Source: Actinomycetota bacterium (GTDB lineage: Bacteria; Actinomycetota; Thermoleophilia; Solirubrobacterales; 70-9). Taken from it: a stretch of DNA of 64,000 nt. Positions 1-64,000 of this stretch are shown here, piece by piece (within the stretch, counting starts at the first letter, position 1; each line of letters begins with the position of its first letter). The stretch is from contig JAFDWC010000002.1 in assembly GCA_018268655.1 (NCBI GenBank), positions 2,022 through 66,021 on the forward strand. Direction: 5' to 3'. The notes beneath the pieces were generated by a model, which was not told where the DNA came from, did not search any database, and saw only the letters and a list, made by a program, of their open reading frames with translations. The translations under genes and the position numbers were made by a program.

Positions 1-459
1 AAGACCGGCTCCGACGAAGCGGCCGGCGGCTGCCTCCTCTTCGCCAAGCGGATCGAGGTCGGCGGCCGCGACCTGACCGTGCTCGGCGCCGTCTTCGGCC
101 AGCGCGAAGGCGAACTGGTCCAGGCGGCGCTGGCCAGCGCCAACCGGCTCGCCGCCTCGGTCGCCGCCGCGGTCCGGGTCCGGACCGTGATCCCGGCCGG
201 GACCAAGGTGATGGTCGCCCGCGGCCCCGACGGCCACCGCGTCGCCGGGATCACCGCGGCCCCGGTCCAGCAGCTCGGCTGGGCGGGGATGCCGGTGCGG
301 GTGAAGCTGCGGCTCGCCGCCCCCGGCCGCTCGCTGGACGCGAACCAGCACCTCGGCACCCTGACCGCGATCGGCACCAGCACCGTCCGCGTCGCCGTCG
401 TCGCCGGCGCCGCGCTGCCGGAGCCCTCGCTCGTCTGGCGCCTGCGGCACCTGCTCTGA
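1..459 (+). CDS. D-alanyl-D-alanine carboxypeptidase family serine hydrolase, C-terminal part (5' end outside window)
   Basis: Frame 1 is open from base 1. It begins KTGSDEAAGGCLLFAK (KTG box of PBP5/S11-type DD-peptidases), followed by a beta-rich C-terminal domain. Stop at 457-459. Confidence 0.6.
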   Translation, partial: KTGSDEAAGGCLLFAKRIEVGGRDLTVLGAVFGQREGELVQAALASANRLAASVAAAVRVRTVIPAGTKVMVARGPDGHRVAGITAAPVQQLGWAGMPVRVKLRLAAPGRSLDANQHLGTLTAIGTSTVRVAVVAGAALPEPSLVWRLRHLL

Positions 460-528
460 GGCGAGGTCCACCGGGGACCGTCTGGCGGCGGCCAATGGCT
501 AGGATCAGCCACAGAGGCACTGGCGCGG

Positions 529-1998
529 ATGGGCACGGGAACAGAGGGGAAACCGCCGGTCGCGCCGCCGACGTCCGCGCGCCTCTCCTGGCCCGGGCTG
601 GCGGTCGTCCTCACCGCCACCGCGGCGGTCGCGATCGACATCTTCATCGTCTTCGTCGCGGCGCCGACGATCGCCGCCGACCTCGGCGCCTCGAGCAGCG
701 AGATCCAGTGGGTGGTCGCTGCCTACAACCTCGCCTTCGCCCTCTTCCTGATCACCGGCGGCCGGCTCGGCGACCTCTGGGGGCGGAAGCGGGTGCTGAT
801 GCTCGGCCTCTTCGTCTTCGGCCTCAGCTCCGCCGCCTGCGGGGCCGCCCCCGACCCGATCACCCTGATCGTCGCCCGCGCCGTACAGGGCGTCGGCGCG
901 GCGATGATGCTGCCCCAGGTCTTCTCGATCATCCAGGTCGAGTTCACGCCCGAGCACCGCGGCAAGCCGCTGGCGATCGTCGGCGTGGTCCAGGGGATCG
1001 CGGCGGTCGGCGGCCAGCTCCTCGGCGGCCTCCTGATCGGCCTCGACCTCTTCGGCCTCGAGTGGCGGACGGTCTTCCTCATCAACCTGCCGCTCTGCGC
1101 CCTCGGCCTCCTCTTCATCCCGCGCCTGGTCCCCGAGTCCCGCTCGCCGGCAGCGCAGCGCCTCGACCTCGGCGGCGTCGGCCTGGCGCTGCTGGCGGTG
1201 AGCGCGCTGACGGTGCCGCTGGTCCAGGGGCAGAGCGCCGGCTGGCCGGCCTGGACCTTCGTCGCCTTCGCCCTCACGGTCCCGCTCGCCTTCGCCTTCG
1301 TCGCCTGGGAGCGGCGGGTGCGCGACCGCGGCGGCTCACCGCTGGTCGAGCTCGGGCTGTTCGGGATCCCGACCTTCCGCGTCGGCGTCCTGCTCTCGCT
1401 GGTCTTCTACCTGGCCAACCCGGGGGTGATCCTGCTGCTGATGATCTACCTCCAGGAAGGGCTCGGCCTCTCCCCGGTCGAGGCCGGCCTCGTCTACACG
1501 CCGGCGGCGATCGGCTTCGCCGCCGCGGCGCTGCTCGTCGGGCGGATGGGGATCGCCAGGCGAGAGCACGTGCTGATCCCGGGGATCGCCGTCACCGCGC
1601 TCGGGGTGATCACCTCGGCCCTGATCCCGACCGTGGTCGACCACCCGAACGCGATCCTGCTCTCCCTCCTCTTCGGGCTGATCGGGGTCGGCCACGGGAT
1701 CGTGATCCCGGCCCTGAACGGGACCGTCCTCGCCGAGACCGGACCCGCCCACGCCGGCTCGGCCTCGGGGCTGCTGATCACCTCCCAGCAGCTGGGCGGC
1801 GCGCTCGGCGTCGCGCTGACCGGGACGATCTTCTTCGGCCACCTCGGCGACACCGTCGGCGCCGCCGCCTACGGAGACGCGCTGGCTGTTGCCTTCGCCG
1901 CCGCCCTCGCCGCGCTCGTGCTGGCAACCGGCCTGGCCTGGCGGCTGTTCGCGATCGTGCATCGGTCCGGGGCCCTGTCGGCGGCCGCCGAAGCCTGA
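529..1998 (+). CDS. MFS transporter, DHA2 (EmrB/QacA-like) drug:H+ antiporter
   Basis: 489-aa multi-TM ORF with N-terminal DHA2 signatures (IDIFIVFVAAPTIAADLG, GGRLGDLWGRKRVLMLGL). ATG at 529. Confidence 0.85.
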   Translation: MGTGTEGKPPVAPPTSARLSWPGLAVVLTATAAVAIDIFIVFVAAPTIAADLGASSSEIQWVVAAYNLAFALFLITGGRLGDLWGRKRVLMLGLFVFGLSSAACGAAPDPITLIVARAVQGVGAAMMLPQVFSIIQVEFTPEHRGKPLAIVGVVQGIAAVGGQLLGGLLIGLDLFGLEWRTVFLINLPLCALGLLFIPRLVPESRSPAAQRLDLGGVGLALLAVSALTVPLVQGQSAGWPAWTFVAFALTVPLAFAFVAWERRVRDRGGSPLVELGLFGIPTFRVGVLLSLVFYLANPGVILLLMIYLQEGLGLSPVEAGLVYTPAAIGFAAAALLVGRMGIARREHVLIPGIAVTALGVITSALIPTVVDHPNAILLSLLFGLIGVGHGIVIPALNGTVLAETGPAHAGSASGLLITSQQLGGALGVALTGTIFFGHLGDTVGAAAYGDALAVAFAAALAALVLATGLAWRLFAIVHRSGALSAAAEA

Positions 1999-2002
1999 CC
2001 GA

Positions 2003-2956
2003 CTACGGCTCGACCAGGATGCGGGCGCCGGCGGTGCCGCCGCGGAGCAAGTCCAGCGCGGCGTCGATCTCGCCCAGCGGCAGGCGGGTGGTGCGCAGCT
2101 GGAGCTCGCTGCCGACTTCGGAGAGCATCGCCTGGGCGGCGCCCCGCACCTCGTCCTCGAGCCGGATCGTGTTGACCGGCAGCAGGCGGACGTCGTTGAC
2201 GATGAGATCGGTGATCGAGACGCTGAGGTCGTCGCTGGCGGCATAGCCGACCATCGCCACGGCGCCGCCCGGCTTGATCGAGCGGGTGGCGAGCAGCGAG
2301 AGGGCCTCACCGCCGACGACGTCGACGACGAGGTCGAAGGCATCGTCGCCGCGGAAGCGGTCCGCCGTCGCCGCCCCCTCCCAGACCACCGACTCGGCGC
2401 CGGCCGGGATCAGGTCGGCCTGGGCGGCGCTGCGGTGGAAGCCGACCACCTTCGAGGCGCCGGCCCGCAGCGCAAGCTGGATCGTCAGGTCGCTGACCGA
2501 GCCGGTGGCGCCGGTCACCGCGACGCGCTGGCCGGGCTGGAGCTGGCCGATGGTGTGGAGCGCGGCCTCGGCGGTGGTGGCGGCGTAGAAGCAGGTGGCG
2601 GCGATCCCGGCGTCGACCTCCGGCGCCAGCGCTTCGAGGGCGGCGTCCGGGGCGGCCACCCGCTCGGCCCAGGTCCCGGCCCGGACGACCCCGACGCCGG
2701 CGCCTCCGACCCTGACCCGGGTCCCGACCTCGAGGGTCTCCGAGGCGAGGACGCGGCCGCCGGCTTCGGCGCCGGCGATGAACGGGAGCGGCGGCGGCGC
2801 GAAGAATTCGCCGCTGAGGATGGTCAGGTCGAAATGGGCGACGGCGGCCGCTTCGATCGCGACCAGGCTCTCCCCCGGCCCGACCTCGGGCTCGTCGACC
2901 TCGCGGATCTCGACGTTGCGCCCGGCATCCAGCTGATCGGTGACGGCGGCGAGCAT
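2003..2956 (-). CDS. MDR-superfamily (quinone oxidoreductase/zinc-type alcohol dehydrogenase-like) oxidoreductase
   Basis: Internal ATG at 2956 (MLAAVTDQLDAG...) chosen because the upstream part of the 386-aa ORF is Arg/Trp-rich nonsense. GroES-like N-domain plus Rossmann motif VAVTGATGSVS. Confidence 0.75.
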   Translation of the reverse strand: MLAAVTDQLDAGRNVEIREVDEPEVGPGESLVAIEAAAVAHFDLTILSGEFFAPPPLPFIAGAEAGGRVLASETLEVGTRVRVGGAGVGVVRAGTWAERVAAPDAALEALAPEVDAGIAATCFYAATTAEAALHTIGQLQPGQRVAVTGATGSVSDLTIQLALRAGASKVVGFHRSAAQADLIPAGAESVVWEGAATADRFRGDDAFDLVVDVVGGEALSLLATRSIKPGGAVAMVGYAASDDLSVSITDLIVNDVRLLPVNTIRLEDEVRGAAQAMLSEVGSELQLRTTRLPLGEIDAALDLLRGGTAGARILVEP

Positions 2957-2969
2957 TCGGAGCGCAACT

Positions 2970-3782
2970 CTATGCGTCGCCGCCGCGGAAGCGAGGCTCC
3001 CTGCGCTCGAGGAAGGCCTGCTTCCCCTCGTCGGCGTCCGCCGAGGCCTCCAGCGCCGCCGCTTCGGCCACCTCCGCTTCCAGCGCCTGCTCGAGGTCCA
3101 GCCCCGGGGAGCGGTCGAGCAGGCGCTTGAGGGCGGCCAGCGAAAGCGGCGCCCGCCGGGCAAGGGTCGCCGCCATTGCGGCGGCCTCCGCCTCGAGCCG
3201 CTCGCCGGGGACGGCGCGATTGGCGAGCCCGAGCTCGGCCGCGCGGCGGCCGTCGAAGCGCTCGCCCACCATCACCAGCTCGCGGGCGACCATCGGCCCG
3301 ACCAGCTGCGGCAGGCTGCGGCTGAGGCCGTTGGTGACCGAGAGGCCGACGGCCGACTCGGGGAACCCGAAGACCGCGTCCTCGGCGGCGAGGAGGAGGT
3401 CGCAGCTGAGTGCGATCTCGGCGCCGCCGCCGATCGCGTAGCCGTGCACGACCGCGATCACCGGCAGCGGCAGCGAGCGCAGGGCCCGGGTCACCTCCTG
3501 GGTCAGCTCGGCGCTGCGCCGCGCCTCCGCGAGATCCTCGGATGCCGGCCGCGGCGCCTCCTTGAGGTCGTAGCCGCTGCAGAACGAGCGGCCCGCCCCG
3601 CGCAGGATCACGACCCGCGCCTCGCCCCCGGCGCAGCCGCGAAGGCGGCCCACGAGCGTCCTCAGCAGCTCGTCGTCGAGCGCGTTCAGCCGCTGCGGCC
3701 GGTTCAGGGTGATCGTCGCGACCGGCCCGTCGAGAGCGAACAGCACCGTGTCCTCGGGGCCAGCCACAAGGCCCGGAAGCAT
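2970..3782 (-). CDS. enoyl-CoA hydratase/isomerase (crotonase) family protein
   Basis: 270 aa. Crotonase hallmarks ITLNRPQRLNALD, RGAGRSFCSGYDL, VHGYAIGGGAEIALSCD. Confidence 0.85.
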   Translation of the reverse strand: MLPGLVAGPEDTVLFALDGPVATITLNRPQRLNALDDELLRTLVGRLRGCAGGEARVVILRGAGRSFCSGYDLKEAPRPASEDLAEARRSAELTQEVTRALRSLPLPVIAVVHGYAIGGGAEIALSCDLLLAAEDAVFGFPESAVGLSVTNGLSRSLPQLVGPMVARELVMVGERFDGRRAAELGLANRAVPGERLEAEAAAMAATLARRAPLSLAALKRLLDRSPGLDLEQALEAEVAEAAALEASADADEGKQAFLERREPRFRGGDA

Positions 3783-3896
3783 ATGCCGCCCCAGATCGGC
3801 GAAGCCTTCGACGACCGGGTCGACGAAGTTGGAGAAATCTCGCCTAACCCAAGCTCAAGTGCGGAACTTTGGATTGACGAGGGGGAGACCGACGCC

Positions 3897-3939
3897 GAGG
3901 TTGCCTCTTGCCCCGCATGTCGAGGCAAAAGGCAACCTC
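3897..3939 (-). terminator. terminator-like hairpin after the BNR-repeat gene (no U-tract)
   Basis: 16-bp arms GAGGTTGCCTCTTGCC / GGCAAAAGGCAACCTC (1 mismatch) with an 11-nt loop, starting 5 nt past the stop at 3944. Confidence 0.4.
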
Positions 3940-3943
3940 ATCG

Positions 3944-5635
3944 TCAGGGCGTCGGGTCGAGCCCGCTCGCCGACCAGATGTCGGTGTTGCCGAAGGTCGC
4001 CGGGCATTCCGTCCCGGTCGCCGGCGCTTTGGCGGTTTTGACCCCGTTGACGATTTCCTGGCGGTAGCGATCGATCGCCGGGCAGACGGCGGCCTCGCGA
4101 GCGTCGTTGAAGAGCGCGATCCAGCCTTCGTTGGTCGCCGCGACGGAGTTGTAGTCGCCGAGGAAGCCATCGATCGGTTCGTTCGAGCTCGAGGCGCGCG
4201 AGTCGCCGATCGCGCCGCGGTAGAGCGTCGTCGTCGCCCCGAGGGTCGTCCCGGTCACGTCCGAGTGCCGGACCACACCCTGGAAGCGGCGGCTGGCGGT
4301 CATGTTTTCGCGGAACGGGTCGAGGAACGCGTCGTAGACGGTGTAGAGATCGCGGCCGTCGGGCGAGATCCCGACAAAGGCGAAGTCGGGACGGTCGCCG
4401 GGCGCCTCGACGGCTTTCGGCGTCGACCATTCGACCCCGCCGTCGTTGGAGAGCTGGACCAACGCGTGCTCGTCGTTGAGCCCTTCGGAGCCGTCCGACC
4501 AACCGACCGCGATCGTGTTCGGCGCGCCGATGCCGCTGGGGGCGCCGTTGGCGATGCTGAGCCCCGGGAAGGAGCTGGTCCGGGCGCCGGCGATCCCGTC
4601 GAAGGAGATCGAGCGGACGCCGTCGGCGGCGCCGACGTCGGTGACGTTGGCGATCACGCTCGGCTTCGAGAAGGTCGCGCCGCCGTCGGAGGAGCGCGCC
4701 ATCTCGAACACGCTCTGCTTCTTGACCACGTCCTCCCAGACGACGTACACGTTGCCTTCGCTGTCGGTCTTCACCGCGCAGCCCTGGCGGTCGGGTGGGT
4801 TGCGCGGGTCGTTGTGCCGGCTCAGCTTCAGCGGCGCCGACCAGGTTTCGCCGCCGTCGCGCGAGCGGCTGAAGGAGATCGTCACGGCCGGGCCTTCGCC
4901 CTGGAAGCGGCTGTAGCAGACGTAGGCGTTGCCGAAGTAGGGGCTGGTGGCGGCGTCGTCGGCGGTGACCGCCTCCTTGTCGGAGAAGGTCGCCGAGGTC
5001 TGATTCTGGGAGGTGACGATCGCCGGTTCGCTCCAGGCCGAGGCATCGCCCGCCGCCGCGGCGCCGGTGTTGTCGGTGTGGGAGACGGCGATCGCCTCGA
5101 AGCCCCTGAAGGTGTACTCGCTGCGTTTGGTCGCGAAGTTCGAGGTCAGGTTCGCGTAGTAGAGGCGGGAGCCCGCGGCCCAGGAGAAGCCGTTGCCGCT
5201 CGGAGCGGGGCCGAAGGCCAGCGCCGGGTCGCCGTCCGAGACGAGGCCGTTCTCGTAGTAATGAGGGAGCGTCCCGATCGGACCGAACCCAGGGGTGCCG
5301 CCGCGATCGCTGTAGCCGCCGTAGGTCGGCTGGGTCCAGGTCGCGCCACCGTCGAACGAGAAGTAGACGCCGGAGTTGCCAACGCCCTGCACGAACGGGC
5401 AGGAGCTGCCCGCGCAGGCCGGCTCGTCGATCTCGTCGTTGGATCCGGCGGCGATCACTTCCGGGTGCTGGGGGTCGATGGCCACCGCGGGCTCGTTCTG
5501 CTTGTTCGTCGGGAAGGGCGAGGGTGGGCTGCCGACGTTGACCAGCGATTCGGCCGCGACCGCCGCCGGAGCCCCGATGGCGAGCAGGCCAGCGGCCACG
5601 AGCAGAGCCGTCGACAACGCCGGAATCTTCCTCAT
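3944..5635 (-). CDS. secreted BNR/Asp-box repeat protein (sialidase-fold glycosidase-like)
   Basis: Signal peptide MRKIPALSTALLVAAGLLAIGAPAAVAA. Four Asp-boxes (SFDGGATW, SRDGGETW, SSDGGATF, SNDGGVEW). AGGAGGG SD upstream of the ATG at 5635. Confidence 0.75.
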   Translation of the reverse strand: MRKIPALSTALLVAAGLLAIGAPAAVAAESLVNVGSPPSPFPTNKQNEPAVAIDPQHPEVIAAGSNDEIDEPACAGSSCPFVQGVGNSGVYFSFDGGATWTQPTYGGYSDRGGTPGFGPIGTLPHYYENGLVSDGDPALAFGPAPSGNGFSWAAGSRLYYANLTSNFATKRSEYTFRGFEAIAVSHTDNTGAAAAGDASAWSEPAIVTSQNQTSATFSDKEAVTADDAATSPYFGNAYVCYSRFQGEGPAVTISFSRSRDGGETWSAPLKLSRHNDPRNPPDRQGCAVKTDSEGNVYVVWEDVVKKQSVFEMARSSDGGATFSKPSVIANVTDVGAADGVRSISFDGIAGARTSSFPGLSIANGAPSGIGAPNTIAVGWSDGSEGLNDEHALVQLSNDGGVEWSTPKAVEAPGDRPDFAFVGISPDGRDLYTVYDAFLDPFRENMTASRRFQGVVRHSDVTGTTLGATTTLYRGAIGDSRASSSNEPIDGFLGDYNSVAATNEGWIALFNDAREAAVCPAIDRYRQEIVNGVKTAKAPATGTECPATFGNTDIWSASGLDPTP

Positions 5636-5730
5636 CCCAAGCCCTCCTAACGAGTGTGAACCCGATTCCCGGTACCCGAGCCTAGTCGCTCGGGAACGAT
5701 CGCCGGGGATGATGTTCGAATGCTCCTGGA

Positions 5731-6747
5731 TTGCCGCCGGTTAAGATCGCGCGACTGATCGGGGGACGGCACTCCTTGAAGGAAGAGACACAGGGCGCCC
5801 AACACCGGCGTGCCTACCTCGCCTCGCACCCGCTCGTCCTGACCCGCAGCGACGAGGTGCTGCACGACGCGGTCGCCAACTACGGCGTCGGCCATGACCT
5901 GATCCCGCGCGGGCAGCGGCTGCTGAAGGGAGTCGCGAACGGGACCACGATCGGCTCCACGGCCGTGATCTTCATCCGCCACGGCGCGCCGGTCGACGTC
6001 GAGGCCTACGCGACCGGGTCGCGCATCGTGATCTCGGCCTCACTGGCTCCGGTCGAGGTGCGGATCGGCGCCGACTCGGCGCTCGAGTCCTCCTGGTTCG
6101 CGCTCTCCAACGGCCGCGAGACGGTGATCCGCGAACCGCGCGCCGGCTCCTTCATCCTCGCCTTCGACCGCGACCTGATCGACCACACGATCACCCGTCT
6201 GACCGGCGCCATGCACGCGCCGGTCGAGTTCGGCCCGCGCTGGACGCGGGCGGCCCTCGGGCGCGGAATGATCTCCGCGACCCTGCGCCACGTCGAGTCG
6301 ACGCTCGCGGCGAACCCGGTGCCGCCGCCGCTGGCCGCGCGGATGCTCGAGTCGATGCTGGTCGACGCGCTGCTGCTGGCGATGCCGCACTCGCACTCCT
6401 CCCTGTTCCTGGCCCAGCGCGAGGCCGGGAGCGGACACGCCGAACGGGCGAAGGCGTGGCTCGAGGAGCATCTCGGCGAGCCGGTCTCGATCGCCGACCT
6501 CAGCGTCGCCGTCAACCTCAGCACCCGCCAGCTGCAGGCGGTGGTCCGCGACCGATTCGGCTACGGCCCCGTGCGGCTGCTGCGCGAGCTTCGCCTCGAA
6601 CGCGCCCACACCCTCCTCCGCAGCGGCGCCGCGACGAGCGTCTCCGAGGCCGCCCTGGAGTCGGGCTTCACCCACCTCGGGCGCTTCGCCGCCGCCTACC
6701 GCGAGCGCTACGGGGTGCTGCCCTCGACCGAGCTCGAAGCCGGGTGA
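5731..6747 (+). CDS. AraC family transcriptional regulator
   Basis: C-terminal AraC HTH pair (VSIADLSVAVNLSTRQLQAVVRDRFG ... SVSEAALESGFTHLGRFAAAYRERYG). The TTG at 5731 is only one possible start. Confidence 0.75.
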   Translation: MPPVKIARLIGGRHSLKEETQGAQHRRAYLASHPLVLTRSDEVLHDAVANYGVGHDLIPRGQRLLKGVANGTTIGSTAVIFIRHGAPVDVEAYATGSRIVISASLAPVEVRIGADSALESSWFALSNGRETVIREPRAGSFILAFDRDLIDHTITRLTGAMHAPVEFGPRWTRAALGRGMISATLRHVESTLAANPVPPPLAARMLESMLVDALLLAMPHSHSSLFLAQREAGSGHAERAKAWLEEHLGEPVSIADLSVAVNLSTRQLQAVVRDRFGYGPVRLLRELRLERAHTLLRSGAATSVSEAALESGFTHLGRFAAAYRERYGVLPSTELEAG

Positions 6748-7814
6748 TCCCCGGCCGCGGCGCTCGCGGTCACGCCGAACCGCGGCATGATCCGCTCGCA
6801 GAAGAGCTGCTGGGTCTTCAGCGCCCCCTCGTGCTCCATGCCTCCCATGTTCGAGGTGATCGCGACTTCGGTAAGTCCCGCGCAGACGTCGACGACCGCC
6901 TGGATCCGCTCGGCGATCTCGTCCGGCGACCCGACCCACACCATGTCCTCGTCGATCAGCTCCTGGTAAGGCTTCGCCGCGACCGACTCGAGGACGCCGG
7001 CCGCGTAGAACCCGTATCCCGCGGCGACCAGCTCCTCGGCGGGGGCGGCCTCGGGCATCGCGACGATCTGGGCCTGCATGAACCGGCCGATCGCCCGGGC
7101 CGCGTCGCGCCGGGCCAGCTCCGCGTCCTCGTCGAGGTGACAGGCGTGGATCCAGACGATGTCCGGCTCGTGCCCGGCGGCGGCGCAGGCCTCCCGGTAG
7201 AGGTCCAGCGGCGCCCGCAGCATCTCGTAGGACAGCAGCGGCGGCACCGCGATCGCCCACCCGCGTTCCCCGGCCCGGACGTAGGTCGAGTCACTGGTGC
7301 CACCGACGAAGATCCGGAACCGGCGCGGCGGCAACGGGGCGAGGTGACTGTCGTCGACGCTCCAGAAGTCACCCTGGTGACTGAACCGTTCGTTCTCGAG
7401 GGCGGCCAGGAGCAGCTCCGTGGCCTCGTCGTAGCGCGGCCGCGACTCCGCCAGCGGCACCCCGATCTTCGGCGGCAGCCAGCCGTGGCCGCGGCCGATG
7501 CCGAACTCGTAGCGGCCGCCGGTGAGGATGTCGAGCGCGGCGATCTGCGAGGCGAGCACGACCGGGTTGTGGGCGGGGAGGTTGTGGAGGAGGGTGCGGA
7601 ACCTGATCGCCTCCGTCCGCTGGGAGGCGGCGGCGAAGAAGGCAAGGGGGTTCGCCGAAACCGAGAACTCCGGGAAGCAGAAGTGCTCGATCAGCGAGTA
7701 GGTGGCAAATCCACACCTCTCACCGTGAGCAACCTGCTCGAGCGCCTCGCCGTAGACCTGGGCCGGTGTCTTTCCCGGCCAGTTCTGCAGCTCGCTGTAC
7801 AGACCGAAATCCAT
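6708..7814 (-). CDS. LLM-class (luciferase-like) flavin-dependent oxidoreductase
   Basis: Starts MDFGLYSELQ at the ATG at 7814. LLM motifs SLIEHFCFPEFSVSANPL, ILTGGRYEFGIGRGHG. Its 3' end overlaps the convergent AraC gene by 40 bp. Confidence 0.85.
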   Translation of the reverse strand: MDFGLYSELQNWPGKTPAQVYGEALEQVAHGERCGFATYSLIEHFCFPEFSVSANPLAFFAAASQRTEAIRFRTLLHNLPAHNPVVLASQIAALDILTGGRYEFGIGRGHGWLPPKIGVPLAESRPRYDEATELLLAALENERFSHQGDFWSVDDSHLAPLPPRRFRIFVGGTSDSTYVRAGERGWAIAVPPLLSYEMLRAPLDLYREACAAAGHEPDIVWIHACHLDEDAELARRDAARAIGRFMQAQIVAMPEAAPAEELVAAGYGFYAAGVLESVAAKPYQELIDEDMVWVGSPDEIAERIQAVVDVCAGLTEVAITSNMGGMEHEGALKTQQLFCERIMPRFGVTASAAAGDHPASSSVEGSTP

Positions 7815-8189
7815 CCGTGGCTCCTCTCCGTCGCTTCCTCCAGCCCGACGGACCGCGTGGGGTCGCCGGCAGCCGCGATCTAAGTCGCGGCCGGGGCCAG
7901 GCGCAAGGCCCACCGCGCGATCTGGACAGCGGGCCCACGGTTTGTGGATAGGAGGGACGACGTGGAGGCGCACCTCCCCCGCGGCTCAGCGGGAGCGGTG
8001 AGTCGCTTCATCGTTGATCGATTCAGGTGGCCATAGCGACGCCAATCCATCAACGATGCGGCGATCGACCCAACTGGCGGCGGGCGCATGAGGGCGAACG
8101 GCCGGCCCGGTGCCAAGCGGAATCTCCCGGGCGAGTATCGTCGCCGCGCCGAATCGGAACGACTGCTCACCTCAGCAGTCGTCTTCTCC

Positions 8190-9638
8190 ATGCCCTCGCT
8201 GGAAACACAAACTCACAAGAACCGGGCGCTGATCCTGCTCGCGCTGACGCAGTTCATGATCGTGATCGACGCCTCGATCACGAACGTCGCCCTGCCCACG
8301 ATCGGGCGGGCGCTCGAGATCGACCAGACCAACCTCAGCTGGGTCGTCAACGCCTACACGCTGACCTTCGGCGGCTTCCTGCTGCTCGGCGGACGCCTCG
8401 CCGACCTGATCGGCCGGCGCCGGATGTTCATCATCGGCCTCGCCATCTTCGGCGCCAGCTCGCTGCTCGGCGGTCTCGCCGGGTCGGCCGCGTTTCTCGA
8501 CGGAGCCCGAGCGCTGCAGGGCATCGGCGCCGCATTCGTCTCGCCGGCGGCGCTCGCCCTGGTGACGACGATCTTCGCCGAGGGCTCCGAGCGAAACCGA
8601 GCGCTCGGCGTCTGGGGCGCCGTGGCGGGGGCCGGCGGTGCGGCCGGGGTGCTGCTCGGCGGGATCCTGACCGAGATCGACTGGCGACTCGTCCTCTTCG
8701 TCAACGTTCCGGTCGCGATCGGCGCGATCATCGCCGCCCCGCGGATCCTGCCGGCTGGAAAGGACCCGGCCGAGGTCAAGGGCTTCGACATTCCGGGGGC
8801 GATCAGCGTCACCGCCGGGCTCGCCCTGCTGGTGTTCGCGATGATCAAGGCGAGCGAGGAAGGGTGGGCGACGACGGGAACGATCGCGCGCCTGGCCGGC
8901 AGCGCGCTGCTGCTGCTCGCGTTCGTGGTCATCGAGCTCCGCGCCGAGCACCCGCTGCTGCCGTTCTCGATCTTCAGGTTGCGCACCCTGCGCGGCGCGA
9001 ATCTCGCCGGAGTCCTCACCGGCATGTCGATGTTCTCGGCGTTCCTCTTCATCTCCTACTACCTGCAGTACGTGCTCGGCTACAGCGCGATCGAGACCGG
9101 ACTCGCCTACCTGCCGTTCTCGGTCGAGATCCTCACCGCCGCCCTCGCCGCGCAGCTGGTGACGCGCATCGGCTTCAAGCCGACTCTGATCGGCGGGCTC
9201 CTGGTCCTCGCCGCCGGACTGTTCTGGTTCTCGCGGATCAGCACCTCGGGCTCCTACCTGACCGACGTGCTCGGCCCGATGGTCGTCGCCGGGTGCGGGC
9301 TCGGCCTCACCTTCGTACCGATCATGATCGCGGCCGTCACCGGCACCTCCGGGCCGCTGGCAGGTGTCGCCTCGGGCCTGATCAACACCTCGCTGCAGGT
9401 CGGCGGCGCACTCGGCATCGCGATCCTCGTCTCGGTCTCCAGCTCCCGGATCGCCGAGTTCGGCCCAGCCGCCGGGACCGATCACGCACTCGTCGCCGGC
9501 TACTCCCGCGCGTTCCTGGTCGGCAGCGGACTCGCGGTGCTGGCCGCACTGCTCTCGACCGTGATCATCTCGAGCAAGGACTCGCGCGAGCACTCCGAAG
9601 CGGCTCGCCGAGACGAGGCTCCCGTGGCCGATATCTAG
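8190..9638 (+). CDS. MFS transporter, DHA2 (EmrB/QacA-like)
   Basis: MPSLETQTHKNRALILLALTQFMIVIDASITNVALPTIG, GGRLADLIGRRRMFIIGL, 14-TM-like profile. The ATG at 8088 is an alternative start. Confidence 0.85.
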   Translation: MPSLETQTHKNRALILLALTQFMIVIDASITNVALPTIGRALEIDQTNLSWVVNAYTLTFGGFLLLGGRLADLIGRRRMFIIGLAIFGASSLLGGLAGSAAFLDGARALQGIGAAFVSPAALALVTTIFAEGSERNRALGVWGAVAGAGGAAGVLLGGILTEIDWRLVLFVNVPVAIGAIIAAPRILPAGKDPAEVKGFDIPGAISVTAGLALLVFAMIKASEEGWATTGTIARLAGSALLLLAFVVIELRAEHPLLPFSIFRLRTLRGANLAGVLTGMSMFSAFLFISYYLQYVLGYSAIETGLAYLPFSVEILTAALAAQLVTRIGFKPTLIGGLLVLAAGLFWFSRISTSGSYLTDVLGPMVVAGCGLGLTFVPIMIAAVTGTSGPLAGVASGLINTSLQVGGALGIAILVSVSSSRIAEFGPAAGTDHALVAGYSRAFLVGSGLAVLAALLSTVIISSKDSREHSEAARRDEAPVADI

Positions 9639-9724
9639 CGGTCGAAACCGCTTCGGAGCTGCCAGCGATTCGAGTAGTCTGCCCGACGCAACGTCCGACG
9701 ACCGCAGAATGGACTGGGGATCCC

Positions 9725-10882
9725 TTGCGAATCGCTTCACGCGTTTCACGTCGACTGCTCTCACCGCTGATCGGCCCGGTGCCGCCGCCCTGGCCGGAGC
9801 ATGACGATGAGGTGCCGAGGGAGCTGCGCACCGGGATCGGGCTTCCCGTCGCAGCGTCCACGAGCCCGGAGCCGCTCCGCGAATACCGGGCGATGAGGCC
9901 GCGGGAAGAAGCCTGGCGGCGCGGCACCGAAGCTCGCATCCCTTCGTCCCTCCGGCGGCGGCTCGTCCTGCGCGCGCTCGACCTGCGCCTCGCGCGGCTC
10001 CGGTCCACTGCTCGCGAGATGTCACGGGCCGAGCCACGGCAGCGCGGCGCCGACCTGACCGCCGGCTCGGTTCGAGCGCGAGGCATCGCCGCCGGCCTTA
10101 GCGCCGTCAAGGTCGCCCGCTACGAAGCTCGTTGGCACTTCGCCGACGCCGAGGAGGACGCCGTCGGCGATCGCATCATCGTCGCCGCCGTCGAGCAGGA
10201 CTACGAGCGGATGCAGCGGGCCCCCGACGAGCAGTACCAGCTGACCGTCCGGCGCACCCTCACGCGCCTCCTCGAAGGTGCGATCGAGGTGGCCGGCGCG
10301 CTGCACGCCGCCGGCTACCGGGCAAAGATCTATGCCAGCGAGGGCGGGGCGATGACGATCCCCTACGCGGTGTCCGCGGGGCTCGGCCAGCTCGGCATGA
10401 ACGGGCAGCTGCTGACACCGCAGGCGGGCTCCCGGGCGCGGATGCTGCTGATCTCCACCGATGCACCCCTCTCGTTCGACCAACCCGTGGACTTCGGGAT
10501 CCCGGGTGTCTGCGACCGCTGCAGAATCTGCGCCCAGCGCTGCCCCGCCGGCGCGATCGCGGTCCGCCCCAGGGAGCACCGCGGCGTCGAGAAGTGGAAG
10601 ATCAAGACCGAGCGCTGCCTGCCGATGGTCGCCCAGGCCAACGGCTGCTCCGTCTGCATCAAGACCTGTCCGATCCAGCGCTACGGGCTCGAGCGGGTTC
10701 TCGCCACCTACCGCCAGAGCGGGCAGATCCTGCCGCAGCACGCCACGGATGTTGGTGACCTCGAGACCTACGAGTGGCCGCTCGACGGTCGCACCTACGC
10801 CGCTGGCTCGCGGCCCAAGCTCGACGCCGAGGTGCGCGAGCCGGCAGGCCTGCTGGCGGCGCGTCGCGCGGAAGGAAGGTAG
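9725..10882 (+). CDS. 4Fe-4S dicluster protein of the epoxyqueuosine-reductase/reductive-dehalogenase-like family
   Basis: Only the 3' third of the 951-aa ORF 8027..10882 looks coding. Two ferredoxin motifs: CDRCRICAQRCP and CSVCIKTCP. Start uncertain (TTG 9725, GTG about 9818, ATG 9893). Confidence 0.55.
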   Translation: MRIASRVSRRLLSPLIGPVPPPWPEHDDEVPRELRTGIGLPVAASTSPEPLREYRAMRPREEAWRRGTEARIPSSLRRRLVLRALDLRLARLRSTAREMSRAEPRQRGADLTAGSVRARGIAAGLSAVKVARYEARWHFADAEEDAVGDRIIVAAVEQDYERMQRAPDEQYQLTVRRTLTRLLEGAIEVAGALHAAGYRAKIYASEGGAMTIPYAVSAGLGQLGMNGQLLTPQAGSRARMLLISTDAPLSFDQPVDFGIPGVCDRCRICAQRCPAGAIAVRPREHRGVEKWKIKTERCLPMVAQANGCSVCIKTCPIQRYGLERVLATYRQSGQILPQHATDVGDLETYEWPLDGRTYAAGSRPKLDAEVREPAGLLAARRAEGR

Positions 10883-10891
10883 GGCCCGACC

Positions 10892-11257
10892 TCAGTGCTG
10901 GTGCGGGCCGTCGTGCTCGTGCGCCGCGAGGTGCGCCACCTCGGCGATCCGCTCGCTCAGCTCGTCGGGCCGCAGGACGCCGCGCTCGACCAGGAGGTGC
11001 TCGAGACCGAGGAGCCAGCGGTCGTAGTAGGACCAGTCCTCGTCGTCTCGGTCCGCCTCGGCTTCCCAGTCGGCGATCCGCGCGATCAGTTCGCCGCGGA
11101 ACTCCTCCCACTCGTAGACCTCGCCCGAGAGAAGGACCGCGATCGCGAACGCGCGGCTCTCCCATGGCGCGTCGAAGACCAGCTCGCCGTTCTTGCGCGG
11201 CAGCGCCGCCGGTCCGACCGCCTCCGCGATCAGCGGCTCGACCGAGTCAGCGGTCAC
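10892..11257 (-). CDS. nitrile hydratase accessory (activator) protein
   Basis: 121 aa. [22 protein letters not shown] matches the NHase accessory-protein signature. Its GTG start overlaps the alpha-subunit stop (GTGA). Confidence 0.8.
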
Positions 11258-11832
11258 GCCAGCACCGCGGTCCCGATCATCGAGTCGCGGGTGACCAGGG
11301 GTGCCAGTTCGTCCTCGGTCATCTCCTCGGTGCCCGGCGGCCGGCGCGGGATCACCATGTAGCGCACCTCGGAGCTGCTGTCCCAGACCCGCACCTCGAC
11401 GTCAGCCGGGAGCTCGGTACCGAACTCCGCCAGCACCGCCCGCGGCTCCCGCACCACCCGCGAACGGTAAGCAGGGTCCTTGTACCAGGAGGGCGGCAGG
11501 CCGAGCACACCCCACGGGTAACACGAGCAGAGCGTGCAGGCAACCATGTTGTGGACCTGCTCGGTGTTCTCGACCGCGACGACGGCCTCGGCGACGAACC
11601 CGCCGACCTCGAGCTCCGCCATCGCCGCGGTCGCGTCGTCGAGGAGCCTTGCCTTGAACTCCGGGTCGGTCCAGGCGCGGGCGACGACGCGGGCGCCCCG
11701 CATCGGGCCGATGTCGTGCTCGTAGGTGTCGACGATCTTGTCGATCGCCTCCTCGGTGATCAGCCCCTTCTCGATCAGCAGCGACTCGATCGCCTTGGTG
11801 CGAAGCTCGGGGAACTCGTCGTGCTGGCTCAT
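11254..11832 (-). CDS. nthA: nitrile hydratase alpha subunit, cobalt type
   Basis: [19 protein letters not shown]... The metal-binding claw [10 protein letters not shown] has Thr and Tyr at the positions diagnostic of Co-type enzymes. The ATG at 11832 overlaps the beta stop (ATGA). Confidence 0.9.
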
Positions 11833-12572
11833 GAGGACCTTTCTCCAGTTTGCTCGTCGGGCTCGATGTAGCTCTCCCAGGCGTCGACGCAGACGGTCGA
11901 GTGCGGTTCGGCATCGGGCCACAGGTCGGCGGCCCGCAAACGGACGGCATACGTGTGTTCGGGGATCTCCCGGTTATCGGCGACCATCGCGTCGGGCAGC
12001 GCCTGCGCCGCGTTGACGCGGGCGATCTCGCCCCTCTTGCCCTGCGCGTATCCGGGCAGCCGCGTGTGTTCGTCGCCCGGCCTCTCGATCGAGATCCGGC
12101 GCAGGCGGACGATGTCGCCGACCGCGAAGCGCGGCGGGGCCGGCACCTCCTTCACGACCGGACCCCCCTCCGCGATCAGCTGTTCGACCGCCCGGACGAA
12201 CTCGGGGTCCGAGTGTTCCGGGAGCTGATCGTCGGGGTTGGCGGCGAGGCGTTCCATGCGCGCCTCGATCTCCTCCCCGGTGAGGACGCCTTCCAGCCGC
12301 AGATTGCGCTCCAGCGTGTAGAGCCAGCGGTGGAAGTAGGGCAAGTCGACATAGGTGACGGGATGAAGCTCCTCCTGCCGCGCCCGCCAACGGTCGACCT
12401 GGACCAAACCGCGGAGCATCGTGGTCAGGGTGAGGCCGATCAGCGGCCCCTGCCAGCCCGAGAAAGGAGGCCCCTCCTCGATCACGATCGCGCCGTAGCC
12501 GCGGCGGCCGCCGACGTCATGCGAGCCGATCCGCTCGCCGCCCCCCTCCCGATCTGTCGCAGACGGCTGCAC
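11829..12572 (-). CDS. nthB: nitrile hydratase beta subunit
   Basis: [16 protein letters not shown] aligns to the canonical N-terminal MDGxHDxGG of NHase beta, and the C-terminal SH3-like part is present. There is no ATG/GTG at the canonical position, so the nearest in-frame GTG at 12572 was used. Confidence 0.75.
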
Positions 12573-12709
12573 GTGCTCGCCAAGGGTACCGGCGGAGGGT
12601 CGGCAAAGCGATCGGTCGGCGCCGACACATCCAGGCTCGCAACTTGGCCGCTCCCACCGCACCACGTTGAGCCTCGACCGCGAGTCGGGCGGCGGGACCC
12701 CTGAGGCGG

Positions 12710-13395
12710 TCAGGAGATGAGCGCGTCGATCCTCTCTCGAACGAGGCGGGCCCGCTGCTCGCCGAGCGACCCGTACGGCGCCGTAGCGCCATCGACCGCA
12801 TAGTCGAAGTAGGACTCCGTCTGCAGCTCGGCGAGCTCGGCGTGGAGGTACTGGCGAAGCCGCGGCTCTGAGGCTTCAATTTCCGTGGTCAGCTCGGGGC
12901 GACCATCGAACAGCGTCAGGACGTCGTGGACGTCAAGGCTGCCTAACAGATCCCCGTTCCCTCGGCCTTTCCAGGCAGAGAGCTTGGTTGCAACGAGTAG
13001 GGGCGGAGTGGCGGCGCGAAGCTGTGAACCCGAAGCGAGGGAACGGTCGCAGCCTTCGAGATCACCTCCTCGTACCAAGGGTTGGAGAAGCCGAGGATGT
13101 CTGGGTTGGTCGGCATGACGTCGAGCACCAGCTTGGGTTCCGAGCTCCTCCAGCGACACAGGACCGGCTCGTCAGCTGCCTCTTGAAGCCCGCGTTCCCG
13201 CAATCGACCTCCCAGTCGGTAGTACTCGACGCGGCTCGCCACCTCGCAGACGACGTCGACGTCCTCAGTCGCGCGGACCGGCGGGGCTGCGGGATCGGTG
13301 ATCCACAGATAGATCGTCGCGCCGCCGACGAATACGACCTCCTCGAGGAGCGGACCGAGCACCGCGGAGGCGGCCTCCAATTGGAGCGCGCTCAT
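12710..13395 (-). pseudogene. minimal Pol-beta-type nucleotidyltransferase (AbiEii-like toxin candidate), interrupted by a 1-nt frameshift
   Basis: ORFs 12943..13395 and 12710..13159 are two halves of one protein: FVGGATIYLW...TEDVDVV NTase motif, then ...LRAATPPLLVATKLSAWKGRGNGD. The frames switch at the GGG run 13039-13041. Adding one C restores ...AATVPLASGSQLRAATPP... Confidence 0.6.
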
Positions 13396-13919
13396 TGGCT
13401 CATAACCACGGCGCGCCCGCGGAGCCTTCCCGAAAGAAGCGCTCCGGCCGCTCGCCGAATCCGAGCGTCGCCGCCCCTCAAGCTGTCGAGAATCGAAAGG
13501 GTCTCGCCCAGCTCCTGCCAGTACTCAACCGCCTCGGGTGCAGCGGCGTGCAGCGGCTCGAAGGCCTGGCCGCGCAAGCCTCCCGAGGCGTGTGGCCAGA
13601 CCGGGGGTGGCTCGTCAAGCGAAGAGTGGATCTCGCTCGCCATCGGCTCGGCCGCCCATGCCGCCGGGACCCCGGGCACCATCCGCCCCAAATCGCCTGG
13701 CGCGATGAAACGCAACGCATGGAGCGCGAACTCCTCGAAGTGAGGAAGGTTGACCTCGCGGCGCCCCGCCGAATAGAGATCGGCGGACCCGGCGCGCGCG
13801 AGCCCGCGCTGGACGACAGGGTGCGGCACTCCAAGGCGCTCGGCGAGGGAACGGTAGCTCCATTGCTCGTGCTGAGCGAGCAATCCACTCAGGACGTAGA
13901 TGTCGGCTTCCTTGATCAT
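13392..13919 (-). CDS. winged-HTH DNA-binding protein (AbiEi-like antitoxin/regulator candidate)
   Basis: MIKEADIYVLSGLLAQHEQWSYRSLAERLGVPHPVVQRGLARA is a wHTH. Its stop overlaps the NTase ATG (ATGA). ATG at 13919. Confidence 0.55.
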   Translation of the reverse strand: MIKEADIYVLSGLLAQHEQWSYRSLAERLGVPHPVVQRGLARAGSADLYSAGRREVNLPHFEEFALHALRFIAPGDLGRMVPGVPAAWAAEPMASEIHSSLDEPPPVWPHASGGLRGQAFEPLHAAAPEAVEYWQELGETLSILDSLRGGDARIRRAAGALLSGRLRGRAVVMSQ

Positions 13920-13928
13920 CCACGCTAG

Positions 13929-13954
13929 TGTATCTAGTATCGATACAAGATACA
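13929..13954. promoter_or_regulatory. 26-bp near-perfect palindromic operator upstream of the wHTH gene
   Basis: TGTATCT-A-GTATCGATAC-A-AGATACA: 24 of 26 positions self-complementary. It lies in an AT-rich patch 10 bp upstream of the ATG at 13919. Confidence 0.5.
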
Positions 13955-14005
13955 ACCGCTCCCTCTATTCGGCTTATGCGCGGCGCCGCCGAGATTTCAC
14001 CCGGC

Positions 14006-14500
14006 CTACGCCCGCTCGCCAATGAGGAGCTCGTCGATCTGGCCGAGGGCTTCGCGCATGCCCTGTTCCATCCCCATCTCGGCCAGCTGTTCCATCCCCT
14101 CGCGGCTGCCGAATTTGGACTCGATCGACATCTTCGTCGCGCCGTCGGCCTCGGTGATCGTCACCGTCGCTGTCGTCGTCGGCATCTCCTGGTTCGGCCT
14201 GCCCTCGTCGTCGGCGAAGCCGTCTTCGAAGCGCAGCCGCCGCGGCGGCTCGGCCTCCTCGACCCGCCACCAGCCGTGGAATTTCTGCCCCTCCGGGCTG
14301 GTCATGAAGTAGGCGACGCGGCCGCCGGGTGAGAGGTCGTGGTCGACGACGGTCGCCGGGTAGGACGGCGGGCCCCACCAGCGCTCGAGCTGCCGCGGGT
14401 CCGCCCACATCTCCCAGACTCGCTCTGCGCCGGCGTCGAACTCGGCGGTGATCGTCATCGTCAGGGCGTCGAGGTCCTTGTTCACGTCGGTGACGGGCAT
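14006..14500 (-). CDS. SRPBCC (Aha1/BPI-like, activator of Hsp90 ATPase homolog 1-like) domain protein
   Basis: MPVTDVNKDLDALTMTITAEFDAGAERVWEMWADPRQLERWWGPP is a typical SRPBCC/AHSA1 N-terminus. It forms the classic pairing with the upstream ArsR gene (1-nt TGATG overlap). Confidence 0.8.
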   Translation of the reverse strand: MPVTDVNKDLDALTMTITAEFDAGAERVWEMWADPRQLERWWGPPSYPATVVDHDLSPGGRVAYFMTSPEGQKFHGWWRVEEAEPPRRLRFEDGFADDEGRPNQEMPTTTATVTITEADGATKMSIESKFGSREGMEQLAEMGMEQGMREALGQIDELLIGERA

Positions 14501-14856
14501 CAGCTGTCTCCTTTGTCTTCGTCGAGGATGCGATCGAGTCGCTCGATCCGTCCGCGCCACTCGGACTCGAGCCGGTCGAGCGCCGCGTGGGCGCGTTCGA
14601 GAGCGGCGCTCTCAGCGCGCACGATCGACTCGCGCCCGACCCGGTGCTTGCTCACCAGTTCGGCCCGCTCCAGCACGGCGACGTGCTTCTGCACCGCCGC
14701 CAGGCTGATCGGGTACTCGCGGGCCAGGGCCGAGACCGAGAGCCGGCCCTCGTGGGCACGGCGGAGGATGTCGCGGCGGGTCGGGTCGGCCAGCGCCCCG
14801 AACAGCAGGTCGGTGGCTTCTTCCCCGTCGTCGCTCTTTCGTTTACCTACAACCAT
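14500..14856 (-). CDS. ArsR/SmtB family transcriptional regulator
   Basis: 118 aa from the ATG at 14856. LADPTRRDILRRAHEGRLSVSALAREYPISLAAVQKHVAVLERAELV is an ArsR wHTH. Confidence 0.85.
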   Translation of the reverse strand: MVVGKRKSDDGEEATDLLFGALADPTRRDILRRAHEGRLSVSALAREYPISLAAVQKHVAVLERAELVSKHRVGRESIVRAESAALERAHAALDRLESEWRGRIERLDRILDEDKGDS

Positions 14857-14868
14857 CTGGTTGTAGGT
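14845..14868. promoter_or_regulatory. perfect 10-4-10 palindrome (candidate ArsR operator) spanning the ArsR start codon
   Basis: ACCTACAACC-ATCT-GGTTGTAGGT. The ArsR ATG (14854-14856) sits at the dyad centre. Confidence 0.5.
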
Positions 14869-14927
14869 TAGCAACCTCGTCGCGGATAGGGTCGCCGGGG
14901 TGTCTGGCTCGTGACGAGGGGGTCGGG

Positions 14928-16238
14928 ATGTCGAAGGAGATGGGTTCGACGGAACGTAGGCGGCTGGCACCCCGGCGCGCCGCTGTGCTGACCTTGGCCG
15001 GCGCTGCCGTTGCGTTGGTGCTCGCCCTGGGCGCTCACCCCAGCGCGGCGAGCGCATGTACGTCCGGAACGAGCTGCACCGAATGCTCCACGACCTGCCA
15101 ATGGATCCAGGGCGAGGTGCGGGGGCCCGGGATCGACAACTCAGAGGTCGTGATGGTCTACGACGAGGCCGGGCACTGGGTGAGCCCGGCAAGCGCGAGC
15201 GGCAGCAACGGCTCGGGCTCCGGTCTCTATTACGACTACCAGGCGGGGCCACTGGTCCCCGGCAACTACTACGTGTGCGCGGGCCCGATCACCGAAGGAA
15301 ACTCGCAGGGCTACTACCCGCAATGCTGGAACGGCCAGACCCACGGCACGCCGTCCCTCGCCGGTGCGGCGGCGGTTTCCAGCCAGGAAGCCAGCGTGCC
15401 GTGGACGGCCGAAGGGGCGCCCGACTTCGAAATGCAGGCGGGAGGCGTCTTCGCGGGCACGGTCACCGACGCCGCGACCGGCCAGGTGCTCCCCGAAGAA
15501 GGATTCGCGACGGTGACGCTGCCCGGAGCCCCGCCGAAATGGGCCTGCGGCGCACAGGGCAAAACGCTCAGCTGCCCGTTCCAGTCCTACTCCGATCCGT
15601 CGACCGGCCATTACCAGCTGGGCGGAGGCGCCAGCATCCTCGCCCCCGGCGGCTACACGATCGAGTTCGCGGCACCCGGCTACGTGACCAAGGACGTCAC
15701 CGCCACGATCACGGCGGGGACGACGAGTGCGACTACGACGACGGTCAACGTCGCTCTGCAGCCGGCCGGATCCGGCGCTGGGACGGGCACCACGCCGACG
15801 CCCCCGACCCCGCCGCCGGCAGGCGGGGCCGGCCCGGGATCCGGCGGTCCTCAGGGCGTGTCGGCCGCGCAGCTTCTCGCCGCCCTGAAGCTGGGGATCG
15901 TCCCGTCCGGCAAAGGTGCGGCCATCGCCGCGCTGCTCCAAGCGGGTGGGTACGCGTCCACCTTCAAGGCGTTGACCGCGGGCGAGGCGACCGTGGCCTG
16001 GTACGGCGCGCCCGCCGGTGCGCTTGGCTCCGCGGCGAAGTCCCACGGGGTGCTCGTCGGCCACGGGAGCCTCGAGTTCGGCGCGGCCGGAGCGAAGCGG
16101 CTGCGGATCGCCCTGACGGCCGCCGGACGCAAGCTCCTGAAATCGAGCAAGCGGGTGAAGATCGAGATCAGCGCAACCTTCTCCCCGACCGGCGGCTCGG
16201 CGGTGAGCACCGCGCTCGCCTTCGTACTGAAGCGATAG
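14928..16238 (+). CDS. secreted hypothetical protein with Cys-rich N-terminus and carboxypeptidase-regulatory-like beta domains
   Basis: Tat/Sec-like signal RRRLAPRRAAVLTLAGAAVALVLALGAHPSAASA, then CTSGTSCTECSTTC. A GTVTDAATGQVL-type beta-sandwich segment and a Pro/Thr linker follow. GAGGGGG SD. Confidence 0.6.
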   Translation: MSKEMGSTERRRLAPRRAAVLTLAGAAVALVLALGAHPSAASACTSGTSCTECSTTCQWIQGEVRGPGIDNSEVVMVYDEAGHWVSPASASGSNGSGSGLYYDYQAGPLVPGNYYVCAGPITEGNSQGYYPQCWNGQTHGTPSLAGAAAVSSQEASVPWTAEGAPDFEMQAGGVFAGTVTDAATGQVLPEEGFATVTLPGAPPKWACGAQGKTLSCPFQSYSDPSTGHYQLGGGASILAPGGYTIEFAAPGYVTKDVTATITAGTTSATTTTVNVALQPAGSGAGTGTTPTPPTPPPAGGAGPGSGGPQGVSAAQLLAALKLGIVPSGKGAAIAALLQAGGYASTFKALTAGEATVAWYGAPAGALGSAAKSHGVLVGHGSLEFGAAGAKRLRIALTAAGRKLLKSSKRVKIEISATFSPTGGSAVSTALAFVLKR

Positions 16239-16268
16239 GCCCGGTTGCAAACCGCGGCGGACGGCGAG

Positions 16269-17090
16269 ATGATCGGCATCGCGATGAGAGGACTGCGGTC
16301 GCGATCGCATCGCTCGGATAGGAGGGTCGTCGGGATCGGCAGCTGCTGTCTCCTGGCGCTCGCCCTCGCGGTGCCGGCAGCCGTCGCCTCCACCCACAAG
16401 CCGCCGGAACGGCTCTACAGCGTCTCGCTCAGTGGCAGCGTGCGGGTGGAATGGTCGCTGACGACGGAAGGGCTCAACGATTCGGGACTGCCGCTCGGCT
16501 GTCTCGGCAGCGGCTCGGAAACCTTCAGCTTCGACGCCTCGGCCCAGCTCGGCGCGAAACCGACCCGAGGCCCCGTCACCTACTACGGCCGCAACTTCCC
16601 CCGCCTCTTCACCAGGGCCTCGTTCAGCTCCTTTGCCGCCGGCGGCTCGGTCCAGACCGCCGGCAGCTTCACACCGGAACCGGCGGGGTTCGAGACGCCG
16701 AGCGCGAGCGAATGCACCTATGTGCCAAAGCGAACCGAAGCGAACTGCTCCTTCGCCGAACGCGGCGAACTCGAACGCGGCAAGCTGTTCCAGCTCTCGC
16801 CCGAACTCAACGTCAACCCGACCGCGCCGCTGCAGCGCGGTAACGCGCTTTACATCTACGGCGGCAGTCCGGTGGAAGTCCGCTGCAACCCGTCGCTGGT
16901 CGAAGGGCTTCTCTTCGCCGAAGGGGACGGGTTCAAGACGAGCGTACGGGTGGGTTCCGTCCTTGCGCTGCGCAAAGGCAAAAGGGTGTCGGCCTCCGGT
17001 TCGGCGAGCGTGCCGCAGATCGGCTTCGACGGCAAGCAGGACGGCACCGAGACGGTCGCCTATTCGCTGCACATCAAGCGCGTCCGCTGA
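16269..17090 (+). CDS. secreted hypothetical protein
   Basis: Signal-like RRVVGIGSCCLLALALAVPAAVAS. No family recognised. Start ambiguous (16245 TTG, 16269 ATG, 16284 ATG). Confidence 0.45.
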   Translation: MIGIAMRGLRSRSHRSDRRVVGIGSCCLLALALAVPAAVASTHKPPERLYSVSLSGSVRVEWSLTTEGLNDSGLPLGCLGSGSETFSFDASAQLGAKPTRGPVTYYGRNFPRLFTRASFSSFAAGGSVQTAGSFTPEPAGFETPSASECTYVPKRTEANCSFAERGELERGKLFQLSPELNVNPTAPLQRGNALYIYGGSPVEVRCNPSLVEGLLFAEGDGFKTSVRVGSVLALRKGKRVSASGSASVPQIGFDGKQDGTETVAYSLHIKRVR

Positions 17091-17189
17091 GCGAGCCGGG
17101 CAAAGACACCCCCTAATCGCCCGCGACCGAGGCGACATGGCTGCCGCCTTCACCTGGCGCGGACGATCGGGGGGAGCACCTAAACCGCG

Positions 17190-17477
17190 CTAGCTGAGCG
17201 TTCGCTCGAGCTTCACCTCGCACATGTCGACCGATGCCCGGGTGCCGGGCGTCTCCGAGGAATCCATCGCACTGAACACGCGGGCGCCCTCCTCCATGTC
17301 CGCGGCGCTGTCGAAGTACTGAAGGACCACCGCGGTTCCCTGTCCGCCATCGGCGAGAATCGTGAGCCCGGTGGCGGGCACGTCCGGAGGCGGCCCGTCG
17401 GACTCCTCGATGCGAGCGAGAAGCTCCTGCATCCGCTCAGTCGATACGTCGGTGAACCTGACGGCTCGTACGTACAT
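17190..17477 (-). CDS. small hypothetical protein (95 aa, possibly ferredoxin-like/ABM fold)
   Basis: Only the last 95 codons of ORF 17190..17918 look coding (MYVRAVRFTDVSTERMQELLARIEE...). GAGGAGG SD lies before the ATG at 17477. Confidence 0.5.
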   Translation of the reverse strand: MYVRAVRFTDVSTERMQELLARIEESDGPPPDVPATGLTILADGGQGTAVVLQYFDSAADMEEGARVFSAMDSSETPGTRASVDMCEVKLERTLS

Positions 17478-17630
17478 GACGAAAGCCTCCTCGTATCTTG
17501 GGATACCGACCCTATCCCCCTGCGCTCCCGTTCGCCACCGGTATGAGGCAGCCCCCGCGATTCCGGCTGATCGCCGGGTTCGTGGATATGGATCCTTGCA
17601 AATCACAAGCTCTACTTTAAGATTGCAAGG

Positions 17631-18794
17631 ATGATTCGTAGGCGAGTCCAAGGCACCCTGGAATCTCTCGTTGCCGAGAGTCCCGCGGTGGCCCTGCTCG
17701 GACCCAGGCAGGTAGGCAAGACGACGCTCGCCCTGACGGTCGGGGAGAGGACGCCGTCGATCTACCTCGACCTGGAGTCGCCCTCTGATCGCGCCCGGAT
17801 CGCGGAGCCAGAGCTCTACTTCGCAGACCATGGCGACGAGCTCGTGATCCTCGACGAGATCCATCGGGCACCGGGAATCTTCGAAGCCCTGCGGGGGACG
17901 ATCGACCGCGGTCGTCATCAGGGCCGCGGCGCTGGACGCTTCCTGCTTCTCGGATCGGCGGCGATGGAGCTGCTTGCCCAGAGCGGCGAGACGCTTGCGG
18001 GTCGAATCGCCTACGCCGAGCTCGATCCTTTCGACATATCAGAGCTCGGCGGCGAGGCGGTCGACCAGCTCTGGCTGCGCGGCGGCTTTCCCGAGAGCTA
18101 TCTCGCCGCCTCCGACGCGGCGAGCCTGCGCTGGCGCGAAGACTTCATTCGGACCTACCTCGAGCGCGAGATCCCCCAACTCGGCCCACGAATCCCGGCC
18201 GAGACGCTGCGGCGACTCTGGACGATGCTGGCCCATAACCAGGGCCAGCTCCTGAACGCTGCAGCGATCGCCCGAGGGCTTGGCGTTAGCGCTCCGACCG
18301 TCAACACCTACCTCGACCTGCTAGTCGACCTGCTTCTGATCCGTCGCCTTCAACCCCGCCTCGCCAACGTCGCCAAGCGTCAGGTGCGCTCGCCCAAGAC
18401 CTACGTTCGCGACTCGGGGCTCCTGCACGCGCTGCTCGGTCTCGGCGACAAGGAGGCGCTGGTCGGGCACCCGGTCCTCGGAGCAAGCTGGGAGGGCTAC
18501 GTGACCGAGAACCTCATCTCCGTAGCACCGGAGCGGGTGGACCCCAGCTTCTACCGGACTTCCGGTGGCGCTGAGATCGACCTCGTCCTTCGTTGGCCCG
18601 ATGGGCGCGAGTGGGCGATCGAGGTCAAGCGCTCCCTCTCGCCTCGCCCCAGTCGCGGCATGCGCTCCGCAATCGATGACCTCGAGCCAGAGCGAAGCTT
18701 CATCGTCTATCCGGGAGGCGACCGCTACCGCGTCGCCGAGCAGATCGAGGTCATAAGCCTCCCCGATCTCGCCGGCGATCTCACCACCCTCTAG
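17631..18794 (+). CDS. AAA+ ATPase with C-terminal DUF4143-type domain
   Basis: Walker A LLGPRQVGKTTL, Walker B ELVILDEIH, then the conserved YLERE / DUF4143-like region. Confidence 0.8.
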   Translation: MIRRRVQGTLESLVAESPAVALLGPRQVGKTTLALTVGERTPSIYLDLESPSDRARIAEPELYFADHGDELVILDEIHRAPGIFEALRGTIDRGRHQGRGAGRFLLLGSAAMELLAQSGETLAGRIAYAELDPFDISELGGEAVDQLWLRGGFPESYLAASDAASLRWREDFIRTYLEREIPQLGPRIPAETLRRLWTMLAHNQGQLLNAAAIARGLGVSAPTVNTYLDLLVDLLLIRRLQPRLANVAKRQVRSPKTYVRDSGLLHALLGLGDKEALVGHPVLGASWEGYVTENLISVAPERVDPSFYRTSGGAEIDLVLRWPDGREWAIEVKRSLSPRPSRGMRSAIDDLEPERSFIVYPGGDRYRVAEQIEVISLPDLAGDLTTL

Positions 18795-18959
18795 ACCAAC
18801 CGCGCGTTCACCCGGTCAGCCGAGGAAGGGGAGGTGAACCCCAGGTCCCCGGCCGAGCTGAGCGGCGTCGGGCCGGTGCCCTCGGCGACGATCACCGGCT
18901 TGGCGCCGCCCGCCACGACCGGCAATTCCGATCGGGGTGAGTCCGATCGGGAGTTGCGA

Positions 18960-19919
18960 TCACCCCGCGCCGACGGTGACCGGCCGCGACGCACCCAGAA
19001 GCCGGGCCCGGTAGCGGGCGCAGGCTCGGGCCATCGCGTCCTGGAAGGGGCCCAGATCGTCGGTGGCACGCTCGGTCGACCAGAAGCAGACGAGGGTTCG
19101 CGCCGGCAGCGAGTCACCGAGGTCGATCACGGCGGTGCCTGGATCGTCGAGGTCGACCTCGAGCCGGGGAGCGATCGCCACCCCGGCGCCGGCGGCGACC
19201 AGGGCCTGGGCGACGGCGCTCCGGGTGGTCCGGAAGCAGGCTTCGATCTCCAATCCGGCGACCGCCAGCTCGGCTTCGACCAGGCCGAACATGCGCCAGG
19301 TCGAGTCGACGACGAACGGCCACCCGGCGAGCTCGGCAAGGCTCGGCGTCAGCGGGGAGCGGGCCAACGACGAGTCGCTCGGCACCAGCGCGACGAGCGG
19401 GTCGCGGAGGATCGCCCGCGCCTCGTAGGGGCCCCCTTCGAGCGGCAGTTCGGCGAGGCCGACGTCGAGCTCGCCGGTCCCGACCGCGGCGAACAGGTCG
19501 CGGTCGGAGCTCGACTCGCGCAGCTCGATCCGGGCTCGCGGCTGGCCCTGGGCGAGCTCGCGCAGAGCCGCCGGCAGGAGTCGCGCCGCGGTGCCGCCGG
19601 CGGCGCCGATCCGCAGCTGGGCCGGGCGCCGCTCGCCGGCGAGCTCGTCGAGCTCGAGCCGGGCGGCGCCCAGCTGGGCCTCGATCCGCTCGGCGTGGCG
19701 GAGCAGCGACCTGCCGGCTTCGGTCAGCCCGACGTCCCGATGACCGCGAGCCCGATCGACCAGCCGGACGCCGACCGCTCCCTCGAGCTGTGCGATGCGC
19801 TGGCTGACCGCCGACTGGACGTAGCCGAGACGGTCGGCGGCGCCGCGGAACGACCGCTCCTCGGCGACCGCCCCCAGCGCCGCCAGGTGGCGCAGCTCGA
19901 CCCCGACCCAGCTGCTCAT
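18960..19919 (-). CDS. LysR family transcriptional regulator
   Basis: From the ATG at 19919: MSSWVGVELRHLAALGAVAEERSFRGAADRLGYVQSAVSQRIAQLE is a LysR HTH. The ATG overlaps the upstream gene's stop (ATGA). Confidence 0.85.
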   Translation of the reverse strand: MSSWVGVELRHLAALGAVAEERSFRGAADRLGYVQSAVSQRIAQLEGAVGVRLVDRARGHRDVGLTEAGRSLLRHAERIEAQLGAARLELDELAGERRPAQLRIGAAGGTAARLLPAALRELAQGQPRARIELRESSSDRDLFAAVGTGELDVGLAELPLEGGPYEARAILRDPLVALVPSDSSLARSPLTPSLAELAGWPFVVDSTWRMFGLVEAELAVAGLEIEACFRTTRSAVAQALVAAGAGVAIAPRLEVDLDDPGTAVIDLGDSLPARTLVCFWSTERATDDLGPFQDAMARACARYRARLLGASRPVTVGAG

Positions 19920-20377
19920 CGGCGGCCTCCCGCCAGGGCGGGCGCGCGGCGCTCGCCGGCGCCGCGGCGGCCGTACTCGCGCGGGCGGGCGGCCATCGCG
20001 AAGAACATCGCCGCGAACATCACGACGTGCTCGATCGCCATCAGGACGGCCATGTCCTCGACCAGGGTCGTCTCGACCAGCGCGATCACGCCGGCCGCCG
20101 GCACCAGCATCGCCGCCGCCATCTCCAGGCATGGCGCCCAGGCGTGGCCTCGCCACCGCATCCAGAGCACCATCGGCACGGTCATGATCACCGCCATCCG
20201 GGCCAGCATCAGGCTCGGATCGTCGGGGTCGAGCGAGGGGAACAGGGCGGCGCTCGCCAGGCGGGCGGGTAACGCCAGCACCGCCATCCCGACCAGCATC
20301 GCGATCGCCATCTCCGCGTAGTGGCGGGCGAAATCGCGCGTCAGCGTGCCCTTGAAGACCTCGAATCGTTGGCTCAT
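19916..20377 (-). CDS. hypothetical Met-rich integral membrane protein
   Basis: MSQRFEVFKGTLTRDFARHYAEMAIAMLVGMAVLAL... has 4 predicted TM segments. GAGGAG SD precedes the ATG at 20377. Translationally coupled to the LysR gene. Confidence 0.55.
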   Translation of the reverse strand: MSQRFEVFKGTLTRDFARHYAEMAIAMLVGMAVLALPARLASAALFPSLDPDDPSLMLARMAVIMTVPMVLWMRWRGHAWAPCLEMAAAMLVPAAGVIALVETTLVEDMAVLMAIEHVVMFAAMFFAMAARPREYGRRGAGERRAPALAGGRR

Positions 20378-20477
20378 CGGTGCTCCTCTCACTTCTAACG
20401 CGACTTTCTTCGCTTTTGGATCAAGCTACCGGATCCTCCACAAAAGCGCAACTCCTCGCGTTTAGAATGCGCCGACG

Positions 20478-21050
20478 ATGGATCGCGGAGCGGCGAAGAA
20501 GAAGCGGCCGGGCGGACGATCGGCGCAGGTCCGTGCCCGCGTGCAGGCGGCGGTGATCGAGCTGCTGTCCGACCGGCAGCTCGAGGAGGTGACGATCCCG
20601 CGGGTCGCCGAGCGGGCGGGCGTCCACCAGGCGACGATCTACCGGCGCTGGGGAAGCGTCGCCGGCCTGGTCGACGACGTCGTCGCCGAGCGCGTCGGCG
20701 AGCTGGCGCCGATCCCCGACACGGGGACGCTGCGCGGCGACCTCGAGCTGGCGGCGATCCGCTTCGCCGAGGTGATCGCCCCGCTCGGCGGAATCATGAT
20801 CCGCGCCGCCGCGCTGTCGACCCCGCACGCCGACACCTCGGTCTCGTTCCAGAAACGAGCCGGCCAGCTGCAGGCGATGCTCGACCGCGCCACCGCCCGC
20901 GGCGAGAAGACGCCGACCCTGACCGAGCTGCTCGAGGGCATCACCGCGCCGCTCTACTTCCACCAGCTCTTCTTCGGCCGCCCGGCTGACTCCGACCACG
21001 CCAAAGCGCTCGTCGACCGCCTCCTGATCTACGTCGAGGCCGCGAGGTGA
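20478..21050 (+). CDS. TetR/AcrR family transcriptional regulator
   Basis: N-terminal TetR HTH (VTIPRVAERAGVHQATIYRRWGS). Confidence 0.85.
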   Translation: MDRGAAKKKRPGGRSAQVRARVQAAVIELLSDRQLEEVTIPRVAERAGVHQATIYRRWGSVAGLVDDVVAERVGELAPIPDTGTLRGDLELAAIRFAEVIAPLGGIMIRAAALSTPHADTSVSFQKRAGQLQAMLDRATARGEKTPTLTELLEGITAPLYFHQLFFGRPADSDHAKALVDRLLIYVEAAR

Positions 21051-21146
21051 TCGCCGCGGACGAGGCGTAGTTCTTCGATTCGCATTGGTCCGCAGCAGCG
21101 GCGCGTCGAGGATCGGCCGGGTAATCCCCGACGAAAGGACAGGCAA

Positions 21147-21695
21147 GTGCGACAGATCGTGAACTCCACCTACATCTCCCTCGACGGCGTGATCGAGAAC
21201 CCGCAGGACTGGCCCTCCGGGCGCCACGAGGACGACGGCCAGGGCCAGGAGATCCAGGCAGGGTTGGTCGAGCGCTCCGAGGTGCTGCTGATGGGGCGCC
21301 GCACCTACGAGGTCTTCGCGCCGGTCTGGTCGGCCAAATCGGGTGACCCGGTCAGCGACAAGTTCAACTCGATGGAGAAGTGGGTGGCGTCGAGGACCCT
21401 GACCGCGGCGGACTGGCAGAACACGACCGTGCTCGACGGCGACGCGGTCGCCGAGATCCGGAGGCGCAGGGAAGGGCCGGGCGGCGACATCGTCCAGTTC
21501 GGATTCGGCGAGCTCTCCCACGCGCTGATGGAGCAGGGCCTGATCGACGAGCTGCGGCTCTGGGTCCACCCCTTCTTCGTCGGTGAGGCAGCCGCCACGG
21601 ACCTGATCTTCCGCCCGGCACGGCAGACCTTCTTCGACCTGGTCGAGACGACGCCGCTCGCCTCCGGCATCGTCGTCCTCACCTACCGCAAATAG
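21147..21695 (+). CDS. dihydrofolate reductase family protein (RibD C-terminal domain-like)
   Basis: MRQIVNSTYISLDGVIENPQDW ... LLMGRRTYEVFAPVW ... LIDELRLWVHPFFVG. GTG start with a GAAAGGA SD. Confidence 0.8.
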   Translation: MRQIVNSTYISLDGVIENPQDWPSGRHEDDGQGQEIQAGLVERSEVLLMGRRTYEVFAPVWSAKSGDPVSDKFNSMEKWVASRTLTAADWQNTTVLDGDAVAEIRRRREGPGGDIVQFGFGELSHALMEQGLIDELRLWVHPFFVGEAAATDLIFRPARQTFFDLVETTPLASGIVVLTYRK

Positions 21696-21727
21696 GCCGG
21701 TCCGCTCGCCGGACGCCGGGGCGGCCC

Positions 21728-23173
21728 TCATCGGGCCGCTCCGACCGCCGAACGGGACGGCGGGGTCGGGCGCTCGGCGCCCGGCCCACCGCCGGCGCCC
21801 TGCCGCTGCGGCGCCTCCTGCCCCAGCTTCGCTTCCTCCAGCCGCCAGACCAGGGCCAGCGCCAACAACGCCAGCGGCGCGGCGATCGCGAAGACCAGCC
21901 GCACCCCCGGCACCACCCCGCCCTGAGAGGCGAAGACGGCGCCGAGGACGGCGGCCCCAACCGCGCCGCCGAGGGCGCGGAAGAAGTTGGTGGTCGCCAT
22001 CGCCGTCCCCAGCCGGCGCCGCTCGACCCCGTTCTGGACGATCACCGTCAGCACCTGACCGACCATCCCGAAGCCGAGCCCGAAGACGCCCAGGCAGAGG
22101 ACGGTCGCAAGCTGCGAGCGGGCGCCGGCCAGCGCCGCGATCCCGGCCAGGCCGACCGCCATCAGCGCCAGCCCGGCCAGCGGGTAGCGCTTGTAGCGGC
22201 CGCCGGCGGCGATCCGGCGGCCGGCGAAGTTGGTCGAGGCCGTGACCCCGACCATCATCGCCACCAGCATCAGGCCGGCGGCGGTCGGACTCGCCCCGGT
22301 CTCCGCCTGCAGGTAGAGCGGGGCGAAGACGGTCACCGCGAACAGGCTGGCGGTGCTGAGGAAGAAGGCGGCGCTCGAGAGCGCCACCGTCGGCAGCCGC
22401 AGCAGGTCGAGCGGCACCGCCGGTTCGGCCGCCCGCCGCTCGCGCCAGACGAGCGCCGCGGCGGTGCCGGCGAGAACCGCGACGAGGCCGACGACCTGCG
22501 CCGAGGCCCAGGCGAACCTGGTGCCGCCCCAGACACAGACCAGCATCAGCGCGCAGGTCGCCGCCGTCAGCAGCAGCGCGCCGGCGTAGTCGAAGCGGGC
22601 CGCCGGCCGCGTCCCGGCCGTCGCCGGCAAGCGCAGTCGCAGCCCGGCCAGCGCCACCAGCCCGAGCGGCAGGTTGACGTAGAAGACCCAGCGCCAACTG
22701 ACCTGTTCGGTCAAGAGGCCGCCGGCGAGCGGGCCGGCGACGGTGGCGAGAGCGAAGACGGCGGCGATGTAGCCCTGATAGCGGGCACGCTCCCGGGGCG
22801 AGACGAGGTCGCCGACGGCGGCCATCGCCAGCGTCATCAGGCCACCGGCGGCGGCGCCCTGGACCGCCCGGGCCGCGACCAGCGCCGTCAGCCCGTCGGC
22901 CAGGCCGCAGACCGCCGAGGCGGCGAGGAAGAGGGCGAGCGAGAGCTCGAGCACCGGCTTGCGCCCGAGCCGGTCGCCGAGCCTGCCCCAGACCGGGATC
23001 GTCGCCGCCGAGGCGATCACGTAGGCGCTGACCACCCAGGAGACGTCGGCGACGGTGCCGAGGTCACCGGCGATCGTCGGCAGCGCGGTGGCGAGGATCG
23101 TCTGGTCGAGGACCGCCGGCAGCATCGCCAGGACGATCGCGACGAAGGGAAGGGATAGTTTGGGAAAGCGCAT
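21728..23173 (-). CDS. MFS transporter, DHA2 family
   Basis: MRFPKLSLPFVAIVLAMLPAVLDQTILATALPTIAGDLG, GRLGDRLGRKPVLELSL. Divergent from a TetR gene. Confidence 0.85.
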   Translation of the reverse strand: MRFPKLSLPFVAIVLAMLPAVLDQTILATALPTIAGDLGTVADVSWVVSAYVIASAATIPVWGRLGDRLGRKPVLELSLALFLAASAVCGLADGLTALVAARAVQGAAAGGLMTLAMAAVGDLVSPRERARYQGYIAAVFALATVAGPLAGGLLTEQVSWRWVFYVNLPLGLVALAGLRLRLPATAGTRPAARFDYAGALLLTAATCALMLVCVWGGTRFAWASAQVVGLVAVLAGTAAALVWRERRAAEPAVPLDLLRLPTVALSSAAFFLSTASLFAVTVFAPLYLQAETGASPTAAGLMLVAMMVGVTASTNFAGRRIAAGGRYKRYPLAGLALMAVGLAGIAALAGARSQLATVLCLGVFGLGFGMVGQVLTVIVQNGVERRRLGTAMATTNFFRALGGAVGAAVLGAVFASQGGVVPGVRLVFAIAAPLALLALALVWRLEEAKLGQEAPQRQGAGGGPGAERPTPPSRSAVGAAR

Positions 23174-23217
23174 CCGCGACCTCCATCTGGTCGTAGAATC
23201 ATAGAGTCACCAAAAAC

Positions 23218-23232
23218 TTAGAGTCACTCTAA
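23218..23232. promoter_or_regulatory. 15-bp perfect palindrome (candidate TetR operator) in the MFS/TetR divergent promoter
   Basis: TTAGAGT-C-ACTCTAA, with an extra half-site copy TAGAGTCAC at 23202-23210. Located in an AT-rich 72-bp intergenic region. Confidence 0.5.
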
Positions 23233-23245
23233 CATTAGTCAGAAG

Positions 23246-23926
23246 ATGGCGCAAACCCCGATTGCCGACCCGAACCAGCAGGCGAGCTCCAGCGCGCCCG
23301 GCCTGCGCGAGCGCAAGAAGGCGGAAACCAGGCGGCTGATCGCCGAGACGGCGCGGCGGCTGTTCGGCGAGCGGGGCTTCGAGGACGTCCGGGTCGCCGA
23401 GGTCGCCGCCGCGGCCAGCGTCTCCGAGGCGACCGTCTTCAACTACTTCCCCAGCAAGGAGGACCTCTTCTACAGCGGCTTCGAGGCCTTCGAGGCGATG
23501 CTGCTGGCGGCGATCCGCGAGCGCGCGGCGGGGGAGTCGGCCCTGAGCGCCTTCGGCCGCTTCGTCACCGAGCCGCGCGGCGTTCTCGCAGCCAAGGATC
23601 CGGAGGCGATCGAGCGCCATGCGGCGACCACCCGGGTGATCGAGCAGAGCCCGGCGCTGCTCGCCCGCGAGCAGAGGATCCTCGCCGGCTTCACCGACTC
23701 GCTCGCCGAGCTCCTCCGCGAGGAGACCGGCGCCGGGCCGGCGGAGATCGAGCCCTGGGTCGCGGCCAACGCGATGGTCGGCATCCACCGCGCCCTGCTC
23801 AGGTTCACCCGCGCCGAGATCCTCGCCGGCGCCCGCAATCCGCTGCTGGCGCGCCGGGTGCGGGCCGAGGGGAAGCGGGCGCTGGCAGCGCTCGAGGCGG
23901 GACTCGGGGCCTACGCGGTGAAGTAG
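23246..23926 (+). CDS. TetR/AcrR family transcriptional regulator
   Basis: RERKKAETRRLIAETARRLFGERGFEDVRVAEVAAAASVSEATVFNYFPSKEDL is a TetR HTH. Confidence 0.85.
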   Translation: MAQTPIADPNQQASSSAPGLRERKKAETRRLIAETARRLFGERGFEDVRVAEVAAAASVSEATVFNYFPSKEDLFYSGFEAFEAMLLAAIRERAAGESALSAFGRFVTEPRGVLAAKDPEAIERHAATTRVIEQSPALLAREQRILAGFTDSLAELLREETGAGPAEIEPWVAANAMVGIHRALLRFTRAEILAGARNPLLARRVRAEGKRALAALEAGLGAYAVK

Positions 23927-24077
23927 AGCGCGGTGCGCGCTGGGAGGTCGCCGTCGCGGCACTGATCGCGGCTGCTGATTGGAGCGGCCCAGATTGGCAT
24001 TGCGATGCGCCGATCGCCGCGGCAGTCTGCGCGACGATGCCCAGCACCGCTCTCACACAGCCGATTGGAGCGACCCG

Positions 24078-24488
24078 ATGAGCGCAGCTCCGGAGTTCAG
24101 CACCCGGTTCCTGCTCGGCTCGCACCAGAGCGACGGCGAGGTCGCGGTGATGGAGAACTCGGCGCCCCCTCGCTGGGAGGGGCCGCCGCTGCACCGCCAC
24201 GACTTCGACGAGGGCTTCTACGTGCTCACCGGCGAGCTCACCTTCCAGCTCGGCGGGGAGCTCTCGACGGCGGAGCCCGGGGACTTCGTCTTCGCCCCCC
24301 GCGGCGCCATCCACACGCTCGCCAACCGCGGCGAGGATCCGGCCCGTTACCTGCTGGTCTGCACGCCGGGCGGCTTCGAGCGCTCGCTCGCCCGGCGCTG
24401 GTCGGAGCGCGACGGCACCGAGCCGCCGGACTGGGCCGGCGGCGAGCTGCCACCGGTCGAGGTGGTCGGGCCGCCGATCGGCTTGTGA
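24078..24488 (+). CDS. cupin domain protein
   Basis: PPLHRHDFDEGFYVLTGELTFQLGG ... GDFVFAPRGAIHTLAN are cupin motifs 1 and 2. The ATG at 24078 is preceded by GGAG. Confidence 0.7.
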   Translation: MSAAPEFSTRFLLGSHQSDGEVAVMENSAPPRWEGPPLHRHDFDEGFYVLTGELTFQLGGELSTAEPGDFVFAPRGAIHTLANRGEDPARYLLVCTPGGFERSLARRWSERDGTEPPDWAGGELPPVEVVGPPIGL

Positions 24489-24496
24489 GCACTTGG

Positions 24497-24925
24497 ATGG
24501 ACCGGCCCGAGCCGTATCTGCCGCCGAACTGGATGCAGGCTCACGTCGGCAACCGGATGGCGCTCCTCTTCGGGCGCCGGTTCGTGAGTCTCCTGACCGT
24601 CCGCGGTCGCCGGACGGGCAAGCCGCACCAAGTGCCGGTCGCGGTGCTCGATCTCGACGGCGACCGGTACCTCCTCGCCCCGCGCGGCAGCACCCACTGG
24701 GTCCGCAACCTGCGGGCCGCCGGCGCCGGCGAGCTGCGCCGAGGTGGGAGCGCCCACTCCTTTCGCGCCGTCGAAGTCCCCGTTGAGGAGCGCGCCCCGC
24801 TGATCGCCGCCTACAGGCGCCGGTTCGATCGCTTCCCGAGCGTCGCCGCCACCTTCGAGCAACTCCCCGATCCCGCCGACCATCCGACGTTTCGGCTGCA
24901 GGAGAGCGAGCCGGCGGAGACGTAG
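24497..24925 (+). CDS. nitroreductase-family deazaflavin (F420)-dependent oxidoreductase (DUF385-like)
   Basis: LTVRGRRTGKPHQVPVAVLDLDGDRYLLAPRGSTHWVRNLRAAGAGEL is the typical F420H2-dependent reductase core. Confidence 0.7.
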   Translation: MDRPEPYLPPNWMQAHVGNRMALLFGRRFVSLLTVRGRRTGKPHQVPVAVLDLDGDRYLLAPRGSTHWVRNLRAAGAGELRRGGSAHSFRAVEVPVEERAPLIAAYRRRFDRFPSVAATFEQLPDPADHPTFRLQESEPAET

Positions 24926-24951
24926 GCCCGGGCGTCGAGGGCCCGCGAGCC

Positions 24952-25119
24952 CTAGTGTCCTGACGCATAAGTTGGGTGCCAGATCCGGCGAGTGGATCGC
25001 CGTTCGTGGCAAGGACGCAGGATGCGGCCTTTGCCGGTGGCAAAGGCAAATCCGAGGACGCCGCCACGGGCGGCGAGACGCCGCCGGGCTGGTGCTGAAC
25101 TTATGCGTCAGGACACTAG
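24952..25119. mobile_element. 168-bp MITE-like / structured non-coding element with perfect 22-bp terminal inverted repeats
   Basis: CTAGTGTCCTGACGCATAAGTT (24952-24973) is the exact reverse complement of 25098-25119. The interior holds three hairpins (24986-25002, 25027-25047, 25059-25075). No credible ORF. Confidence 0.45.
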
Positions 25120-25124
25120 ATGGG

Positions 25125-25288
25125 TTGATTCCACGGCGAGTTGTGACTGGGGACGCGCCCGCCCGAGCAGATCAAGGACGAAGAGATGCGAAGTGCGTAT
25201 GGGGCGCCTTTCTCTCGGATACGGAGAGAAAGGCGCCCCAAACGCTTGCCGGGTGCGTCACCCAGGTGGGCCTGGGTCGTGGAATCAA
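25125..25288. repeat. nested inverted-repeat element (possible structured RNA)
   Basis: Outer 11-bp IR TTGATTCCACG / CGTGGAATCAA (25125-25135 / 25278-25288) encloses a perfect 16-bp stem GGGGCGCCTTTCTCTC / GAGAGAAAGGCGCCCC (25201-25239, 7-nt loop). Confidence 0.35.
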
Positions 25289-25426
25289 GCGTCTAGCCGC
25301 CTCGCCGCGAAGCGTCAGTCACCAGGCCCGCACCCGGCCTCATTGCCCAGGTGCATCGCCGCGGTGAAGGCGCCGAAGGTCCCGCCGCTCCCGGTACGTG
25401 CACATCCTCGCCCGCCGGCTTGTCCC

Positions 25427-25445
25427 GCCGCCGAGGCGCGGCGGC
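25427..25445 (-). terminator. GC hairpin immediately after the stop of the 25446..25964 gene
   Basis: GCCGCCG-AGGCG-CGGCGGC abuts the stop codon at 25446-25448. No U-tract. Confidence 0.3.
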
Positions 25446-25964
25446 TCAGCCGCCCGCCGGCAGCCAGATCGGCGGGTGGGGAACCCTGTGGCCGTCTTCT
25501 TCGACCAGCCAGGCGACGAAGTGCTGGTAGCGACCGCGCGGCCTGGTGTTGCCGCAGGTGGGCGGTACGCCTTCATAGCCGCCGCCGACTTCAAGGCGGC
25601 TTTCGTAGAAGACGCCCACCACCTTGTCGCCCGCAAAGCGTCCGCGGAAGACGGTGTGGATTCCGCTCCTGCGGTCGAAGTGCCCGGCGGCGTCGATCGG
25701 CCATCCCGGGCCGCCGACCAAGCCGAAACCCATCGGCGTCCTTTCGCCGTTGCTGCACACGCCCGGAGCCGAGACACCGGCGCGGAAAAGGCGCTGTCCA
25801 CGCCGCGTTATCGATACGTCGAGGCCAGGGCGGTGAATCTTGTAGACGAGAAGCGTCGGAGCCTGGACCGGGGCGGCGCGGCTCGTCCCGGGGTCAGCGA
25901 GCACGAGGATCGCCGAGGCCGCCAACAGGGCCATCGCTGTCGGGATTGTGAATCGCTCGAGCAA
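25446..25964 (-). CDS. secreted hypothetical protein
   Basis: TTG start. Signal-like IPTAMALLAASAILVLADPGTSRA. No family recognised. Confidence 0.45.
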   Translation of the reverse strand: MLERFTIPTAMALLAASAILVLADPGTSRAAPVQAPTLLVYKIHRPGLDVSITRRGQRLFRAGVSAPGVCSNGERTPMGFGLVGGPGWPIDAAGHFDRRSGIHTVFRGRFAGDKVVGVFYESRLEVGGGYEGVPPTCGNTRPRGRYQHFVAWLVEEDGHRVPHPPIWLPAGG

Positions 25965-26097
25965 GACGATGCTCCCCGAGATCGAAAACAGCCCCGATCC
26001 CCGATCGATGCGCCACCCCGGGTCCGGGAGCCACGCCTCGGGCCTTCAACCCATGGGATCCCGCTTGGAAGAGCCCGTCCCAAGCGGAAACAACGAA

Positions 26098-26131
26098 CGC
26101 GCCAGACAGGATTCGAACCTGTGACCTTCGG
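26098..26131 (-). repeat. copy A of the tRNA-Arg 3' end (34/34 identical); candidate distal att site
   Basis: CGCGCCAGACAGGATTCGAACCTGTGACCTTCGG is identical to 58562-58595, in the same orientation. Preceded by a CCGCTTGG/CCAAGCGG hairpin like the one downstream of the real tRNA. Confidence 0.7.
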
Positions 26132-26169
26132 CCCCTGGACCGGGTGAATCTCGAGCGCAGTGATGATCG

Positions 26170-27096
26170 TCAGACCACGGCCAGCGGTGAGACCATCGAT
26201 GCGGTCGAGCCTTTGGTCTTGTTCGGGGCCATCACGAAGAGAAATTCGGACGCGCCCCGCTCAACCAGGGCGGCGGTCTTGATGTTCTCGAGGATGTAGG
26301 TGCCGGTCTCGGCCAGGAAGTGCTGGTGGACCACCAGGAGATGGTCCTCACGCTCGGGCGGCCATACCTCGAGACACCAGTTGTCGGCTCCGGCAAGCGA
26401 GATGCGCCGGTCGGTCAACCAATGTGCGCCATCCCATCCGAGTCCGGGCTCGAGTGCGCCGTAACGCTCGTTATCGAGCTTCCACAGCTTCGACCAGCCG
26501 GTGTGGAAGAGGACGACGTCCCCGGGCCCGATCTCAACTCCCTGGCGCTCGCACGCCGCTTCGATGTGGTCTGGATCGATCGCGAACCCCTCGACCAGCA
26601 TCTCCTCGCCGAGCAGTCCGGCGATGTCGAGGCACACTCCCTTGGCCAGCCACGGAGGGGCCTTCTCGATCCCAAGCCTGGTGAGACCCGTGGGCTCGTA
26701 GATGTCCTTGTAGTGGTGGCCGTTGTAGTGGCGACCGCCGACGCCGAGATGCCCGAGCCCGTCGAGGTGACAGCCGATCTGATAGGTCGCGCTCACCTGC
26801 TCCTCGAAGGAGGTCGGCTGGGTGGTCTCCGGGTCGAGCATGTAACCGTCGAGGGTCCAGTGGGCGAGGATCAGCTGATGCCAACCGCGCGGCGGATACG
26901 CCGGGATGCCAGGCTCGAGCAGCTGAGCGAGCTCGAGGATCTCGCCCTTCCTCGGGATCGTCAAGGCCGACATCACCCGCTCCGGGGTCAGCTCGTTGCC
27001 GGCGCCCAGTTCGTCCTCGGCGCCGTAGCGTGACGGCCACCACTGGGGGCTGTCGATCCCGTTTCCGTCGTAGCGGTGTGGAGAGTCCTCAGACAC
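26170..27096 (-). CDS. cyclase family protein (kynurenine-formamidase-like metal hydrolase fold), variant motif
   Basis: Cyclase-family layout with QIGCHLDGLGHLG in place of the usual HxGTHxDxPxH. GTG start with an AAGGAGG SD. Overlaps the permease 3' end by 8 bp. Confidence 0.7.
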   Translation of the reverse strand: MSEDSPHRYDGNGIDSPQWWPSRYGAEDELGAGNELTPERVMSALTIPRKGEILELAQLLEPGIPAYPPRGWHQLILAHWTLDGYMLDPETTQPTSFEEQVSATYQIGCHLDGLGHLGVGGRHYNGHHYKDIYEPTGLTRLGIEKAPPWLAKGVCLDIAGLLGEEMLVEGFAIDPDHIEAACERQGVEIGPGDVVLFHTGWSKLWKLDNERYGALEPGLGWDGAHWLTDRRISLAGADNWCLEVWPPEREDHLLVVHQHFLAETGTYILENIKTAALVERGASEFLFVMAPNKTKGSTASMVSPLAVV

Positions 27097-28588
27097 TGGT
27101 TCCTCCTTGGGCGGTGGTGGGCAATGCCACGGCGGGAACAGGTTCGTCCGGCGGATCGTCGTCGATGAAGACCGAACCGAGCGCCGCGACGCTCTCGGGA
27201 TCCCTGCTGCGCAGGTAAAGGAGATAGACCAATCCGAAGACCATCCATCCCAGTGCGATCCAGATCCCGGTTTTCGCCGGGTAGGCCAGCGGGGCGATCC
27301 CGAGGCCGGCGAAGTCGATTCCGAAGGAGGCGACCTCTACCGGAATGAAGATGACCGCCACCAGGATCGGGATCACGAGGTGCAGGAGCGCGTTGAATTC
27401 GGACCGACGCTCACGCCAGAAGTAGCCACCGCTGGCGAGCGAGGTGATCACGTAGATCGGGATGAAGACGATCGTCAACGCGGTACCGAAGATCGCGAAG
27501 ACGTCGAGTGGTCCACTGGTGATGAAGCCAACGACGATCCCGATCGTCAAGGTGGAAAGGATGAGCAGCACGATCGCGGCCGTAGGCGTCTCGTAGCGCG
27601 GGTGAACCTTGCTGAGGAAGCGCGGGAGGATGCCGATCCGCGCCAGCGCGAATCCCATCCGGCTGCCGGCCAGGGTCGACCCGTTGCAGCAGGCGAGGAC
27701 GCTGTTCAGGACTGCGAAGAGGACGAGGATCCCAGCCCCGCTCCAGACGTGGTTGCCGAGCTCCCGGAACGGGTCGCCGCCATTGATTTCCGAGAACCCA
27801 GACATGTGTTCGGGCCCGACGTAGACGGCCGCCGCGTAGTACACGAGCAGGTAGAAGACGCCGACACCGATCGCCGATCCGATGATTGCCAGCGGCACGT
27901 TCCGCCGCGGATGGTTCGACTCCTCGGCGATCGGTGCCGCCGCCTCGAAGCCGATGAAAGCGAGGACGGTGTAGATCATTCCGGCGACCACCGAGCCCAG
28001 GCCGTGTTCGTTGCCCACATGCGCGCCGAAGACGGACAGCGTATTACTCGATCCCGCATTGCCGATGAGGGTGAAGGCGAGGACGACGAAGATGATCATC
28101 TCGACGCCGCCGAGGATGACGCCGGCCTTGGTCGAGATTCCCACACCTCGATAGGCGAGAATCCCGATCGCGAGCGCCGCCGCGGCAGCAATGGGTGCCC
28201 ACAGCCAACTCGGCGCGCCGGAGAACTCATTGCTGATCAGCAGCCCAAAGAATCCCCAGTACAGGATCGGGATGAACGCGTAGCCCATGATCATTCCCCA
28301 GCCGGTGAGGAAGCCGAGGTTGGTCCCGACACCGTGGGTTACGTACGTGTAAAGGCCGCCGGCCGATGGCAGATGACGGCTGAGTTGACCGATGGTGATC
28401 GCCACCAGGACGATCGCGACCATTGCGACCAGAATGGTCAGCGGCGTGCTGCCGCCTGCGTACACCGTCGTGAACAACAGGCCGCTCGCCGCTCCACCAG
28501 CCGGCGCGATCGTGGTGATCGACTGGAAGAGGGTCGGGACCAATCCGACCTTGTTCGCATCCAGGTGAGTGCTCTCCTCACTGCTCAT
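27089..28588 (-). CDS. APC-family amino acid/polyamine permease
   Basis: 499 aa, 12-TM-like. N-terminal LVPTLFQSITTIAPAGG resembles the APC signature. Confidence 0.85.
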   Translation of the reverse strand: MSSEESTHLDANKVGLVPTLFQSITTIAPAGGAASGLLFTTVYAGGSTPLTILVAMVAIVLVAITIGQLSRHLPSAGGLYTYVTHGVGTNLGFLTGWGMIMGYAFIPILYWGFFGLLISNEFSGAPSWLWAPIAAAAALAIGILAYRGVGISTKAGVILGGVEMIIFVVLAFTLIGNAGSSNTLSVFGAHVGNEHGLGSVVAGMIYTVLAFIGFEAAAPIAEESNHPRRNVPLAIIGSAIGVGVFYLLVYYAAAVYVGPEHMSGFSEINGGDPFRELGNHVWSGAGILVLFAVLNSVLACCNGSTLAGSRMGFALARIGILPRFLSKVHPRYETPTAAIVLLILSTLTIGIVVGFITSGPLDVFAIFGTALTIVFIPIYVITSLASGGYFWRERRSEFNALLHLVIPILVAVIFIPVEVASFGIDFAGLGIAPLAYPAKTGIWIALGWMVFGLVYLLYLRSRDPESVAALGSVFIDDDPPDEPVPAVALPTTAQGGTSV

Positions 28589-28607
28589 TCCTTCGTAACC
28601 CCCGTGT

Positions 28608-29633
28608 TCAGGCTCTGCTCGTGGCAGAGCTCGGATCCAGTAGCGCCTTCCCGCGCCCCGCGATTCCCTGTGCGTCCAGTTCGTAGTGCCGGTAGAGATG
28701 CGTCGGCGGTCCGATCAGTGAGTACTCGTCCGCCGGCAGGCCGAGTCGCCCGAGCCTCACTCCGTCGACTCCCCCGTCGACCAGCGCGTCCGCGCAGGCG
28801 CTGGCGAGGCCGCCGTAGACGTTGTGCTCCTCGACGACCAGGAGGTGGCCGCAGCTTCGCGCGACCTCGCACAGACCATCGGCGTCGAAAGGCCGAACGG
28901 TGTGCGCATCGAGGACAGAGCACTCGATCCCGTCGGCGACGAGGAGCTCGGCCGCCTCGAGGGCGGGCGCGACGGTGATCCCGTTCGCCACGATCGCGAG
29001 GTCCGCTCCGCGGCGGAGCTCGGCGAGCTTGCCAACCTCGAAGGTCTCGGCGGCGGCGTCGTAGACGTCGGGCTCCCGTCCCCTGCCGATCCGGAAATAG
29101 ATCGGCCCGTCACGGTCGACGGTGCTCCGCAGGGCTGCCCTGGTGCTGGCGGCGTCACATGGGCAGATCACGGTCATGCCCGCCATCGCCCGCATCAGCC
29201 CCAGCTCCTCGGTCGCGTGATGAGAGGTGCCGTAGAAGCCGAGCGAGATACCGGCGTGATGGGCGAGCAGGCGTACCGGCAACCCGGGATAGGCGAGGTC
29301 GGTGCGGATCTGCTCGGCGCAGAGCAGGCCGAGAAAGCTGGCAAAGGTCGCCGCGTACGGACGCAAGCCAAAGGTCGCCATCCCGGCCGCCACCGAGACC
29401 ATGTTCTGCTCGGCGATGCCGAGGTTGTAGAAGCGCCCCGGGTGGCGCTTCTCGAAGTCGACGGTGCGGTTCGAGTACTTGAGGTCGCCGGTCAGGACGA
29501 CGATGCGCGGATCGTCGTCCGCGAGATCGGCCAGGACTTCCCCTGACACCGCCGCCCGCGAGAGCCCCTCGGAGGTTGCCATGTCCCAGCTGGCTTGGTC
29601 CGCCGGGACCGGCGCCCGGAACCGGTCAGGCAT
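28608..29633 (-). CDS. transketolase family protein, C-terminal (pyrimidine-binding) subunit
   Basis: RFYNLGIAEQNMVSVAAGMA ... TSHHATEELGLMRAMAGM are typical of the split-transketolase B subunit. Confidence 0.85.
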   Translation of the reverse strand: MPDRFRAPVPADQASWDMATSEGLSRAAVSGEVLADLADDDPRIVVLTGDLKYSNRTVDFEKRHPGRFYNLGIAEQNMVSVAAGMATFGLRPYAATFASFLGLLCAEQIRTDLAYPGLPVRLLAHHAGISLGFYGTSHHATEELGLMRAMAGMTVICPCDAASTRAALRSTVDRDGPIYFRIGRGREPDVYDAAAETFEVGKLAELRRGADLAIVANGITVAPALEAAELLVADGIECSVLDAHTVRPFDADGLCEVARSCGHLLVVEEHNVYGGLASACADALVDGGVDGVRLGRLGLPADEYSLIGPPTHLYRHYELDAQGIAGRGKALLDPSSATSRA

Positions 29634-30471
29634 CTGCCGCCAACTCCTCCAGAGCCACCTCGGCGTCGGCAGGCGCCAGGTACCCGAGGTGCCAGGTACG
29701 CGACAGCTCCATATAGCCGATGCCCTTGCCCTTGACGGTCGCCGCGATCACGCAGGTCGGCCGGCCGCGCTGCACTCGCTCGACGGAGCCGAGCACCTCC
29801 AGCAGGGCCACGGGATCGTGGCCGTCCACGTGCCGCACATCCCAGCCAAAGGAGGCGAACTTGGCGTCGATCGGCTCGACGGCCATCACCTCCTCGGTCA
29901 TGCCGTCGAGGCCCATCTGGTTGCGATCGACGATCGCGCAGAGGTTCCCGAGCTGGAAGTGGGCGGCCGCGGTGGCCGCCTCCCACACCTGGCCCTCGTT
30001 CAGCTCCTGGTCGCCGAGGAGGACCCATGGCCGCGTCTCGGCGAACCCTTCCGATCGCGCTGCGAGAGCCATGCCGACCCCGATCGAGAGACCGTGCCCG
30101 ATCGACCCCGAGGAGAAATCGACCCCGGGGACCCGGCGCATGTCGGGATGGTCCCCGAGCGGGCTCCCCAGGCGGGTGTATTCGTCCAGCCAGTCCGTCG
30201 GGAAATAGCCGCGTTCGGCGAGCAGCGGATAGAGGCCGACGGCGGCGTGGCCCTTGGAGATGATCAGCCGGTCGCGCTCAGGCGACTGCGGATCGTCGTC
30301 GATCCGCATGATCCCCGAATAGAGAGCGGCGAAAATCTCCGCGCAGGAGAAGACGCTCGTGTAGTGGCCGCTTTTCGCGATCCCGATCAGTCGAACCGTC
30401 TCGCGGCGGACGAGCGCTGCCCGCCTCCTGACCTCGGCGACCACCGCGGGGGCGGGGGCGGCCTGACTCAA
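29626..30471 (-). CDS. transketolase, N-terminal (TPP-binding) subunit
   Basis: SGHYTSVFSCAEIFAALY, GSIGHGLSIGVGMALA, LLGDQELNEGQVWEAA. The TTG start overlaps the IclR stop (TTGA). Confidence 0.85.
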   Translation of the reverse strand: MSQAAPAPAVVAEVRRRAALVRRETVRLIGIAKSGHYTSVFSCAEIFAALYSGIMRIDDDPQSPERDRLIISKGHAAVGLYPLLAERGYFPTDWLDEYTRLGSPLGDHPDMRRVPGVDFSSGSIGHGLSIGVGMALAARSEGFAETRPWVLLGDQELNEGQVWEAATAAAHFQLGNLCAIVDRNQMGLDGMTEEVMAVEPIDAKFASFGWDVRHVDGHDPVALLEVLGSVERVQRGRPTCVIAATVKGKGIGYMELSRTWHLGYLAPADAEVALEELAADA

Positions 30472-31292
30472 CGAACCGAACCCCCCGAGGACGAAGCTGA
30501 CGCGGCCTCGCTCCCTTCGTGGCCAAGCCCGGCGGAGATCTCCCTTGCGCCGGTCACGATCAGGTCGCGGACTCCCTTCTGCTCATCGAGGATCATGTCC
30601 CGGACCCCGCTCGCCGAGAGGGCGGCGCAGATCCTGCCCCGACCATCGAAGACCGGAGCACCAAGCGCCGCGATCCCCGGCGTCACGTCCTGGTCGGAGG
30701 TCGCGTATCCGTCGGAGCGAATCTGCTCGAGCTCGGCGATCAGCCAGGCGGCTGTCAGCGCGGGTCCTCCGCCCCCCTGCTCGAGGTCGCTGCCGGCCAC
30801 GTACTCGTGCCAGTTCTCCCGCGGCTCGTACGCGAGCAACGTTCGTGGCGCGGCACCGAGATGGAGCGGCAGCGAGCCACCGAGCTGCAGCGCGAGCGTG
30901 TTCACCTGGCGCCCGTCGAAGCGCTCGATGCAAACCGCCTCGTCGCCCCGCCGCAGGCAGAGGAAGATCGTGTCGTCGGTCTCGTCATGGATCCGCTCCA
31001 TCACCGGCAGGGCGATCTCGCGAACATCGAGTCGTGCCTGCACCGCGGTGCCGAGCCGCAGCAGCTTGAGCCCGAGTCGATGGGTTCCGCGGCGTGAGCC
31101 CGGGTCGACGAACCCGAGTTGCTGCAGGGTCGAGAGCATCCGGTAGACGGAGCTGCGCGGCTCGTCGAGGTCCTCGGCCAGCTCGGCGGCCGTGGCCTCC
31201 CGCCTGGCAGAGAGGAGATCGAGCAACGCCGCCGCTTTGGCGAGCGTCTGCAGGGTGTTGTCGGCGGAGCTTCGCGCCATCAGATCAGGCAC
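30468..31292 (-). CDS. IclR family transcriptional regulator
   Basis: N-terminal wHTH (TAAELAEDLDEPRSSVYRMLSTLQQLGFV) plus an IclR effector domain. Start GTG 31292 or ATG 31280. Confidence 0.85.
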   Translation of the reverse strand: MPDLMARSSADNTLQTLAKAAALLDLLSARREATAAELAEDLDEPRSSVYRMLSTLQQLGFVDPGSRRGTHRLGLKLLRLGTAVQARLDVREIALPVMERIHDETDDTIFLCLRRGDEAVCIERFDGRQVNTLALQLGGSLPLHLGAAPRTLLAYEPRENWHEYVAGSDLEQGGGGPALTAAWLIAELEQIRSDGYATSDQDVTPGIAALGAPVFDGRGRICAALSASGVRDMILDEQKGVRDLIVTGAREISAGLGHEGSEAASASSSGGSVR

Positions 31293-31411
31293 ACCCCGGG
31301 GCTCGGCGCCGGCCGCGACTTGTTCTCGTTATGCAGAGCATCAGTCCACATGACAGATCCTTTTGTACCAGATTTCGGACACGCTGTCTGGAATACGATA
31401 ATGTATTGCCC

Positions 31412-32692
31412 ATGGGAGCACTCGAAGGCAGCCACCTCTGGCATCCGTTCGCCGACATGACCGCAGTGATCGGCAACGAGCTCGTAATCGATCGCGCCGA
31501 GGGCGTCTGGCTCTGGGATGAGGAGGGGAACCGCTACCTCGACGCGACCTCGGGCCTCTGGTACGCGAACGTCGGCCACGGGCGGGCCCGTATGGCGGAG
31601 GCGATCAGCGCCCAGATCCGCCGCCTGGACGTCTACTCGACGTTCAACGACTTCACCAACCGTCCCGCCGAGGATCTCGCCGCCCGGCTCTCCGAGCTCT
31701 CCCCGCTCCCCGATGCGAAGGTCTTCCTCGGGAACGGGGGAGGCGACGGAATCGAGTCGGCGGCCAAGCTGGCGCGCCTCCACTTCGCGCTCCGGGGTGA
31801 ACCCGAGCGTCGTCACGTGATCGGCCGTGTCGATGGCTTCCACGGAGCCTTCGCCTTCGGGACCAGCATCGGCGGGATCGACGCCAACCAACGCCACTTC
31901 GGAGAGCTGGTGAGGGAGACCTCCCAGGTCGACGCCCAGTCGATCGATGCCCTGGCCGCGGAGATCGAGGCGATCGGGCCCGAACGCATCGCGGCCTTCT
32001 TCTTCGAGCCGGTGATCGGCGCCGGAGGTGTCCTCTTCCCGGCCGACGGCTACCTCCGCGACGCACTCGACCTCTGTCGCTCCCACGGCATCCTCACCGT
32101 CGCGGACGAGGTCATCTGCGCCTTCGGACGGCTGGGCGAGTGGTTCGGCGTCGAGCGCTTCGGCGTCACCCCCGACATGCTCGTCTTCGCCAAGGGAGTC
32201 ACCTCCGGCTACCTGCCGCTAGGGGGCGTGATCGTCTCCGCCGAGATCGCCGAGCCCCTCTGGTACGGAAACCCCGGCAATTCGTTCCGCCACGGAGCTA
32301 CCTACGCCGGGCATCCCACCTGCTGCGCGGCGGCCCTGACCAATCTCGAGATCCTCGAGGAGGAGGGTCTACTCGCCCGCAGCCGGGAGCTCGAGGATCC
32401 GCTCCACTCCGTGCTCGCCTCGCTCGCAGAGCACCCAACGATCGGCGAGGTACGAGCCGGCCCGGGCCTCCTCGGCGCACTCGAAATCGATCCCGCCCTC
32501 CGCGCCGAACGTCCCGCGATCGTCCTCGACACCCACCGCGCCGCCCGCCGGAACGAAGTGATGGTCCGGCCGCTCCTCGACGCGATCGCCGTCTCCCCTC
32601 CCCTGATCGTCGACCAAGCCCACCTCGACCTGATCGGTACTGGCCTGTGGGCCGCCCTCGACGAGGTCGTGGCCGACGGGGAGCCGTCCTAG
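31412..32692 (+). CDS. class-III (omega-type) PLP aminotransferase
   Basis: LWHPFADM..., YLDATSGLWYANVGHG, ADEVICAFGRLG, and FAKGVTSGYLPLGG with the PLP lysine. Confidence 0.85.
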   Translation: MGALEGSHLWHPFADMTAVIGNELVIDRAEGVWLWDEEGNRYLDATSGLWYANVGHGRARMAEAISAQIRRLDVYSTFNDFTNRPAEDLAARLSELSPLPDAKVFLGNGGGDGIESAAKLARLHFALRGEPERRHVIGRVDGFHGAFAFGTSIGGIDANQRHFGELVRETSQVDAQSIDALAAEIEAIGPERIAAFFFEPVIGAGGVLFPADGYLRDALDLCRSHGILTVADEVICAFGRLGEWFGVERFGVTPDMLVFAKGVTSGYLPLGGVIVSAEIAEPLWYGNPGNSFRHGATYAGHPTCCAAALTNLEILEEEGLLARSRELEDPLHSVLASLAEHPTIGEVRAGPGLLGALEIDPALRAERPAIVLDTHRAARRNEVMVRPLLDAIAVSPPLIVDQAHLDLIGTGLWAALDEVVADGEPS

Positions 32693-32695
32693 CCG

Positions 32696-33799
32696 ATGGC
32701 AGCCGCGCTCGAAGGCCTGAAGGTGGTGGAGTTCGCCCGGTACATATCCGGGCCCTATTGCGGCCTGATCCTTGCCGATCTCGGCGCCGAGGTGATCAAG
32801 GTCGAGACCCCCGGCGGCGATCCGTCGCGTCGCGAGGGGCCGTGGGTCGGAGACAGGAGCGGCTACTTCGCCCAGATGAACCGAAACAAGCGTGGCGTCG
32901 TCCTCGACACCAGGGCCGAGGACGGAAAGGCGGAGCTGAGGAGACTGCTCGGCGAGGCCGACGTCTTCATCGAGAACTTCCGGCCGGGGATCCTGTCCGC
33001 GATGGGGTTCGGGCCCGAGGAACTCGAGCAACTGAACCCTCGGCTCATCTCCGCCAGCGTCTCGGGCTTCGGATCCGATTCGCCGCTCGGCGACCGCGCC
33101 GCGTTCGACTGCATCCTGCAGTCCCTCAGCGGTCTCGCCTGGACCACCGGCGGCGCCGACGACGACGAGCCGCTTCTGATCGGCACCTATCTCGTCGACG
33201 TCGCCGCCGGCCTGACGGCGGCCATCGGGGTTCTCGCGGCGCTCGTTCAACGTGCGGGCGACGAGCTCGGTCAGCACGTGGACGTGACCATGGTCGACGC
33301 GGCGCTGGCCATGCTCGGGGTCGAGGCGATCGCCGCGACGGTCGGCGAGGATCCCCCGCGGATGCGCAATCACGACCGCACCTCCGCCCCGGCCAACGCC
33401 TACCAGGCAAGCGACGGCTGGATCTACGTCCACGCCGGCCCCGACCACTTCTGGCAACGAGCGATGGAGGTCACCGATCAGCCGCATGCGCTCGAGCTCC
33501 CAGAGCTGGCGACCGAGTCGGCCCGGGTCGAGAACCGCGAGCTCGGGGACGGCTTCCTGGCTTCCTGGATAAGGCACCACACGGTCGCGGAGGGGATCGA
33601 GGCGTTCTCCTCGGCAGGGGTGCCGGTGGCGAAGATCAACACCGTCACCGAGGCACTCGCGGATCCGGAGCTGGGGATCGCCGAGCGAATGACGACCTTC
33701 ACCGACGGTGATGGGAACGAGTTCACCGCCCCCCTCTCGCCCCTCCGCCTGAGCCGCTCGCCGATCATCCAGCGGCACGGCGTCCCGGACCTCGACTGA
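32696..33799 (+). CDS. family III CoA-transferase (CaiB/BaiF)
   Basis: LEGLKVVEFARYISGPYCGLILADLGAEVIKVE, NRNKRGVVLD, ENFRPG. Confidence 0.85.
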   Translation: MAAALEGLKVVEFARYISGPYCGLILADLGAEVIKVETPGGDPSRREGPWVGDRSGYFAQMNRNKRGVVLDTRAEDGKAELRRLLGEADVFIENFRPGILSAMGFGPEELEQLNPRLISASVSGFGSDSPLGDRAAFDCILQSLSGLAWTTGGADDDEPLLIGTYLVDVAAGLTAAIGVLAALVQRAGDELGQHVDVTMVDAALAMLGVEAIAATVGEDPPRMRNHDRTSAPANAYQASDGWIYVHAGPDHFWQRAMEVTDQPHALELPELATESARVENRELGDGFLASWIRHHTVAEGIEAFSSAGVPVAKINTVTEALADPELGIAERMTTFTDGDGNEFTAPLSPLRLSRSPIIQRHGVPDLD

Positions 33800-34545
33800 T
33801 GAGCGCGCCGACCGGGCTCGTTACAGGCGGGACCCACGGGATCGGGCGCGCCTGCGTCGAGCGCCTCCTCGAAGACGGTTGGCAGGTCGCCTTCACCGGC
33901 CGCGACGCCGAGGCCGGCCGAGCGCTCGCCGAACTCGGAGGCGCGACGTTTCTCGAGTGCGACGTGACCGATGACGCGGCGCTCGAGCATGCCGTCGCCG
34001 CAGCGGTGTCGCTCGGCCAGGGGAGCCTGGCCGGCCTGGTGAACAACGCCGGGATCACTCGACGGGCCGACTTCGGAGACACGGAGGTCATCGATTGGGA
34101 CGACCTTTTCGCGGTCAACGCGCGCGCCGCCTACCTGACGACTCGCCTCTGCCTGCCCTCGCTTCGCCAGGCGGCCGGAGCGGTCGTCAACGTCGCCTCC
34201 GTCGCCGGCGCCACCGGCGAGGAGGGCCTCAGCATCTACAGCGCGACGAAGGGCGCGCTGATCACGCTCACCGAATCGCTCGCCCTGGAGCTCGGTCCGG
34301 CGATCAGGGTCAACGCCGTCTGCCCGGGCCAGATCGCGACCCGGATCATGAGTCGGGTCACGAACGATCCGGAGAGCAGCCGCCGCGTCTGCCGGCGGAT
34401 CCCGGCGGGGCGGCTCGGCCGCCCGGATGAGGTGGCGGCCGTAATCGCCTGGCTCCTGTCCGCTGAGGCCTCCTATGTCAACGGGGTGGCGCTGAAAGTC
34501 GACGGCGGCGAGACGGCCGGCATCCGATCCGAGCGGGAGGACTGA
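33799..34545 (+). CDS. SDR family oxidoreductase
   Basis: VTGGTHGIGRA, NNAG, YSATKGA catalytic YxxxK. The ATG shares 1 nt with the upstream stop. Confidence 0.85.
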   Translation: MSAPTGLVTGGTHGIGRACVERLLEDGWQVAFTGRDAEAGRALAELGGATFLECDVTDDAALEHAVAAAVSLGQGSLAGLVNNAGITRRADFGDTEVIDWDDLFAVNARAAYLTTRLCLPSLRQAAGAVVNVASVAGATGEEGLSIYSATKGALITLTESLALELGPAIRVNAVCPGQIATRIMSRVTNDPESSRRVCRRIPAGRLGRPDEVAAVIAWLLSAEASYVNGVALKVDGGETAGIRSERED

Positions 34546-34549
34546 AGAG

Positions 34550-35485
34550 ATGGACTGGACCCTGGCCGGCAAGGACCTCAAGGAGGCGACCTTCGAGGCG
34601 ATGGAGGTGGGCGAGCGACTGGGACCGATCGAGGTCGTCGTCGACGATCACTATGTCAAGCAGTTCGCGTTCGCCGTCGACGACTACGCCCCGATCTCCA
34701 ACGGCGAGGCCAGCAGCGCCCACGCGGCGATCCTCGTCCCCGAGCTGCTCCGTCTCCTGAACGTCAACTATGACCCCAATACCGAAGTCGGCCTCCACCA
34801 GCGCGAGGAGGTCTGGATCCAATCCCTCCCCCGGGTCGGCGAGCGGGTGACCCTGGTCGGCGAGTTCGTCGACAAGTTCGTCAAACGGGAAAAGGGCTAC
34901 GTCGTCACCGACGCCTCGGCCCACTCGGCCGAGGACGGCCGGCTGCTGGTGAGGCACCGCTCCACCGAGGTCGCCAAGGTCGACGAAGACGTGGTCATGG
35001 CCTCGGGCTCCGCCGCGAAGCCGTCGCGGTCGGTCAACGGCGAGTACCCGACCGACCGACCGCCGGCCAAGTCCTACGAGCCCGAGCTCCCGCCGGGCAC
35101 CCCCTTCCTCGGACCGACCAAGTACCTCCACCAGGATCAGATCTCTGTCTTCTCCAACGTCGGCTACTTCTGGCGGACCATCCACACCGATCTCGACGCC
35201 GCGGCGAAGGCCGGGTCGAATCGGACGATCGCTCAGGGCCTGATGGAGGCGATGTACATCTCCGAGCTCGGCTCCGCAATCTTCGGCTCCGCCTGGGCAC
35301 GGTCAGGCTGGATGTCGCTCGTGTTCCTGGCCCCGGTCTACCCGAACGACACCGTGGTCGCCAAAGCCGTTCTCCTCTCGCCCGACGCTCGAGAAGATCC
35401 CGAACGCGTCGAGCTCGAGAGCTGGGTGGAGAATCAGGACGGAACGAAGGTCGCCGTTGGATGGATCGGCGCCACGGTCCCTTGA
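34550..35485 (+). CDS. MaoC-like double hot-dog (R-specific enoyl-CoA hydratase/dehydratase-like) protein
   Basis: 311 aa with two hot-dog-like halves. The C-terminal half carries FWRTIHTDLDAAAKAGSNRTIAQG (MaoC motif-like). Confidence 0.65.
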   Translation: MDWTLAGKDLKEATFEAMEVGERLGPIEVVVDDHYVKQFAFAVDDYAPISNGEASSAHAAILVPELLRLLNVNYDPNTEVGLHQREEVWIQSLPRVGERVTLVGEFVDKFVKREKGYVVTDASAHSAEDGRLLVRHRSTEVAKVDEDVVMASGSAAKPSRSVNGEYPTDRPPAKSYEPELPPGTPFLGPTKYLHQDQISVFSNVGYFWRTIHTDLDAAAKAGSNRTIAQGLMEAMYISELGSAIFGSAWARSGWMSLVFLAPVYPNDTVVAKAVLLSPDAREDPERVELESWVENQDGTKVAVGWIGATVP

Positions 35486-35579
35486 GGCACAGCGTCCGCT
35501 GACGCCGACCGCAGTCCACGGACGTCACCTCGCCTGGCTGCAGACAATCGACGTCCACCAGCTCTTGAACCGACCCCGG

Positions 35580-35605
35580 GGCGCCGGCGGGCGAAATCCG
35601 GCGCC
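35580..35605. terminator. bidirectional terminator-like hairpin between convergent genes
   Basis: GGCGCCGG-10 nt-CCGGCGCC, a perfect 8-bp GC stem. Confidence 0.35.
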
Positions 35606-35784
35606 TAGCTCTCGTCGACGCCCAGGACCCGCCAGACGAGCGGGGCGTCGGCGGCGATCCGGTCGAGCTCGCGATCGGCGTTGACGGCGAGGCTCGAGAG
35701 CAGCTCGGCGCGATCGGTGGCCGCGAAGCCGGCGAGACCCTCACCGAGGGCGAGCAGCCATTTGCCGTCGTGGTCGACCAGCAT
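35605..35784 (-). CDS. small hypothetical protein (59 aa)
   Basis: GAGGAG SD 7 nt before the ATG at 35784, and high GC3. No family recognised. Lies just downstream of tRNA-fragment copy B. Confidence 0.35.
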   Translation of the reverse strand: MLVDHDGKWLLALGEGLAGFAATDRAELLSSLAVNADRELDRIAADAPLVWRVLGVDES

Positions 35785-35904
35785 CGCCGGCTCCTCGCCG
35801 CCCGACCCACACATCAGACCGCGACCTGCCCCACGGCCCTCTTCGAGCCAGCAGAAGAACCGCCAAAACCCCGTAATCCCGCTTCCCAAGCGGAATCCCG
35901 CGAA

Positions 35905-35951
35905 CGCTCCAGACAGGATTCGAACCCATGACCTTCGGTTTCGTAGTCCGG
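35905..35951 (-). repeat. copy B of the tRNA-Arg 3' half (42/47 identical); candidate att site
   Basis: CGCTCCAGACAGGATTCGAACCCATGACCTTCGGTTTCGTAGTCCGG versus 58562-58608. Covers the anticodon arm through the discriminator. No 5' half present. Confidence 0.7.
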
Positions 35952-36008
35952 CAACGGAGCGTTGCATCTGTGTGGCGCCTTGCCCCAGTTCTTGCCCCAG
36001 GGCAGTTG

Positions 36009-36275
36009 TCAGCGGTCGTAAGCGCGGCCTCGCGGCAGCACTCGCAGAACCGTGATCTCGCGGCTGGTCGGGTCGCGGTCAAGCCGGACCCGCCACTCGC
36101 CGACTCGGAGCCGATACTCATCCGAGGCGCTCAGCTTCCGAAGGTCGCTGCGCGGGTCATTCGCGGCGAGCCCGTCAATCGCGAGGATCACGCGCTTCGC
36201 GACCTGGCGATCTAGGCGCCGAAGATCACGCCGCGCCCGGGACGTGTAGAGAACTCGCCAGGGAGCGTCGCTCAC
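36009..36275 (-). CDS. type II toxin, RelE/ParE family
   Basis: 88 aa. YTSRARRDLRRLDRQVAKRVILAIDGLA ... YRLRVGEWRVRLDRD ... ITVLRVLPRGRAY is a typical RelE/ParE fold pattern. Confidence 0.8.
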   Translation of the reverse strand: MSDAPWRVLYTSRARRDLRRLDRQVAKRVILAIDGLAANDPRSDLRKLSASDEYRLRVGEWRVRLDRDPTSREITVLRVLPRGRAYDR

Positions 36276-36520
36276 TCGACGCCGAACTCGCGCTTGATCT
36301 CGTCCTGCGAGACACGCGGAGCGCCTGCCGCCACTTCGTCGCGAGCTTCTTGCACCGCTGCCTCCTCCTCGGGCGAGATCTCCTCGTCATCAAGAGGCGC
36401 GTCGTCTAGGCGCCGGATCATCGGATCGTCGGCACGTCCCTCGATTGCCTGGAGGGCAGCGTCCAGCTCCTCCTCCGGAAGCTCGTCCACGATGCGGTGC
36501 AATCTTTCGCGCGTCGTCAT
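36272..36520 (-). CDS. type II antitoxin (acidic, partner of RelE/ParE)
   Basis: 82 aa and highly acidic. Its stop overlaps the toxin ATG by 4 bp. Confidence 0.65.
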   Translation of the reverse strand: MTTRERLHRIVDELPEEELDAALQAIEGRADDPMIRRLDDAPLDDEEISPEEEAAVQEARDEVAAGAPRVSQDEIKREFGVE

Positions 36521-37050
36521 CGGTCCGATGGTAGCGGCGACAGGATGGTGGATCGAATGTCGATGCTCGACACAGACTCACTCGCTGGCGCTTCCACCCT
36601 CGCAACCCTCGTTGGCATCGGCCGCCCTTGGGCAGCCTCAAGGCGATGATCTACCGCGACGAAGTGCCGCGGCCGCTTCACCGATTTGCAAAATGAGGTC
36701 GCCGCGCGGAGAGGGATATGTGCGGGATATGTGTGGTGGTATCGGATTGCCTTCTCTCCCACCCTCTAAACGGCTCCCGGCGCGTTCTGCGAACTGCTGC
36801 GTCTAGAAGGTCCGAATGGCCGTCCGGCTCGGGCGGGCGCATCCTTGACCATCGGCGCCTGGTCAGACAGGGGGGCTCCGAAATGCCTTCACCTCCCTTC
36901 TCGCGGTGACCGTTGGGAGGACCGGAAAGCCCATCTCAAGGCCTTCGCGGGGAACCGTCCGCGACCTCACCTTGCCCCACGGCCCTTTCGAGCCTCCCGA
37001 GAGAACCGGCAGACCCCACAACTCCGCACTCCCAAGCGGAAAACAACCAA

Positions 37051-37097
37051 CGCGCCAGACAGGATTCGAACCTGTGACCTTCGGTTTCGTAGTCCGG
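37051..37097 (-). repeat. copy C of the tRNA-Arg 3' half (45/47 identical); candidate att site
   Basis: CGCGCCAGACAGGATTCGAACCTGTGACCTTCGGTTTCGTAGTCCGG versus 58562-58608. The flanking about 95 bp is about 80% identical to the copy B flank. Confidence 0.75.
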
Positions 37098-37238
37098 CTA
37101 CGGGGTGCGGCTGGGATGCGTGGAGCACGGTCTAGAGCGGTTTGAGCCGAGTCGAGATCTGCTGAGATCGGCTGGCATCTGCGGGGCACCTTGCCCCAGT
37201 TCTTGCCCCGGCGATCGCTCCTCGAACCGGGGTCGCCT

Positions 37239-37709
37239 TCACGGCTGCCGAAAGATCGGGCCTCGTTCGATCACCGGGTCGAGGATCCCGTTCATCAACT
37301 GCTCCGCGGACTCGTCGAAGCGGGCGAACCGGCGCTCTTGGCCTGGGTAGCCGATCGCCTGGCGGACCTCCGGGAGGATCAGGTAGGCGCCGGCTAGGAC
37401 CGAGGAGAGCACGTGAAAGGAGTCGGGGCTCGCCTCGGCAAGCTCCCTGAGCGTCGCCTCAATCCCGCGCGGGGAGGCGAGGATGGCACTGGCGTCGGCG
37501 ACCACCGCTTCGAAGGAGTCGATCCGGGCCAGCAGCGAACGGTCCAGGGCCTCGTGGAACCGAGCCGATTCGCTCGGCCTCTGCAGCGAGGGATGGGTAC
37601 CCACGAGGACGTCCGCCGTCGCAGCGAGGGCCCGTCGCTCGCTGGGCGAAAGCTCGCGCGGCAGACACCTTGGGAGCTCGGGGACAGAGAGGCGAGAGGA
37701 GGAGTCCAT
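37239..37709 (-). CDS. gluconate 2-dehydrogenase subunit-3-like small subunit of a GMC oxidoreductase
   Basis: 156 aa. Positioned 4 nt downstream of a GMC flavoprotein gene, the usual arrangement. Family call rests on size, context and overall pattern. Confidence 0.55.
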   Translation of the reverse strand: MDSSSRLSVPELPRCLPRELSPSERRALAATADVLVGTHPSLQRPSESARFHEALDRSLLARIDSFEAVVADASAILASPRGIEATLRELAEASPDSFHVLSSVLAGAYLILPEVRQAIGYPGQERRFARFDESAEQLMNGILDPVIERGPIFRQP

Positions 37710-37713
37710 GGCG

Positions 37714-39327
37714 TCAGCTCGGAATCGGCTGGCGGTCGGCGGTCTCGGCGATGTGCGTGCCGACTCGCAGGGCGATCGCGGCGATCGTGCAGGTCGGGTT
37801 CACCGATCCGCCCGTCACGAACACCGACCCGTCGGCGATGAAAAGGTTGGGAACGTCGTGCGAGCGCCCGAATGAGTCGACGACCGAGCTGGCGGGATCG
37901 TCCCCCATCCGCGCCGTTCCGAGCAGGTGGCCCGGCTGGTCCTCGTCCAGCTCGACGGCGAAGGTCTCGGCGGCGCCCGCGACCCGGTGCAGCTCCTCCA
38001 TCCGCTCGACGGCGAAGCGGAGGATCTTCCAATTGTCCTCGCTGATCTGGTACTCGACCTTCGGCGCCGAGACGCCGAGGTCGTCCGTGAGGTCTGGGTC
38101 GAGGACGATCCGGTTCGACTCTTCAGGCAGGTCCTCGGTGTTCGCCGCCCACAGCATGCTGCCGGCGTGCCGCGCGGCGACCCCGTGGAACGAATCCCCC
38201 CAGACCGCGTCGAACGGCAACTCCCTGTGCACGTTGATCGTGGTCAGCGGTCCAGGGATCGGAACCAGGTGCAGCTTGCAGCCGCGGGGAAAGTCGTGCT
38301 CGGGCCGGGTCTCGTAGAACTCCATCGAATGGATCAGCTGGCCGGCGGGCCCGAGCCAGCTCTCCATCGCGTCGTCGTAGTAGCCGGTGACGAGGCAGTT
38401 CGGGTGCAGCATCAGGTTGCGCCCGACCAGGCCCGACGAGTTGGCCAGCCCGTCGGGATGGGCTTCGCCGCCGGAGAGCAGAAGGAGCCGAGGGGTTCCG
38501 ATTCCGTTCGCGCAGAGGACGACCACGCGGGCCCGTTGATGGTGCTCGACGCCATCTCGATCGAGCCAGATCGCGCCGTCGGCAAGGCCACCGGGCTCCG
38601 TCGTCACCTCCCGGACCCTGGCACCGTGGATCAGCTTCGCCCCGGCCTGCAGTGCCTGCGGCATGTAGATCAGGTCGAATGAGGACTTGGCCCCCTCCGG
38701 GCAGCCCCACTCGCAGGTGCCGCGGCGGGCGCAGGGCTCGAGAGTCTTCGTCTTGTTGACCGCGATCGCGTTCGCCCCGGGCCACCAGTGCCAACCGAGC
38801 TCGTTGGCGGCGGCGGCTCCCCTCAACCCGGTTGGGCCCGGCGGGTGCGGCGGCCGCGGGTAGGTCAACCCCTCCGGGTAGGCGGGATCACCCTCGAGGC
38901 CCGAAGCACCGATGAACTTGTCGACCTCGTCGTGATAGGGCTTCAGATCGTCGTAGGAGATCGGCCAGTCGTCGCAGATCCCGTCGAGGCTTCTGAGGCG
39001 GAAGTCGGAGGGCAGCAGGCGCAGCCAGTGGGCTCCGTAGAAGAGGCTCGCGCCGCCGACCGCGCTGAACATGACCGGCGTCAGGTCCGAAGCGGAGACG
39101 TCGAGCGGGTAGTCGGCGGGGAGCTTGCGCTGGTTCGGATCGTGAGCCCAGGCGTGTTCGCACAGAAGCTCCCACTCCGGCTGGTTTGCCGGGAAGTCGC
39201 TCGGGTTCACCCAGTCGCCCTGCTCGAGGCAGACGACGTCGAACCCGCGGCTGGCTAGGGTATGGGTGACGATGGCTCCAGATGGCCCGGAGCCGATAAC
39301 CAGAACGTCACAGCGCTCGCTCGGCAT
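37714..39327 (-). CDS. GMC family FAD-dependent oxidoreductase
   Basis: From the ATG at 39327: CDVLVIGSGPSGAIVTHTLASRGFDVVCLEQG is an FAD GxGxxG fold. C-terminal GMC signature HLLGTARMG...NLFIADGSVF. Confidence 0.85.
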   Translation of the reverse strand: MPSERCDVLVIGSGPSGAIVTHTLASRGFDVVCLEQGDWVNPSDFPANQPEWELLCEHAWAHDPNQRKLPADYPLDVSASDLTPVMFSAVGGASLFYGAHWLRLLPSDFRLRSLDGICDDWPISYDDLKPYHDEVDKFIGASGLEGDPAYPEGLTYPRPPHPPGPTGLRGAAAANELGWHWWPGANAIAVNKTKTLEPCARRGTCEWGCPEGAKSSFDLIYMPQALQAGAKLIHGARVREVTTEPGGLADGAIWLDRDGVEHHQRARVVVLCANGIGTPRLLLLSGGEAHPDGLANSSGLVGRNLMLHPNCLVTGYYDDAMESWLGPAGQLIHSMEFYETRPEHDFPRGCKLHLVPIPGPLTTINVHRELPFDAVWGDSFHGVAARHAGSMLWAANTEDLPEESNRIVLDPDLTDDLGVSAPKVEYQISEDNWKILRFAVERMEELHRVAGAAETFAVELDEDQPGHLLGTARMGDDPASSVVDSFGRSHDVPNLFIADGSVFVTGGSVNPTCTIAAIALRVGTHIAETADRQPIPS

Positions 39328-39341
39328 GGCGGAGTACAGGG

Positions 39342-40796
39342 TCAGGCGATGTTGCTGATTACAGACTTGATCTGGGTGTAGTCCTCGAGCGAGTAGACCG
39401 AGAAGTCCTTGCCGTAACCGGACTCCTTGAAGCCGCCGGCAGGGACCTCGGTCGGAAGCGCGAGGTGGTCGTTGATCCAGACGACGCCGTATTTGAGCCG
39501 GCGCGCCATCCGCATCGCCCGCCCGTGGTCGGCCGTCCAAACCGACGCGGCCAGCCCGTAGCGGACGTCGTTGGCCCAACGCAGCGCCTGCTCTTCGTCC
39601 TCGAACCGCTGAACCGTGACCACGGGACCAAAGACCTCGCGCTGGACGATCTCCGAATCCTGCTCGACTCCGGTGACGACGGTGGGCTGGACGAAGTAGC
39701 CGTCCCCGGCACCGCCCTCGCCTCCGGTGAGGAATTGGGCGCCGTTGGCGCGGGCACGCTCGAGGAATCCGAGCACCCGCTCGTGCTGGCGCCGGGAGAC
39801 GACGGGCCCCATCTCGATCTCCTCACCGTCGGCCGGGTCTCCGACCGTGATCTGCTCGACCTCGGCGACCAGCGCCTCGAGCAGCTCCTCGTAGATTCCG
39901 GGCCCGGCGACGATCCGGCTGGCGGCCTGGCACTCCTGTCCGGAATTGAGATAGCCGGCGAAGCGGATGCCGCGCGCCACCGCCTCGACGTCGGCGTCGT
40001 CGAAGACGACGACTGGGGACTTGCCGCCGAGCTCGAGGTGCACGCGCTTCAGCGTCTGCGCGGCTTCCGCGGCGACGATCTTGCCGGTGCCGACGTCACC
40101 GACGAGCGAGACCATCCCTACGTCCGGATGCCGAACGAGCGCCCCACCGACCTCCTCGCCGCGGCCCGTGATCACGTTGAAGACGCCCGCGGGGAATAGA
40201 TCTTCGGTCAGCTCCGCCAAGCGCAGCGCCGTCAGCGGGGTCTCCTCCGACGGCTTGACGATGAGCGCGTTGCCCGCCGCCAGCGCCGGGCCGGCGCCGA
40301 GCAGGGTGATGAACAGCGGGAAGTTCCAGGGGACGATCCGGGCGACGACGCCGATCGGCTCCCGCCGCACCATCGAGGTGTGGTCGCGCAGAAACTCGCC
40401 GGCGGGAAGGGCCGTCGCCGTCCGCGCCGCTCCGGCGAAGAACCGGACCATGTCGACCGCGCCGGCGCCGATCTCCTCACGCGCCATGCCCAGTGGCTTG
40501 CCGACGTTGGCGGACTCGAGGCGCACCAGCTCCGCGGCGTTCTGCTCGATCCGGTTCGCCAGCTCGAGCAGCAGCAACGAGCGCTCGGCCGGGGTGGTGT
40601 CGAACCATTCCTCGAACCCCGCGCTCGCCGCCGCGACCGCCGCATCGACGTCGACGGCGGTCGATTCGGCGACCTCGGCGATCGGTTCGGCGGTGGCCGG
40701 GTTGAAGACCTCCATCCTGGCGCCGTCGGCCGGATCTCGCCACTCGCCGCCGATGAAGTTCTGCGCTCGTAGGTGGGTGCCGATGGTGCTGCTCAT
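39342..40796 (-). CDS. NAD(P)+-dependent aldehyde dehydrogenase
   Basis: [19 protein letters not shown], and [13 protein letters not shown] with the catalytic Cys. Confidence 0.9.
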
Positions 40797-40821
40797 GGAA
40801 GCCTCCTGGTTCGTTCTCGGT

Positions 40822-41796
40822 TCAGCCGGCGGTCAACTGGTACTTGCGCACCTCGCCGGCGCCGAGCTCGCAGATCGCACCCTGCAAGGTCGCCTCGGCG
40901 TAGATGCTCCCGGGGTTGATCGCCAGGGTGCGACCGATCGAGACGGCGCCGCGGGACTCGTGGATGTGACCGTGCAGGGACAGCAGGGGCTGGTACTCCT
41001 CGATCGCTTCGCGCACGGCGGTGCTCCCGACGGGGACGGACGTAACCCCCGCGTTCCTTACCGAGAAGTCGTCGGTCAGCTCCGGCGCCGAGTCGAGGCC
41101 GCTGTCGTAGGGAGGAACGTGGATGTTGAAGACGGCGTTGCTCATGTCATCGATCTCCCCGGCGAGCCGCTGGATCTTCTCCGCCAGCTCCTCCTCGGAG
41201 CATTCGCGCGGGGTGTCCCATGGCGTCGGGTTCGACCAGCCGACGCTGAGCATCTGGTGGCGCTCGCTCAACGCCGTCACCTTGCCCTCGTCGGCCTCGA
41301 TATAGGGAGCCTCGGCGAGGACCTCGTCGACGACGAACTCGTCGTCGTTGCCTGGGGTGACGATCAGTCGCACCCCCGTGCTCTCCAGGCGCTCGGCTCC
41401 CAGCCGCATCCAGTCGCCGACCGTGTCGGCCATCGTCTGACTGAACCGTTCGGCGATCCGCTCCGGTTCCCGCTCCCACCGCTCGACCTCGTCCTCGCCG
41501 ACCAGAACCGGATAGGAGCCAGAGTTCTTCACCTCCTTCTCCAGCTCTTCAACCGCCCTCGAGTCGACGTAGGTCTTCTCCTCACCGCTCCACCGGCACG
41601 TCCACGAGTCGCCTCGCTGCACGATTGGGACCAGCGTCTTGCCGGTGCAGTCGCCGCCCATGATCAGGATGCTCGCTCCATAGGCACGGGCGGCCGACAG
41701 AAGCTTGCGATAGCAAACCTCGGAACCGTGGAGGTCGGTGGCGAAGAAGAGCGAGACCCTGGAACCATCCTCCTCCTCCCGTCGCTTTCTGAACAT
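40822..41796 (-). CDS. metallophosphoesterase
   Basis: [32 protein letters not shown] are the calcineurin-like phosphoesterase motif series. Confidence 0.75.
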
Positions 41797-41811
41797 CTCT
41801 CTTCCCTCTCT

Positions 41812-43449
41812 CTACTCGACCGGAAGCTCGGAGTAGGCAGCCGAGATGTCGATGTGGTCATGGAACCGTCGGTACAGCCGGGCGGTGATGTAAACGAGCG
41901 CTGAGAACCCGAACAGGACGCCGAGGAAGATCAGCCCGTTCGAGCCGTTGACCCCGAGCTCATCGTGCGTCAAGGCCATGACGTCGACGAATATCACGAA
42001 GGCGACAAAGATCGCACCCGCGATGGTGATCACCGGCACACGGCCAATCCGGTGATCGGCCGCGCCGCCCTTGAACAGCAGTGGCCGCCGGAACGGGAAC
42101 ACGGCGCCGGCGAGGATCGTCACTCCGATCGCCGTGATGTTCATGATGAAGTAGCTGATCGTGTAGGACGCGAAGTTCGACCAGAAGGCGAAGGCGATCG
42201 AAGCCGGGATGGTGAGCAGCGTGTAGACCCCGATCGCGAACACCGGCGTGTGCGTGCGAGGGTTCACTTTCGCAAACGCCGATGGAAGGATCCGGTCCTG
42301 CGCCATGACCAGCGCGGCGCGGGTCGCCCCGAGGGCGCCGTTGGAGAAGATCGTCAGGCCCCAGGCGAAGAACATCACGAACCCGATCCAGACGAAGATC
42401 GCCGCCTTGCCGGCCACCGCGAACAGGAAGCCGAGGAACGGGGGGACCGGCAGTGGGTTGTTTTCGGCCCCGCTGAGGAACAGGTTTCCGCTCGCGTACA
42501 GGAAGTGCTGGCCGACCGTGTGGGTGATCAGGACGGCGATCAGCGCCAACAGACCGAAGGTGAAGACCTCGGCGCCGACCATCGCGTTGAGGTTGCGGCG
42601 GACGCTTTTGGCCTGCCTCACCTCGCCAGCCTGCATCGCGCTCCAGGCAGGGTAGATGAGGACGTAGGAGGCGATGATCGCGGCCAGTAGCGTCTGCCAG
42701 AGCGAGAAGCTCGTGTCGGTGCTGCCGCCGCTGCTCAGGGTTACCTGGTAGGCGTTTTCGGTCCCGAAGCTTGACATGAAGCTGTTGTAGTGGCTGACGA
42801 AGGTGTCGTGGGAGGTGAACAGCGTCGTAACCAGCAGGACCAGCAGACAGGCGCCCCCGACCCAGAAGCAGATCCGCTGGATCAGGGCGTACCACTTGAG
42901 GCCCTTGATGTTGATCGCGGCGGCGAAAGCGGTGCAGAAGAGGCAGGAAAAGAAGATGCCCCACTTGCCGGCGAACCAGGTGCCGACTTCGATCATCCAG
43001 TTCGCGTGGTAGATGCCACCGAGCAGAGCGAGGAATGGAGACATGATCACGGTCGCGAAGACGAACCCGTTGATGCCCATCGCGACCACCTGGGCGACGC
43101 AGGCGAAGGTGAAGGCGAACAGCGTCCCCACTGCGCCGCCGAAGACTCGGCTCTGGAATACGTAATCCCCTCCGGATCGCGGCATCGCCGCCGTGATCAG
43201 CGCATAGACGACAGCCTCGAGCGTGCAGAAGAAGCCACCGATCAGAAAGGCGAGCCACAGGCTCGCGCGCGGGTAGGTAACGGTGATGATCCCGAAGGTG
43301 AGCGCGCCGTTCACCACCAGGTTCATCGCGATGACGTTGTAGATCCACGCGTCGAGCTGGGAGAAATCCTTAACCAGTCCAGAGGATTTCCGGGCGTAGG
43401 TACCGCCGGAGCTTGCCGCGATCTGAGTCGATGCCGTGTTTGCCTCCAA
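41812..43449 (-). CDS. APC-family permease
   Basis: 12-TM-like. Start assigned to the TTG at 43449 because of an AAGGAG SD 9 nt upstream. The remaining 5' part of ORF 41812..43692 is not protein-like. Confidence 0.75.
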   Translation of the reverse strand: MEANTASTQIAASSGGTYARKSSGLVKDFSQLDAWIYNVIAMNLVVNGALTFGIITVTYPRASLWLAFLIGGFFCTLEAVVYALITAAMPRSGGDYVFQSRVFGGAVGTLFAFTFACVAQVVAMGINGFVFATVIMSPFLALLGGIYHANWMIEVGTWFAGKWGIFFSCLFCTAFAAAINIKGLKWYALIQRICFWVGGACLLVLLVTTLFTSHDTFVSHYNSFMSSFGTENAYQVTLSSGGSTDTSFSLWQTLLAAIIASYVLIYPAWSAMQAGEVRQAKSVRRNLNAMVGAEVFTFGLLALIAVLITHTVGQHFLYASGNLFLSGAENNPLPVPPFLGFLFAVAGKAAIFVWIGFVMFFAWGLTIFSNGALGATRAALVMAQDRILPSAFAKVNPRTHTPVFAIGVYTLLTIPASIAFAFWSNFASYTISYFIMNITAIGVTILAGAVFPFRRPLLFKGGAADHRIGRVPVITIAGAIFVAFVIFVDVMALTHDELGVNGSNGLIFLGVLFGFSALVYITARLYRRFHDHIDISAAYSELPVE

Positions 43450-43540
43450 GGCTCTTTGCTCCTTAGTGAGGTTGATTTCGGCGCGGAAGGGCCTCTCCGC
43501 AACACCTTCACTCGACCCTATGGCGGTCACCCACCAGCGC

Positions 43541-44497
43541 CTAGTCGCTCTTTCCTTCTCGATGGGAAGGAGGGTCCTCACCGTTGCCGGAGCGAGGAGG
43601 CTTGTTGTAGTTGGCAAGCTCGATTTCCGCCAGCCGCACCAGCTCCCGGGTCGCAGGCGAGAGCTGGGCGCCGCGCTGCTGGACGAAGGCAAAGGTCTCG
43701 AATAGCGGCGGATCGAACGGCACCGCGCTCAGCACCTGCGGAAATGAGTTCGACTGCGCGATCGTCTCCAGCACATATGTGCCTCCGAGCCCCTGCGCGG
43801 CGAGGGAGATCGCGGCATCGAGCGTCTCGACCTCGATCGCCCCCTCCAGCGGCACGCCGGCGTCGCGGGCACGCTCGGCAAGCTGGCGCCGGGTCGGATC
43901 ACGGCTCCCGAAGTGGGCGTCGTAGAAGATCAGCCGCTGGGTCGCCAGCCGCTCGACCGACATCGGCTCCGAGGAGCCGGACCCCTCGAGCTCGACGTAG
44001 AGGAGATCGTCGGTCATCACCGGCCGCACCTCGAGCGCCTCGTCGTCGATCGGCAGCGTGATCAACCCCGCTTCCAGCTCGCCCGAGCGAATCATTTCGA
44101 CGACTTCGGCGCTGTTCTGGCCGATCACGCGAACGCCGACATCGGGGTACTGCGCGACGAACCCGGTCACGACCTCCTGCACCAGGTAGCGATAGGCGAG
44201 GCTGAAGGTGCCGAGGGAAGCGGTGCCGCTCTCGATCCCGCGTACGCTCGAGACTTCGGCCACGGCCGATTTGACGCCGGCGAGGATTTCCCGGGCCCGC
44301 GGCTCCAATGCCTTGCCGGCCTCGGTCAGCGACAGCCGTCGCGGTCCGCGGATGAACAGTTTCGCCCCGAGCTCCTCCTCCAGCCGGCGCACCTGGGCAG
44401 CGAGGGAGGGCTGCGCGATATAGCAGGCGTCGGCGGCGCTGCTGAAGGTGCGGTGTTCGCAGGCCGCCAGGAAGTACTGCAATTGTTGGAGGGTCAT
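43541..44497 (-). CDS. LysR family transcriptional regulator
   Basis: MTLQQLQYFLAACEHRTFSSAADACYIAQPSLAAQVRRLEEELG is a LysR HTH. Confidence 0.85.
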   Translation of the reverse strand: MTLQQLQYFLAACEHRTFSSAADACYIAQPSLAAQVRRLEEELGAKLFIRGPRRLSLTEAGKALEPRAREILAGVKSAVAEVSSVRGIESGTASLGTFSLAYRYLVQEVVTGFVAQYPDVGVRVIGQNSAEVVEMIRSGELEAGLITLPIDDEALEVRPVMTDDLLYVELEGSGSSEPMSVERLATQRLIFYDAHFGSRDPTRRQLAERARDAGVPLEGAIEVETLDAAISLAAQGLGGTYVLETIAQSNSFPQVLSAVPFDPPLFETFAFVQQRGAQLSPATRELVRLAEIELANYNKPPRSGNGEDPPSHREGKSD

Positions 44498-44523
44498 TGG
44501 GGGCGCCCTGTATAGCAGTCGGC

Positions 44524-45270
44524 CTACTGCGCCAGATAGCCACCGTCGACCGGCAGGATCGAGCCGGTGATGAATGAGGCGGCGTCGGACGCGAGAAAGC
44601 AGATCGCCTCCGCCACCTCCCGCGGCTCACCGAGACGGCCCATCGGGTGAGCTTCCCGCATCGGGTCCGTGTACTCGTCGGGCAGCGCCGCCACCGCCTC
44701 GGTCCTGATCGTCCCCGGGGCCACCGCGTTGACGCGGATGTTCCGCGGTGCCACCTCGATCGCCAGGTGCTTGGTGATGCCGGACGCGACGAACTTGGCC
44801 GGCCCGTAGACGGCGTTTTCGGGCTGCCCGGCGATCCCGGAGATGGACGAGAGGCAGACGATCGAGCCGCCCTCCTCGCCCATCGCTTCGACCGCGTACT
44901 TGCAGGTCAGGAACATCCCGCGGCCGTCGATCGCCATCACCCGGTCCCATTCCTCCGGGGTGGTCTCTTCGATCTTGCCTAGGGGGATGATGCCGGCGTT
45001 GGCCACCAGCGAGTCGACGCCGCCGAAAGCTTCCACCGCAGCGGCGATGATCGTCCGCGCTTCCTCCGCATCGGAGACGTCGCCGAGGGCGGTGCGGACT
45101 TCGGTCCCGTCGGGGAGCGCGGCCGCCGCCGCCTCGAGCCCCGACGCGTCGACATCGTTGAGGACGAGGCGCGCGCCCTCGCGCGCGAAGACCTCTGCGC
45201 AGGCGCGTCCGATTCCCTTCGCGGCCCCGGTGATCACCACCGACTTGCCCTCCATCCGACCCGTGCTCAT
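44524..45270 (-). CDS. SDR family oxidoreductase
   Basis: From the ATG at 45270 (GGAGGG SD): VITGAAKGIGRA, ANAG, YGPAKFV. Confidence 0.85.
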   Translation of the reverse strand: MSTGRMEGKSVVITGAAKGIGRACAEVFAREGARLVLNDVDASGLEAAAAALPDGTEVRTALGDVSDAEEARTIIAAAVEAFGGVDSLVANAGIIPLGKIEETTPEEWDRVMAIDGRGMFLTCKYAVEAMGEEGGSIVCLSSISGIAGQPENAVYGPAKFVASGITKHLAIEVAPRNIRVNAVAPGTIRTEAVAALPDEYTDPMREAHPMGRLGEPREVAEAICFLASDAASFITGSILPVDGGYLAQ

Positions 45271-46406
45271 ATGCCCTCCTGTCTCGTGTTCAAGTCGTTG
45301 CTCCATCCACGGGCCGCAACCCGCCACTCCTCGACGACCTTGCCGTCACGCAGGAGGTGAAGGCGGTCGTGGAGATTCACCACCGGGCAGGCGTGATTCG
45401 GCACCACCCGGACCCGATCCCCTGGTCGCAGCGCGCACCCCGGCGAAGCGGCGGCGATCGCGTGCTCCTCGAAGAGCCTGCAAATCTCCACCTCGGGGTG
45501 ATCGAGGACGATGCCGAAAGCTGGCGAGCGCGGCGACGGACGCTCGGTGGTCAGCGCCTTGGAGCCGCAGTCGAGGATCAGCCGGCCCGGGGCCGGGCGC
45601 GAGACCACGGTCGCCAGGACGCTGAGAGCGCACTGCTCGAGCGCGGCGACGCCGAGCGCGACCTGGCTGGCATCGTTGAAGACGTAGTTGCCGGGGCGAA
45701 CCTCAAAGTGCTCCCGCCCCCCCGGCCGCAGCCTCGACACGGTGGGCGTGGTGCCGATGCTGAGCGCCGGCACCTCGACGCCCCGCTCGCGGAGAGCGGC
45801 GGCACTCACCTCCACTGCCGCGCGCTCGTCGGCCGCGATCCGCTCGAGCTCCGCATCGTCGGCGGCCTGGTAGGCGTGGCCGGCGAAGGTCATCAGGCCG
45901 GCGAACGGTGCGGCATCGACCTCAGTCACCACCGCGGCGACCGCGCCGGCCGCCGGCGCGCCCGACTCGCCCCCGCAGCGCCCGACACCGCAGTCAACCT
46001 CCCAGAGCCAGCCGATCCGGACCCCGGCGCCGCGGCAGGCGGCGTCGAGCGCCCGTACCTGCGCGACATCGTCGAGGGCAACCCGCACGCTCGTCCGGCG
46101 CGCCAGGGCCGCGAGGCGGTCGAGGCGCCAGCGCCCGACCGGCGGATAGGCAATGAGGACCGCGGGCGCGCCCGCCTCGGCAAAGGTCTCGGCCTCCCGC
46201 AGCGTCGCGGCGGTGACACCAACGGCGCCGTGCTCGAGCTGCCGCCGCACAAGCTCGGCCGTCTTGTGCGTCTTCGCGTGCGGCCAGAGGTCGGCCTCGG
46301 CGCGCGCCACGTGGCGCGCCATCCCCTCGAGGTTGGCGTCGAGAATCGCTTCGTCGACCAGCAGCGAAGGGGTGGCCAGCTCACGCGTGTCGGCCACGAA
46401 GCTCAT
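45267..46406 (-). CDS. D-TA/DSD1-family PLP enzyme (alanine-racemase-fold; D-threonine aldolase / D-serine or D-3-hydroxyaspartate dehydratase-like)
   Basis: From the ATG at 46406: TPSLLVDEAILDANL, and PHAKTHKT with the PLP lysine. The C-terminal beta-domain carries NHACPVVN. Confidence 0.7.
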   Translation of the reverse strand: MSFVADTRELATPSLLVDEAILDANLEGMARHVARAEADLWPHAKTHKTAELVRRQLEHGAVGVTAATLREAETFAEAGAPAVLIAYPPVGRWRLDRLAALARRTSVRVALDDVAQVRALDAACRGAGVRIGWLWEVDCGVGRCGGESGAPAAGAVAAVVTEVDAAPFAGLMTFAGHAYQAADDAELERIAADERAAVEVSAAALRERGVEVPALSIGTTPTVSRLRPGGREHFEVRPGNYVFNDASQVALGVAALEQCALSVLATVVSRPAPGRLILDCGSKALTTERPSPRSPAFGIVLDHPEVEICRLFEEHAIAAASPGCALRPGDRVRVVPNHACPVVNLHDRLHLLRDGKVVEEWRVAARGWSNDLNTRQEGI

Positions 46407-46431
46407 CGGGGCAAAGAGGAGGAGGGGCACC

Positions 46432-48138
46432 TCATCGCGGCGCCGCCGCGAGGAAGTCGAAGTCGCAGCCGTCATGGGCCTGGGTGACGTGCTCGGCGTA
46501 GAGTCTCGCGTAGCCACGCGCGGGGCCGGCTCCGCGGGTCTTACGCGCCGCCAGGCGGCGCGCGATCTCCCCCTCAGGGAGGAGCGCTTCGAGCCGGCCG
46601 CCCTCGACGTCGAGCTCGATCATGTCGCCGTCGCGGAGCGCCGCCAGGGGTCCGCCGACCGCGGCCTCGGGCGAGACGTGGAGGACAGCGGTCCCCGCGG
46701 CGGTCCCACTCATCCGCGAGTCGCTGACCCGCAGCATGTCGCGAACGCCGGCGCGCAGCATCTTCCGCGGCAGCGGCAGATTTCCCCACTCGGGCATCCC
46801 CGGGCCGCCGACGGGACCGCCGTGCTTGAGCACGAGGACGCTCTCCGGCGTCACCTCGAGCGCGTCGTCCTCCAGCCGCCGGAGCATTTCCTCACGGCTC
46901 TCGAAGACGATGGCGGGACCGCGGTGCCTGAGCAGCTCCGGGCTGGCGACGCTGCGCTTGATCACCGCTCCGTCGGGTGCCAGGTTGCCGAACACCGCGG
47001 CGATCCCGCCCACCTTCTCGAGCGGGTCCTCGAGCGAGTGGATGATCCCTTCCCGTCCGTGGTCGGGTTCGGCGGCAGCGATCACCTCGGCCACCGTCTG
47101 CCCTCCCACCGTGGGAGCGTCGAGGTTCAGGAGCGGCGCGAGGACGCCCAACACAGCCGGCACGCCGCCGGCGAAGAAGAGGTCCTCCATCAGCGCCCGC
47201 CCTGCCGGCTTGACGTCGACGATTGCCGGGGTCTCGCGGGAGATTCGGTCGATCGTCCGCAGGTCGAGCGAGGAGCCGGCGCGGCGCGCGAGCGCGAGCA
47301 GGTGCATGACGACGTTGGTCGAGCCGGCCAGAGCGGCGAGCATCCTCACCCCGTTTTCGAAGGCTTGGTCGGTGAGCAGGTCGCGGACCGGCACCCCCTG
47401 CCGCGCCAGGGCAACCGCGGTCCGCCCAGTCTGGCGGGAGATCTCGCCGCGCCGCGAATCAACCGCCGGCGTCGCCGCGGCGCCGGGCTCGGTCAGGCCC
47501 ATCGCCTCGACCACGCAGGCGAGGGTGGAGGCGGTGCCCGCGGTCGAGCAGTGGCCGGGGCTGCGCTCGATGTGCTCCTCGAGCTCGCGCCATTCCGCCG
47601 GCGATATCTCGCCAGCGCGGTAGCGATCGTAGTTGCGGCCGGCGTCGGTGCCGGAGCCGACCTCCTCGCCGCGGAAGCGGCCGCCGAGCCCGGGGCCGCC
47701 GGGCAGGATGATCGCCGGTACGCCGGCGCTCGCCGCTCCCATCAGCATCGCCGGGATCGTCTCGTCGCACGAAGCGATCAGCACCACCGCGTCGAGCGGA
47801 TAGATCGAGAGCGTCTGCTCGACCTCGACGGCAAGCAGGTTGCGGTGCATGAAGGTCGCCCCGGCGGGTACGGCGAGGTCGGCCCCGAGCGACATCGAGG
47901 GGAACTCGAAGGCGAGCCCGCCAGCTTGCTGGATGCCCTCCTTCACCCAGCGGGCAAGGGCGCCGAAGTGGAGATGGCAGCGCGCCAGCTCGCTCCAGTT
48001 GGTGCAGACGCCGATCTTCGGGACGTCGACGAAGTCCTCGTCGCGGAGGCCCCTCACCTTCATCGCGCTGCGGCGGATGAACGACTCGACGTCGTCGCCC
48101 TGAAACCAGCAGGCGCTGCGCAGCCCGCGCTCGCTCAA
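46432..48138 (-). CDS. IlvD/Edd family dehydratase (dihydroxy-acid/aldonate dehydratase)
   Basis: LRSACWFQGDD..., CDETIPAML, GHCSTAGTASTL, SDSRMSGT. The TTG start at 48138 overlaps the upstream stop (TTGA). Confidence 0.85.
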   Translation of the reverse strand: MSERGLRSACWFQGDDVESFIRRSAMKVRGLRDEDFVDVPKIGVCTNWSELARCHLHFGALARWVKEGIQQAGGLAFEFPSMSLGADLAVPAGATFMHRNLLAVEVEQTLSIYPLDAVVLIASCDETIPAMLMGAASAGVPAIILPGGPGLGGRFRGEEVGSGTDAGRNYDRYRAGEISPAEWRELEEHIERSPGHCSTAGTASTLACVVEAMGLTEPGAAATPAVDSRRGEISRQTGRTAVALARQGVPVRDLLTDQAFENGVRMLAALAGSTNVVMHLLALARRAGSSLDLRTIDRISRETPAIVDVKPAGRALMEDLFFAGGVPAVLGVLAPLLNLDAPTVGGQTVAEVIAAAEPDHGREGIIHSLEDPLEKVGGIAAVFGNLAPDGAVIKRSVASPELLRHRGPAIVFESREEMLRRLEDDALEVTPESVLVLKHGGPVGGPGMPEWGNLPLPRKMLRAGVRDMLRVSDSRMSGTAAGTAVLHVSPEAAVGGPLAALRDGDMIELDVEGGRLEALLPEGEIARRLAARKTRGAGPARGYARLYAEHVTQAHDGCDFDFLAAAPR

Positions 48139-49187
48139 AGCGCTTCCTCGGCGAGCGGAGCCGCCGCTCCGGCGCCCCAGATGTCGGCGAGCATGTAGCC
48201 GCCGCCGACCGGGTCCTCGGGGTCGCGGCCCAGCTGGTGGACGCCAGTGATCCAGGCCCGCCCGCTGATCTCGGTCACCACCGCTGGGTAGGGACCGATC
48301 GTCGTCTGCTCCAGGATGCGGGCGCTGAAGGTGGTTGCGAGGATGCTCTCGTTGACGTAGGAAACGCCGAGAGCGAGCTCGCCGCGGGCATGCGCCACCG
48401 CCAGCTTCGCCGCGGTCCCGGTCCCGCAGGGCGAGCGGTCCGAGCGACCGGGGCTGACGATGTTTGCGCTGCGCCCGTCGCCGCCGTTGCGGGCGGGGCC
48501 ATGGAAGTGGGTGAAGATAATCGTGTCGCCCGCCTCGCGCTCGGGATGGGAGACCGGCACCTGCTCGGCAGCCGCCCGCTTGATCTGCTCGCCGATGCGC
48601 CCCAGCTCGGGGGCCTCGTCCGGGACCAGGGAGAAGCCGAGCGAGGTCGCGTCGACGAGTGCGAAGAAGGCTCCGCCCCAAGCGATGTCGGCGACCACGG
48701 TGCCAAGCCCCGGCACCTCGATCGCGCGGTCGAGCTCGGTGACGAAGGAGGGAACGTTGGCGAAGGAGACGCTGCGGCAGCGGCCCTCCTCGCATCGAGC
48801 GAGCGCGCGGACGATTCCGGCTGGCGTCTCCAGCGTTACCTCGGTCACCGGTTCGCGCATCGGCAGGGTGCCCGTCTCGAGCAGGACCGTGACCGAGCAG
48901 ATCAGGTTCGTCCCCGACATCGGGAAGTAATTGGAGGCGCCCATGATCACGATCCCGGCATCGGCGCGTGGGTCGGCCGACGGGAAGACGAGGTCGGCGG
49001 CCAATGAGGGCAGCCCGCGCGGCTCGTGGAGGAGGAAGCGGCGCAGCTCGTCTCCCCGAACCTCGAGGTGCTCGGCCTTCTCCGCCATCGTCGTCCCCGG
49101 AACGTCCAGCACGCCTCCGAGCACGATCCGACTCGGCTCACCCTCGGCGTGGGCGTCGACAGCGTGGATGAGGTTGCTCAGCTGCAT
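48135..49187 (-). CDS. proline racemase / hydroxyproline epimerase-dehydratase family protein (atypical Ser/Cys catalytic pair)
   Basis: IHAVDAHAEGEPSRIV, PMSGTN at the first acid/base position, DRSPCGTGTAAK at the second. Confidence 0.85.
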   Translation of the reverse strand: MQLSNLIHAVDAHAEGEPSRIVLGGVLDVPGTTMAEKAEHLEVRGDELRRFLLHEPRGLPSLAADLVFPSADPRADAGIVIMGASNYFPMSGTNLICSVTVLLETGTLPMREPVTEVTLETPAGIVRALARCEEGRCRSVSFANVPSFVTELDRAIEVPGLGTVVADIAWGGAFFALVDATSLGFSLVPDEAPELGRIGEQIKRAAAEQVPVSHPEREAGDTIIFTHFHGPARNGGDGRSANIVSPGRSDRSPCGTGTAAKLAVAHARGELALGVSYVNESILATTFSARILEQTTIGPYPAVVTEISGRAWITGVHQLGRDPEDPVGGGYMLADIWGAGAAAPLAEEAL

Positions 49188-49188
49188 C

Positions 49189-49995
49189 TCAGGACACGAA
49201 GGCGATTGCCCGGCCCGGCGCTCCGGTGCCGTTCTTGATCTTCAAGGGCAGCATCAGAAAGGTGGCGCCGCGGGTAGGCAGCTCGCGCAGCCCTGTCAAC
49301 CCCTCGATGAAGATCATCCGCCGGCCGAGGCCCGCCAGGTGGGCGGGGGCGCCGTCCTCGGTCGCTCCGACACTCGGCGCTTCGGTGCCGAGCGTGACGA
49401 TCCCGCGCTGGTCGAGCATCTCGATGGCGGCGGCGTCGGGAGCCGGCCACCCCGGCCCCTTGCCCTCGACGACCGGCGCGCGACCGTAGGCGTCACCGTC
49501 GGCCCCCGGCCCGTAGAGATCGGCCCAGTCGCTGCGGAAGAGGACGATCTCGCTGGGCTCGAGGCGACCGTGCTCGGCCTCGAAAGCCTCGATCGTGGCC
49601 GGCGTGATCGCCGGGCTGACGCCGTCCTGTACCGGCCCCTCGCGGAGGTGCCTCACGTCGATGACCACCGCCGCGCCGAATAGCCCCTCGAGTGGCAGCT
49701 GCTCGACCGTGACCGTTCCCGCCCCGGCGGCGTTCGGCAGGCCCGAATCGGGCTCGGGGATGAAGTGAGCGGGGGCGTCGAGATGGGTGCCTGTGTGCTC
49801 GTCGATCGCCAGCCAGCGTGTCTGGTAGGCACCGAGCCTTGCGCTGCGCGGGTCGCGGCCGCCAACATCGGCGTAGTAGTTGTAGACGTGATGCTGGTAG
49901 GGAAGATGGGTCGGCCAGGAGCACGGCAGCGACTCGGCCAGCTCGACCGTCAGGTCGATGATCCGCCTCCCGGCTCCCGGCTCGACCCAGCTCAT
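49189..49995 (-). CDS. cyclase family protein (metal-dependent hydrolase)
   Basis: From the ATG at 49995: DEHTGTHLDAPAHF is the canonical cyclase/kynurenine-formamidase motif. Confidence 0.75.
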   Translation of the reverse strand: MSWVEPGAGRRIIDLTVELAESLPCSWPTHLPYQHHVYNYYADVGGRDPRSARLGAYQTRWLAIDEHTGTHLDAPAHFIPEPDSGLPNAAGAGTVTVEQLPLEGLFGAAVVIDVRHLREGPVQDGVSPAITPATIEAFEAEHGRLEPSEIVLFRSDWADLYGPGADGDAYGRAPVVEGKGPGWPAPDAAAIEMLDQRGIVTLGTEAPSVGATEDGAPAHLAGLGRRMIFIEGLTGLRELPTRGATFLMLPLKIKNGTGAPGRAIAFVS

Positions 49996-50906
49996 CAGCT
50001 CGGCGCCCCCGCAACCGCCAGCAGACCGAGCCCGTCCAGCGCCTGCTCGAGCGCTTCGCGGCGATCGCCGCCCAGCGACAGGAGCGGCGAGCGCAGCGGC
50101 CCGATCGGCCTTCCGACCATCTCCATCGCCGCCTTGACCGCGTTGGCGTAGCCGCCGCTGACCATCACCTGCATCAGCGGCCGCAGGCGCTCCCACGCCG
50201 CCAGCGCGCCCTCGGCGTCGCCTTCAGCCAGCAGACGGTAGACCCCGACGCAGGCCTTGCCGGCGAAGTTCGGCGTGCCGACGATCGCACCGATCGCTCC
50301 CTCGACGAGGGCGGGCAGGAACAGCGTGTCCCAGCCGTTGAAGACGCGGACCGTGTCGGCGAAATCGGTGGTGAGGACGCCGATCTGCGAGAGGTCGCCG
50401 GTCGACTCCTTGACGTAGCGGATCGACGGCACGCGCTCGCAGAACCTGGCGAGCCGCTCGGGGTCGACGTTGGCACCGACGGCGATCGGGAGGTTGTAGA
50501 AGATGATCGGGAGGTCGGTGACCTCCGCGATACCGGCGTAGTAAGCCGTGACCTCCTCGTCGTCGAGCGGCTCGTAGTAGGGGCTGACCGCGAGGATCGC
50601 GGCAGCCGAGACCGACTCGGCGTGACGGGCCATCTCCCGTGCGTCGCGGATCGAGCAGGAGCCGACGTGGGGGATCAGGGCGACTCGGCCGTCAGCCGTC
50701 TCGGCGACGACCTCGGTGACCCGCATCCGCTCGGCTGTGGTCAGCGAGGAGCACTCGCCGGTGGAGCCGCCGACCACCAGGCCGGCGACGCCGTCGGCGA
50801 TCACCTCGTCGGCGAAGGAGCGCAGTCGCGCCTCGTCCACTTCCTGGTTCTGGTCGAAGGGAGTGGCGAGAGCGCAGTGGACGCCGGCCAGCTCATCGGT
50901 GCTCAT
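49995..50906 (-). CDS. dihydrodipicolinate synthase/N-acetylneuraminate lyase (DapA) family protein
   Basis: GVHCALATPF, GLVVGGSTGE, IFYNLP, YVKEST with the Schiff-base Lys. AAGGAA SD. Confidence 0.85.
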   Translation of the reverse strand: MSTDELAGVHCALATPFDQNQEVDEARLRSFADEVIADGVAGLVVGGSTGECSSLTTAERMRVTEVVAETADGRVALIPHVGSCSIRDAREMARHAESVSAAAILAVSPYYEPLDDEEVTAYYAGIAEVTDLPIIFYNLPIAVGANVDPERLARFCERVPSIRYVKESTGDLSQIGVLTTDFADTVRVFNGWDTLFLPALVEGAIGAIVGTPNFAGKACVGVYRLLAEGDAEGALAAWERLRPLMQVMVSGGYANAVKAAMEMVGRPIGPLRSPLLSLGGDRREALEQALDGLGLLAVAGAPS

Positions 50907-51035
50907 CCGAGTTGTTCCTTTCGTAGCTCATTTCGTTTCGCACCAGTGTTATCCGGCGCGAGTGGAGTGAAAAGGTGTGTCTTTGCTTTGCCTGCCAAAG
51001 GCAAGGCAGGATGGCCGGACCCGGCAGACCGGCTC

Positions 51036-51800
51036 TCAGCCGGCCTCGGCGTGCTCGATGTCCTCGGGTTCCTCATGCCAGCGGACCTTCTCGCCGACCC
51101 GCGCCCGGAGCTTCCAGCGGCGCGACTTGGGAGCCTCCTCGAGGCGCTCGAGGAGGAGGTCGATCCGCTCGACGACGGTTCCAAGCCCTGGGTCCGCGCC
51201 GGCTTCGGTGGCGAGTCCCGAGGCGTAATCCCGAGTGCGGGCGGCGACGATGGTGACCGTCTTCCACCAGCCCCAGTCGCGAGCGCAGACCTGCTCGATC
51301 CGGTTCAGGTTGATGCCGGAGTCGTCCTCGGTGAGGTCGTGATCCTTGAGCAGGGCAACGGCATCCTGGAAGTCCTTCTCGTTGGTCTCCAGCACCTGCA
51401 GCTTGGAGAGCAGAAGGTCAGCGGGTGGAATCGTCAGCTCGCAGACGCCGAGGCGGTCGCGTACGTCGAGCAGGTGGCAGCCGCGGACCTGGTTGAGGAA
51501 GACGTCGGCCAGTCGGGAGCTGCCGGGGTCGTGAAAGAAGCGCCGCGACTCGCCGTGCAACGCGTTGAACTCGCCGTCCGGTGTGTAGCCGAGGTCGACA
51601 AAGAGGGGCTCGAGCTGGCGTGAGCTGCCGCTGTCGGCGACGAAGTCGATGTCGGAGTACTGCCGCGCCAGCGGCGCCGAACGCGCACTTGGACAGATCA
51701 ACGCGATCGCGACTCCGCCAGTTGCCCGCAGACCCACGCCCGATGAGTCAGCCGCCGCGACGACCCGCCGAGCCTCTTCGAATGGATCGTCGATCGTCAT
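51036..51800 (-). CDS. minimal nucleotidyltransferase-fold hypothetical protein (orphan)
   Basis: ATGGVAIAL...YSDIDFVA matches the G[GS]...DxD NTase motif, and PPADLLLSKLQ is a helix like that of the 12710..13395 protein. AAGGAG SD. Confidence 0.5.
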   Translation of the reverse strand: MTIDDPFEEARRVVAAADSSGVGLRATGGVAIALICPSARSAPLARQYSDIDFVADSGSSRQLEPLFVDLGYTPDGEFNALHGESRRFFHDPGSSRLADVFLNQVRGCHLLDVRDRLGVCELTIPPADLLLSKLQVLETNEKDFQDAVALLKDHDLTEDDSGINLNRIEQVCARDWGWWKTVTIVAARTRDYASGLATEAGADPGLGTVVERIDLLLERLEEAPKSRRWKLRARVGEKVRWHEEPEDIEHAEAG

Positions 51801-51949
51801 CTGCTCTCCTTCCCATTCACCGCCGCGTCCACCCCGGACGGGCCTGGCGAGGGTATCCGCGAGGCCGAGGTCGTCCTAGGGGCAGATCCCTTCAGGGCAC
51901 CAAGGGCGGTCCTTGGGAGGCTCGGTCGTGACGAGCTCGGTGATCGTGC

Positions 51950-53167
51950 TCAGCAGGCCGCCTTCATCTCGATCCGGTCGAGGTCCCCAGCCCAGGCCGC
52001 CTCGAGCAGGGCCTCGGCGTCTACCGGACCGACCGGCCGGGGGTTGTTGTCGATGAGACGGGTGATCCCGACAGCCTGCGCGGCCATCCGCGGCAGGTCG
52101 CCGCGGTCGACGCCGATCTCGCGCAGGGAGCCTGGGAGCCCTGCCGCCAGGCCGATCTCTCGCACCTTGGCCGATGCGGCCTCGGGGTCTGATCCGACAC
52201 CGAGCGCCTCGCCGACGTGGCGGAGCTTCTCCTCCGCCGCCGGAGCGTTGAAGCGCATGACGAACGGCAGCAGCAATCCGACGCCGAGGCCGTGCGGGGT
52301 CTTGCTCGCGGCGCCGAGCGGATACTGCAGCGCGTGAGCGGCCGCCGTGCCTGCGGTGCCGAACGCGAGGCCGGCGAGGAGGCTTCCAGAAAGCATCCCG
52401 GCACGCCCGCTCGACCGGTCCTCGAGGGCATCGAGGAACGAATCCGAAATCTGGCCGATCGCCCTCAGCGCGAACCCGTCGGTCAGCTGCCCGGAGCCGA
52501 CGAAGACCCGCTCGCCCATCTCCTCCCAGCTCGAGCGACCGACGGCGGTGTACGCCTCGATCGCATGCGCGAGGGCGTCGATCCCCGCGTAAGCGGTGAC
52601 CGAGCGCGGGGCTCCGAAACAGAGGTCGGGATCACAGATGGCGGCCCGCGGGATCAGCCAGGGGCTGGAGATCCCGACCTTGAGCTCGCGCCCGGGGTCG
52701 GTGAGGACGGCGACCGGGGTCACCTCCGAACCGGTGCCGCCGGTGGTGGGCACCGCGACCACCGGCAATGATGGCCCCGGGACCGCGTTCTCGCCGTAGT
52801 GCTCGGCGAGCGGAGCGTCGTGGGCGAGCCCGAGCGAGACCAGCTTGGCGACGTCAATGCAGCTGCCGCCGCCGAGGCCGACGACGACGTCCGGAGCGAT
52901 CGAACGCGCTGCGGCGATTGCATCTTCGACGCCCGCCAGCGGCAGCTCCGGCTGTGCAGAGTCCAGTAGCTCGTAGTCGAGGCCGGCGGCGCGCAGGCTC
53001 GCCTCGACCGCGGCGCCCTGCGATGCCGAGGCGAGGAAGGAGTCGGTGCAGACGAGCACCTTCCCCTCACCGGCGAGCGAGCGAACCGTCGCCCCGAGAG
53101 TGCGAACGGCGCCGCTGCCAAGGCGGATCGAGGCGGGAGCGCGCAGGAGTGCCGGCGCGGCGGTCAT
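51950..53167 (-). CDS. iron-containing (group III) alcohol dehydrogenase
   Basis: GGGSCIDVAK, VAVPTTGGTGSE, His-rich metal-site region IDALAHAIEAY. Confidence 0.85.
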   Translation of the reverse strand: MTAAPALLRAPASIRLGSGAVRTLGATVRSLAGEGKVLVCTDSFLASASQGAAVEASLRAAGLDYELLDSAQPELPLAGVEDAIAAARSIAPDVVVGLGGGSCIDVAKLVSLGLAHDAPLAEHYGENAVPGPSLPVVAVPTTGGTGSEVTPVAVLTDPGRELKVGISSPWLIPRAAICDPDLCFGAPRSVTAYAGIDALAHAIEAYTAVGRSSWEEMGERVFVGSGQLTDGFALRAIGQISDSFLDALEDRSSGRAGMLSGSLLAGLAFGTAGTAAAHALQYPLGAASKTPHGLGVGLLLPFVMRFNAPAAEEKLRHVGEALGVGSDPEAASAKVREIGLAAGLPGSLREIGVDRGDLPRMAAQAVGITRLIDNNPRPVGPVDAEALLEAAWAGDLDRIEMKAAC

Positions 53168-54234
53168 TCGGCGCCCGCCATCTTCTCGTCACGGAGGCGC
53201 AAGAGCTCTTGCCACAGCGCCGCAGGCAGCGGGATTCCCGCCCGCAGCCGCCGCTCGCGCTCACTCCGCATCCGGTCCCCGGGGATCAGCACCGAGTCGT
53301 ACCCCGGAGCCGTCGGCGCCACGCGCAGCTCCTCCAGATAAGCGGAGAGATAGCTCGCGGGGCTCGGCGCGCCCACCACCGCCGGGTCGATGACGATGAC
53401 CGCGTCTCCCTTGGTGACCGGGTGATGGCCGTCGAGCGTCCCCCGCACCTCGACCCCCAGGGCGGTCCGGCTGAGCAGCGCGACCAGCAGCTCTATTGCC
53501 AGCGAGAGCCCGTAGCCCTTGCCGCCCCCGAACGGCGAGATCGCCCCGTCCTGGGCCCGCTCGGGGACCGTCGTCGGATTGCCGGCGGCGTCGATGCAGC
53601 GGCCCGGCGGTAGCGATTCGCCACGCTGGGCGCTCGCGATCACCTCCCCGGCGGAGATCGACCCTGTGGACATATCGAGAACGAACGGCTCCGGATCCGC
53701 GGGTACGCCGACTCCGATCGGGTTGGTCCCGAGCAGCGCGGTCCTGCCGCCGGTCGGATGGACCAGCGCCTCGCTCGTGGTCATCACGATCCCGACCATT
53801 CCCCGTTCGCAGATCCGCTCCAGGTAAGGAGCGAGCATCCCGATGTGGCTTGCCCGCCGCACTCCGGCCATGGCGACGCCGGTCCGTCCGGCGCGGTCGC
53901 TCAACAACTCGATCGCCGCCTCGATGGCTACCGTGCCGAATCCGTCGTGGCCGTCGATCGCCAGGAAGGCATCGCTGGTCCAGCTCGTCTGCAGCTCGGC
54001 CTCGGGATCCAGCACCCCGGACTCAATCCGCTCGATCAGGGTCGGAAGCCGTTGCATTCCGTGCGAAGGCCGGCCGCGAAGATCCCCCTCAACCAGGTGG
54101 CTCGTCTGCAGCGCCGCAGCGCTCCGGCCCACCCCGTGCTTGGCGAGGATCGCTTCACCGGCCTGCTGAGCCTCATCGTGACCGACCGAGATCAGCTTGG
54201 GGCCGTCGTTGTCTTGGGTCGCCGGCGGGGCCAT
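53164..54234 (-). CDS. Ldh_2 family (malate/L-lactate dehydrogenase type 2) oxidoreductase
   Basis: GRPSHGMQRLPTLIERI, SHIGMLAPY, LGTNPIGVGVP, GGGKGYGLSLAIELL are typical of the Ldh_2 family. That family includes Pyr2C/Pip2C reductases. Confidence 0.8.
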   Translation of the reverse strand: MAPPATQDNDGPKLISVGHDEAQQAGEAILAKHGVGRSAAALQTSHLVEGDLRGRPSHGMQRLPTLIERIESGVLDPEAELQTSWTSDAFLAIDGHDGFGTVAIEAAIELLSDRAGRTGVAMAGVRRASHIGMLAPYLERICERGMVGIVMTTSEALVHPTGGRTALLGTNPIGVGVPADPEPFVLDMSTGSISAGEVIASAQRGESLPPGRCIDAAGNPTTVPERAQDGAISPFGGGKGYGLSLAIELLVALLSRTALGVEVRGTLDGHHPVTKGDAVIVIDPAVVGAPSPASYLSAYLEELRVAPTAPGYDSVLIPGDRMRSERERRLRAGIPLPAALWQELLRLRDEKMAGAE

Positions 54235-54352
54235 CGATCAGCCGTCAAGCAAACTCGCAATCGCGGCCGCTGGCAATAAGCGATCGACTTTGCCGCGCGA
54301 AGGCAAACGCGTGTGGTCGAACCTCCCGCCATCGAGGACGATTCCCCGACGG

Positions 54353-54772
54353 ATGTCCAGCGAACCGATTTCCACGCCGCACGCGGCAGGCGCCGTAGGG
54401 GCCTACTCCCAGGGCTGGCGCGCCGGCGATTTCATCTTCGTCACCGGCACCACCCCGATCGGTCCCTCAGGCGAAATCGAGACCGCCGACGTCGGCGCCC
54501 AGACCCGCGCCGCGATTGCCAACGTAGAGGCAGTCCTCCACGCCGCCGACGCCGACCTCTCAGCGATCGTCAAGGTCATGGCCTACCTCAGCGACAGCAG
54601 CGACTTCGAGCAGTTCAACCGGGCCTACGCCGAATGCATCCCCGAGCCGCGCCCGGTGCGCACGACGATCGGGGTTGACATGGGCCAGATTCTCGGCATG
54701 AAGGTGGAGTTGGACGTAATCGCCTACGTCGAGCCCAAGGCGCCCCTCACCGACCCGAGCGCCAAGCCTTAG
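54353..54772 (+). CDS. RidA/YjgF family reactive-intermediate deaminase
   Basis: AAGAVGAYSQGWRAGDFIFVTG ... VKVMAYLSD ... PVRTTIGV. Confidence 0.85.
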   Translation: MSSEPISTPHAAGAVGAYSQGWRAGDFIFVTGTTPIGPSGEIETADVGAQTRAAIANVEAVLHAADADLSAIVKVMAYLSDSSDFEQFNRAYAECIPEPRPVRTTIGVDMGQILGMKVELDVIAYVEPKAPLTDPSAKP

Positions 54773-54813
54773 TGCCGGTAGAGCGATCGAGGCGACCGTC
54801 TGGGCGCGGCCGT

Positions 54814-55614
54814 TCAGAGCCGGCCCCGGGCGAAGTCGCCGATCACCTCGCGGAACCGCTGCGGCTCGCAGTGGTGAACAGGGTGGGTGCTGCGCTCGAA
54901 GATCACCCGCCGCCCGTCGGCGGCGCGCTCGGCGATGTACTCGGCGAGGCCGATGTCGTAGTCGCGGTCGTGGCGACCGTAGGCCGCCAGCACCGGTAGC
55001 TCGAGCCGGGGCAGCAGCGGCCGGAAGTCGAGTCGGGCCTGCTCGCGAACGATGCGGATCGAGTCGACGAGCTCGGTCTGCAGGGCGACCCGGTAGTAGA
55101 AGTCGGTGAACGGGTCGCCGGGGTCGCCGACCGCGCCGCGGGCGAACTCGAGCTCGGCCCGCGGCCAGTTCGAGGTGAGGTCGTCCAGGTAACCGTCGAG
55201 CTTGCCGGGCGCCAACCCCCAGGGAAAGCCCTCGCAGCTCTCGAGCCGGATCGGCCCGGCGACCAGCGCCAGCCGCGCCACTCCGCCACCGCCGCGTTCG
55301 AGGTAGCGCAGCGAGATCGAGCACCCCATCGACCAGCCGACCAGCGTCACCCCGGCGAGGCCGAGCCTCTCGATCACGAACCCCAGGTCATCGGCCAGCA
55401 GGTCGAAGTCGTAACGATCGCCCGGCCTGTCGGACTCCCCCATGCCACGGTTGTCGAAGGCAACCACCCTGAACTCGGACGCCAGCCCGGCGATCACGGG
55501 CTGCCAGAGCCGGTGCGATCCTTTCCAGCCGTGCACGAGCACGATCGTGTCCGGCCCCGCGCCGAAGTCGACGAAGCGGAGGCGGGCGCCGTCCGGCGTT
55601 TGCAGGTAGCTCAC
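54814..55614 (-). CDS. alpha/beta hydrolase
   Basis: IVLVHGW, nucleophile elbow GWSMGC. GTG start. Confidence 0.8.
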   Translation of the reverse strand: MSYLQTPDGARLRFVDFGAGPDTIVLVHGWKGSHRLWQPVIAGLASEFRVVAFDNRGMGESDRPGDRYDFDLLADDLGFVIERLGLAGVTLVGWSMGCSISLRYLERGGGGVARLALVAGPIRLESCEGFPWGLAPGKLDGYLDDLTSNWPRAELEFARGAVGDPGDPFTDFYYRVALQTELVDSIRIVREQARLDFRPLLPRLELPVLAAYGRHDRDYDIGLAEYIAERAADGRRVIFERSTHPVHHCEPQRFREVIGDFARGRL

Positions 55615-55623
55615 CCGCGCTTC

Positions 55624-56883
55624 CTACCACGGCGGAACGGTCCACTCCAGCTCGAGGTTGTCGACTCCCTGGCTGACCGGCGACGCCGGGTAGACCAGCT
55701 GCTGGCCCTCCACCAGGCCGAGACCGGGGAGGCGCTCTATGAGCAGCTCGAGCGCGATGTTGACCTCCAACCGAGCAAGAGGAGCGCCGATGCAGAAATG
55801 CGTTCCTTTCCCGAACGAGAGGTGATCGACGAGGTTGGGACGGCGAGGATCGAAGTCCTCCGGAGCCGCGAAGACGCCGGCGTCGTGATTCGCCGCGCCC
55901 CACACCAACCACACGGTCGCGCCCGCCGGCAGGGCGGCACCGCCCAACTCGACCTCGCGGGTGGTGGTGCGGAAGAGGCCGCGGATGGACGACTTGATCC
56001 GCAGCACCTCCTCAATCGCCGGGCCGATCAATTTCGTATCGGCGCGAATCCCCCCCAGGCGCTCGGGCTCGGAGAGCAGCGTGAGCATCATGTTTCCGAT
56101 CAGGTCCGTCGTCGTGACGTTCCCCCCGATCAGCAGCTGGGCGGTGACGCTGGTTATCTGCGCGTCGGTGAGGCGGACGTTCTCGTCCTCCTCGTGGACG
56201 AGGCGGCTGAGCAGGTCGTCCCGCGGAGCGGAGCGGCGTTCTGCGATCCGCTCCAGCAGGTACCCGTTCAGCTCAGCGTGCTCGGCGGCGCACTGTTCGA
56301 ATTCGGCGTCGGTGAGGTTCGGATTGGACATCAGGAAAGCCGCGTTCGACCAGCGTTGGAAGTCCTCGAGGTCCTGCTCGTTGACGCCGAGGATGCGGGC
56401 GATCACGATCACCGGGAGCGGGATCGCGAAGCGCTCGATGATGTCAACTCGCCCGTCGCCTGCGAACTCGTCGATCAGTCCGCCCGCGATCTCGCGGATC
56501 GAAGGCTCGAGGGCCGCTACGTGCCGGGGCGTCAGCGTCTGGTTGGCGATCTTGCGAATCCGCGAGTGCTCAGGCGGGTCGCTGTTGATCAGCGACGGGT
56601 AGCCCTGCGGAAAGCCGTTCGGCAGCCGCTCCCGCAGGTGCTCTGGCACCGGGCGGAAGTTGAGCGACTCACGGGACGAGAAGGTCTCCGGATCTCGCGC
56701 GACCTCGAGGACCTCTTCGTAGCCGGTAACGGCCCAAAATCCTGCCTTCTCGACGTAGAACACCGGCGCCTCTCTCTGAGCCAAACGCCAAAGCGGATAG
56801 GGGTCGGCGAGGTGGCCGGGATCGAAGGGGTCGTAGTCGCGGAGTGCGGGGCAAGCCTGCGGACCTTCGGGGTGATTGGTCAT
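55624..56883 (-). CDS. cytochrome P450
   Basis: Heme-binding loop FGKGTHFCIGAPLAR, EEVLR (ExxR), and I-helix LLIGGNVTTTD. Confidence 0.9.
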   Translation of the reverse strand: MTNHPEGPQACPALRDYDPFDPGHLADPYPLWRLAQREAPVFYVEKAGFWAVTGYEEVLEVARDPETFSSRESLNFRPVPEHLRERLPNGFPQGYPSLINSDPPEHSRIRKIANQTLTPRHVAALEPSIREIAGGLIDEFAGDGRVDIIERFAIPLPVIVIARILGVNEQDLEDFQRWSNAAFLMSNPNLTDAEFEQCAAEHAELNGYLLERIAERRSAPRDDLLSRLVHEEDENVRLTDAQITSVTAQLLIGGNVTTTDLIGNMMLTLLSEPERLGGIRADTKLIGPAIEEVLRIKSSIRGLFRTTTREVELGGAALPAGATVWLVWGAANHDAGVFAAPEDFDPRRPNLVDHLSFGKGTHFCIGAPLARLEVNIALELLIERLPGLGLVEGQQLVYPASPVSQGVDNLELEWTVPPW

Positions 56884-57002
56884 CGTGGCCGCAGAGTAGG
56901 CTCGCTCGAGAGGCGGTCAATCGCGCTGGCGCAAGCGGTCGGCCCTGAGGACGGAGCGGCACGATCCCGGCACCGAGCGGCGTCGAGAAATCCCTGCCCG
57001 GC

Positions 57003-58295
57003 TCAGGCCGGATCCAGCCCGAGCGCTTCCCGGAGGACGGGCACGCGCCGCCGGGAGACTTCGATCGGCTCGGATGAATCGGCGAGGAGGACCCAAAGGC
57101 CACCCTTGAAGCCAGGCAGTAGCTCACGCACGCGGGCCAGGTTGACCAGCGTGCGGCGGTTGACGCGGAGCAAACCGCGCGAGCCGAGGGCCCGCTCGAT
57201 CTCCTCGAGGCTGCGGCCGCGCAGGCGCAGCCGACCCTGATCGCTGTCGACCCAGATCACGCGGTCGAGGATCTCGACGAGCCGCACTTCATGGGTCTCG
57301 ACCAGCAGGATGCGGTCCCCCAGCTCGCCGGCGATCCGCCCGCCGTGAAGGCCCTCGGCACGAGGGCTCGGCTCGCCGGGCTCGGCGACGGATGCCAGGA
57401 CGCCGATCAGCTCGCGCTGCGCGGAGTAGATCGCCTCCAGCTCGACAACCCCACCGCTGTCGAGCTCCGCTGCGCCGGTCCATCCGTGCTCGGAGCGAGC
57501 CCGATCGACTATCGCCCGTGCCAGCCGCCTCAGGTTGTCCTGCGACCCGGCAAGCGCCAACCGCGCCGCCTCATCGGCGGCGACGATGCGGCCGCCGACG
57601 TCGATCGCAGCCGAGCCGAAGCGGCCCCTCGGCCGCACCCGATGGGTCGTGACGAGTTCCGACGATGCGCTCGCCGCTCGGCGGCGAAGGCGGCTCTCCA
57701 GCTCGGCCGCCGAATCCTCGAGCCAGCCCCGCGCCGCGTCGGGGAGCGGCTGCTTGAAGACGGTTACCGAAAGGCTGCCCACCGGCTCCGCGGTCGTCGG
57801 GTCGCTGATCGCAACCGCCGCGCAGCTCCAGGGATGGAAGCCCGAGCACCAGTGCTCGAAGCGATGGACCTCGGTGATCCCGCCGGTCGCCAGCGCGGTT
57901 CCGATCGCCGAGGTTCCCGCCATCGGCTCGCTCCAAGCGAAGGCAGGGCCGAAATTCTGCGCCCGCGCCCGCTCCAGCGTGTCCTGATGCCCCCAACCCG
58001 CCAGCACGCGCCCTTCGCCATCGGCAGCCGAGATCGCAGCGGAGCTTCCGACTGCGCGGGCGGCGATCGCCGCCGCGGCCGCTCCGAGCTCGGCGGCGAG
58101 CACGCCCTGTTCGGGCCCCTGCCAGCCGGGCTCGGTCGCCGTTGGCGCGTGGGTCAAGGTCGGGTCGACGCCATATCGATCCCGGCAGCGATGCCAGGAC
58201 CGCAGGACTTCCGGGCGAACGCCGGGAAGGGTCGGCTCGCCGGCAACGAAGCGCTCCCAGGCATCGCCCGTCGCCGCCGTTGCTTCGAAGGCCAT
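57003..58295 (-). CDS. transcriptional regulator with GAF-like sensory N-terminus and C-terminal LytTR DNA-binding domain
   Basis: N-terminus W..F..G.....VRPEVLRSWHRCRDRYGVDP (AcoR-like). C-terminus LLRVNRRTLVNLARVRELL...IEVSRRR (LytTR pattern). Confidence 0.6.
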   Translation of the reverse strand: MAFEATAATGDAWERFVAGEPTLPGVRPEVLRSWHRCRDRYGVDPTLTHAPTATEPGWQGPEQGVLAAELGAAAAAIAARAVGSSAAISAADGEGRVLAGWGHQDTLERARAQNFGPAFAWSEPMAGTSAIGTALATGGITEVHRFEHWCSGFHPWSCAAVAISDPTTAEPVGSLSVTVFKQPLPDAARGWLEDSAAELESRLRRRAASASSELVTTHRVRPRGRFGSAAIDVGGRIVAADEAARLALAGSQDNLRRLARAIVDRARSEHGWTGAAELDSGGVVELEAIYSAQRELIGVLASVAEPGEPSPRAEGLHGGRIAGELGDRILLVETHEVRLVEILDRVIWVDSDQGRLRLRGRSLEEIERALGSRGLLRVNRRTLVNLARVRELLPGFKGGLWVLLADSSEPIEVSRRRVPVLREALGLDPA

Positions 58296-58561
58296 CGCCC
58301 CATGCTTGACCTTTGCCGAACCGGCGTCAAGGGGGGTCGGGCTGGCGATCGCACCTACAAGGCGCCGTCAGCGGTGATGGCATCGTGGATGTGCTCGTGG
58401 TAGCGGCGAGCCAAGCGCTCGCCGCCGCCGACCGTGAGCCGCGTCGGCGGAACGAGCGTCGGGCTCACCTTGCCCCAGGGCTTGCCCCACGGCCCTTTTT
58501 GCAGACGATTGTCACGGCCTGAACGGAGTTGATTCCGCATCCCCAAGCGGAAAACGACCAA

Positions 58562-58635
58562 CGCGCCAGACAGGATTCGAACCTGTGACCTTCGGTTTCG
58601 TAGACCGACGCTCTATCCGGCTGAGCTACTGGCGC
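58562..58635 (-). tRNA. tRNA-Arg (anticodon ACG)
   Basis: The reverse complement folds as a 74-nt cloverleaf: GCGCCAG-TA-GCTC-AGCCGGATA-GAGC-G-TCGGT-CTACGAA-ACCGA-AGGTC-ACAGG-TTCGAAT-CCTGT-CTGGCGC-G. No encoded CCA. Confidence 0.9.
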
Positions 58636-58667
58636 TAGTGGGGTGGGTGGACCCCGAACCGGCGATT

Positions 58668-59210
58668 CTAGTTGCTGGCCGGGGTTGCCGAGGGCTCGGG
58701 GCCTGGGGTGGGGTCCGGGGCAGGGGTGGCGCGGTGGCCGGCTGCGATCGCCAGGGTGGAGCCGAGGGCGCCGGCGGCGAGGGCCGCGAGGGCGAGCGCC
58801 GGGCCGGAGTCGTCGCGGCCGCGGGCGGAGTCGAGGGAGGGTGAGCCGGGGCCGGCGTCGACCAAGATGAGGAGGGCGGCGATCAGGGCGAGGTTGAACT
58901 CATAGCCGCCTTCGGTGGAGAAGAAGCCTTTGTCGATGTGGACGGTGCGGATGGCGGTGATCATGGTCGCGATCAGGGCGGCCGCGGCGGCGGGGGTGCA
59001 GGCGCCGAGGGCGATGCCGAGGCCGCCGAAGGTCTCAGCCGAGCCGGCGGCGATCGCGTTGCGCTTGCCCGGGTGCATGCCGAGTCGCTCCATCATCTGC
59101 CCGGTCGCCTCTGGGCCGCCGCCGCCGAACCAGCCGAACAGCTTCTGGGTGCCGTGGGCGAAGAAGATGCCGCCGAGGAGGAAGCGGGCAAGCAGCCGAG
59201 CGATCCGCAT
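58668..59210 (-). CDS. DoxX family membrane protein
   Basis: RFLLGGIFFAHGTQKLFGWFGGGG is the DoxX signature. 4 TM segments. Confidence 0.8.
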   Translation of the reverse strand: MRIARLLARFLLGGIFFAHGTQKLFGWFGGGGPEATGQMMERLGMHPGKRNAIAAGSAETFGGLGIALGACTPAAAAALIATMITAIRTVHIDKGFFSTEGGYEFNLALIAALLILVDAGPGSPSLDSARGRDDSGPALALAALAAGALGSTLAIAAGHRATPAPDPTPGPEPSATPASN

Positions 59211-59254
59211 GGCCGCAACTTACCCAGCGGCGCCGTTCGGCAATCGCGCCGGGG

Positions 59255-59746
59255 TCAGGCGTCCGCCGAGGCCGCCCCGGCCTCTGGCGCCGCCGCCGGC
59301 TCGACCCGGCGCACGTGCCAGCGCACGGTCGCGGTGGCGACCGTCGCCCCGTCGCCGTCCTGCAGCTCGATCTCGCAGGGGAACTCCACCACGCCCTCGC
59401 TGTCGAGGGTCGCCAGCGCCTCGGCCGCCGGCACGCCGAGGCGGGCCCGCGCCGTCACCTCGCCGGTCGCGATCTTCTCGTAGGAGATCTCCGCGCTCCG
59501 CGCCAGCGGTCGCACTTCGCCCATCCGTTCGGCGAACGCCCCGACGAAGGCCGCCCCCGACGCCGTCTCGGCGGCGGTGAACAGCGCCCCCGCGTGCTGG
59601 GAGCCGACGTGGTTCCTCAGCTCCGCCCTGTCGGGAAGGACCACCGTGGCCTCCCCGGCGGCGATCCTCTCGACCCGCAGGTCGAGGTAGCCGACCAGCG
59701 GCACAGCCTGGCTCATCCCCTTGGCGATCAGGTCGAAGTCGGTCAC
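59255..59746 (-). CDS. PaaI-family hot-dog thioesterase
   Basis: LRNHVGSQHAGALFTAAETASGAA is the typical PaaI/YiiD-C motif. GTG start. Confidence 0.7.
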   Translation of the reverse strand: MTDFDLIAKGMSQAVPLVGYLDLRVERIAAGEATVVLPDRAELRNHVGSQHAGALFTAAETASGAAFVGAFAERMGEVRPLARSAEISYEKIATGEVTARARLGVPAAEALATLDSEGVVEFPCEIELQDGDGATVATATVRWHVRRVEPAAAPEAGAASADA

Positions 59747-59778
59747 CTGGCCAGCCTAGATGACGAACACCTAACCGG

Positions 59779-60585
59779 TCAGCGGCCCTCGAAACTGGCG
59801 TGGCCGGGCCCGCCGTGCTCGAGGAAGGTCCGGACCGCGTTCCGCAGGTCCTCGGTCGCGAACAGGTCCGCCGCCTCGGTCCTGATCACCTCGTCGGCGG
59901 CTGGGATCCCGCCTTCGCGGAAGCGCCGCAGCACCAGCTTGGTCATCGCGTGCGCCTTCGTCGGACCCGCCGCCAGCTCCTCGGCCAGGGCTCGCGAGCG
60001 TGCCTCGAACTCCTCCGCGGGATAGATCTCGTTGACGACCCCCCAGCGCTCCATCTCCTCCGCCGGGAAGATGCCGCCGCTCATCACGAACTGGCGCGCG
60101 CGCCCGGAGCCGGCGCGCTCGGCCAGCCGCTGGGTCCCGCCCATCGAGGGAGTCAACCCGACCACCTTCTCGACCAGGCCGAAGCTCGCCCGCGGGCTCG
60201 CCACGATCAGGTCGCAGGCCAGCGCCAGCTCGAAGGCCGCGGTCAGGGTCAGCGCGTGCGCGGCGAAGACCACCGGCGCCGGCAGCCCCTCGACCGTCGC
60301 CACCAACCCGAGCAGCCGGGTCCACAGCGCCCTCCCCGTCTCCGGGGTCAGTCCCGAGAAGACGTCGACGTCGACCCCGCCGGAGACCGCCCGACCCTCG
60401 GCCCGCACCAGCAGCGCCCGCGGCGGCTCCACCGCCAGCTCGCCGAGCCCCGCCTGCAGCCCCTCGATCATCCGCCGGTCGAAGAGGTTCAGCGGCGGGC
60501 TGTCGAGGGTGAGGACGGCAAGGCCGCTCGGCTCGCGCTCGAGCCGGACGACCGGGCCGGCAGCGGGGTCGCCGGCGTCGCTCAT
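59779..60585 (-). CDS. enoyl-CoA hydratase/isomerase family protein
   Basis: From the ATG at 60585, which overlaps the pyk stop (ATGA): LTLDSPPLNLFD, AFELALACDL, FPAEEMERWGVVN. Confidence 0.8.
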   Translation of the reverse strand: MSDAGDPAAGPVVRLEREPSGLAVLTLDSPPLNLFDRRMIEGLQAGLGELAVEPPRALLVRAEGRAVSGGVDVDVFSGLTPETGRALWTRLLGLVATVEGLPAPVVFAAHALTLTAAFELALACDLIVASPRASFGLVEKVVGLTPSMGGTQRLAERAGSGRARQFVMSGGIFPAEEMERWGVVNEIYPAEEFEARSRALAEELAAGPTKAHAMTKLVLRRFREGGIPAADEVIRTEAADLFATEDLRNAVRTFLEHGGPGHASFEGR

Positions 60586-62033
60586 GGCACCCGGTGCACC
60601 TCGAACAGGTTCGTGCCCATTTCCTGTTCGGGCAGCCCGGCGACGATCGCCACCCGGTCGCCCGACTCGGCGATCCCGTGCAGGGAGGCGAGCGTCGCGC
60701 AGCTGCGCAGGAGGTCGCGGATGTCGAGGTCGTGGTCGCTCAGCACCGCCGTCACCCCGGAGAGCAGGTTCATCCGGCGCACCGTCTCCAGCCGTGGGCT
60801 GATCGCCAGCACCGGCACGTTCGGCCGGTGCGCGGAGATGATCCGGGCGGTGCGGCCGCTCGTGGTCGGCACGATCAGCGCCTTCAACCCGAGCCGGTAG
60901 ACCGCCCCGACCGCCGACTGGGCGACCGAGGAGGCGACGTCGGTGGTGTGCTGGTCGGTGCGGGAGAAGAGCCACTCGCCGTAGGGGAGGTCGGGCTCGG
61001 TGGCGCGGGCGATCCGGTCCATCACCCGCACCGCCTCGACCGGGTGCAGGCCGACCGCGGTCTCCTCGGAGAGCATGACGGCGTCGGTGCCGTCGTAGAT
61101 CGCGTTGGCGACGTCGGTCACCTCGGCCCGGGTCGGGCGCCGGGCGGTCACCATCGAGGCCAGCATCTGGGTCGCGGTGATCACCGGCTTCGAGCGCCGG
61201 CCGGCGGCGCGGATCAGCTGCTTCTGCAGGATCGGCACCTCGGCCAGCGGCACTTCGATCCCGAGGTCGCCGCGGGCGACCATGATCCCGCTGGTCGCCT
61301 CCTCGACGATCTCCTCGATGTTGGCGGCCGCCTGGGGCCGCTCGATCTTCGCGATCAACGGGATGTCGGAGCCGAGCGAGTCGAGCCGCTGGCGCACCGG
61401 GACCAGGTCCGAGGCAGCCGAGACGAAGGAGACGGCGAGCAGGTCGACGCCGCTCCTGGCGGCGAACTCCGCCCAGCGCAGGTCGCTCTCGGTCGCCGCC
61501 GGCAGCTCGGTGCCGCCGGGGATGTTCATCCCCTTGTGGGAGGAGAGGGTGCCGCCGACCTCGACCTCGGCGCGGACGCCCTCCTCCTCCGGCCGCTGCA
61601 CCCGCAGCCGGATCGCCCCGTCGGCGAGGTAGACGAGCTCGTTCTCCTGCAGGGCGGCGACCCCGGGCCAGGAGACCGGGATCGTCGCCCGGTCGCCCTC
61701 GACGTCGCGCGGGGTCAGGGTCACGTGCATCCCGGTCTCGAGCTCGGCGAAGTCGTCGCGGAGCTCGCCGATCCGGAGCTTCGGCCCCGGCAGGTCGCCG
61801 AGGATCGCCGCCTCGCGGCCGACCGCCTCGGCGGCGGCGCGAATCGTCGTGATCACCTCGGCCTGTTTCTCCTCCCCGGCGTGGGAGAAGTTGAGCCGGA
61901 AGACATCGGTGCCCGAGGCGATCATCTGCTCGAGCACGCTGCGCTCCCAGCTAGCTGGACCGACCGTGGCGACGATCTTGGTCCGGCGATCGAGGTGGGC
62001 GCTGAGCTTGTTGATGGGCGGTGGCAGGTCCAC
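60582..62033 (-). CDS. pyk: pyruvate kinase
   Basis: RRTKIVATVGPAS, FRLNFSHA, IAKIERPQA, MVARGDLGIEV, ATQMLASM. The GTG at 62033 is the nearest upstream start (start uncertain). Confidence 0.85.
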   Translation of the reverse strand: MDLPPPINKLSAHLDRRTKIVATVGPASWERSVLEQMIASGTDVFRLNFSHAGEEKQAEVITTIRAAAEAVGREAAILGDLPGPKLRIGELRDDFAELETGMHVTLTPRDVEGDRATIPVSWPGVAALQENELVYLADGAIRLRVQRPEEEGVRAEVEVGGTLSSHKGMNIPGGTELPAATESDLRWAEFAARSGVDLLAVSFVSAASDLVPVRQRLDSLGSDIPLIAKIERPQAAANIEEIVEEATSGIMVARGDLGIEVPLAEVPILQKQLIRAAGRRSKPVITATQMLASMVTARRPTRAEVTDVANAIYDGTDAVMLSEETAVGLHPVEAVRVMDRIARATEPDLPYGEWLFSRTDQHTTDVASSVAQSAVGAVYRLGLKALIVPTTSGRTARIISAHRPNVPVLAISPRLETVRRMNLLSGVTAVLSDHDLDIRDLLRSCATLASLHGIAESGDRVAIVAGLPEQEMGTNLFEVHRVP

Positions 62034-62192
62034 GGTGAGGAATCTAGAGGGAGCGGAGCGCCTGCTCGGTGAATCGGGTGTTAGCGAGGTCACAAACGCC
62101 CGATCGTCGGGGTGGAGCGGGGCGCGACCGCGCCGGCTCTGCACATGGGCGACCGAGGGCGCCACGGCGCGCCGCGCCAGAACGCGGCAAAG

Positions 62193-62281
62193 CGGAGAGG
62201 GAGGGATTCGAACCCTCGAGAGAGCTTGCGCCCCCTACTCGCTTAGCAGGCGAGTGCCTTCAGCCACTCGGCCACCTCTCC
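62193..62281 (-). tRNA. tRNA-Ser (anticodon GCT)
   Basis: The reverse complement GGAGAGGTGGCCGAGTGGCTGAAGGCACTCGCCTGCTAAGCGAG...GAGGGTTCGAATCCCTCCCTCTCCG is 89 nt with a long variable arm and anticodon loop CTGCTAA. Confidence 0.85.
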
Positions 62282-62340
62282 GGGCACCGCCGGTCGATTG
62301 TAAGTATTTGACCGGGCTTGGCGCGGATAGTCTCGTCCGG

Positions 62341-63552
62341 GTGTCGGGACCGAGCAGCCAATCGCACGCGCGTTACGAGCGGATCTTCGAGCAGGTCGAG
62401 GCGCCGTTCGCCTTCGTCGACCTCGACGCGATGTGGGCGAACGCGGCGGCAATGCTGGAGCGGGCCGGCGAGAAGCCGGTCCGGGTCGCCAGCAAGTCGA
62501 TCCGCTGCCGGCCCCTGCTGGAGGCGATCCTGCGCCGAGACCCGCGCTTCCAGGGGCTGATGACGTTCACCCTGCCGGAGACGCTGTGGCTGGCCGAGCA
62601 CGGGTTCGACGACCTGCTGCTCGCCTACCCGACCGCCGACATCGGCGCGCTGGAGGAACTGGCGCTGCGCTCGGCGGCCGACCCCGACCGCGCCCCGATC
62701 GTGCCGGTCGACTGCGTCGAGCATCTCGACGCGATCGAGTCGGTGCTCGGCGCCAACTCGCCGCCGGTCCGCGTCTGCGTCGACGTCGACGCCGGCTGGT
62801 GGTGGCTCGGCGGCCGGGTCAAGGTGGGGCCGAAGCGCTCGCCGCTGCGGACCCCGGAGCAGGTGGTGGCGCTGGCGCGGGAGATCGAGAGCCGGCCGCA
62901 GATCGAACTCGACGCGCTGCTGGCCTACGAGGGCCAGATCGCCGGCGTCCCCGACCGGCCGCCGGGGAAGCCGCTGCGGGGGATGATGATCCGCTTCATG
63001 CAGCGGCGCTCGGCGCGGGAACTGTCCCAGCGGCGGGCCGCGATCGTCACCGCCCTCAGCGAGTTCGTCGAGCTCGAGGTGGTGAACGGGGGCGGCACCG
63101 GCAGCCTCGAGCTGACCTCGACCGAGGAGGTGGTCAGCGAGGTGACCGCGGGCTCCGGCTTCTTCGCCCCCACCCACTTCGACCACTACGGCCGCTTCAC
63201 CCTCACCCCGGCCGCCGGCTTCGCGCTGCCGATCGTCCGCAAGCCCTCGCCGCAGGTGGCGACGGCGCTCGGCGGCGGCTACCTCGCCTCCGGCACCTCG
63301 GAACCGTCGCGGCTGCCGGGGCCGTGGCTGCCGCCGGGGCTCGAGCTCGACGCCGAGGAGGGCGCCGGCGAGGTCCAGACCCCGCTGCTCGGCCCACCGG
63401 CGGCCGAGCTCGCGGTCGGCGACCGCGCCTACTTCCGCCACGCCAAGGCCGGCGAGCTCTGCGAGCGCTTCAGCCGCCTCCACCTGGTCGAAGGCGAGCG
63501 GATCGTCGACGTCGTCCCCACCTACCGCGGCGAGGGCAAGACGTTCCTCTGA
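62341..63552 (+). CDS. alanine-racemase-N-fold PLP enzyme (amino-acid deaminase/aldolase-like)
   Basis: FAFVDLDAMWANAAAM, and VRVASKSIRC with the candidate PLP Lys. Family resemblance to D-serine dehydratase-like proteins. GTG start at 62341. Confidence 0.65.
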   Translation: MSGPSSQSHARYERIFEQVEAPFAFVDLDAMWANAAAMLERAGEKPVRVASKSIRCRPLLEAILRRDPRFQGLMTFTLPETLWLAEHGFDDLLLAYPTADIGALEELALRSAADPDRAPIVPVDCVEHLDAIESVLGANSPPVRVCVDVDAGWWWLGGRVKVGPKRSPLRTPEQVVALAREIESRPQIELDALLAYEGQIAGVPDRPPGKPLRGMMIRFMQRRSARELSQRRAAIVTALSEFVELEVVNGGGTGSLELTSTEEVVSEVTAGSGFFAPTHFDHYGRFTLTPAAGFALPIVRKPSPQVATALGGGYLASGTSEPSRLPGPWLPPGLELDAEEGAGEVQTPLLGPPAAELAVGDRAYFRHAKAGELCERFSRLHLVEGERIVDVVPTYRGEGKTFL

Positions 63553-63553
63553 G

Positions 63554-64000
63554 TCACCGCCCCATCGACGGGGCGACCGGCGTCGCGTCGAGCGTCCGCT
63601 GGGCGTAGAAGACGGTCGCCATCAGCAGCGCCGCGATCCCGATGCTCGGTGCCGCGTAACCGGTCGCGTTGGCGACGACGCCGCCGCCGATCCCTCCCAG
63701 CACCTGCCCCGAGGCCCAGGCCATGTTGGAGACGCCGGCGGCGAAGCCCTGGTGCAGGCGCGAGGCGGCGACGACGTCGGCGATCTGCGCCATCGCCGGC
63801 GCGAAGCAGATCCCGGCCCCGAGCGAGCTGAAGATCAGGGCGGCCAGCACCGTCCCCACCGCCATCGCGATCGCCATCGCGGCCATCGAGAACGCGCAGA
63901 TCGTCAGCCCGACCACGTACGGGGTGCGGCGACCGACCCGGTCGGAGACTCGGCCGGCGATCGGCGCCAGCACCGCCTCCAGCGCCGCTCCGGCGATGAA
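63554..64000 (-). CDS. MFS transporter (3' part; 5' end outside window)
   Basis: GRVSDRVGRRTPYVVGL (MFS loop 8-9 type motif) followed by hydrophobic helices. The ORF runs off the window edge. Confidence 0.7.
   Translation of the reverse strand, partial: FIAGAALEAVLAPIAGRVSDRVGRRTPYVVGLTICAFSMAAMAIAMAVGTVLAALIFSSLGAGICFAPAMAQIADVVAASRLHQGFAAGVSNMAWASGQVLGGIGGGVVANATGYAAPSIGIAALLMATVFYAQRTLDATPVAPSMGR

Follow-up and report, generated by a model that had tools for sequence, protein, structure and literature searches.

The 64-kb stretch of DNA analysed here (the window) contains an intact tRNA-Arg(ACG) gene on the minus strand at 58562–58635, recognized by both ARAGORN and Rfam (72 bits), and three partial copies of its 3′ part in the same orientation. 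The 3′-most 47 nt of the gene (58562–58608) align with 37051–37097 at 45 of 47 positions and with 35905–35951 at 42 of 47, and the outermost copy (26098–26131) is identical over 34 of 34. A search for the 34-nt tRNA 3′ segment allowing up to 3 mismatches gives exactly four matches in the window, all on the same strand, at 26098, 35905 (with 3 mismatches), 37051 and 58562, and no match at all appears in 100 dinucleotide-preserving shuffles. Alignment and mismatch search thus confirm the three direct copies and the identities reported in an earlier note on this DNA. That note ended the identity at the tRNA 3′ end, which is incorrect: about 20 nt beyond it, covering half of a hairpin, are also shared by all four copies, and blastn matches the tRNA region to the 37051 copy over 62 nt at 98.4%. 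The repeats, all on the minus strand, accordingly comprise the tRNA-proximal, attL-like identity (58562–58608 plus about 20 nt downstream, 58542–58561; blastn), two inner cores delimited by alignment and blastn (37031–37097, with a 20-nt extension, and 35884–35951) and the outermost copy at 26079–26131, whose extension has one 1-nt gap. The copies lack 5′ halves, as had been claimed: beside them, only 5 of 27, 9 of 27 and 6 of 40 positions match the tRNA 5′ half, and local alignment scores are at the level of shuffles.

These copies bound three segments, designated E3, E2 and E1 from the tRNA outwards, whose genes are mostly metabolic. E3 (37098–58561, minus strand, 21.5 kb) consists of cargo only, with no recombinase among its Pfam and NCBIfam assignments: a LytTR-domain regulator, a P450, a hydrolase, RidA, Ldh_2, Fe-ADH, a DHDPS-like protein and a cyclase; a proline-racemase-like protein, an ILVD/EDD dehydratase, a D-Ser-dehydratase-like protein, an SDR and a LysR regulator; and a permease, an aldehyde dehydrogenase and a GMC oxidoreductase (GC3 of 0.81–0.92). 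E2 (35952–37050, minus strand, 1.1 kb) holds a toxin–antitoxin (TA) pair alone, framed by a P′ arm and a P arm. The pair, claimed earlier, is real, with a ParE-family toxin (36009–36275) and an antitoxin (36272–36520) both on the minus strand and homologues at 85–92% nucleotide identity in the contigs L060 and L061. E2 looks like an element cut down to its terminal TA module. E1 (26132–35904, no strand assigned, 9.8 kb) is likewise without a recombinase by Pfam and encodes a cyclase, an amino-acid permease, a split transketolase, an IclR regulator, a class-III aminotransferase, a CoA-transferase III, an SDR and MaoC (GC3 of 0.83–0.89).

The block differs from its surroundings in base composition. 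Its GC content is 0.65–0.70 versus 0.72–0.73 in the flanks, and GC3 per gene is 0.81–0.92 inside versus 0.91–0.97 in both flanks, which overturns the earlier impression of uniform GC. The gene directly outside the block (25446–25964) has a block-like GC3 of 0.815, so the true outer limit may lie further left. Pfam and NCBIfam scans of about 60 window ORFs (every predicted gene between 21.7 and 62.2 kb and most of those between 5.7 and 21.7 kb) gave no integrase, excisionase, relaxase or FtsK/Tra domain, bearing out what the earlier note had said of the block, and six-frame translations of the unannotated junction gaps contain no recombinase remnant. Nor was a cognate integrase found in the window or in the readable DNA beside five other ends of the att-module family.

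Both inner junctions run from a P arm with two TGGGGCAAG repeats 12 nt apart, through the core, to a P′ arm with one further repeat, the distance between 9-mer and core extension being constant at 52–53 nt; from their sequence, they look like complete attP sites. The 64 kb of the window contain 6 instances of the 9-mer (CTTGCCCCA on the forward strand, TGGGGCAAG when read along the tRNA) against an expectation of 0.31, all of them within about 110 nt of a tRNA copy, and 0 of 100 shuffles contain six or more. From this position, the 9-mers are candidate arm-type binding sites for an integrase or its directionality factor.

The arms, all on the minus strand, vary in detail. The P′-type arm at the start of E3 (58462–58561) has a hairpin (TTCCGC...GCGGAA) immediately after the tRNA and two CTTGCCCCA repeats (58469–58477 and 58481–58489), and the P-type arm that closes E3 distally (37098–37215), which shares 87% identity with its counterpart in L061, has tandem repeats at 37190–37198 and 37202–37210 (12-nt spacing). 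E2 starts with a P′-type arm (36951–37050) comprising the hairpin and one CTTGCCCCA at 36971–36979, 52 nt from CCAAGCGGAA, and ends in a P-type arm (35952–36008) with tandem repeats at 35979–35987 and 35991–35999, a short version with 57 nt less than the arm at 37098. The P′-type arm that starts E1 (35805–35904) combines the hairpin with a variant repeat, CCTGCCCCA, at 35825–35833. The 100 nt beyond the copies are homologous among the tRNA-proximal site, 37051, 35905 and the relative L007 (z = 7–10); within the window, the tRNA-proximal P′ arm compared with those at 37051 and 35905 over 100 nt gives z = 7–8. A 21-nt sequence, GGGGCAAGAACTGGGGCAAGG, is identical in both inner window junctions and L061; four-fold sites of the neighbouring TA genes differ by 20–39%. 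The flank at 26098 is not homologous to the P′ arms (z of only 2–3.7) and has a different hairpin after the copy, as expected if the original chromosomal flank is kept there. No 9-mer lies near 26132, and the distal end of E1 has no recognizable P arm.

Related contigs show how variable this site is. Upstream of the tRNA, pyk, ECH and DUF4442 (with or without DoxX) are syntenic in 8 relatives at 82–93% amino-acid identity, and the DNA downstream of tRNA-Arg is different each time in the six of these eight where it is readable. The comparison of relatives proposed in the earlier note yielded neither an empty site nor a presence/absence polymorphism of E1, E2 or E3 among those examined. The left flank (MFS–TetR, 21.8–23.9 kb) does not adjoin the tRNA in the one relative with both on the same contig, and no tRNA-Arg lies within 10 kb of it in two relatives. 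Three contigs (L008, L009 and L014) break at or inside tRNA-Arg, indicating a site that assembles poorly and varies from strain to strain. L061, an independent metagenome contig, carries the same module of TA pair, P arm, tRNA-Arg fragment and P′ arm with different cargo, the P′ arm being followed by a type IIG methyltransferase/endonuclease unrelated to the window's genes; its inner junction has island DNA on both sides. L007 has a unit of 0.74 kb behind its own tRNA-Arg, with both a P′ arm and a P arm present. Signs of decay are seen in L007, where the P arm has no core, and in L060, where a degenerate P arm has none either. Finally, L005, from a related metagenome, contains an element unrelated to the window's that encodes a Phage_integrase protein, an HTH_17 Xis-like protein and an IrrE/XRE pair and terminates in a piece of tRNA-Arg bounded at the same point of the anticodon loop, which indicates that tyrosine-integrase elements use this attB in the clade.

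We consider the block to be a tandem accretion array of three att-bounded, integrase-less islands (21.5, 1.1 and 9.8 kb) resembling CIMEs, with a probability of roughly two in three. E3, E2 and E1 would have been inserted successively into the 3′ half of tRNA-Arg(ACG) through tyrosine-integrase-type site-specific recombination. The attP of every arriving element would have included tRNA sequence starting at the anticodon loop and running to the 3′ end, followed by about 20–35 nt of downstream DNA with the hairpin, and recombination would have restored a working tRNA from the attP copy while displacing the earlier 3′ part outward, producing the three partial copies. Tandem integration of related elements would place the P arm of one segment and the P′ arm of the next on either side of a core. 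Integration genes would have been lost or never carried and the att sites kept, with the segments movable only given a cognate integrase in trans; it is the lack of a recombinase in any of the three segments today that makes them CIME-like units. A tyrosine integrase as maker of the junctions and the loss of that integrase are both probable on this reading. The integration model of the earlier note stands in part: the arms, GC3, L061 and L005 support att-type scars and a composite block without a recombinase. As no empty site was found, we infer rather than observe the three-insertion history, including the number and order of insertions and, above all, the outer boundary at 26098. This outermost boundary is the weakest, with no P arm and a shorter identity; the copy at 26079–26131 may represent the original tRNA 3′ end, displaced but still joined to chromosomal flanking DNA. 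The recombinase-free assembly mechanism also raised earlier is not needed, because integrase loss or action in trans suffices and has precedents.

The segments might instead be active non-autonomous cassettes, with an integrase elsewhere in the genome acting on the P–core–P′ junctions of about 300 bp, so that integrase-less units are inserted, excised or shuffled at tRNA-Arg like integron arrays or ccr-less SCC. Absence of an integrase from all three complete units and from all further readable family ends would fit, as would arm conservation at least equal to that of synonymous sites in the adjacent TA genes and the different neighbours of one TA and junction module in the window and in L061. 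However, no integrase with matching arm repeats turned up as a candidate, L007 and L060 are decayed, the E1 P arm is lost, examples are few and the conservation test covers about 100 nt; we regard active cassettes as rather unlikely. An array built mainly by homologous recombination, with RecA-dependent joints formed through shared tRNA and arm sequences of about 50–300 bp in DNA from relatives, is improbable. Junction modules are 80–93% identical over 200–300 nt between contigs, enough for exchange, and different cargo does lie beside identical modules, but the repeats would still need a site-specific integration origin somewhere, and the arms occupy the exact P and P′ positions expected from tandem integration. 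Such exchange would alter the place of the events, not the nature of the structure.

Very improbable is an assembly artefact, in which strain-specific islands that never coexisted were concatenated by the assembler through the att cores. The source is a 72-kb MAG contig whose contiguity over four repeats comes from assembly only, and three related contigs (L008, L009 and L014) end at or inside tRNA-Arg. Yet the copies are non-identical (2, 5 and 0 mismatches) and differ in length and flanks, their longest exact repeat of about 48 nt is, by our estimate, below the largest k-mers in common assembler use, and L061 independently has an inner junction between island DNA on both sides. That the fragments are decayed tandem tRNA-Arg duplicates is scarcely credible: they share orientation and strand with the tRNA, but they lie 1–21 kb apart with protein-coding operons between, and the 5′ side of two copies is a common non-tRNA arm. 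With 5′-half similarity beside the copies no better than in shuffles, this explanation, which the earlier note had named as a rival, was rejected.

CIMEs and tandem accretion are reviewed in PMC5704250, according to which CIMEs were first described for Streptococcus thermophilus ICESt1-related islands (Pavlovic et al. 2004, via PMC5704250) with Streptomyces pathogenicity islands as a further reported case (Zhang & Loria 2017, via PMC5704250). Like these, the block keeps attL and attR, lacks integration and transfer genes and forms a tandem array at a target gene's 3′ end, divided by internal att sites. Unlike them, it is accompanied by no integrase-bearing ICE or IME in the 64-kb window, and its mobilization is putative; it belongs to a Solirubrobacterales-type actinobacterium, its target gene is tRNA-Arg(ACG) and one unit is only a 1.1-kb TA cassette. 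Dehalococcoides has tandem ssrA islands, and the 15 of these without an integration module have been suggested to be CIMEs (PMC3146451). They share with the block several tandem islands downstream of one small RNA gene, direct 3′-end repeats with conserved nucleotides beside them and metabolic, strain-specific cargo. In Dehalococcoides, 20 bp of the tmRNA gene are repeated and many islands have a CcrB-like serine recombinase (PMC3146451), whereas the block has repeats of 34–67 nt of tRNA and flank, arm repeats of the kind typical for att sites of tyrosine integrases, and no integrase-bearing island.

A tDNA with a displaced fragment is the island signature used by Islander (PMC4383910). The block corresponds to its anticodon-centred class 'A', with a regenerated tDNA and a same-orientation displaced 3′ fragment identical from the anticodon loop. 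Islander also calls for islands of 2 kb or more with an integrase gene inside; E1–E3 contain no integrase, and E2 is also shorter. Under its rules, arrays of at least three are rare, with 4 cases in 2168 genomes (PMC4383910). AICEs such as pSAM2, SLP1 and pMEA300 comprise modules for integration/excision, replication, FtsK-like Tra conjugative transfer and regulation (PMC2440964). The block has none of these defining modules and a cargo much larger than that of a typical AICE, and the 'pSAM2/SLP1-type' membership proposed earlier fails on every point of gene content. Staphylococcal ccr-less pseudo-SCC elements at orfX/rlmH are also recombinase-less tandem cassettes with target-site direct repeats that recombinases can mobilize in trans, but SCC relies on serine recombinases, targets a protein gene and occurs in a different phylum. 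The structure is of a known kind, the scar usually left when site-specific insertion recurs, here in a soil actinobacterial lineage that has received little study.

An Rfam scan of the window returned two tRNAs and nothing else. tRNA-Arg(ACG) lies on the minus strand at 58562–58635, its last 47 nt being the reverse complement of plus-strand 58562–58608. With up to 3 mismatches allowed, the 34-nt 3′ segment of this gene is found at four sites in the window, all on one strand (starting at 26098, 35905, 37051 and 58562), and the same search gave matches in 0 of 100 dinucleotide-preserving shuffles. Alignment confirms the three partial copies described in the earlier note, at identities of 45/47, 42/47 and 34/34. 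They show the first part of the Islander signature, three fragments on the tRNA-Arg strand and all downstream of the tRNA 3′ end, and all lie in intergenic DNA (Islander excludes fragments that overlap conserved protein domains). The identity had been described as running from the anticodon loop to the tRNA 3′ end; it does begin in the loop, but in each of the four copies it extends about 20 nt further (plus strand, CCCAAGCGGAA..C..C.AA). In blastn, the tRNA region matches the 37051 copy over 62 nt at 98% and the 26098 copy over 54 nt at 94%. We refer to the tRNA 3′ part together with this extension as the core.

The extension is one half of a hairpin, TTCCGC–loop–GCGGAA on the tRNA strand (CCGCTTGG/CCAAGCGG), which follows tRNA-Arg (58520–58561) and every partial copy (37009–37050, 35863–35904 and 26050–26097). 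It is kept at each of them, partly through G–U changes, with a different partner arm at 26098, and the same hairpin stands behind tRNA-Arg in three clade members from related genomes and metagenomes (L003, L005 and L007). Individually, the hairpins are no more stable than shuffled sequences, except those at 35905 and in L007; we count the hairpin as conserved sequence rather than as a proven structure. It may be a tRNA terminator or processing signal that the elements copied along with the tRNA 3′ part.

The sequences on either side of the core, termed the P and P′ arms, carry a 9-mer repeat, CTTGCCCCA, that occurs six times in the 64 kb (35979, 35991, 36971, 37190, 58469 and 58481), compared with an expected count of 0.31; no shuffle reached six. 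These repeats, and variants at 35825 and 37202, share one orientation, and none is more than about 110 nt from a copy. On the P′ side, which lies downstream of the tRNA, 52–53 nt separate the repeat from CCAAGCGGAA at all three sites. Copies 37051 and 35905 have a pair of repeats on their P side, spaced by 12 nt and contained in a common block, C(C/T)GGGGCAAGAACTGGGGCAAGG(T/C)GCC.C.CAGAT. The junction pattern is TGGGGCAAGNNNTGGGGCAAG ... tRNA-Arg 3′ part ... hairpin ... TGGGGCAAG, the last being the 9-mer on the tRNA strand, and each inner junction, in tRNA orientation, reads P arm, core, P′ arm. Judged by sequence, this is the layout of a putative attP site, which tandem integration of related elements would have to produce. 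The intact tRNA has the P′ arm alone and is attL-like; the outermost copy, 26098, has neither arm. The 100 nt downstream of that copy is not homologous to the P′ arms (z = 2–3.7, versus 7–10 among the others), and 26098 would thus fit the original tRNA 3′ end with its original chromosomal flank.

The copies close three segments behind tRNA-Arg: E3, proximal to the tRNA (37098–58561, 21,464 nt), E2 (35952–37050, 1,099 nt) and E1, the outermost (26132–35904, 9,773 nt). E1 (9.8 kb) and E3 (21.5 kb) fall within the 2–200 kb length rule of Islander, and E2 (1.1 kb) falls outside it. E3 carries a LytTR-domain regulator, a P450, a hydrolase, RidA, Ldh_2, Fe-ADH, a DHDPS-like protein, a cyclase, a proline-racemase-like protein, an ILVD/EDD dehydratase, a D-Ser-dehydratase-like protein, an SDR, a LysR regulator, a permease, an aldehyde dehydrogenase and a GMC oxidoreductase, a set that looks like amino-acid or hydroxyproline-type catabolism. 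E1 carries a cyclase, a permease, a split transketolase, IclR, a class-III aminotransferase, a CoA-transferase, an SDR and MaoC. The genes of E2 are a ParE-family toxin and its antitoxin (the TA pair), nothing more, and the TA pair is separated from the P′ arm by roughly 440 nt of non-coding sequence, perhaps the scar of a deletion. A possible ORF of about 60 aa (35605–35790, minus strand; ..MLVDHDGKWLLALGEGLAGFAATDRAELLSSLAVNADRELDRIAADAPLVWRVLGVDES), with no family match and an ambiguous coding signal, adjoins the P′ arm of E1 just within that segment.

The absence of integrase, excisionase, relaxase and FtsK/Tra genes from the block, as previously noted, was borne out by every search. Pfam found none of these, and no transposase or phage genes, in about 60 ORFs, comprising every predicted gene at 21.7–62.2 kb and most of those at 5.7–21.7 kb. 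NCBIfam added nothing for the ORFs that had no Pfam match, and six-frame translations of the unannotated junction gaps gave zero Pfam matches at E ≤ 0.1. A tblastn search of the window with the integrase and Xis of L005 gave nothing credible. Its sole match pairs the C-terminal ~50 residues of the integrase (L005:1097–2188) with window 58510–58656 (31% identity, E = 0.04); some integrase genes (Mx8, SSV) do extend across attP (PMC4383910), and this similarity across the tRNA-Arg sequence is probably due to chance. Remnants of an ICE or IME backbone were not found in the units, nor was an intact relative of the att family recovered.

Contrary to the earlier note, the block is not uniform in GC content. 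Its GC content is 0.65–0.70, versus 0.72–0.73 in the flanks, and GC3 is 0.81–0.92 for its genes, versus 0.91–0.97 for flanking genes on both sides. GC3 separates the block from its flanks, whereas tetranucleotide correlations do not separate them cleanly. Just outside the block, a hypothetical gene at 25446–25964 has a GC3 of 0.815, and 24.5–26.1 kb may therefore be older acquired DNA. The genes at 24.0–26.0 kb are those for a cupin, an F420H2 reductase and this hypothetical protein. Left of the block, at 9600–19000, is a second low-GC stretch (0.687) with nitrile hydratase alpha and beta genes, an ArsR/AHSA1 pair, an AAA_14/DUF4143 ATPase and several ORFs with no family match; it may be another acquired region, and its ends bear no tRNA or repeat mark.

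On the upstream side of tRNA-Arg, eight related contigs share pyk, enoyl-CoA hydratase, DUF4442, with or without DoxX, and then the tRNA, at 82–93% amino-acid identity, and the right flank is conserved up to tRNA-Arg. Downstream, in all six relatives that can be read there, the DNA varies from one to the next and matches the window in none; examples are a methyltransferase and sigma-factor region in L001, an AIPR/Fic defence-like set in L010, two different catabolic sets in L011 and L012, and a 1363-aa protein in L013. Given this synteny upstream and the ever-different DNA downstream, tRNA-Arg is a sharp synteny break and a hypervariable site. The contigs L008 and L009 end about 126 nt after tRNA-Arg and a further one, L014, stops inside it; three independent assemblies breaking here suggest that repeats or strain-level variation occur at their tRNA-Arg too. 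On the left flank, synteny with two relatives is limited to an MFS–TetR pair (21.8–23.9 kb); tRNA-Arg lies within 10 kb of that pair in neither, and one of the two is on the same 751-kb contig as L001. The search for an empty site, through DUF4442 homologues and their contigs on the right and TetR homologues and their contigs on the left, found none: no relative examined joins tRNA-Arg to the left flank of the window, so it is the repeat by itself that places the putative outer boundary at 26098.

Other differences lie on the 5′ side of the tRNA. DoxX (58668–59210) stands between DUF4442 and tRNA-Arg in the window and in L008–L012; in L001, L007 and L013 it is absent and DUF4442 directly abuts the tRNA, a second indel at tRNA-Arg. 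A P450 gene lies between tRNA-Ser(gct) and pyk in L008 and L010–L013 (the L013 contig begins too far in to include the tRNA); in the window, tRNA-Ser is directly beside pyk with no P450 between them (62165–62192). In L007, pyk and tRNA-Ser are farther apart by about 5.4 kb, and tRNA-Ser is on the opposite strand relative to pyk.

One core scan of a genome collection found intact tRNA-Arg loci in the relatives L001 and L003 and an orphan fragment in L002, and one of metagenomes found L005, L006 and L007; neither scan found an array like that of the window. L007 and L006 represent a close relative seen in two metagenomes, in which tRNA-Arg is followed by a P′ arm homologue, about 740 nt with one small ORF, and then the CTGAGATCGGCT block of a P arm with its tandem repeat. 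This P arm has no core and abuts the stop codon of a glyoxalase gene, so the unit appears to be a decayed mini-unit. Searching with the E2 toxin found close homologues, of which those in L061 and L060 are 95% and 90% identical in amino acids. In L061, antitoxin and toxin are followed by a full-length P arm (87% identical to the window arm at 37098), after which come a tRNA-Arg fragment carrying two mismatches, the hairpin and a homologue of the P′ arm. The cargo beyond is unrelated and comprises a type IIG methyltransferase/endonuclease and a 200-aa protein. In L060 (10268–10424), an E2-like TA pair is followed by a degenerate P arm with no tRNA core. TA pair and P arm thus make up a conserved element end, and the partners to which the junction module is joined differ between genomes. 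A 21-nt repeat block is identical in three junctions (37051, 35905 and L061); divergence is 13–21% for the arms overall and, at four-fold sites, 20% in the adjacent toxin gene and 39% in the antitoxin gene, which, in this small sample, is compatible with selection on the arms.

Both loci have neighbours of separate interest. The TA pair and degenerate P arm of L060 adjoin genes for ThiF and Prok-E2, a set of the ubiquitin-like conjugation or defence type. In L061, about 300 nt upstream of the TA pair and beside a DUF5343 gene, ARAGORN calls an odd 87-nt tRNA-like gene (1613–1699) as tRNA-Glu(ttc); its variable arm is long, its acceptor stem has the proper 7 bp and a T arm is present. It could be a class-II tRNA of an unusual kind, a Sec-like tRNA or a tRNA carried by the element.

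L005 (GC 61.5%) encodes a Phage_integrase protein along with an HTH_17 Xis-like protein, an IrrE/XRE pair and a fragment of an IS110-type transposase, and ends in a tRNA-Arg fragment whose identity runs from the same anticodon-loop position (..CCTACGAAACCGAAGG) through the hairpin. This tRNA-Arg attB is therefore used by a tyrosine integrase. The arms of L005 do not contain the 9-mer, which makes it a different element family with the same target. A shorter orphan tRNA-Arg 3′ fragment occurs in a Solirubrobacterales MAG, L002 (5665–5712), where it comprises some 28 nt of tRNA sequence as well as the extension. Ferredoxin-reductase/desaturase genes lie on one side of it and cobS/cobT on the other, and 8 kb of this locus contain no mobile genes. 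An SDR at this locus is up to 86% identical in amino acids (tblastx segments 71–86%) to the E3 SDR at 44524–45327.

Among known element classes, att-bounded units in tandem that lack an integrase are cis-mobilizable elements (CIMEs), and the process is termed accretion (PMC5704250). CIMEs keep attL and attR, and the window units match this at the sequence level: E3 and E2 each begin with a core and P′ arm and finish with a P arm and core, whereas E1 has the core at both ends and no P arm. Like CIMEs, the units have no integration or transfer genes. Behind ssrA, Dehalococcoides has comparable islands in tandem, of which 15 lack an integration module (PMC3146451). An actinomycete element of the pSAM2/SLP1 type, as the earlier note proposed, would have a tyrosine integrase with or without excisionase, a replication module and an FtsK-like transfer module (PMC2440964). 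The block has no integrase or excisionase and no Rep, FtsK/SpoIIIE or Tra domains, and with every defining module missing it is not such an element. A prophage was rejected, there being no phage structural, packaging, lysis or integrase families by Pfam and no match to the att core in IMG/VR, searched with the extended core and the tRNA 3′ half. The tandem 9-mer did return 1 and then 44 IMG/VR loci, none of the 45 with a tRNA-Arg core, which we regard as chance matches; the only one inspected, L004, is unrelated phage coding sequence. Distant blastn of PLSDB plasmids with the 37051 junction recovered ordinary tRNA-Arg genes of proteobacterial chromids alone. An integron was also rejected, as the window is without any integrase and the junctions are tRNA-derived cores with arms rather than attC hairpins.

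We favour an accretion array of CIME-like relics, at a probability of roughly 0.68. Serial site-specific integration into the tRNA 3′ half would have built it, in the anticodon-centred class to which 2083 of 3919 Islander islands belong (PMC4383910), and the integrase would then have been lost or would never have travelled with the units. The integration model of the earlier note is thereby retained at its core and shed of uniform GC, an identity ending at the tRNA 3′ end and its element type. E3, with the best-preserved repeat, may be the newest insertion, and the lost P arm of E1 may mark that segment as the oldest. Any core of an array can serve as a site of integration.

That the units are still active and mobilized in trans is unlikely. 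We hold equally doubtful the broader proposal of a Solirubrobacterales family of integrase-less units, defined by a ~300-bp P–core–P′ junction with TGGGGCAAG repeats and a tRNA-Arg 3′ mimic, which an integrase elsewhere in the genome would insert and reshuffle at tRNA-Arg; if true, this would be a tRNA-anchored, integron-like cassette array, with units from a 1.1-kb TA cassette to 20-kb catabolic operon sets. Homologous exchange through the common junctions as the main source of the array is a weaker candidate still, and a chimera introduced in assembling this MAG is highly improbable. Decay of tRNA duplicates into the present fragments is scarcely credible: sequence flanking the copies on their 5′ side shows identities of just 5/27, 9/27 and 6/40 to the tRNA 5′ half, with local alignment scores within the shuffle range, which argues against decayed tandem tRNA genes, the explanation that the earlier note had set against integration.

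As it stands, the block is a clear and unsurprising case of island accretion and decay. Islander requires a tyrosine integrase inside or overlapping each island, whereas the three units here have none; integrase-based finders of this kind would reject all three, and this class of acquired DNA would be systematically under-called. The most useful product of the analysis is the arm-repeat signature: the tandem TGGGGCAAG arm repeat, tRNA-Arg core and hairpin provide a handle for finding the family and the missing integrase. The block shows catabolic operons stacked behind one tRNA gene in a poorly known soil lineage, the Solirubrobacterales-type MAGs, and if its units are mobilized in trans, it would represent a cassette-like gene-capture system at a tRNA gene.

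What the first reader, a model, noticed from the sequence alone, without database searches (positions are those of the whole stretch)
44524..50906. Island segment 2b: six-gene, fully overlapped operon mixing hydroxyproline-type and sugar-acid-type enzymes
The operon order is DapA-family, cyclase-family hydrolase, proline-racemase-family, IlvD/Edd dehydratase, D-TA/DSD1 PLP enzyme, SDR. Most junctions overlap by 1-4 nt (TGATG, TTGA, ATGA).

IlvD/Edd dehydratases and DHDPS-family 2-keto-3-deoxy-acid dehydratases form the non-phosphorylative pentonate (Weimberg-type) route. Proline-racemase-family enzymes and DHDPS-family Pyr4H2C deaminases form the hydroxyproline route. Both routes converge on 2-oxoglutarate semialdehyde, and an ALDH sits 4 kb away.

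A single operon holding both enzyme sets, plus a D-amino-acid aldolase/dehydratase and a cyclase-type hydrolase (possible lactonase/amidase surrogate), is not a pathway I know. It may process a hydroxylated D-amino or imino acid, or an amino-sugar acid.
Basis: partly seen in the sequence, partly recalled or inferred. Interest (0 to 1): 0.6.

Follow-up and report, generated by a model that had tools for sequence, protein, structure and literature searches.

The report
Rare hydroxy-amino-acid operon, atypical IlvD dehydratase
Six tightly packed genes on an acquired genomic island probably break down a hydroxylated amino or imino acid, and one of them is an iron-sulfur dehydratase of an uncharacterised subgroup with an altered metal site, so both the pathway and that enzyme's reaction are still unknown.

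Summary
Six co-directional minus-strand genes (44524-50906) encode DHDPS-family, cyclase/isatin-hydrolase-type, proline-racemase-family, IlvD/Edd, DSD1-type PLP and SDR proteins. They are joined by 1-4 nt overlaps or 1-25 nt gaps.

The operon lies in a 21.5-kb island at tRNA-Arg. LysR, APC permease, metallophosphoesterase, ALDH and GMC genes follow it. Fe-ADH, Ldh_2 and RidA genes precede it.

- **Racemase homologue:** it carries the Ser/Asn/Cys dyad of the characterised Ser/Cys 4-(and 3-)hydroxyproline 2-epimerases.
- **PLP enzyme:** it has the His-x-Cys metal motif of D-serine and D-threo-3-hydroxyaspartate dehydratases, not the His-x-Asp of D-threonine aldolases.
- **IlvD homologue:** it is not a canonical sugar-acid dehydratase. 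It reads Cys-Asp-Glu where the family has Cys-Asp-Lys. It has Ala where a Mg-ligand Glu sits, and it lacks the C-terminal His.
- **IlvD clade:** it falls in one clade whose seven examined loci all hold a DHDPS gene and an amino-acid transporter. Among 80 canonical relatives the counts are 1 and 0.

Only one related operon was found, on a metagenome contig. No characterised orthologous operon was found.

My best reading, at moderate confidence, is catabolism of a hydroxylated D/L-amino or imino acid (or an amino-sugar acid) by 2-epimerisation and beta-elimination.

An earlier scan note (e1-692592) reports an "altered IlvD" in a hydroxyproline island on other DNA. I did not check it.

The parts
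49995..50906 (-). DHDPS/NAL-family Schiff-base enzyme (303 aa), first gene of the operon; not a lysine-biosynthetic DapA
   Evidence: Pfam DHDPS 228.6 bits. NCBIfam dapA scores 183.9, below the 206.15 cut-off, and no equivalog is reached. The best solved relatives score only 150-160 bits. The best match in 400 sampled genomes of the phylum is 37% identical.
49189..49995 (-). Cyclase-family (PF04199) metal-dependent amidohydrolase (268 aa), isatin-hydrolase/kynurenine-formamidase type
   Evidence: Pfam Cyclase 102.8 bits. The best solved relatives are isatin hydrolases 5nnb and 4j0n. The sequence keeps HTGTHLDAPAH. The C-terminal part is 77% identical to the 5' partial gene of L004.
48135..49187 (-). 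Proline-racemase-superfamily enzyme (350 aa) with a Ser91/Asn94/Cys254 dyad; predicted hydroxyproline 2-epimerase
   Evidence: Pfam 377.4 bits. The dyad was read from the alignment. The Ser/Cys type was characterised as 4HypE, promiscuous for 3HypE, in PMC4113996. Solved relatives are 4k7g and 4lb0.
46432..48138 (-). Atypical IlvD/Edd Fe-S dehydratase (568 aa) of the Cys-Asp-Glu/Asp clade
   Evidence: Pfam ILVD_EDD_N plus ILV_EDD_C. Alignment to 8ej0 and 5j83 shows Cys54, Cys124, Cys197 and Ser477 kept, Glu126 in place of the carbamylated Lys, and Ala86 in place of the Mg-ligand Glu. There is no C-terminal His. The clade is supported at SH-aLRT 100.
45267..46406 (-). Fold-type-III PLP enzyme of the DSD1 family (379 aa; alternative GTG start at 46430), dehydratase type
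   Evidence: Pfam Ala_racemase_N plus D-ser_dehydrat. It reads PNHACP, the His-x-Cys of D-Ser dehydratase 3anu and D-threo-3-hydroxyaspartate dehydratase 3wqc, not the His-x-Asp of aldolases 4v15, 7dib and 6qkb. His-x-Cys occurs in 76 of 81 relatives.
44524..45270 (-). Classical SDR oxidoreductase (248 aa), last catabolic gene of the operon; absent at this position in L004
   Evidence: Pfam adh_short_C2 239.5 bits. NCBIfam PRK07231 'glucose 1-dehydrogenase' subfamily scores 237 against a 215 cut-off. Orthologues 68-70% identical occur in another actinobacterial family.
43541..44497 (-). LysR-type regulator, 26 nt downstream of the SDR on the same strand
   Evidence: Pfam HTH_1 plus LysR_substrate. 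It is 80% identical to the LysR that follows the PLP gene in L004.
41812..43449 (-). APC-family amino-acid permease (likely TTG start at 43449 behind AAGGAG)
   Evidence: Pfam AA_permease_2. The start was read from the sequence. It is 51% identical to the L004 permease.
40822..41796 (-). Metallophosphoesterase-fold protein (324 aa), paired with the permease here and in L004
   Evidence: Weak Pfam Metallophos_2 hit. Atlas feature and structure matches point to metallophosphoesterase clusters, TM 0.95. It is 56% identical to the L004 gene.
39342..40796 (-). Aldehyde dehydrogenase of the amino-aldehyde (aminobutyraldehyde/betaine-aldehyde) type
   Evidence: Pfam Aldedh 546.5 bits. NCBIfam PRK13473 scores 655.1 against a 615 cut-off. 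It is 55% identical to the ALDH beside the GMC gene in L005.
37714..39579 (-). GMC-family flavin oxidoreductase (longest ORF; the true start is probably near 39340)
   Evidence: Pfam GMC_oxred_N and GMC_oxred_C.
51950..54234 (-). Fe-ADH (51950-53167) and Ldh_2/MLD2-family dehydrogenase (53164-54234), upstream on the same strand; possible imine (Pyr2C) reductase module
   Evidence: Pfam. MLD2 members reduce proline ketimine according to PMC4113996. A racemase-homologue plus Fe-ADH plus ALDH trio recurs in L006 and L090.
54197..54772 (+). RidA-family (Ribonuc_L-PSP) protein, divergent from Ldh_2
   Evidence: Pfam PF01042 96.6 bits.
37041..37084 (.). 44-nt copy of the tRNA-Arg 3' part: left end of the 21.5-kb island that holds the operon (right end is tRNA-Arg at 58562-58635)
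   Evidence: Direct-repeat family D2 has copies at 26088, 35895, 37041 and 58552, 84-98% identical to the reference copy at 26088. tRNA-Arg(acg) was found. The racemase homologue was not found in 24 same-genus genomes.

Best explanation
This is a horizontally acquired, LysR-controlled catabolic operon for a hydroxylated amino or imino acid. The likely substrates are hydroxyproline isomers or dihydroxyproline, or a 2-amino-2-deoxy sugar acid.

Proposed flow:
1. The substrate enters through the APC amino-acid permease.
2. The Ser/Cys proline-racemase-family enzyme inverts C2 from L to D (2S to 2R).
3. Two D/(2R)-specific beta-eliminating enzymes remove the 3-hydroxyl. These are the atypical Fe-S IlvD/Edd enzyme and the Zn/PLP DSD1-type dehydratase. 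The product is a 2-imino or 2-keto-3-deoxy acid.
4. The DHDPS-family enzyme forms a Schiff base with that 2-keto acid. It then deaminates or dehydrates it (Pyr4H2C-deaminase-like) or cleaves it (aldolase-like) to an aldehyde.
5. The nearby ALDH oxidises the aldehyde.
6. The cyclase-type amidohydrolase and the SDR act upstream, on a lactam, lactone or amide precursor and on a hydroxyl group. Ldh_2 and RidA nearby handle cyclic-imine and enamine intermediates.

Shown: gene order, family membership, the catalytic-residue patterns, the island context, and the clade-specific gene neighbourhood of the IlvD homologue.

Inferred: the substrate class, the order of steps, and every enzymatic activity.
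For: (1) Co-expression design. Five tight junctions join the six genes, with no internal terminator-like site on the coding strand.

(2) A conserved core. The only related locus, L004, keeps cyclase, racemase homologue, IlvD, PLP enzyme and LysR in the same order at 68-80% amino-acid identity. Its DHDPS, permease and phosphoesterase genes are rearranged onto the other strand. This argues that selection acts on the set.

(3) The racemase homologue has the Ser91/Asn94/Cys254 dyad. That dyad belongs to the characterised Ser/Cys 4HypE enzymes, which are promiscuous for 3HypE (PMC4113996). DHDPS, ALDH and MLD2 (Ldh_2) are the genome-neighbourhood partners of the hydroxyproline pathways in that paper, and all three are on the island.

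(4) The PLP enzyme has the His-x-Cys motif of the D-specific dehydratases.

(5) The IlvD homologue belongs to a clade (27 rows, SH-aLRT 100) with a rewired metal site. All seven examined loci of this clade hold a DHDPS gene and an amino-acid-type transporter: five SBP_bac_3 ABC systems and two APC permeases. Most also hold an ALDH and an SDR. Several hold imine-reductase families (OCD, DapB-like, Ldh_2), a racemase or epimerase (proline-racemase family, Ala-racemase-like, MR_MLE) or a DAO.

(6) Among 80 loci of canonical Cys-Asp-Lys relatives, DHDPS is a neighbour in 1 and SBP_bac_3 in 0.

(7) Established stereochemistry: the known IlvD/Edd substrates are all (2R), which is the configuration of D-amino acids. 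This fits an L-to-D epimerase encoded directly upstream.

(8) The ALDH is an amino-aldehyde type and a RidA gene lies nearby. Both fit nitrogen-bearing intermediates.
Against: - No enzyme was assayed, and the substrate is not identified.
- Only two instances of the operon exist (window and L004), so conservation statistics are thin.
- The next relatives of the PLP enzyme (at most 59% identical, 80 loci) and of the cyclase sit in unrelated contexts.
- The DHDPS partners across the IlvD-clade loci are only 32-49% identical to one another, apart from two closely related pairs of loci (71% and 85%). The association therefore holds at family level, and the substrates may differ between loci.
- The IlvD homologue still sits among sugar-acid-type dehydratases in sequence (about 50% identical to 8ej0). 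SDR plus lactonase-like hydrolase plus IlvD plus DHDPS plus ALDH is formally a complete Weimberg or Dahms set.
- PLP enzymes cannot process secondary amines such as hydroxyproline in the usual way. The racemase homologue and the PLP enzyme therefore cannot share a cyclic substrate.
- Glu for carbamyl-Lys may simply mimic the carbamate without changing the chemistry.
Confidence: 0.45

Rival explanations
1. Mosaic regulon. The operon strings together separate short pathways that met by island assembly: a hydroxyproline module (epimerase plus DHDPS-type Pyr4H2C deaminase plus ALDH, using a D-amino-acid dehydrogenase encoded elsewhere); a stand-alone D-serine/D-threonine dehydratase; and a sugar-acid module (SDR, lactonase-like cyclase, IlvD). 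There is no shared intermediate beyond, at most, 2-oxoglutarate semialdehyde.
For: - Each gene's next-closest relatives live in different contexts.
- The window looks like a fusion of an L005-like set (DHDPS, racemase homologue, APC permease, GMC, ALDH) and an L004-like set.
- The SDR is absent from L004.
- The genome holds six full-length DAO-family genes elsewhere that could supply the missing oxidase.
- A DSD1-type dehydratase alone is a complete pathway for D-serine.
Against: - The cyclase, racemase homologue, IlvD, PLP enzyme and LysR order survives at only 68-80% protein identity in L004, while other genes moved.
- The junctions suggest translational coupling.
- The IlvD clade's 7 of 7 link to DHDPS and amino-acid transporters, and its lack of sugar transporters, argue against a plain sugar module.
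Confidence: 0.3
2. Amino-sugar-acid route, a sub-variant of the best explanation. The substrate is a 2-amino-2-deoxy-aldonate such as D-glucosaminate, or its sugar or lactam precursor. The SDR oxidises the amino sugar. The cyclase-type hydrolase opens the lactone or lactam. The IlvD homologue and/or the DSD1 enzyme eliminate the 3-OH (and ammonia) to give a 2-keto-3-deoxy-aldonate. The DHDPS-family enzyme cleaves or dehydrates that product, and the ALDH finishes.
For: - SDR plus lactonase-type hydrolase (cyclase here, PTE in L174 and L209) plus IlvD plus DHDPS plus ALDH recur together with amino-acid transporters.
- The IlvD clade is nested among sugar-acid-like dehydratases, with changes exactly at the site that binds the substrate's C2 hydroxyl and carboxylate through Mg (PMC5770437).
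- D-glucosaminate is a (2R) beta-hydroxy alpha-amino acid, which suits a DSD1-type dehydratase.
- Relatives of the racemase homologue sit with LacI, sugar-type ABC, RbsD/FucU and GFO genes.
Against: - It gives no role to a proline-racemase-family enzyme, whose known substrates are all cyclic imino acids.
- The two dehydratases would be redundant.
- No amino-sugar kinase, deacetylase or sugar transporter is present.
Confidence: 0.15
3. Ordinary non-phosphorylative pentose/pentonate (Weimberg or Dahms) operon, with a hydroxyproline epimerase and a D-amino-acid dehydratase as passengers.
For: - NCBIfam places the IlvD homologue in PRK06131 (713.9 bits). The L-arabinonate dehydratase model scores 662.9.
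- Solved relatives include L-arabinonate dehydratase 5j83.
- The SDR falls in a 'glucose 1-dehydrogenase' subfamily.
- IlvD/Edd plus a DHDPS-family partner is the known Weimberg/Dahms pairing.
Against: - Three hallmarks of characterised sugar-acid dehydratases are missing: the carbamylated Lys, the Mg-ligand Glu and the C-terminal His (PMC5770437, PMC11316719).
- The L-arabinonate dehydratase model scores below its 882-bit cut-off.
- The transporter is an amino-acid permease, and there is no sugar transporter.
- The ALDH is an amino-aldehyde type.
Confidence: 0.1

Closest known systems
Bacterial L-hydroxyproline gene clusters (Lhp/Hyp: 4-Hyp 2-epimerase, D-Hyp dehydrogenase, DHDPS-type Pyr4H2C deaminase, 2-oxoglutarate-semialdehyde dehydrogenase; t3Hyp dehydratase plus OCD/MLD2 Pyr2C reductase)
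   Same: A Ser/Cys proline-racemase-superfamily enzyme of the characterised 4HypE/3HypE type sits with a DHDPS-family gene, an ALDH and an MLD2 (Ldh_2) gene, an amino-acid transporter and a transcription regulator (PMC4113996, PMC5144071).
   Different: The island has no D-hydroxyproline (DAAO-type) dehydrogenase. The ALDH is an amino-aldehyde type. Four extra enzymes (atypical IlvD/Edd, DSD1-type dehydratase, cyclase-type hydrolase, SDR) have no place in any published Hyp pathway. The DHDPS gene matches no curated model.
Weimberg/Dahms non-phosphorylative pentonate pathways (aldose dehydrogenase, lactonase, IlvD/Edd pentonate dehydratase, DHDPS-family 2-keto-3-deoxy-pentonate dehydratase or aldolase, aldehyde dehydrogenase)
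   Same: The same five protein families are present, in one transcription direction. The IlvD homologue is about 50% identical to solved sugar-acid dehydratases.
   Different: The IlvD homologue lacks the Cys-Asp-Lys(KCX) motif, the Mg-ligand Glu and the C-terminal His that define the characterised sugar-acid dehydratases. The transporters are amino-acid types. The lactonase role would fall to a cyclase/isatin-hydrolase-type amidohydrolase.
DSD1-type D-serine dehydratase and D-threo-3-hydroxyaspartate dehydratase (fold-type III PLP, Zn-dependent)
   Same: It has the same two-domain architecture, the PLP lysine context (PHAKTHK) and the His-x-Cys metal motif.
   Different: It is well below 50% identical to any solved member, and its overall best score is to D-threonine aldolases. 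Its substrate is unknown. Its relatives in Solirubrobacterales sit with an FGGY kinase, ALDH, EamA and an APC permease.
[quoted passage not shown]
   Same: This is an analogy only. It is an iron-dependent hydro-lyase of a 'sugar/organic acid' superfamily, recruited into hydroxyproline gene clusters to dehydrate a 3-hydroxy imino acid to Pyr2C (PMC5144071). The novel reading proposes the same for the IlvD clade.
   Different: It belongs to a different superfamily. No activity data exist for the IlvD clade.

Membership tests
IlvD/Edd superfamily (general) | N- and C-terminal IlvD/Edd domains, three Fe-S cluster cysteines and the catalytic serine | tested here: met
   Pfam ILVD_EDD_N 309.3 bits and ILV_EDD_C 200.6 bits. 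Cys54, Cys124, Cys197 and Ser477 align with the cluster ligands and the Ser480/490 base of 5j83 and 5oyn (PMC5770437).
IlvD/Edd superfamily (general) | PROSITE motif Cys-Asp-Lys, with the Lys carbamylated as a Mg ligand ('fully conserved') | tested here: not met
   It reads Cys124-Asp125-Glu126. The motif definition and the carbamylated Lys are described in PMC5770437.
Sugar-acid dehydratase (SADHT) subfamily of IlvD/Edd (L-arabinonate, D-xylonate and gluconate dehydratases) | Mg-ligand Glu (Glu91 in RlArDHT, Glu92 in CcXyDHT) | tested here: not met
   Ala86 aligns with that Glu. The column is Ala in 27 of 27 clade members and Glu in 92 of 92 Cys-Asp-Lys relatives.
Sugar-acid dehydratase (SADHT) subfamily of IlvD/Edd | C-terminal histidine as the last residue, reaching into the neighbouring active site | tested here: not met
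   The protein ends ...FLAAAPR. Only 1 of 27 clade members ends in His. The feature is described in PMC11316719.
Sugar-acid dehydratase (SADHT) subfamily of IlvD/Edd | Curated model score (NCBIfam L-arabinonate dehydratase PRK13016) | tested here: not met
   It scores 662.9 bits against a cut-off of 882.
Proline racemase superfamily, Ser/Cys 4-hydroxyproline 2-epimerase type (Zhao et al. 2014, cluster 9) | Catalytic Ser (positioned by Asn at +3) on one face and Cys on the other | tested here: met
   PMSGTN (Ser91, Asn94) and SPCGTG (Cys254). Compare Ser93/Cys of B9JQV3, PDB 4lb0.
Proline racemase superfamily, Ser/Cys 4-hydroxyproline 2-epimerase type | Genome neighbourhood of DAAO plus DHDPS plus ALDH | tested here: inconclusive
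   DHDPS and ALDH are present. No DAO-family gene lies on the island, but six lie elsewhere in the 79%-complete genome.
[quoted passage not shown] | Thr in place of the second catalytic Cys | tested here: not met
   The position is Cys254, not Thr. The NCBIfam T3LHypDht model scores 346.3 against a 550 cut-off.
D-threonine aldolase / 3-hydroxy-D-aspartate aldolase (DSD1-family aldolases) | His-x-Asp divalent-metal motif near the C-terminus | tested here: not met
   The query reads HAC where 4v15, 7dib and 6qkb read HVD or HCD. The BhcC model scores 166.7 against a 690 cut-off.
DSD1-type D-serine / D-threo-3-hydroxyaspartate dehydratases | Fold-type III PLP domain plus the D-ser_dehydrat domain, with a His-x-Cys metal motif | tested here: met
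   Both domains are found by Pfam. PNHACP aligns with HAC of 3anu and 3wqc.
4-hydroxy-tetrahydrodipicolinate synthase (true DapA) | Curated equivalog score | tested here: not met
   TIGR00674 scores 183.9 against a 206.15 cut-off. A better DHDPS-family gene lies elsewhere in the genome, on contig C302, at 255.9 bits.
Cyclase family PF04199 hydrolases (kynurenine formamidase / isatin hydrolase) | HxGTHxDxPxH metal-binding motif | tested here: met
   HTGTHLDAPAH is present in the translation. The motif definition comes from my own knowledge of the family. The arylformamidase equivalog scores 33.4 against a 223 cut-off, so it is not a kynurenine formamidase orthologue.
Any of the above: enzymatic activity | Measured substrate turnover | not testable with these tools

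The most novel reading that the evidence does not exclude
The Cys-Asp-Glu/Asp clade of IlvD/Edd enzymes is a new kind of Fe-S dehydratase. It acts on (2R)-2-amino or 2-imino 3-hydroxy acids, such as D-3-hydroxyproline, 3,4-dihydroxyproline or 2-amino-2-deoxy-aldonates, rather than on 2,3-dihydroxy acids. Coupled to an L-to-D epimerase or racemase and a DHDPS-family enzyme, it would give an oxidase-independent entry into Pyr2C/Pyr4H2C or 2-keto-3-deoxy acids. That would be a previously undescribed catabolic route for hydroxylated D/L-amino acids. It would also be the first known fate for cis-3-hydroxy-D-proline, which accumulated in Pseudomonas aeruginosa cultures fed trans-3-hydroxy-L-proline.
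Probability: 0.25. Interest if true: 0.8.

Novelty: new variant of a known kind. Interest (0 to 1): 0.62.

Why it matters
If the reading holds, the locus gives two testable leads.

First, it points to an uncharacterised subfamily of the industrially studied IlvD/Edd dehydratases that breaks the family's 'fully conserved' Cys-Asp-Lys signature and a second Mg ligand. This subfamily is always encoded next to a DHDPS-family gene and an amino-acid transporter, which suggests a new substrate class.

Second, it points to a route for hydroxylated amino or imino acids that bypasses the flavin D-hydroxyproline dehydrogenase.

Both leads can be tested directly with recombinant proteins and a small substrate library. 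They would add reactions to hydroxyproline and D-amino-acid metabolism and improve annotation of thousands of 'dihydroxy-acid dehydratase' and 'L-arabonate dehydrase' calls. If instead the operon is a mosaic of ordinary modules, its value is limited to correct annotation.

Tried and rejected
**Looking for an orthologous operon of known function**
- 80 genome loci around relatives of the PLP enzyme (at most 59% identical) contained no IlvD or racemase-homologue neighbour.
- 80 metagenome loci around IlvD relatives (at most 52% identical, all Cys-Asp-Lys) contained no racemase-homologue or PLP-enzyme neighbour.
- Protein searches with the racemase homologue, IlvD and the cyclase found only one close set, L004.

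**Contexts that gave no functional hint**
- Cyclase relatives (45-50% identical) in one actinobacterial family sit among housekeeping-type genes (MoeA, a Lar_N-like gene, KARI).
- The DHDPS gene has no relative above 37% identity in 400 sampled genomes of the phylum.

**Literature**
- Searches for IlvD together with hydroxyproline or glucosaminate found no paper linking them.

**Expression and habitat**
- No RNA holder was listed. Only small-share DNA holders appeared, and I did not lay them. No habitat or expression statement is made.

**Readings considered and rejected**
- The DHDPS gene as lysine-biosynthetic DapA: it scores below the equivalog cut-off and a better copy lies elsewhere.
- The PLP enzyme as D-threonine aldolase: it has the His-x-Cys motif.
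- The ALDH as a recognised 2-oxoglutarate-semialdehyde dehydrogenase.

**Not attempted**
- Structure prediction and complex prediction. No claim here depends on them.

**Caveats on data**
- The careful tree search did not finish. The quick IQ-TREE tree was used instead.
- One row (G159) of the phylum sample is an unpublished genome. It contributes only one of the 29 Cys-Asp-Lys rows.

Full report
**Observation**

The window is about 70% G+C. Between 44524 and 50906, six minus-strand ORFs have the third-position G+C bias of real genes (0.81-0.91).

Start-codon analysis gives the following junctions:
- DHDPS/cyclase share 1 nt (TGATG).
- Cyclase/racemase homologue are 1 nt apart.
- Racemase homologue/IlvD overlap by 4 nt (TTGA, with a TTG start that alignment to solved enzymes from residue 4 supports).
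- IlvD/PLP enzyme are 1 or 25 nt apart.
- PLP enzyme/SDR overlap by 4 nt (ATGA).

No terminator-like site lies on the coding strand inside the operon. 'Fully overlapped' is slightly generous.

**Setting**

The six genes sit inside a longer one-directional block. Upstream are Ldh_2, Fe-ADH and a 254-aa nucleotidyltransferase-like gene. Downstream, after a 26-nt gap, come LysR, an APC amino-acid permease, a metallophosphoesterase-fold protein, an aldehyde dehydrogenase and a GMC flavoenzyme. A RidA gene diverges from Ldh_2.

Four copies of a 44-nt 3' part of tRNA-Arg lie at 26088, 35895, 37041 and in the tRNA itself at 58552. They mark tandem islands, and the operon lies in the 21.5-kb unit between 37.08 and 58.55 kb. 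The genome is a 3.37-Mb, 79%-complete assembly. The racemase homologue was not found in 24 same-genus genomes. Close relatives of the DHDPS and cyclase genes, and Cys-Asp-Glu relatives of the IlvD gene, were not found in the sampled genomes of the family or phylum. The block is therefore an acquired accessory island.

**The individual enzymes**

*Racemase homologue.* It has Ser91 (with Asn94) and Cys254 at the two catalytic positions. Zhao et al. (eLife 2014, PMC4113996) solved and assayed exactly this Ser/Cys type (B9JQV3, PDB 4lb0). It is a 4-hydroxyproline 2-epimerase that is promiscuous for 3-hydroxyproline 2-epimerisation. [quoted passage not shown] Of the 120 closest homologues, 74 are Ser/Asn/Cys, one is Ser/Ser/Cys and 45 are Ser/Thr. 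This gene is therefore a known kind, not a new dyad.

*PLP enzyme.* Its best overall scores are to D-threonine aldolases. At the C-terminal metal site, however, it reads PNHACP. That is the His-x-Cys of chicken D-serine dehydratase (3anu) and D-threo-3-hydroxyaspartate dehydratase (3wqc). The three aldolases (4v15, 7dib, 6qkb) read His-x-Asp. Seventy-six of 81 relatives share His-x-Cys. It is best read as a D-specific beta-hydroxy-amino-acid dehydratase.

*Cyclase-family protein.* It keeps the HxGTHxDxPxH metal motif. It is closest to isatin hydrolases among solved structures, so it is an amidohydrolase rather than a polyketide cyclase.

*DHDPS-family protein.* It reaches no curated model and is only distantly related to any solved member.

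*ALDH.* It passes the cut-off of the aminobutyraldehyde-dehydrogenase subfamily and falls far below that of 2-oxoglutarate-semialdehyde dehydrogenase.

**The IlvD/Edd gene is the surprise**

Aligned to the solved sugar-acid dehydratases 8ej0 and 5j83, it keeps the three cluster cysteines and the catalytic serine. Three other features differ:
- It reads Cys-Asp-Glu where the family signature is Cys-Asp-Lys. The literature calls that motif fully conserved, and its Lys is carbamylated and ligates Mg (PMC5770437).
- Ala86 replaces the Mg-ligand Glu91/92.
- It ends in ...AAAPR, without the C-terminal His that is 'fully conserved' in sugar-acid dehydratases and reaches into the neighbouring active site (PMC11316719).

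These changes are not private to this gene:
- The 27 closest homologues with a readable motif all have Cys-Asp-Glu or Cys-Asp-Asp. They form one side of a branch with SH-aLRT 100 in a quick maximum-likelihood tree.
- They differ from 92 Cys-Asp-Lys relatives at about a dozen near-invariant columns. Several of these lie next to catalytic residues: His55 after the first cluster Cys, and Ser474 three residues before the catalytic Ser.
- In a library clustered at 50% identity, 99 of 110 representatives with a readable motif are Cys-Asp-Lys and only 4 are Cys-Asp-Glu/Asp.
- In 400 sampled genomes of the same phylum, the 29 best matches whose loci I read showed 28 Cys-Asp-Lys motifs and one with no readable motif. 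One of those rows comes from the unpublished genome G159.

**Comparative context**

Only one related operon was found. JGI metagenome contig L004 carries cyclase (partial, 77%), racemase homologue (73%), IlvD (79%), PLP enzyme (68%) and LysR (80%) in the same order. On the other strand it carries DHDPS (43%), permease (51%) and phosphoesterase (56%). It has no SDR at the corresponding place. The core order has therefore survived substantial divergence while other genes moved.

The other five Cys-Asp-Glu/Asp loci I could read are L173, L174, L208, L209 and L210. All hold a DHDPS gene and an SBP_bac_3 amino-acid ABC transporter. Other genes recur less evenly:
- ALDH, at least three loci
- SDR, four loci
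- PTE-type lactonases, two loci
- OCD, two loci
- DapB-like reductases, two loci
- GntR regulators, three loci
- an alanine-racemase-like PLP gene directly after IlvD, one locus
- DAO plus an MR_MLE-family gene, one locus

Counting the window and L004, that is 7 of 7 for DHDPS and 7 of 7 for an amino-acid-type transporter. Among 80 loci of canonical Cys-Asp-Lys relatives (median length 12 kb), a DHDPS neighbour occurs once and SBP_bac_3, OCD and PTE never. The DHDPS partners are only 32-49% identical to each other, apart from two closely related pairs of loci. The link is at family level, and the substrates may differ between loci.

Relatives of the racemase homologue (58-63% identical) sit in several contexts:
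- with DAO (L088);
- with AcnX plus DAO plus a second racemase homologue (L092);
- with DHDPS, APC permease, GMC and two ALDH genes (L005);
- with Fe-ADH and two ALDH genes beside sugar-type ABC and LacI genes (L006, L090).

The window looks like a union of the L004-type and L005-type sets.

**Interpretation**

It has the right epimerase type, plus DHDPS, ALDH and MLD2, which are the published genome-neighbourhood partners. The flavin D-hydroxyproline dehydrogenase, however, is missing from the island.

The sugar-acid half is weakened. The IlvD homologue fails three defining features of sugar-acid dehydratases, the transporter is an amino-acid permease and the ALDH is an amino-aldehyde type.

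Several observations tie the genes together:
- An L-to-D epimerase is followed directly by two beta-eliminating enzymes.
- The precedents for both are (2R)/D-specific. Known IlvD/Edd substrates are all 2R, and DSD1 enzymes are D-specific.
- A Schiff-base enzyme for 2-keto acids is present.
- Imine- and enamine-handling genes (Ldh_2, RidA) lie nearby.

I therefore commit, at 0.45, to catabolism of a hydroxylated D/L-amino or imino acid by 2-epimerisation, beta-elimination to a 2-imino/2-keto-3-deoxy acid, DHDPS-type processing and aldehyde oxidation. The cyclase-type hydrolase and the SDR would act on a precursor. A 2-amino-2-deoxy-aldonate is a sub-variant (0.15). All activities and the substrate are inferred.

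The main rival (0.30) is a mosaic of separate short pathways co-transcribed after island assembly. A plain Weimberg/Dahms operon is least likely (0.10).

**Novelty**

No paper found links IlvD/Edd enzymes with hydroxyproline or amino-acid substrates. The classification papers I read treat the carbamylated Lys as universal.

Two earlier notes of this scan report IlvD-type genes in a Chloroflexota hydroxyproline-type island ('altered IlvD-type dehydratase', e1-692592) and beside aconitase X (e1-4810973). I could not check whether those belong to the same clade, so they are leads, not support.

I rate the finding as a new variant of a known kind: an amino-acid catabolic operon of the hydroxyproline type. 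It includes a candidate new enzyme subfamily. Interest is 0.62.

Noticed in passing
window 26088-26131, 35895-35938, 37041-37084, 58552-58595: Four copies of a 44-nt 3' part of tRNA-Arg(acg), 84-98% identical to the reference copy at 26088. They imply at least three tandem insertions at one tRNA gene. I noticed no integrase gene in the 37-58.5 kb unit among the ORFs I scanned.
   Followed up: partly
L006:730-4532 and L090:10001-15328 (Bacillota genomes): A recurrent cluster holds a Ser/Cys or Ser/Thr proline-racemase-family gene, Fe-ADH and one or two ALDH genes, next to sugar-type ABC transporter and LacI genes. The window also has Fe-ADH and ALDH near its racemase homologue. The substrate is unknown, possibly an alcohol precursor of an imino acid.
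   Followed up: partly
L008:5771-14338, L009:7250-12652: In Solirubrobacterales, His-x-Cys DSD1-type enzymes (53-54% identical to the window's) sit with an FGGY kinase, ALDH (L008), EamA and an APC permease (L008). This is an unassigned D-hydroxy-amino-acid module.
   Followed up: partly
L208:9001-11945: In one Cys-Asp-Glu IlvD locus, the IlvD gene ends on the first base (10791) of an alanine-racemase-like (Ala_racemase_N plus Ala_racemase_C) gene. This parallels the fold-type-III PLP gene that follows IlvD in the window and in L004.
   Followed up: no
G000 contig C11:34238-35908 (same genome, outside the window): A second IlvD/Edd homologue, 52% identical to the island copy. I did not read its motif or context.
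   Followed up: no
window 51036-51800: A 254-aa ORF separates Fe-ADH from the operon. It has only a weak match to an uncharacterised nucleotidyltransferase family (PF14907, E 0.0017, below cut-off). A stem-loop (CCTGCC...GGCAGG) follows it, ahead of the operon's probable promoter region.
   Followed up: partly
L196, L202 (actinobacterial family f22): Cyclase-family homologues (46-50% identical) lie close to a Lar_N-like (lactate-racemase N-terminal domain) gene, adjacent in L202, among housekeeping-type genes. Orthologues of the window's SDR at 68-70% identity lie a few kb away in four other loci of that family (L198, L200, L202, L205).
   Followed up: partly
L092:372-7332: A metagenome contig carries split aconitase X, a DAO-family gene, a second racemase homologue, a Fer2/FAD subunit gene and a 62%-identical relative of the window's racemase homologue. 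It looks like a typical multi-isomer hydroxyproline cluster.
   Followed up: no
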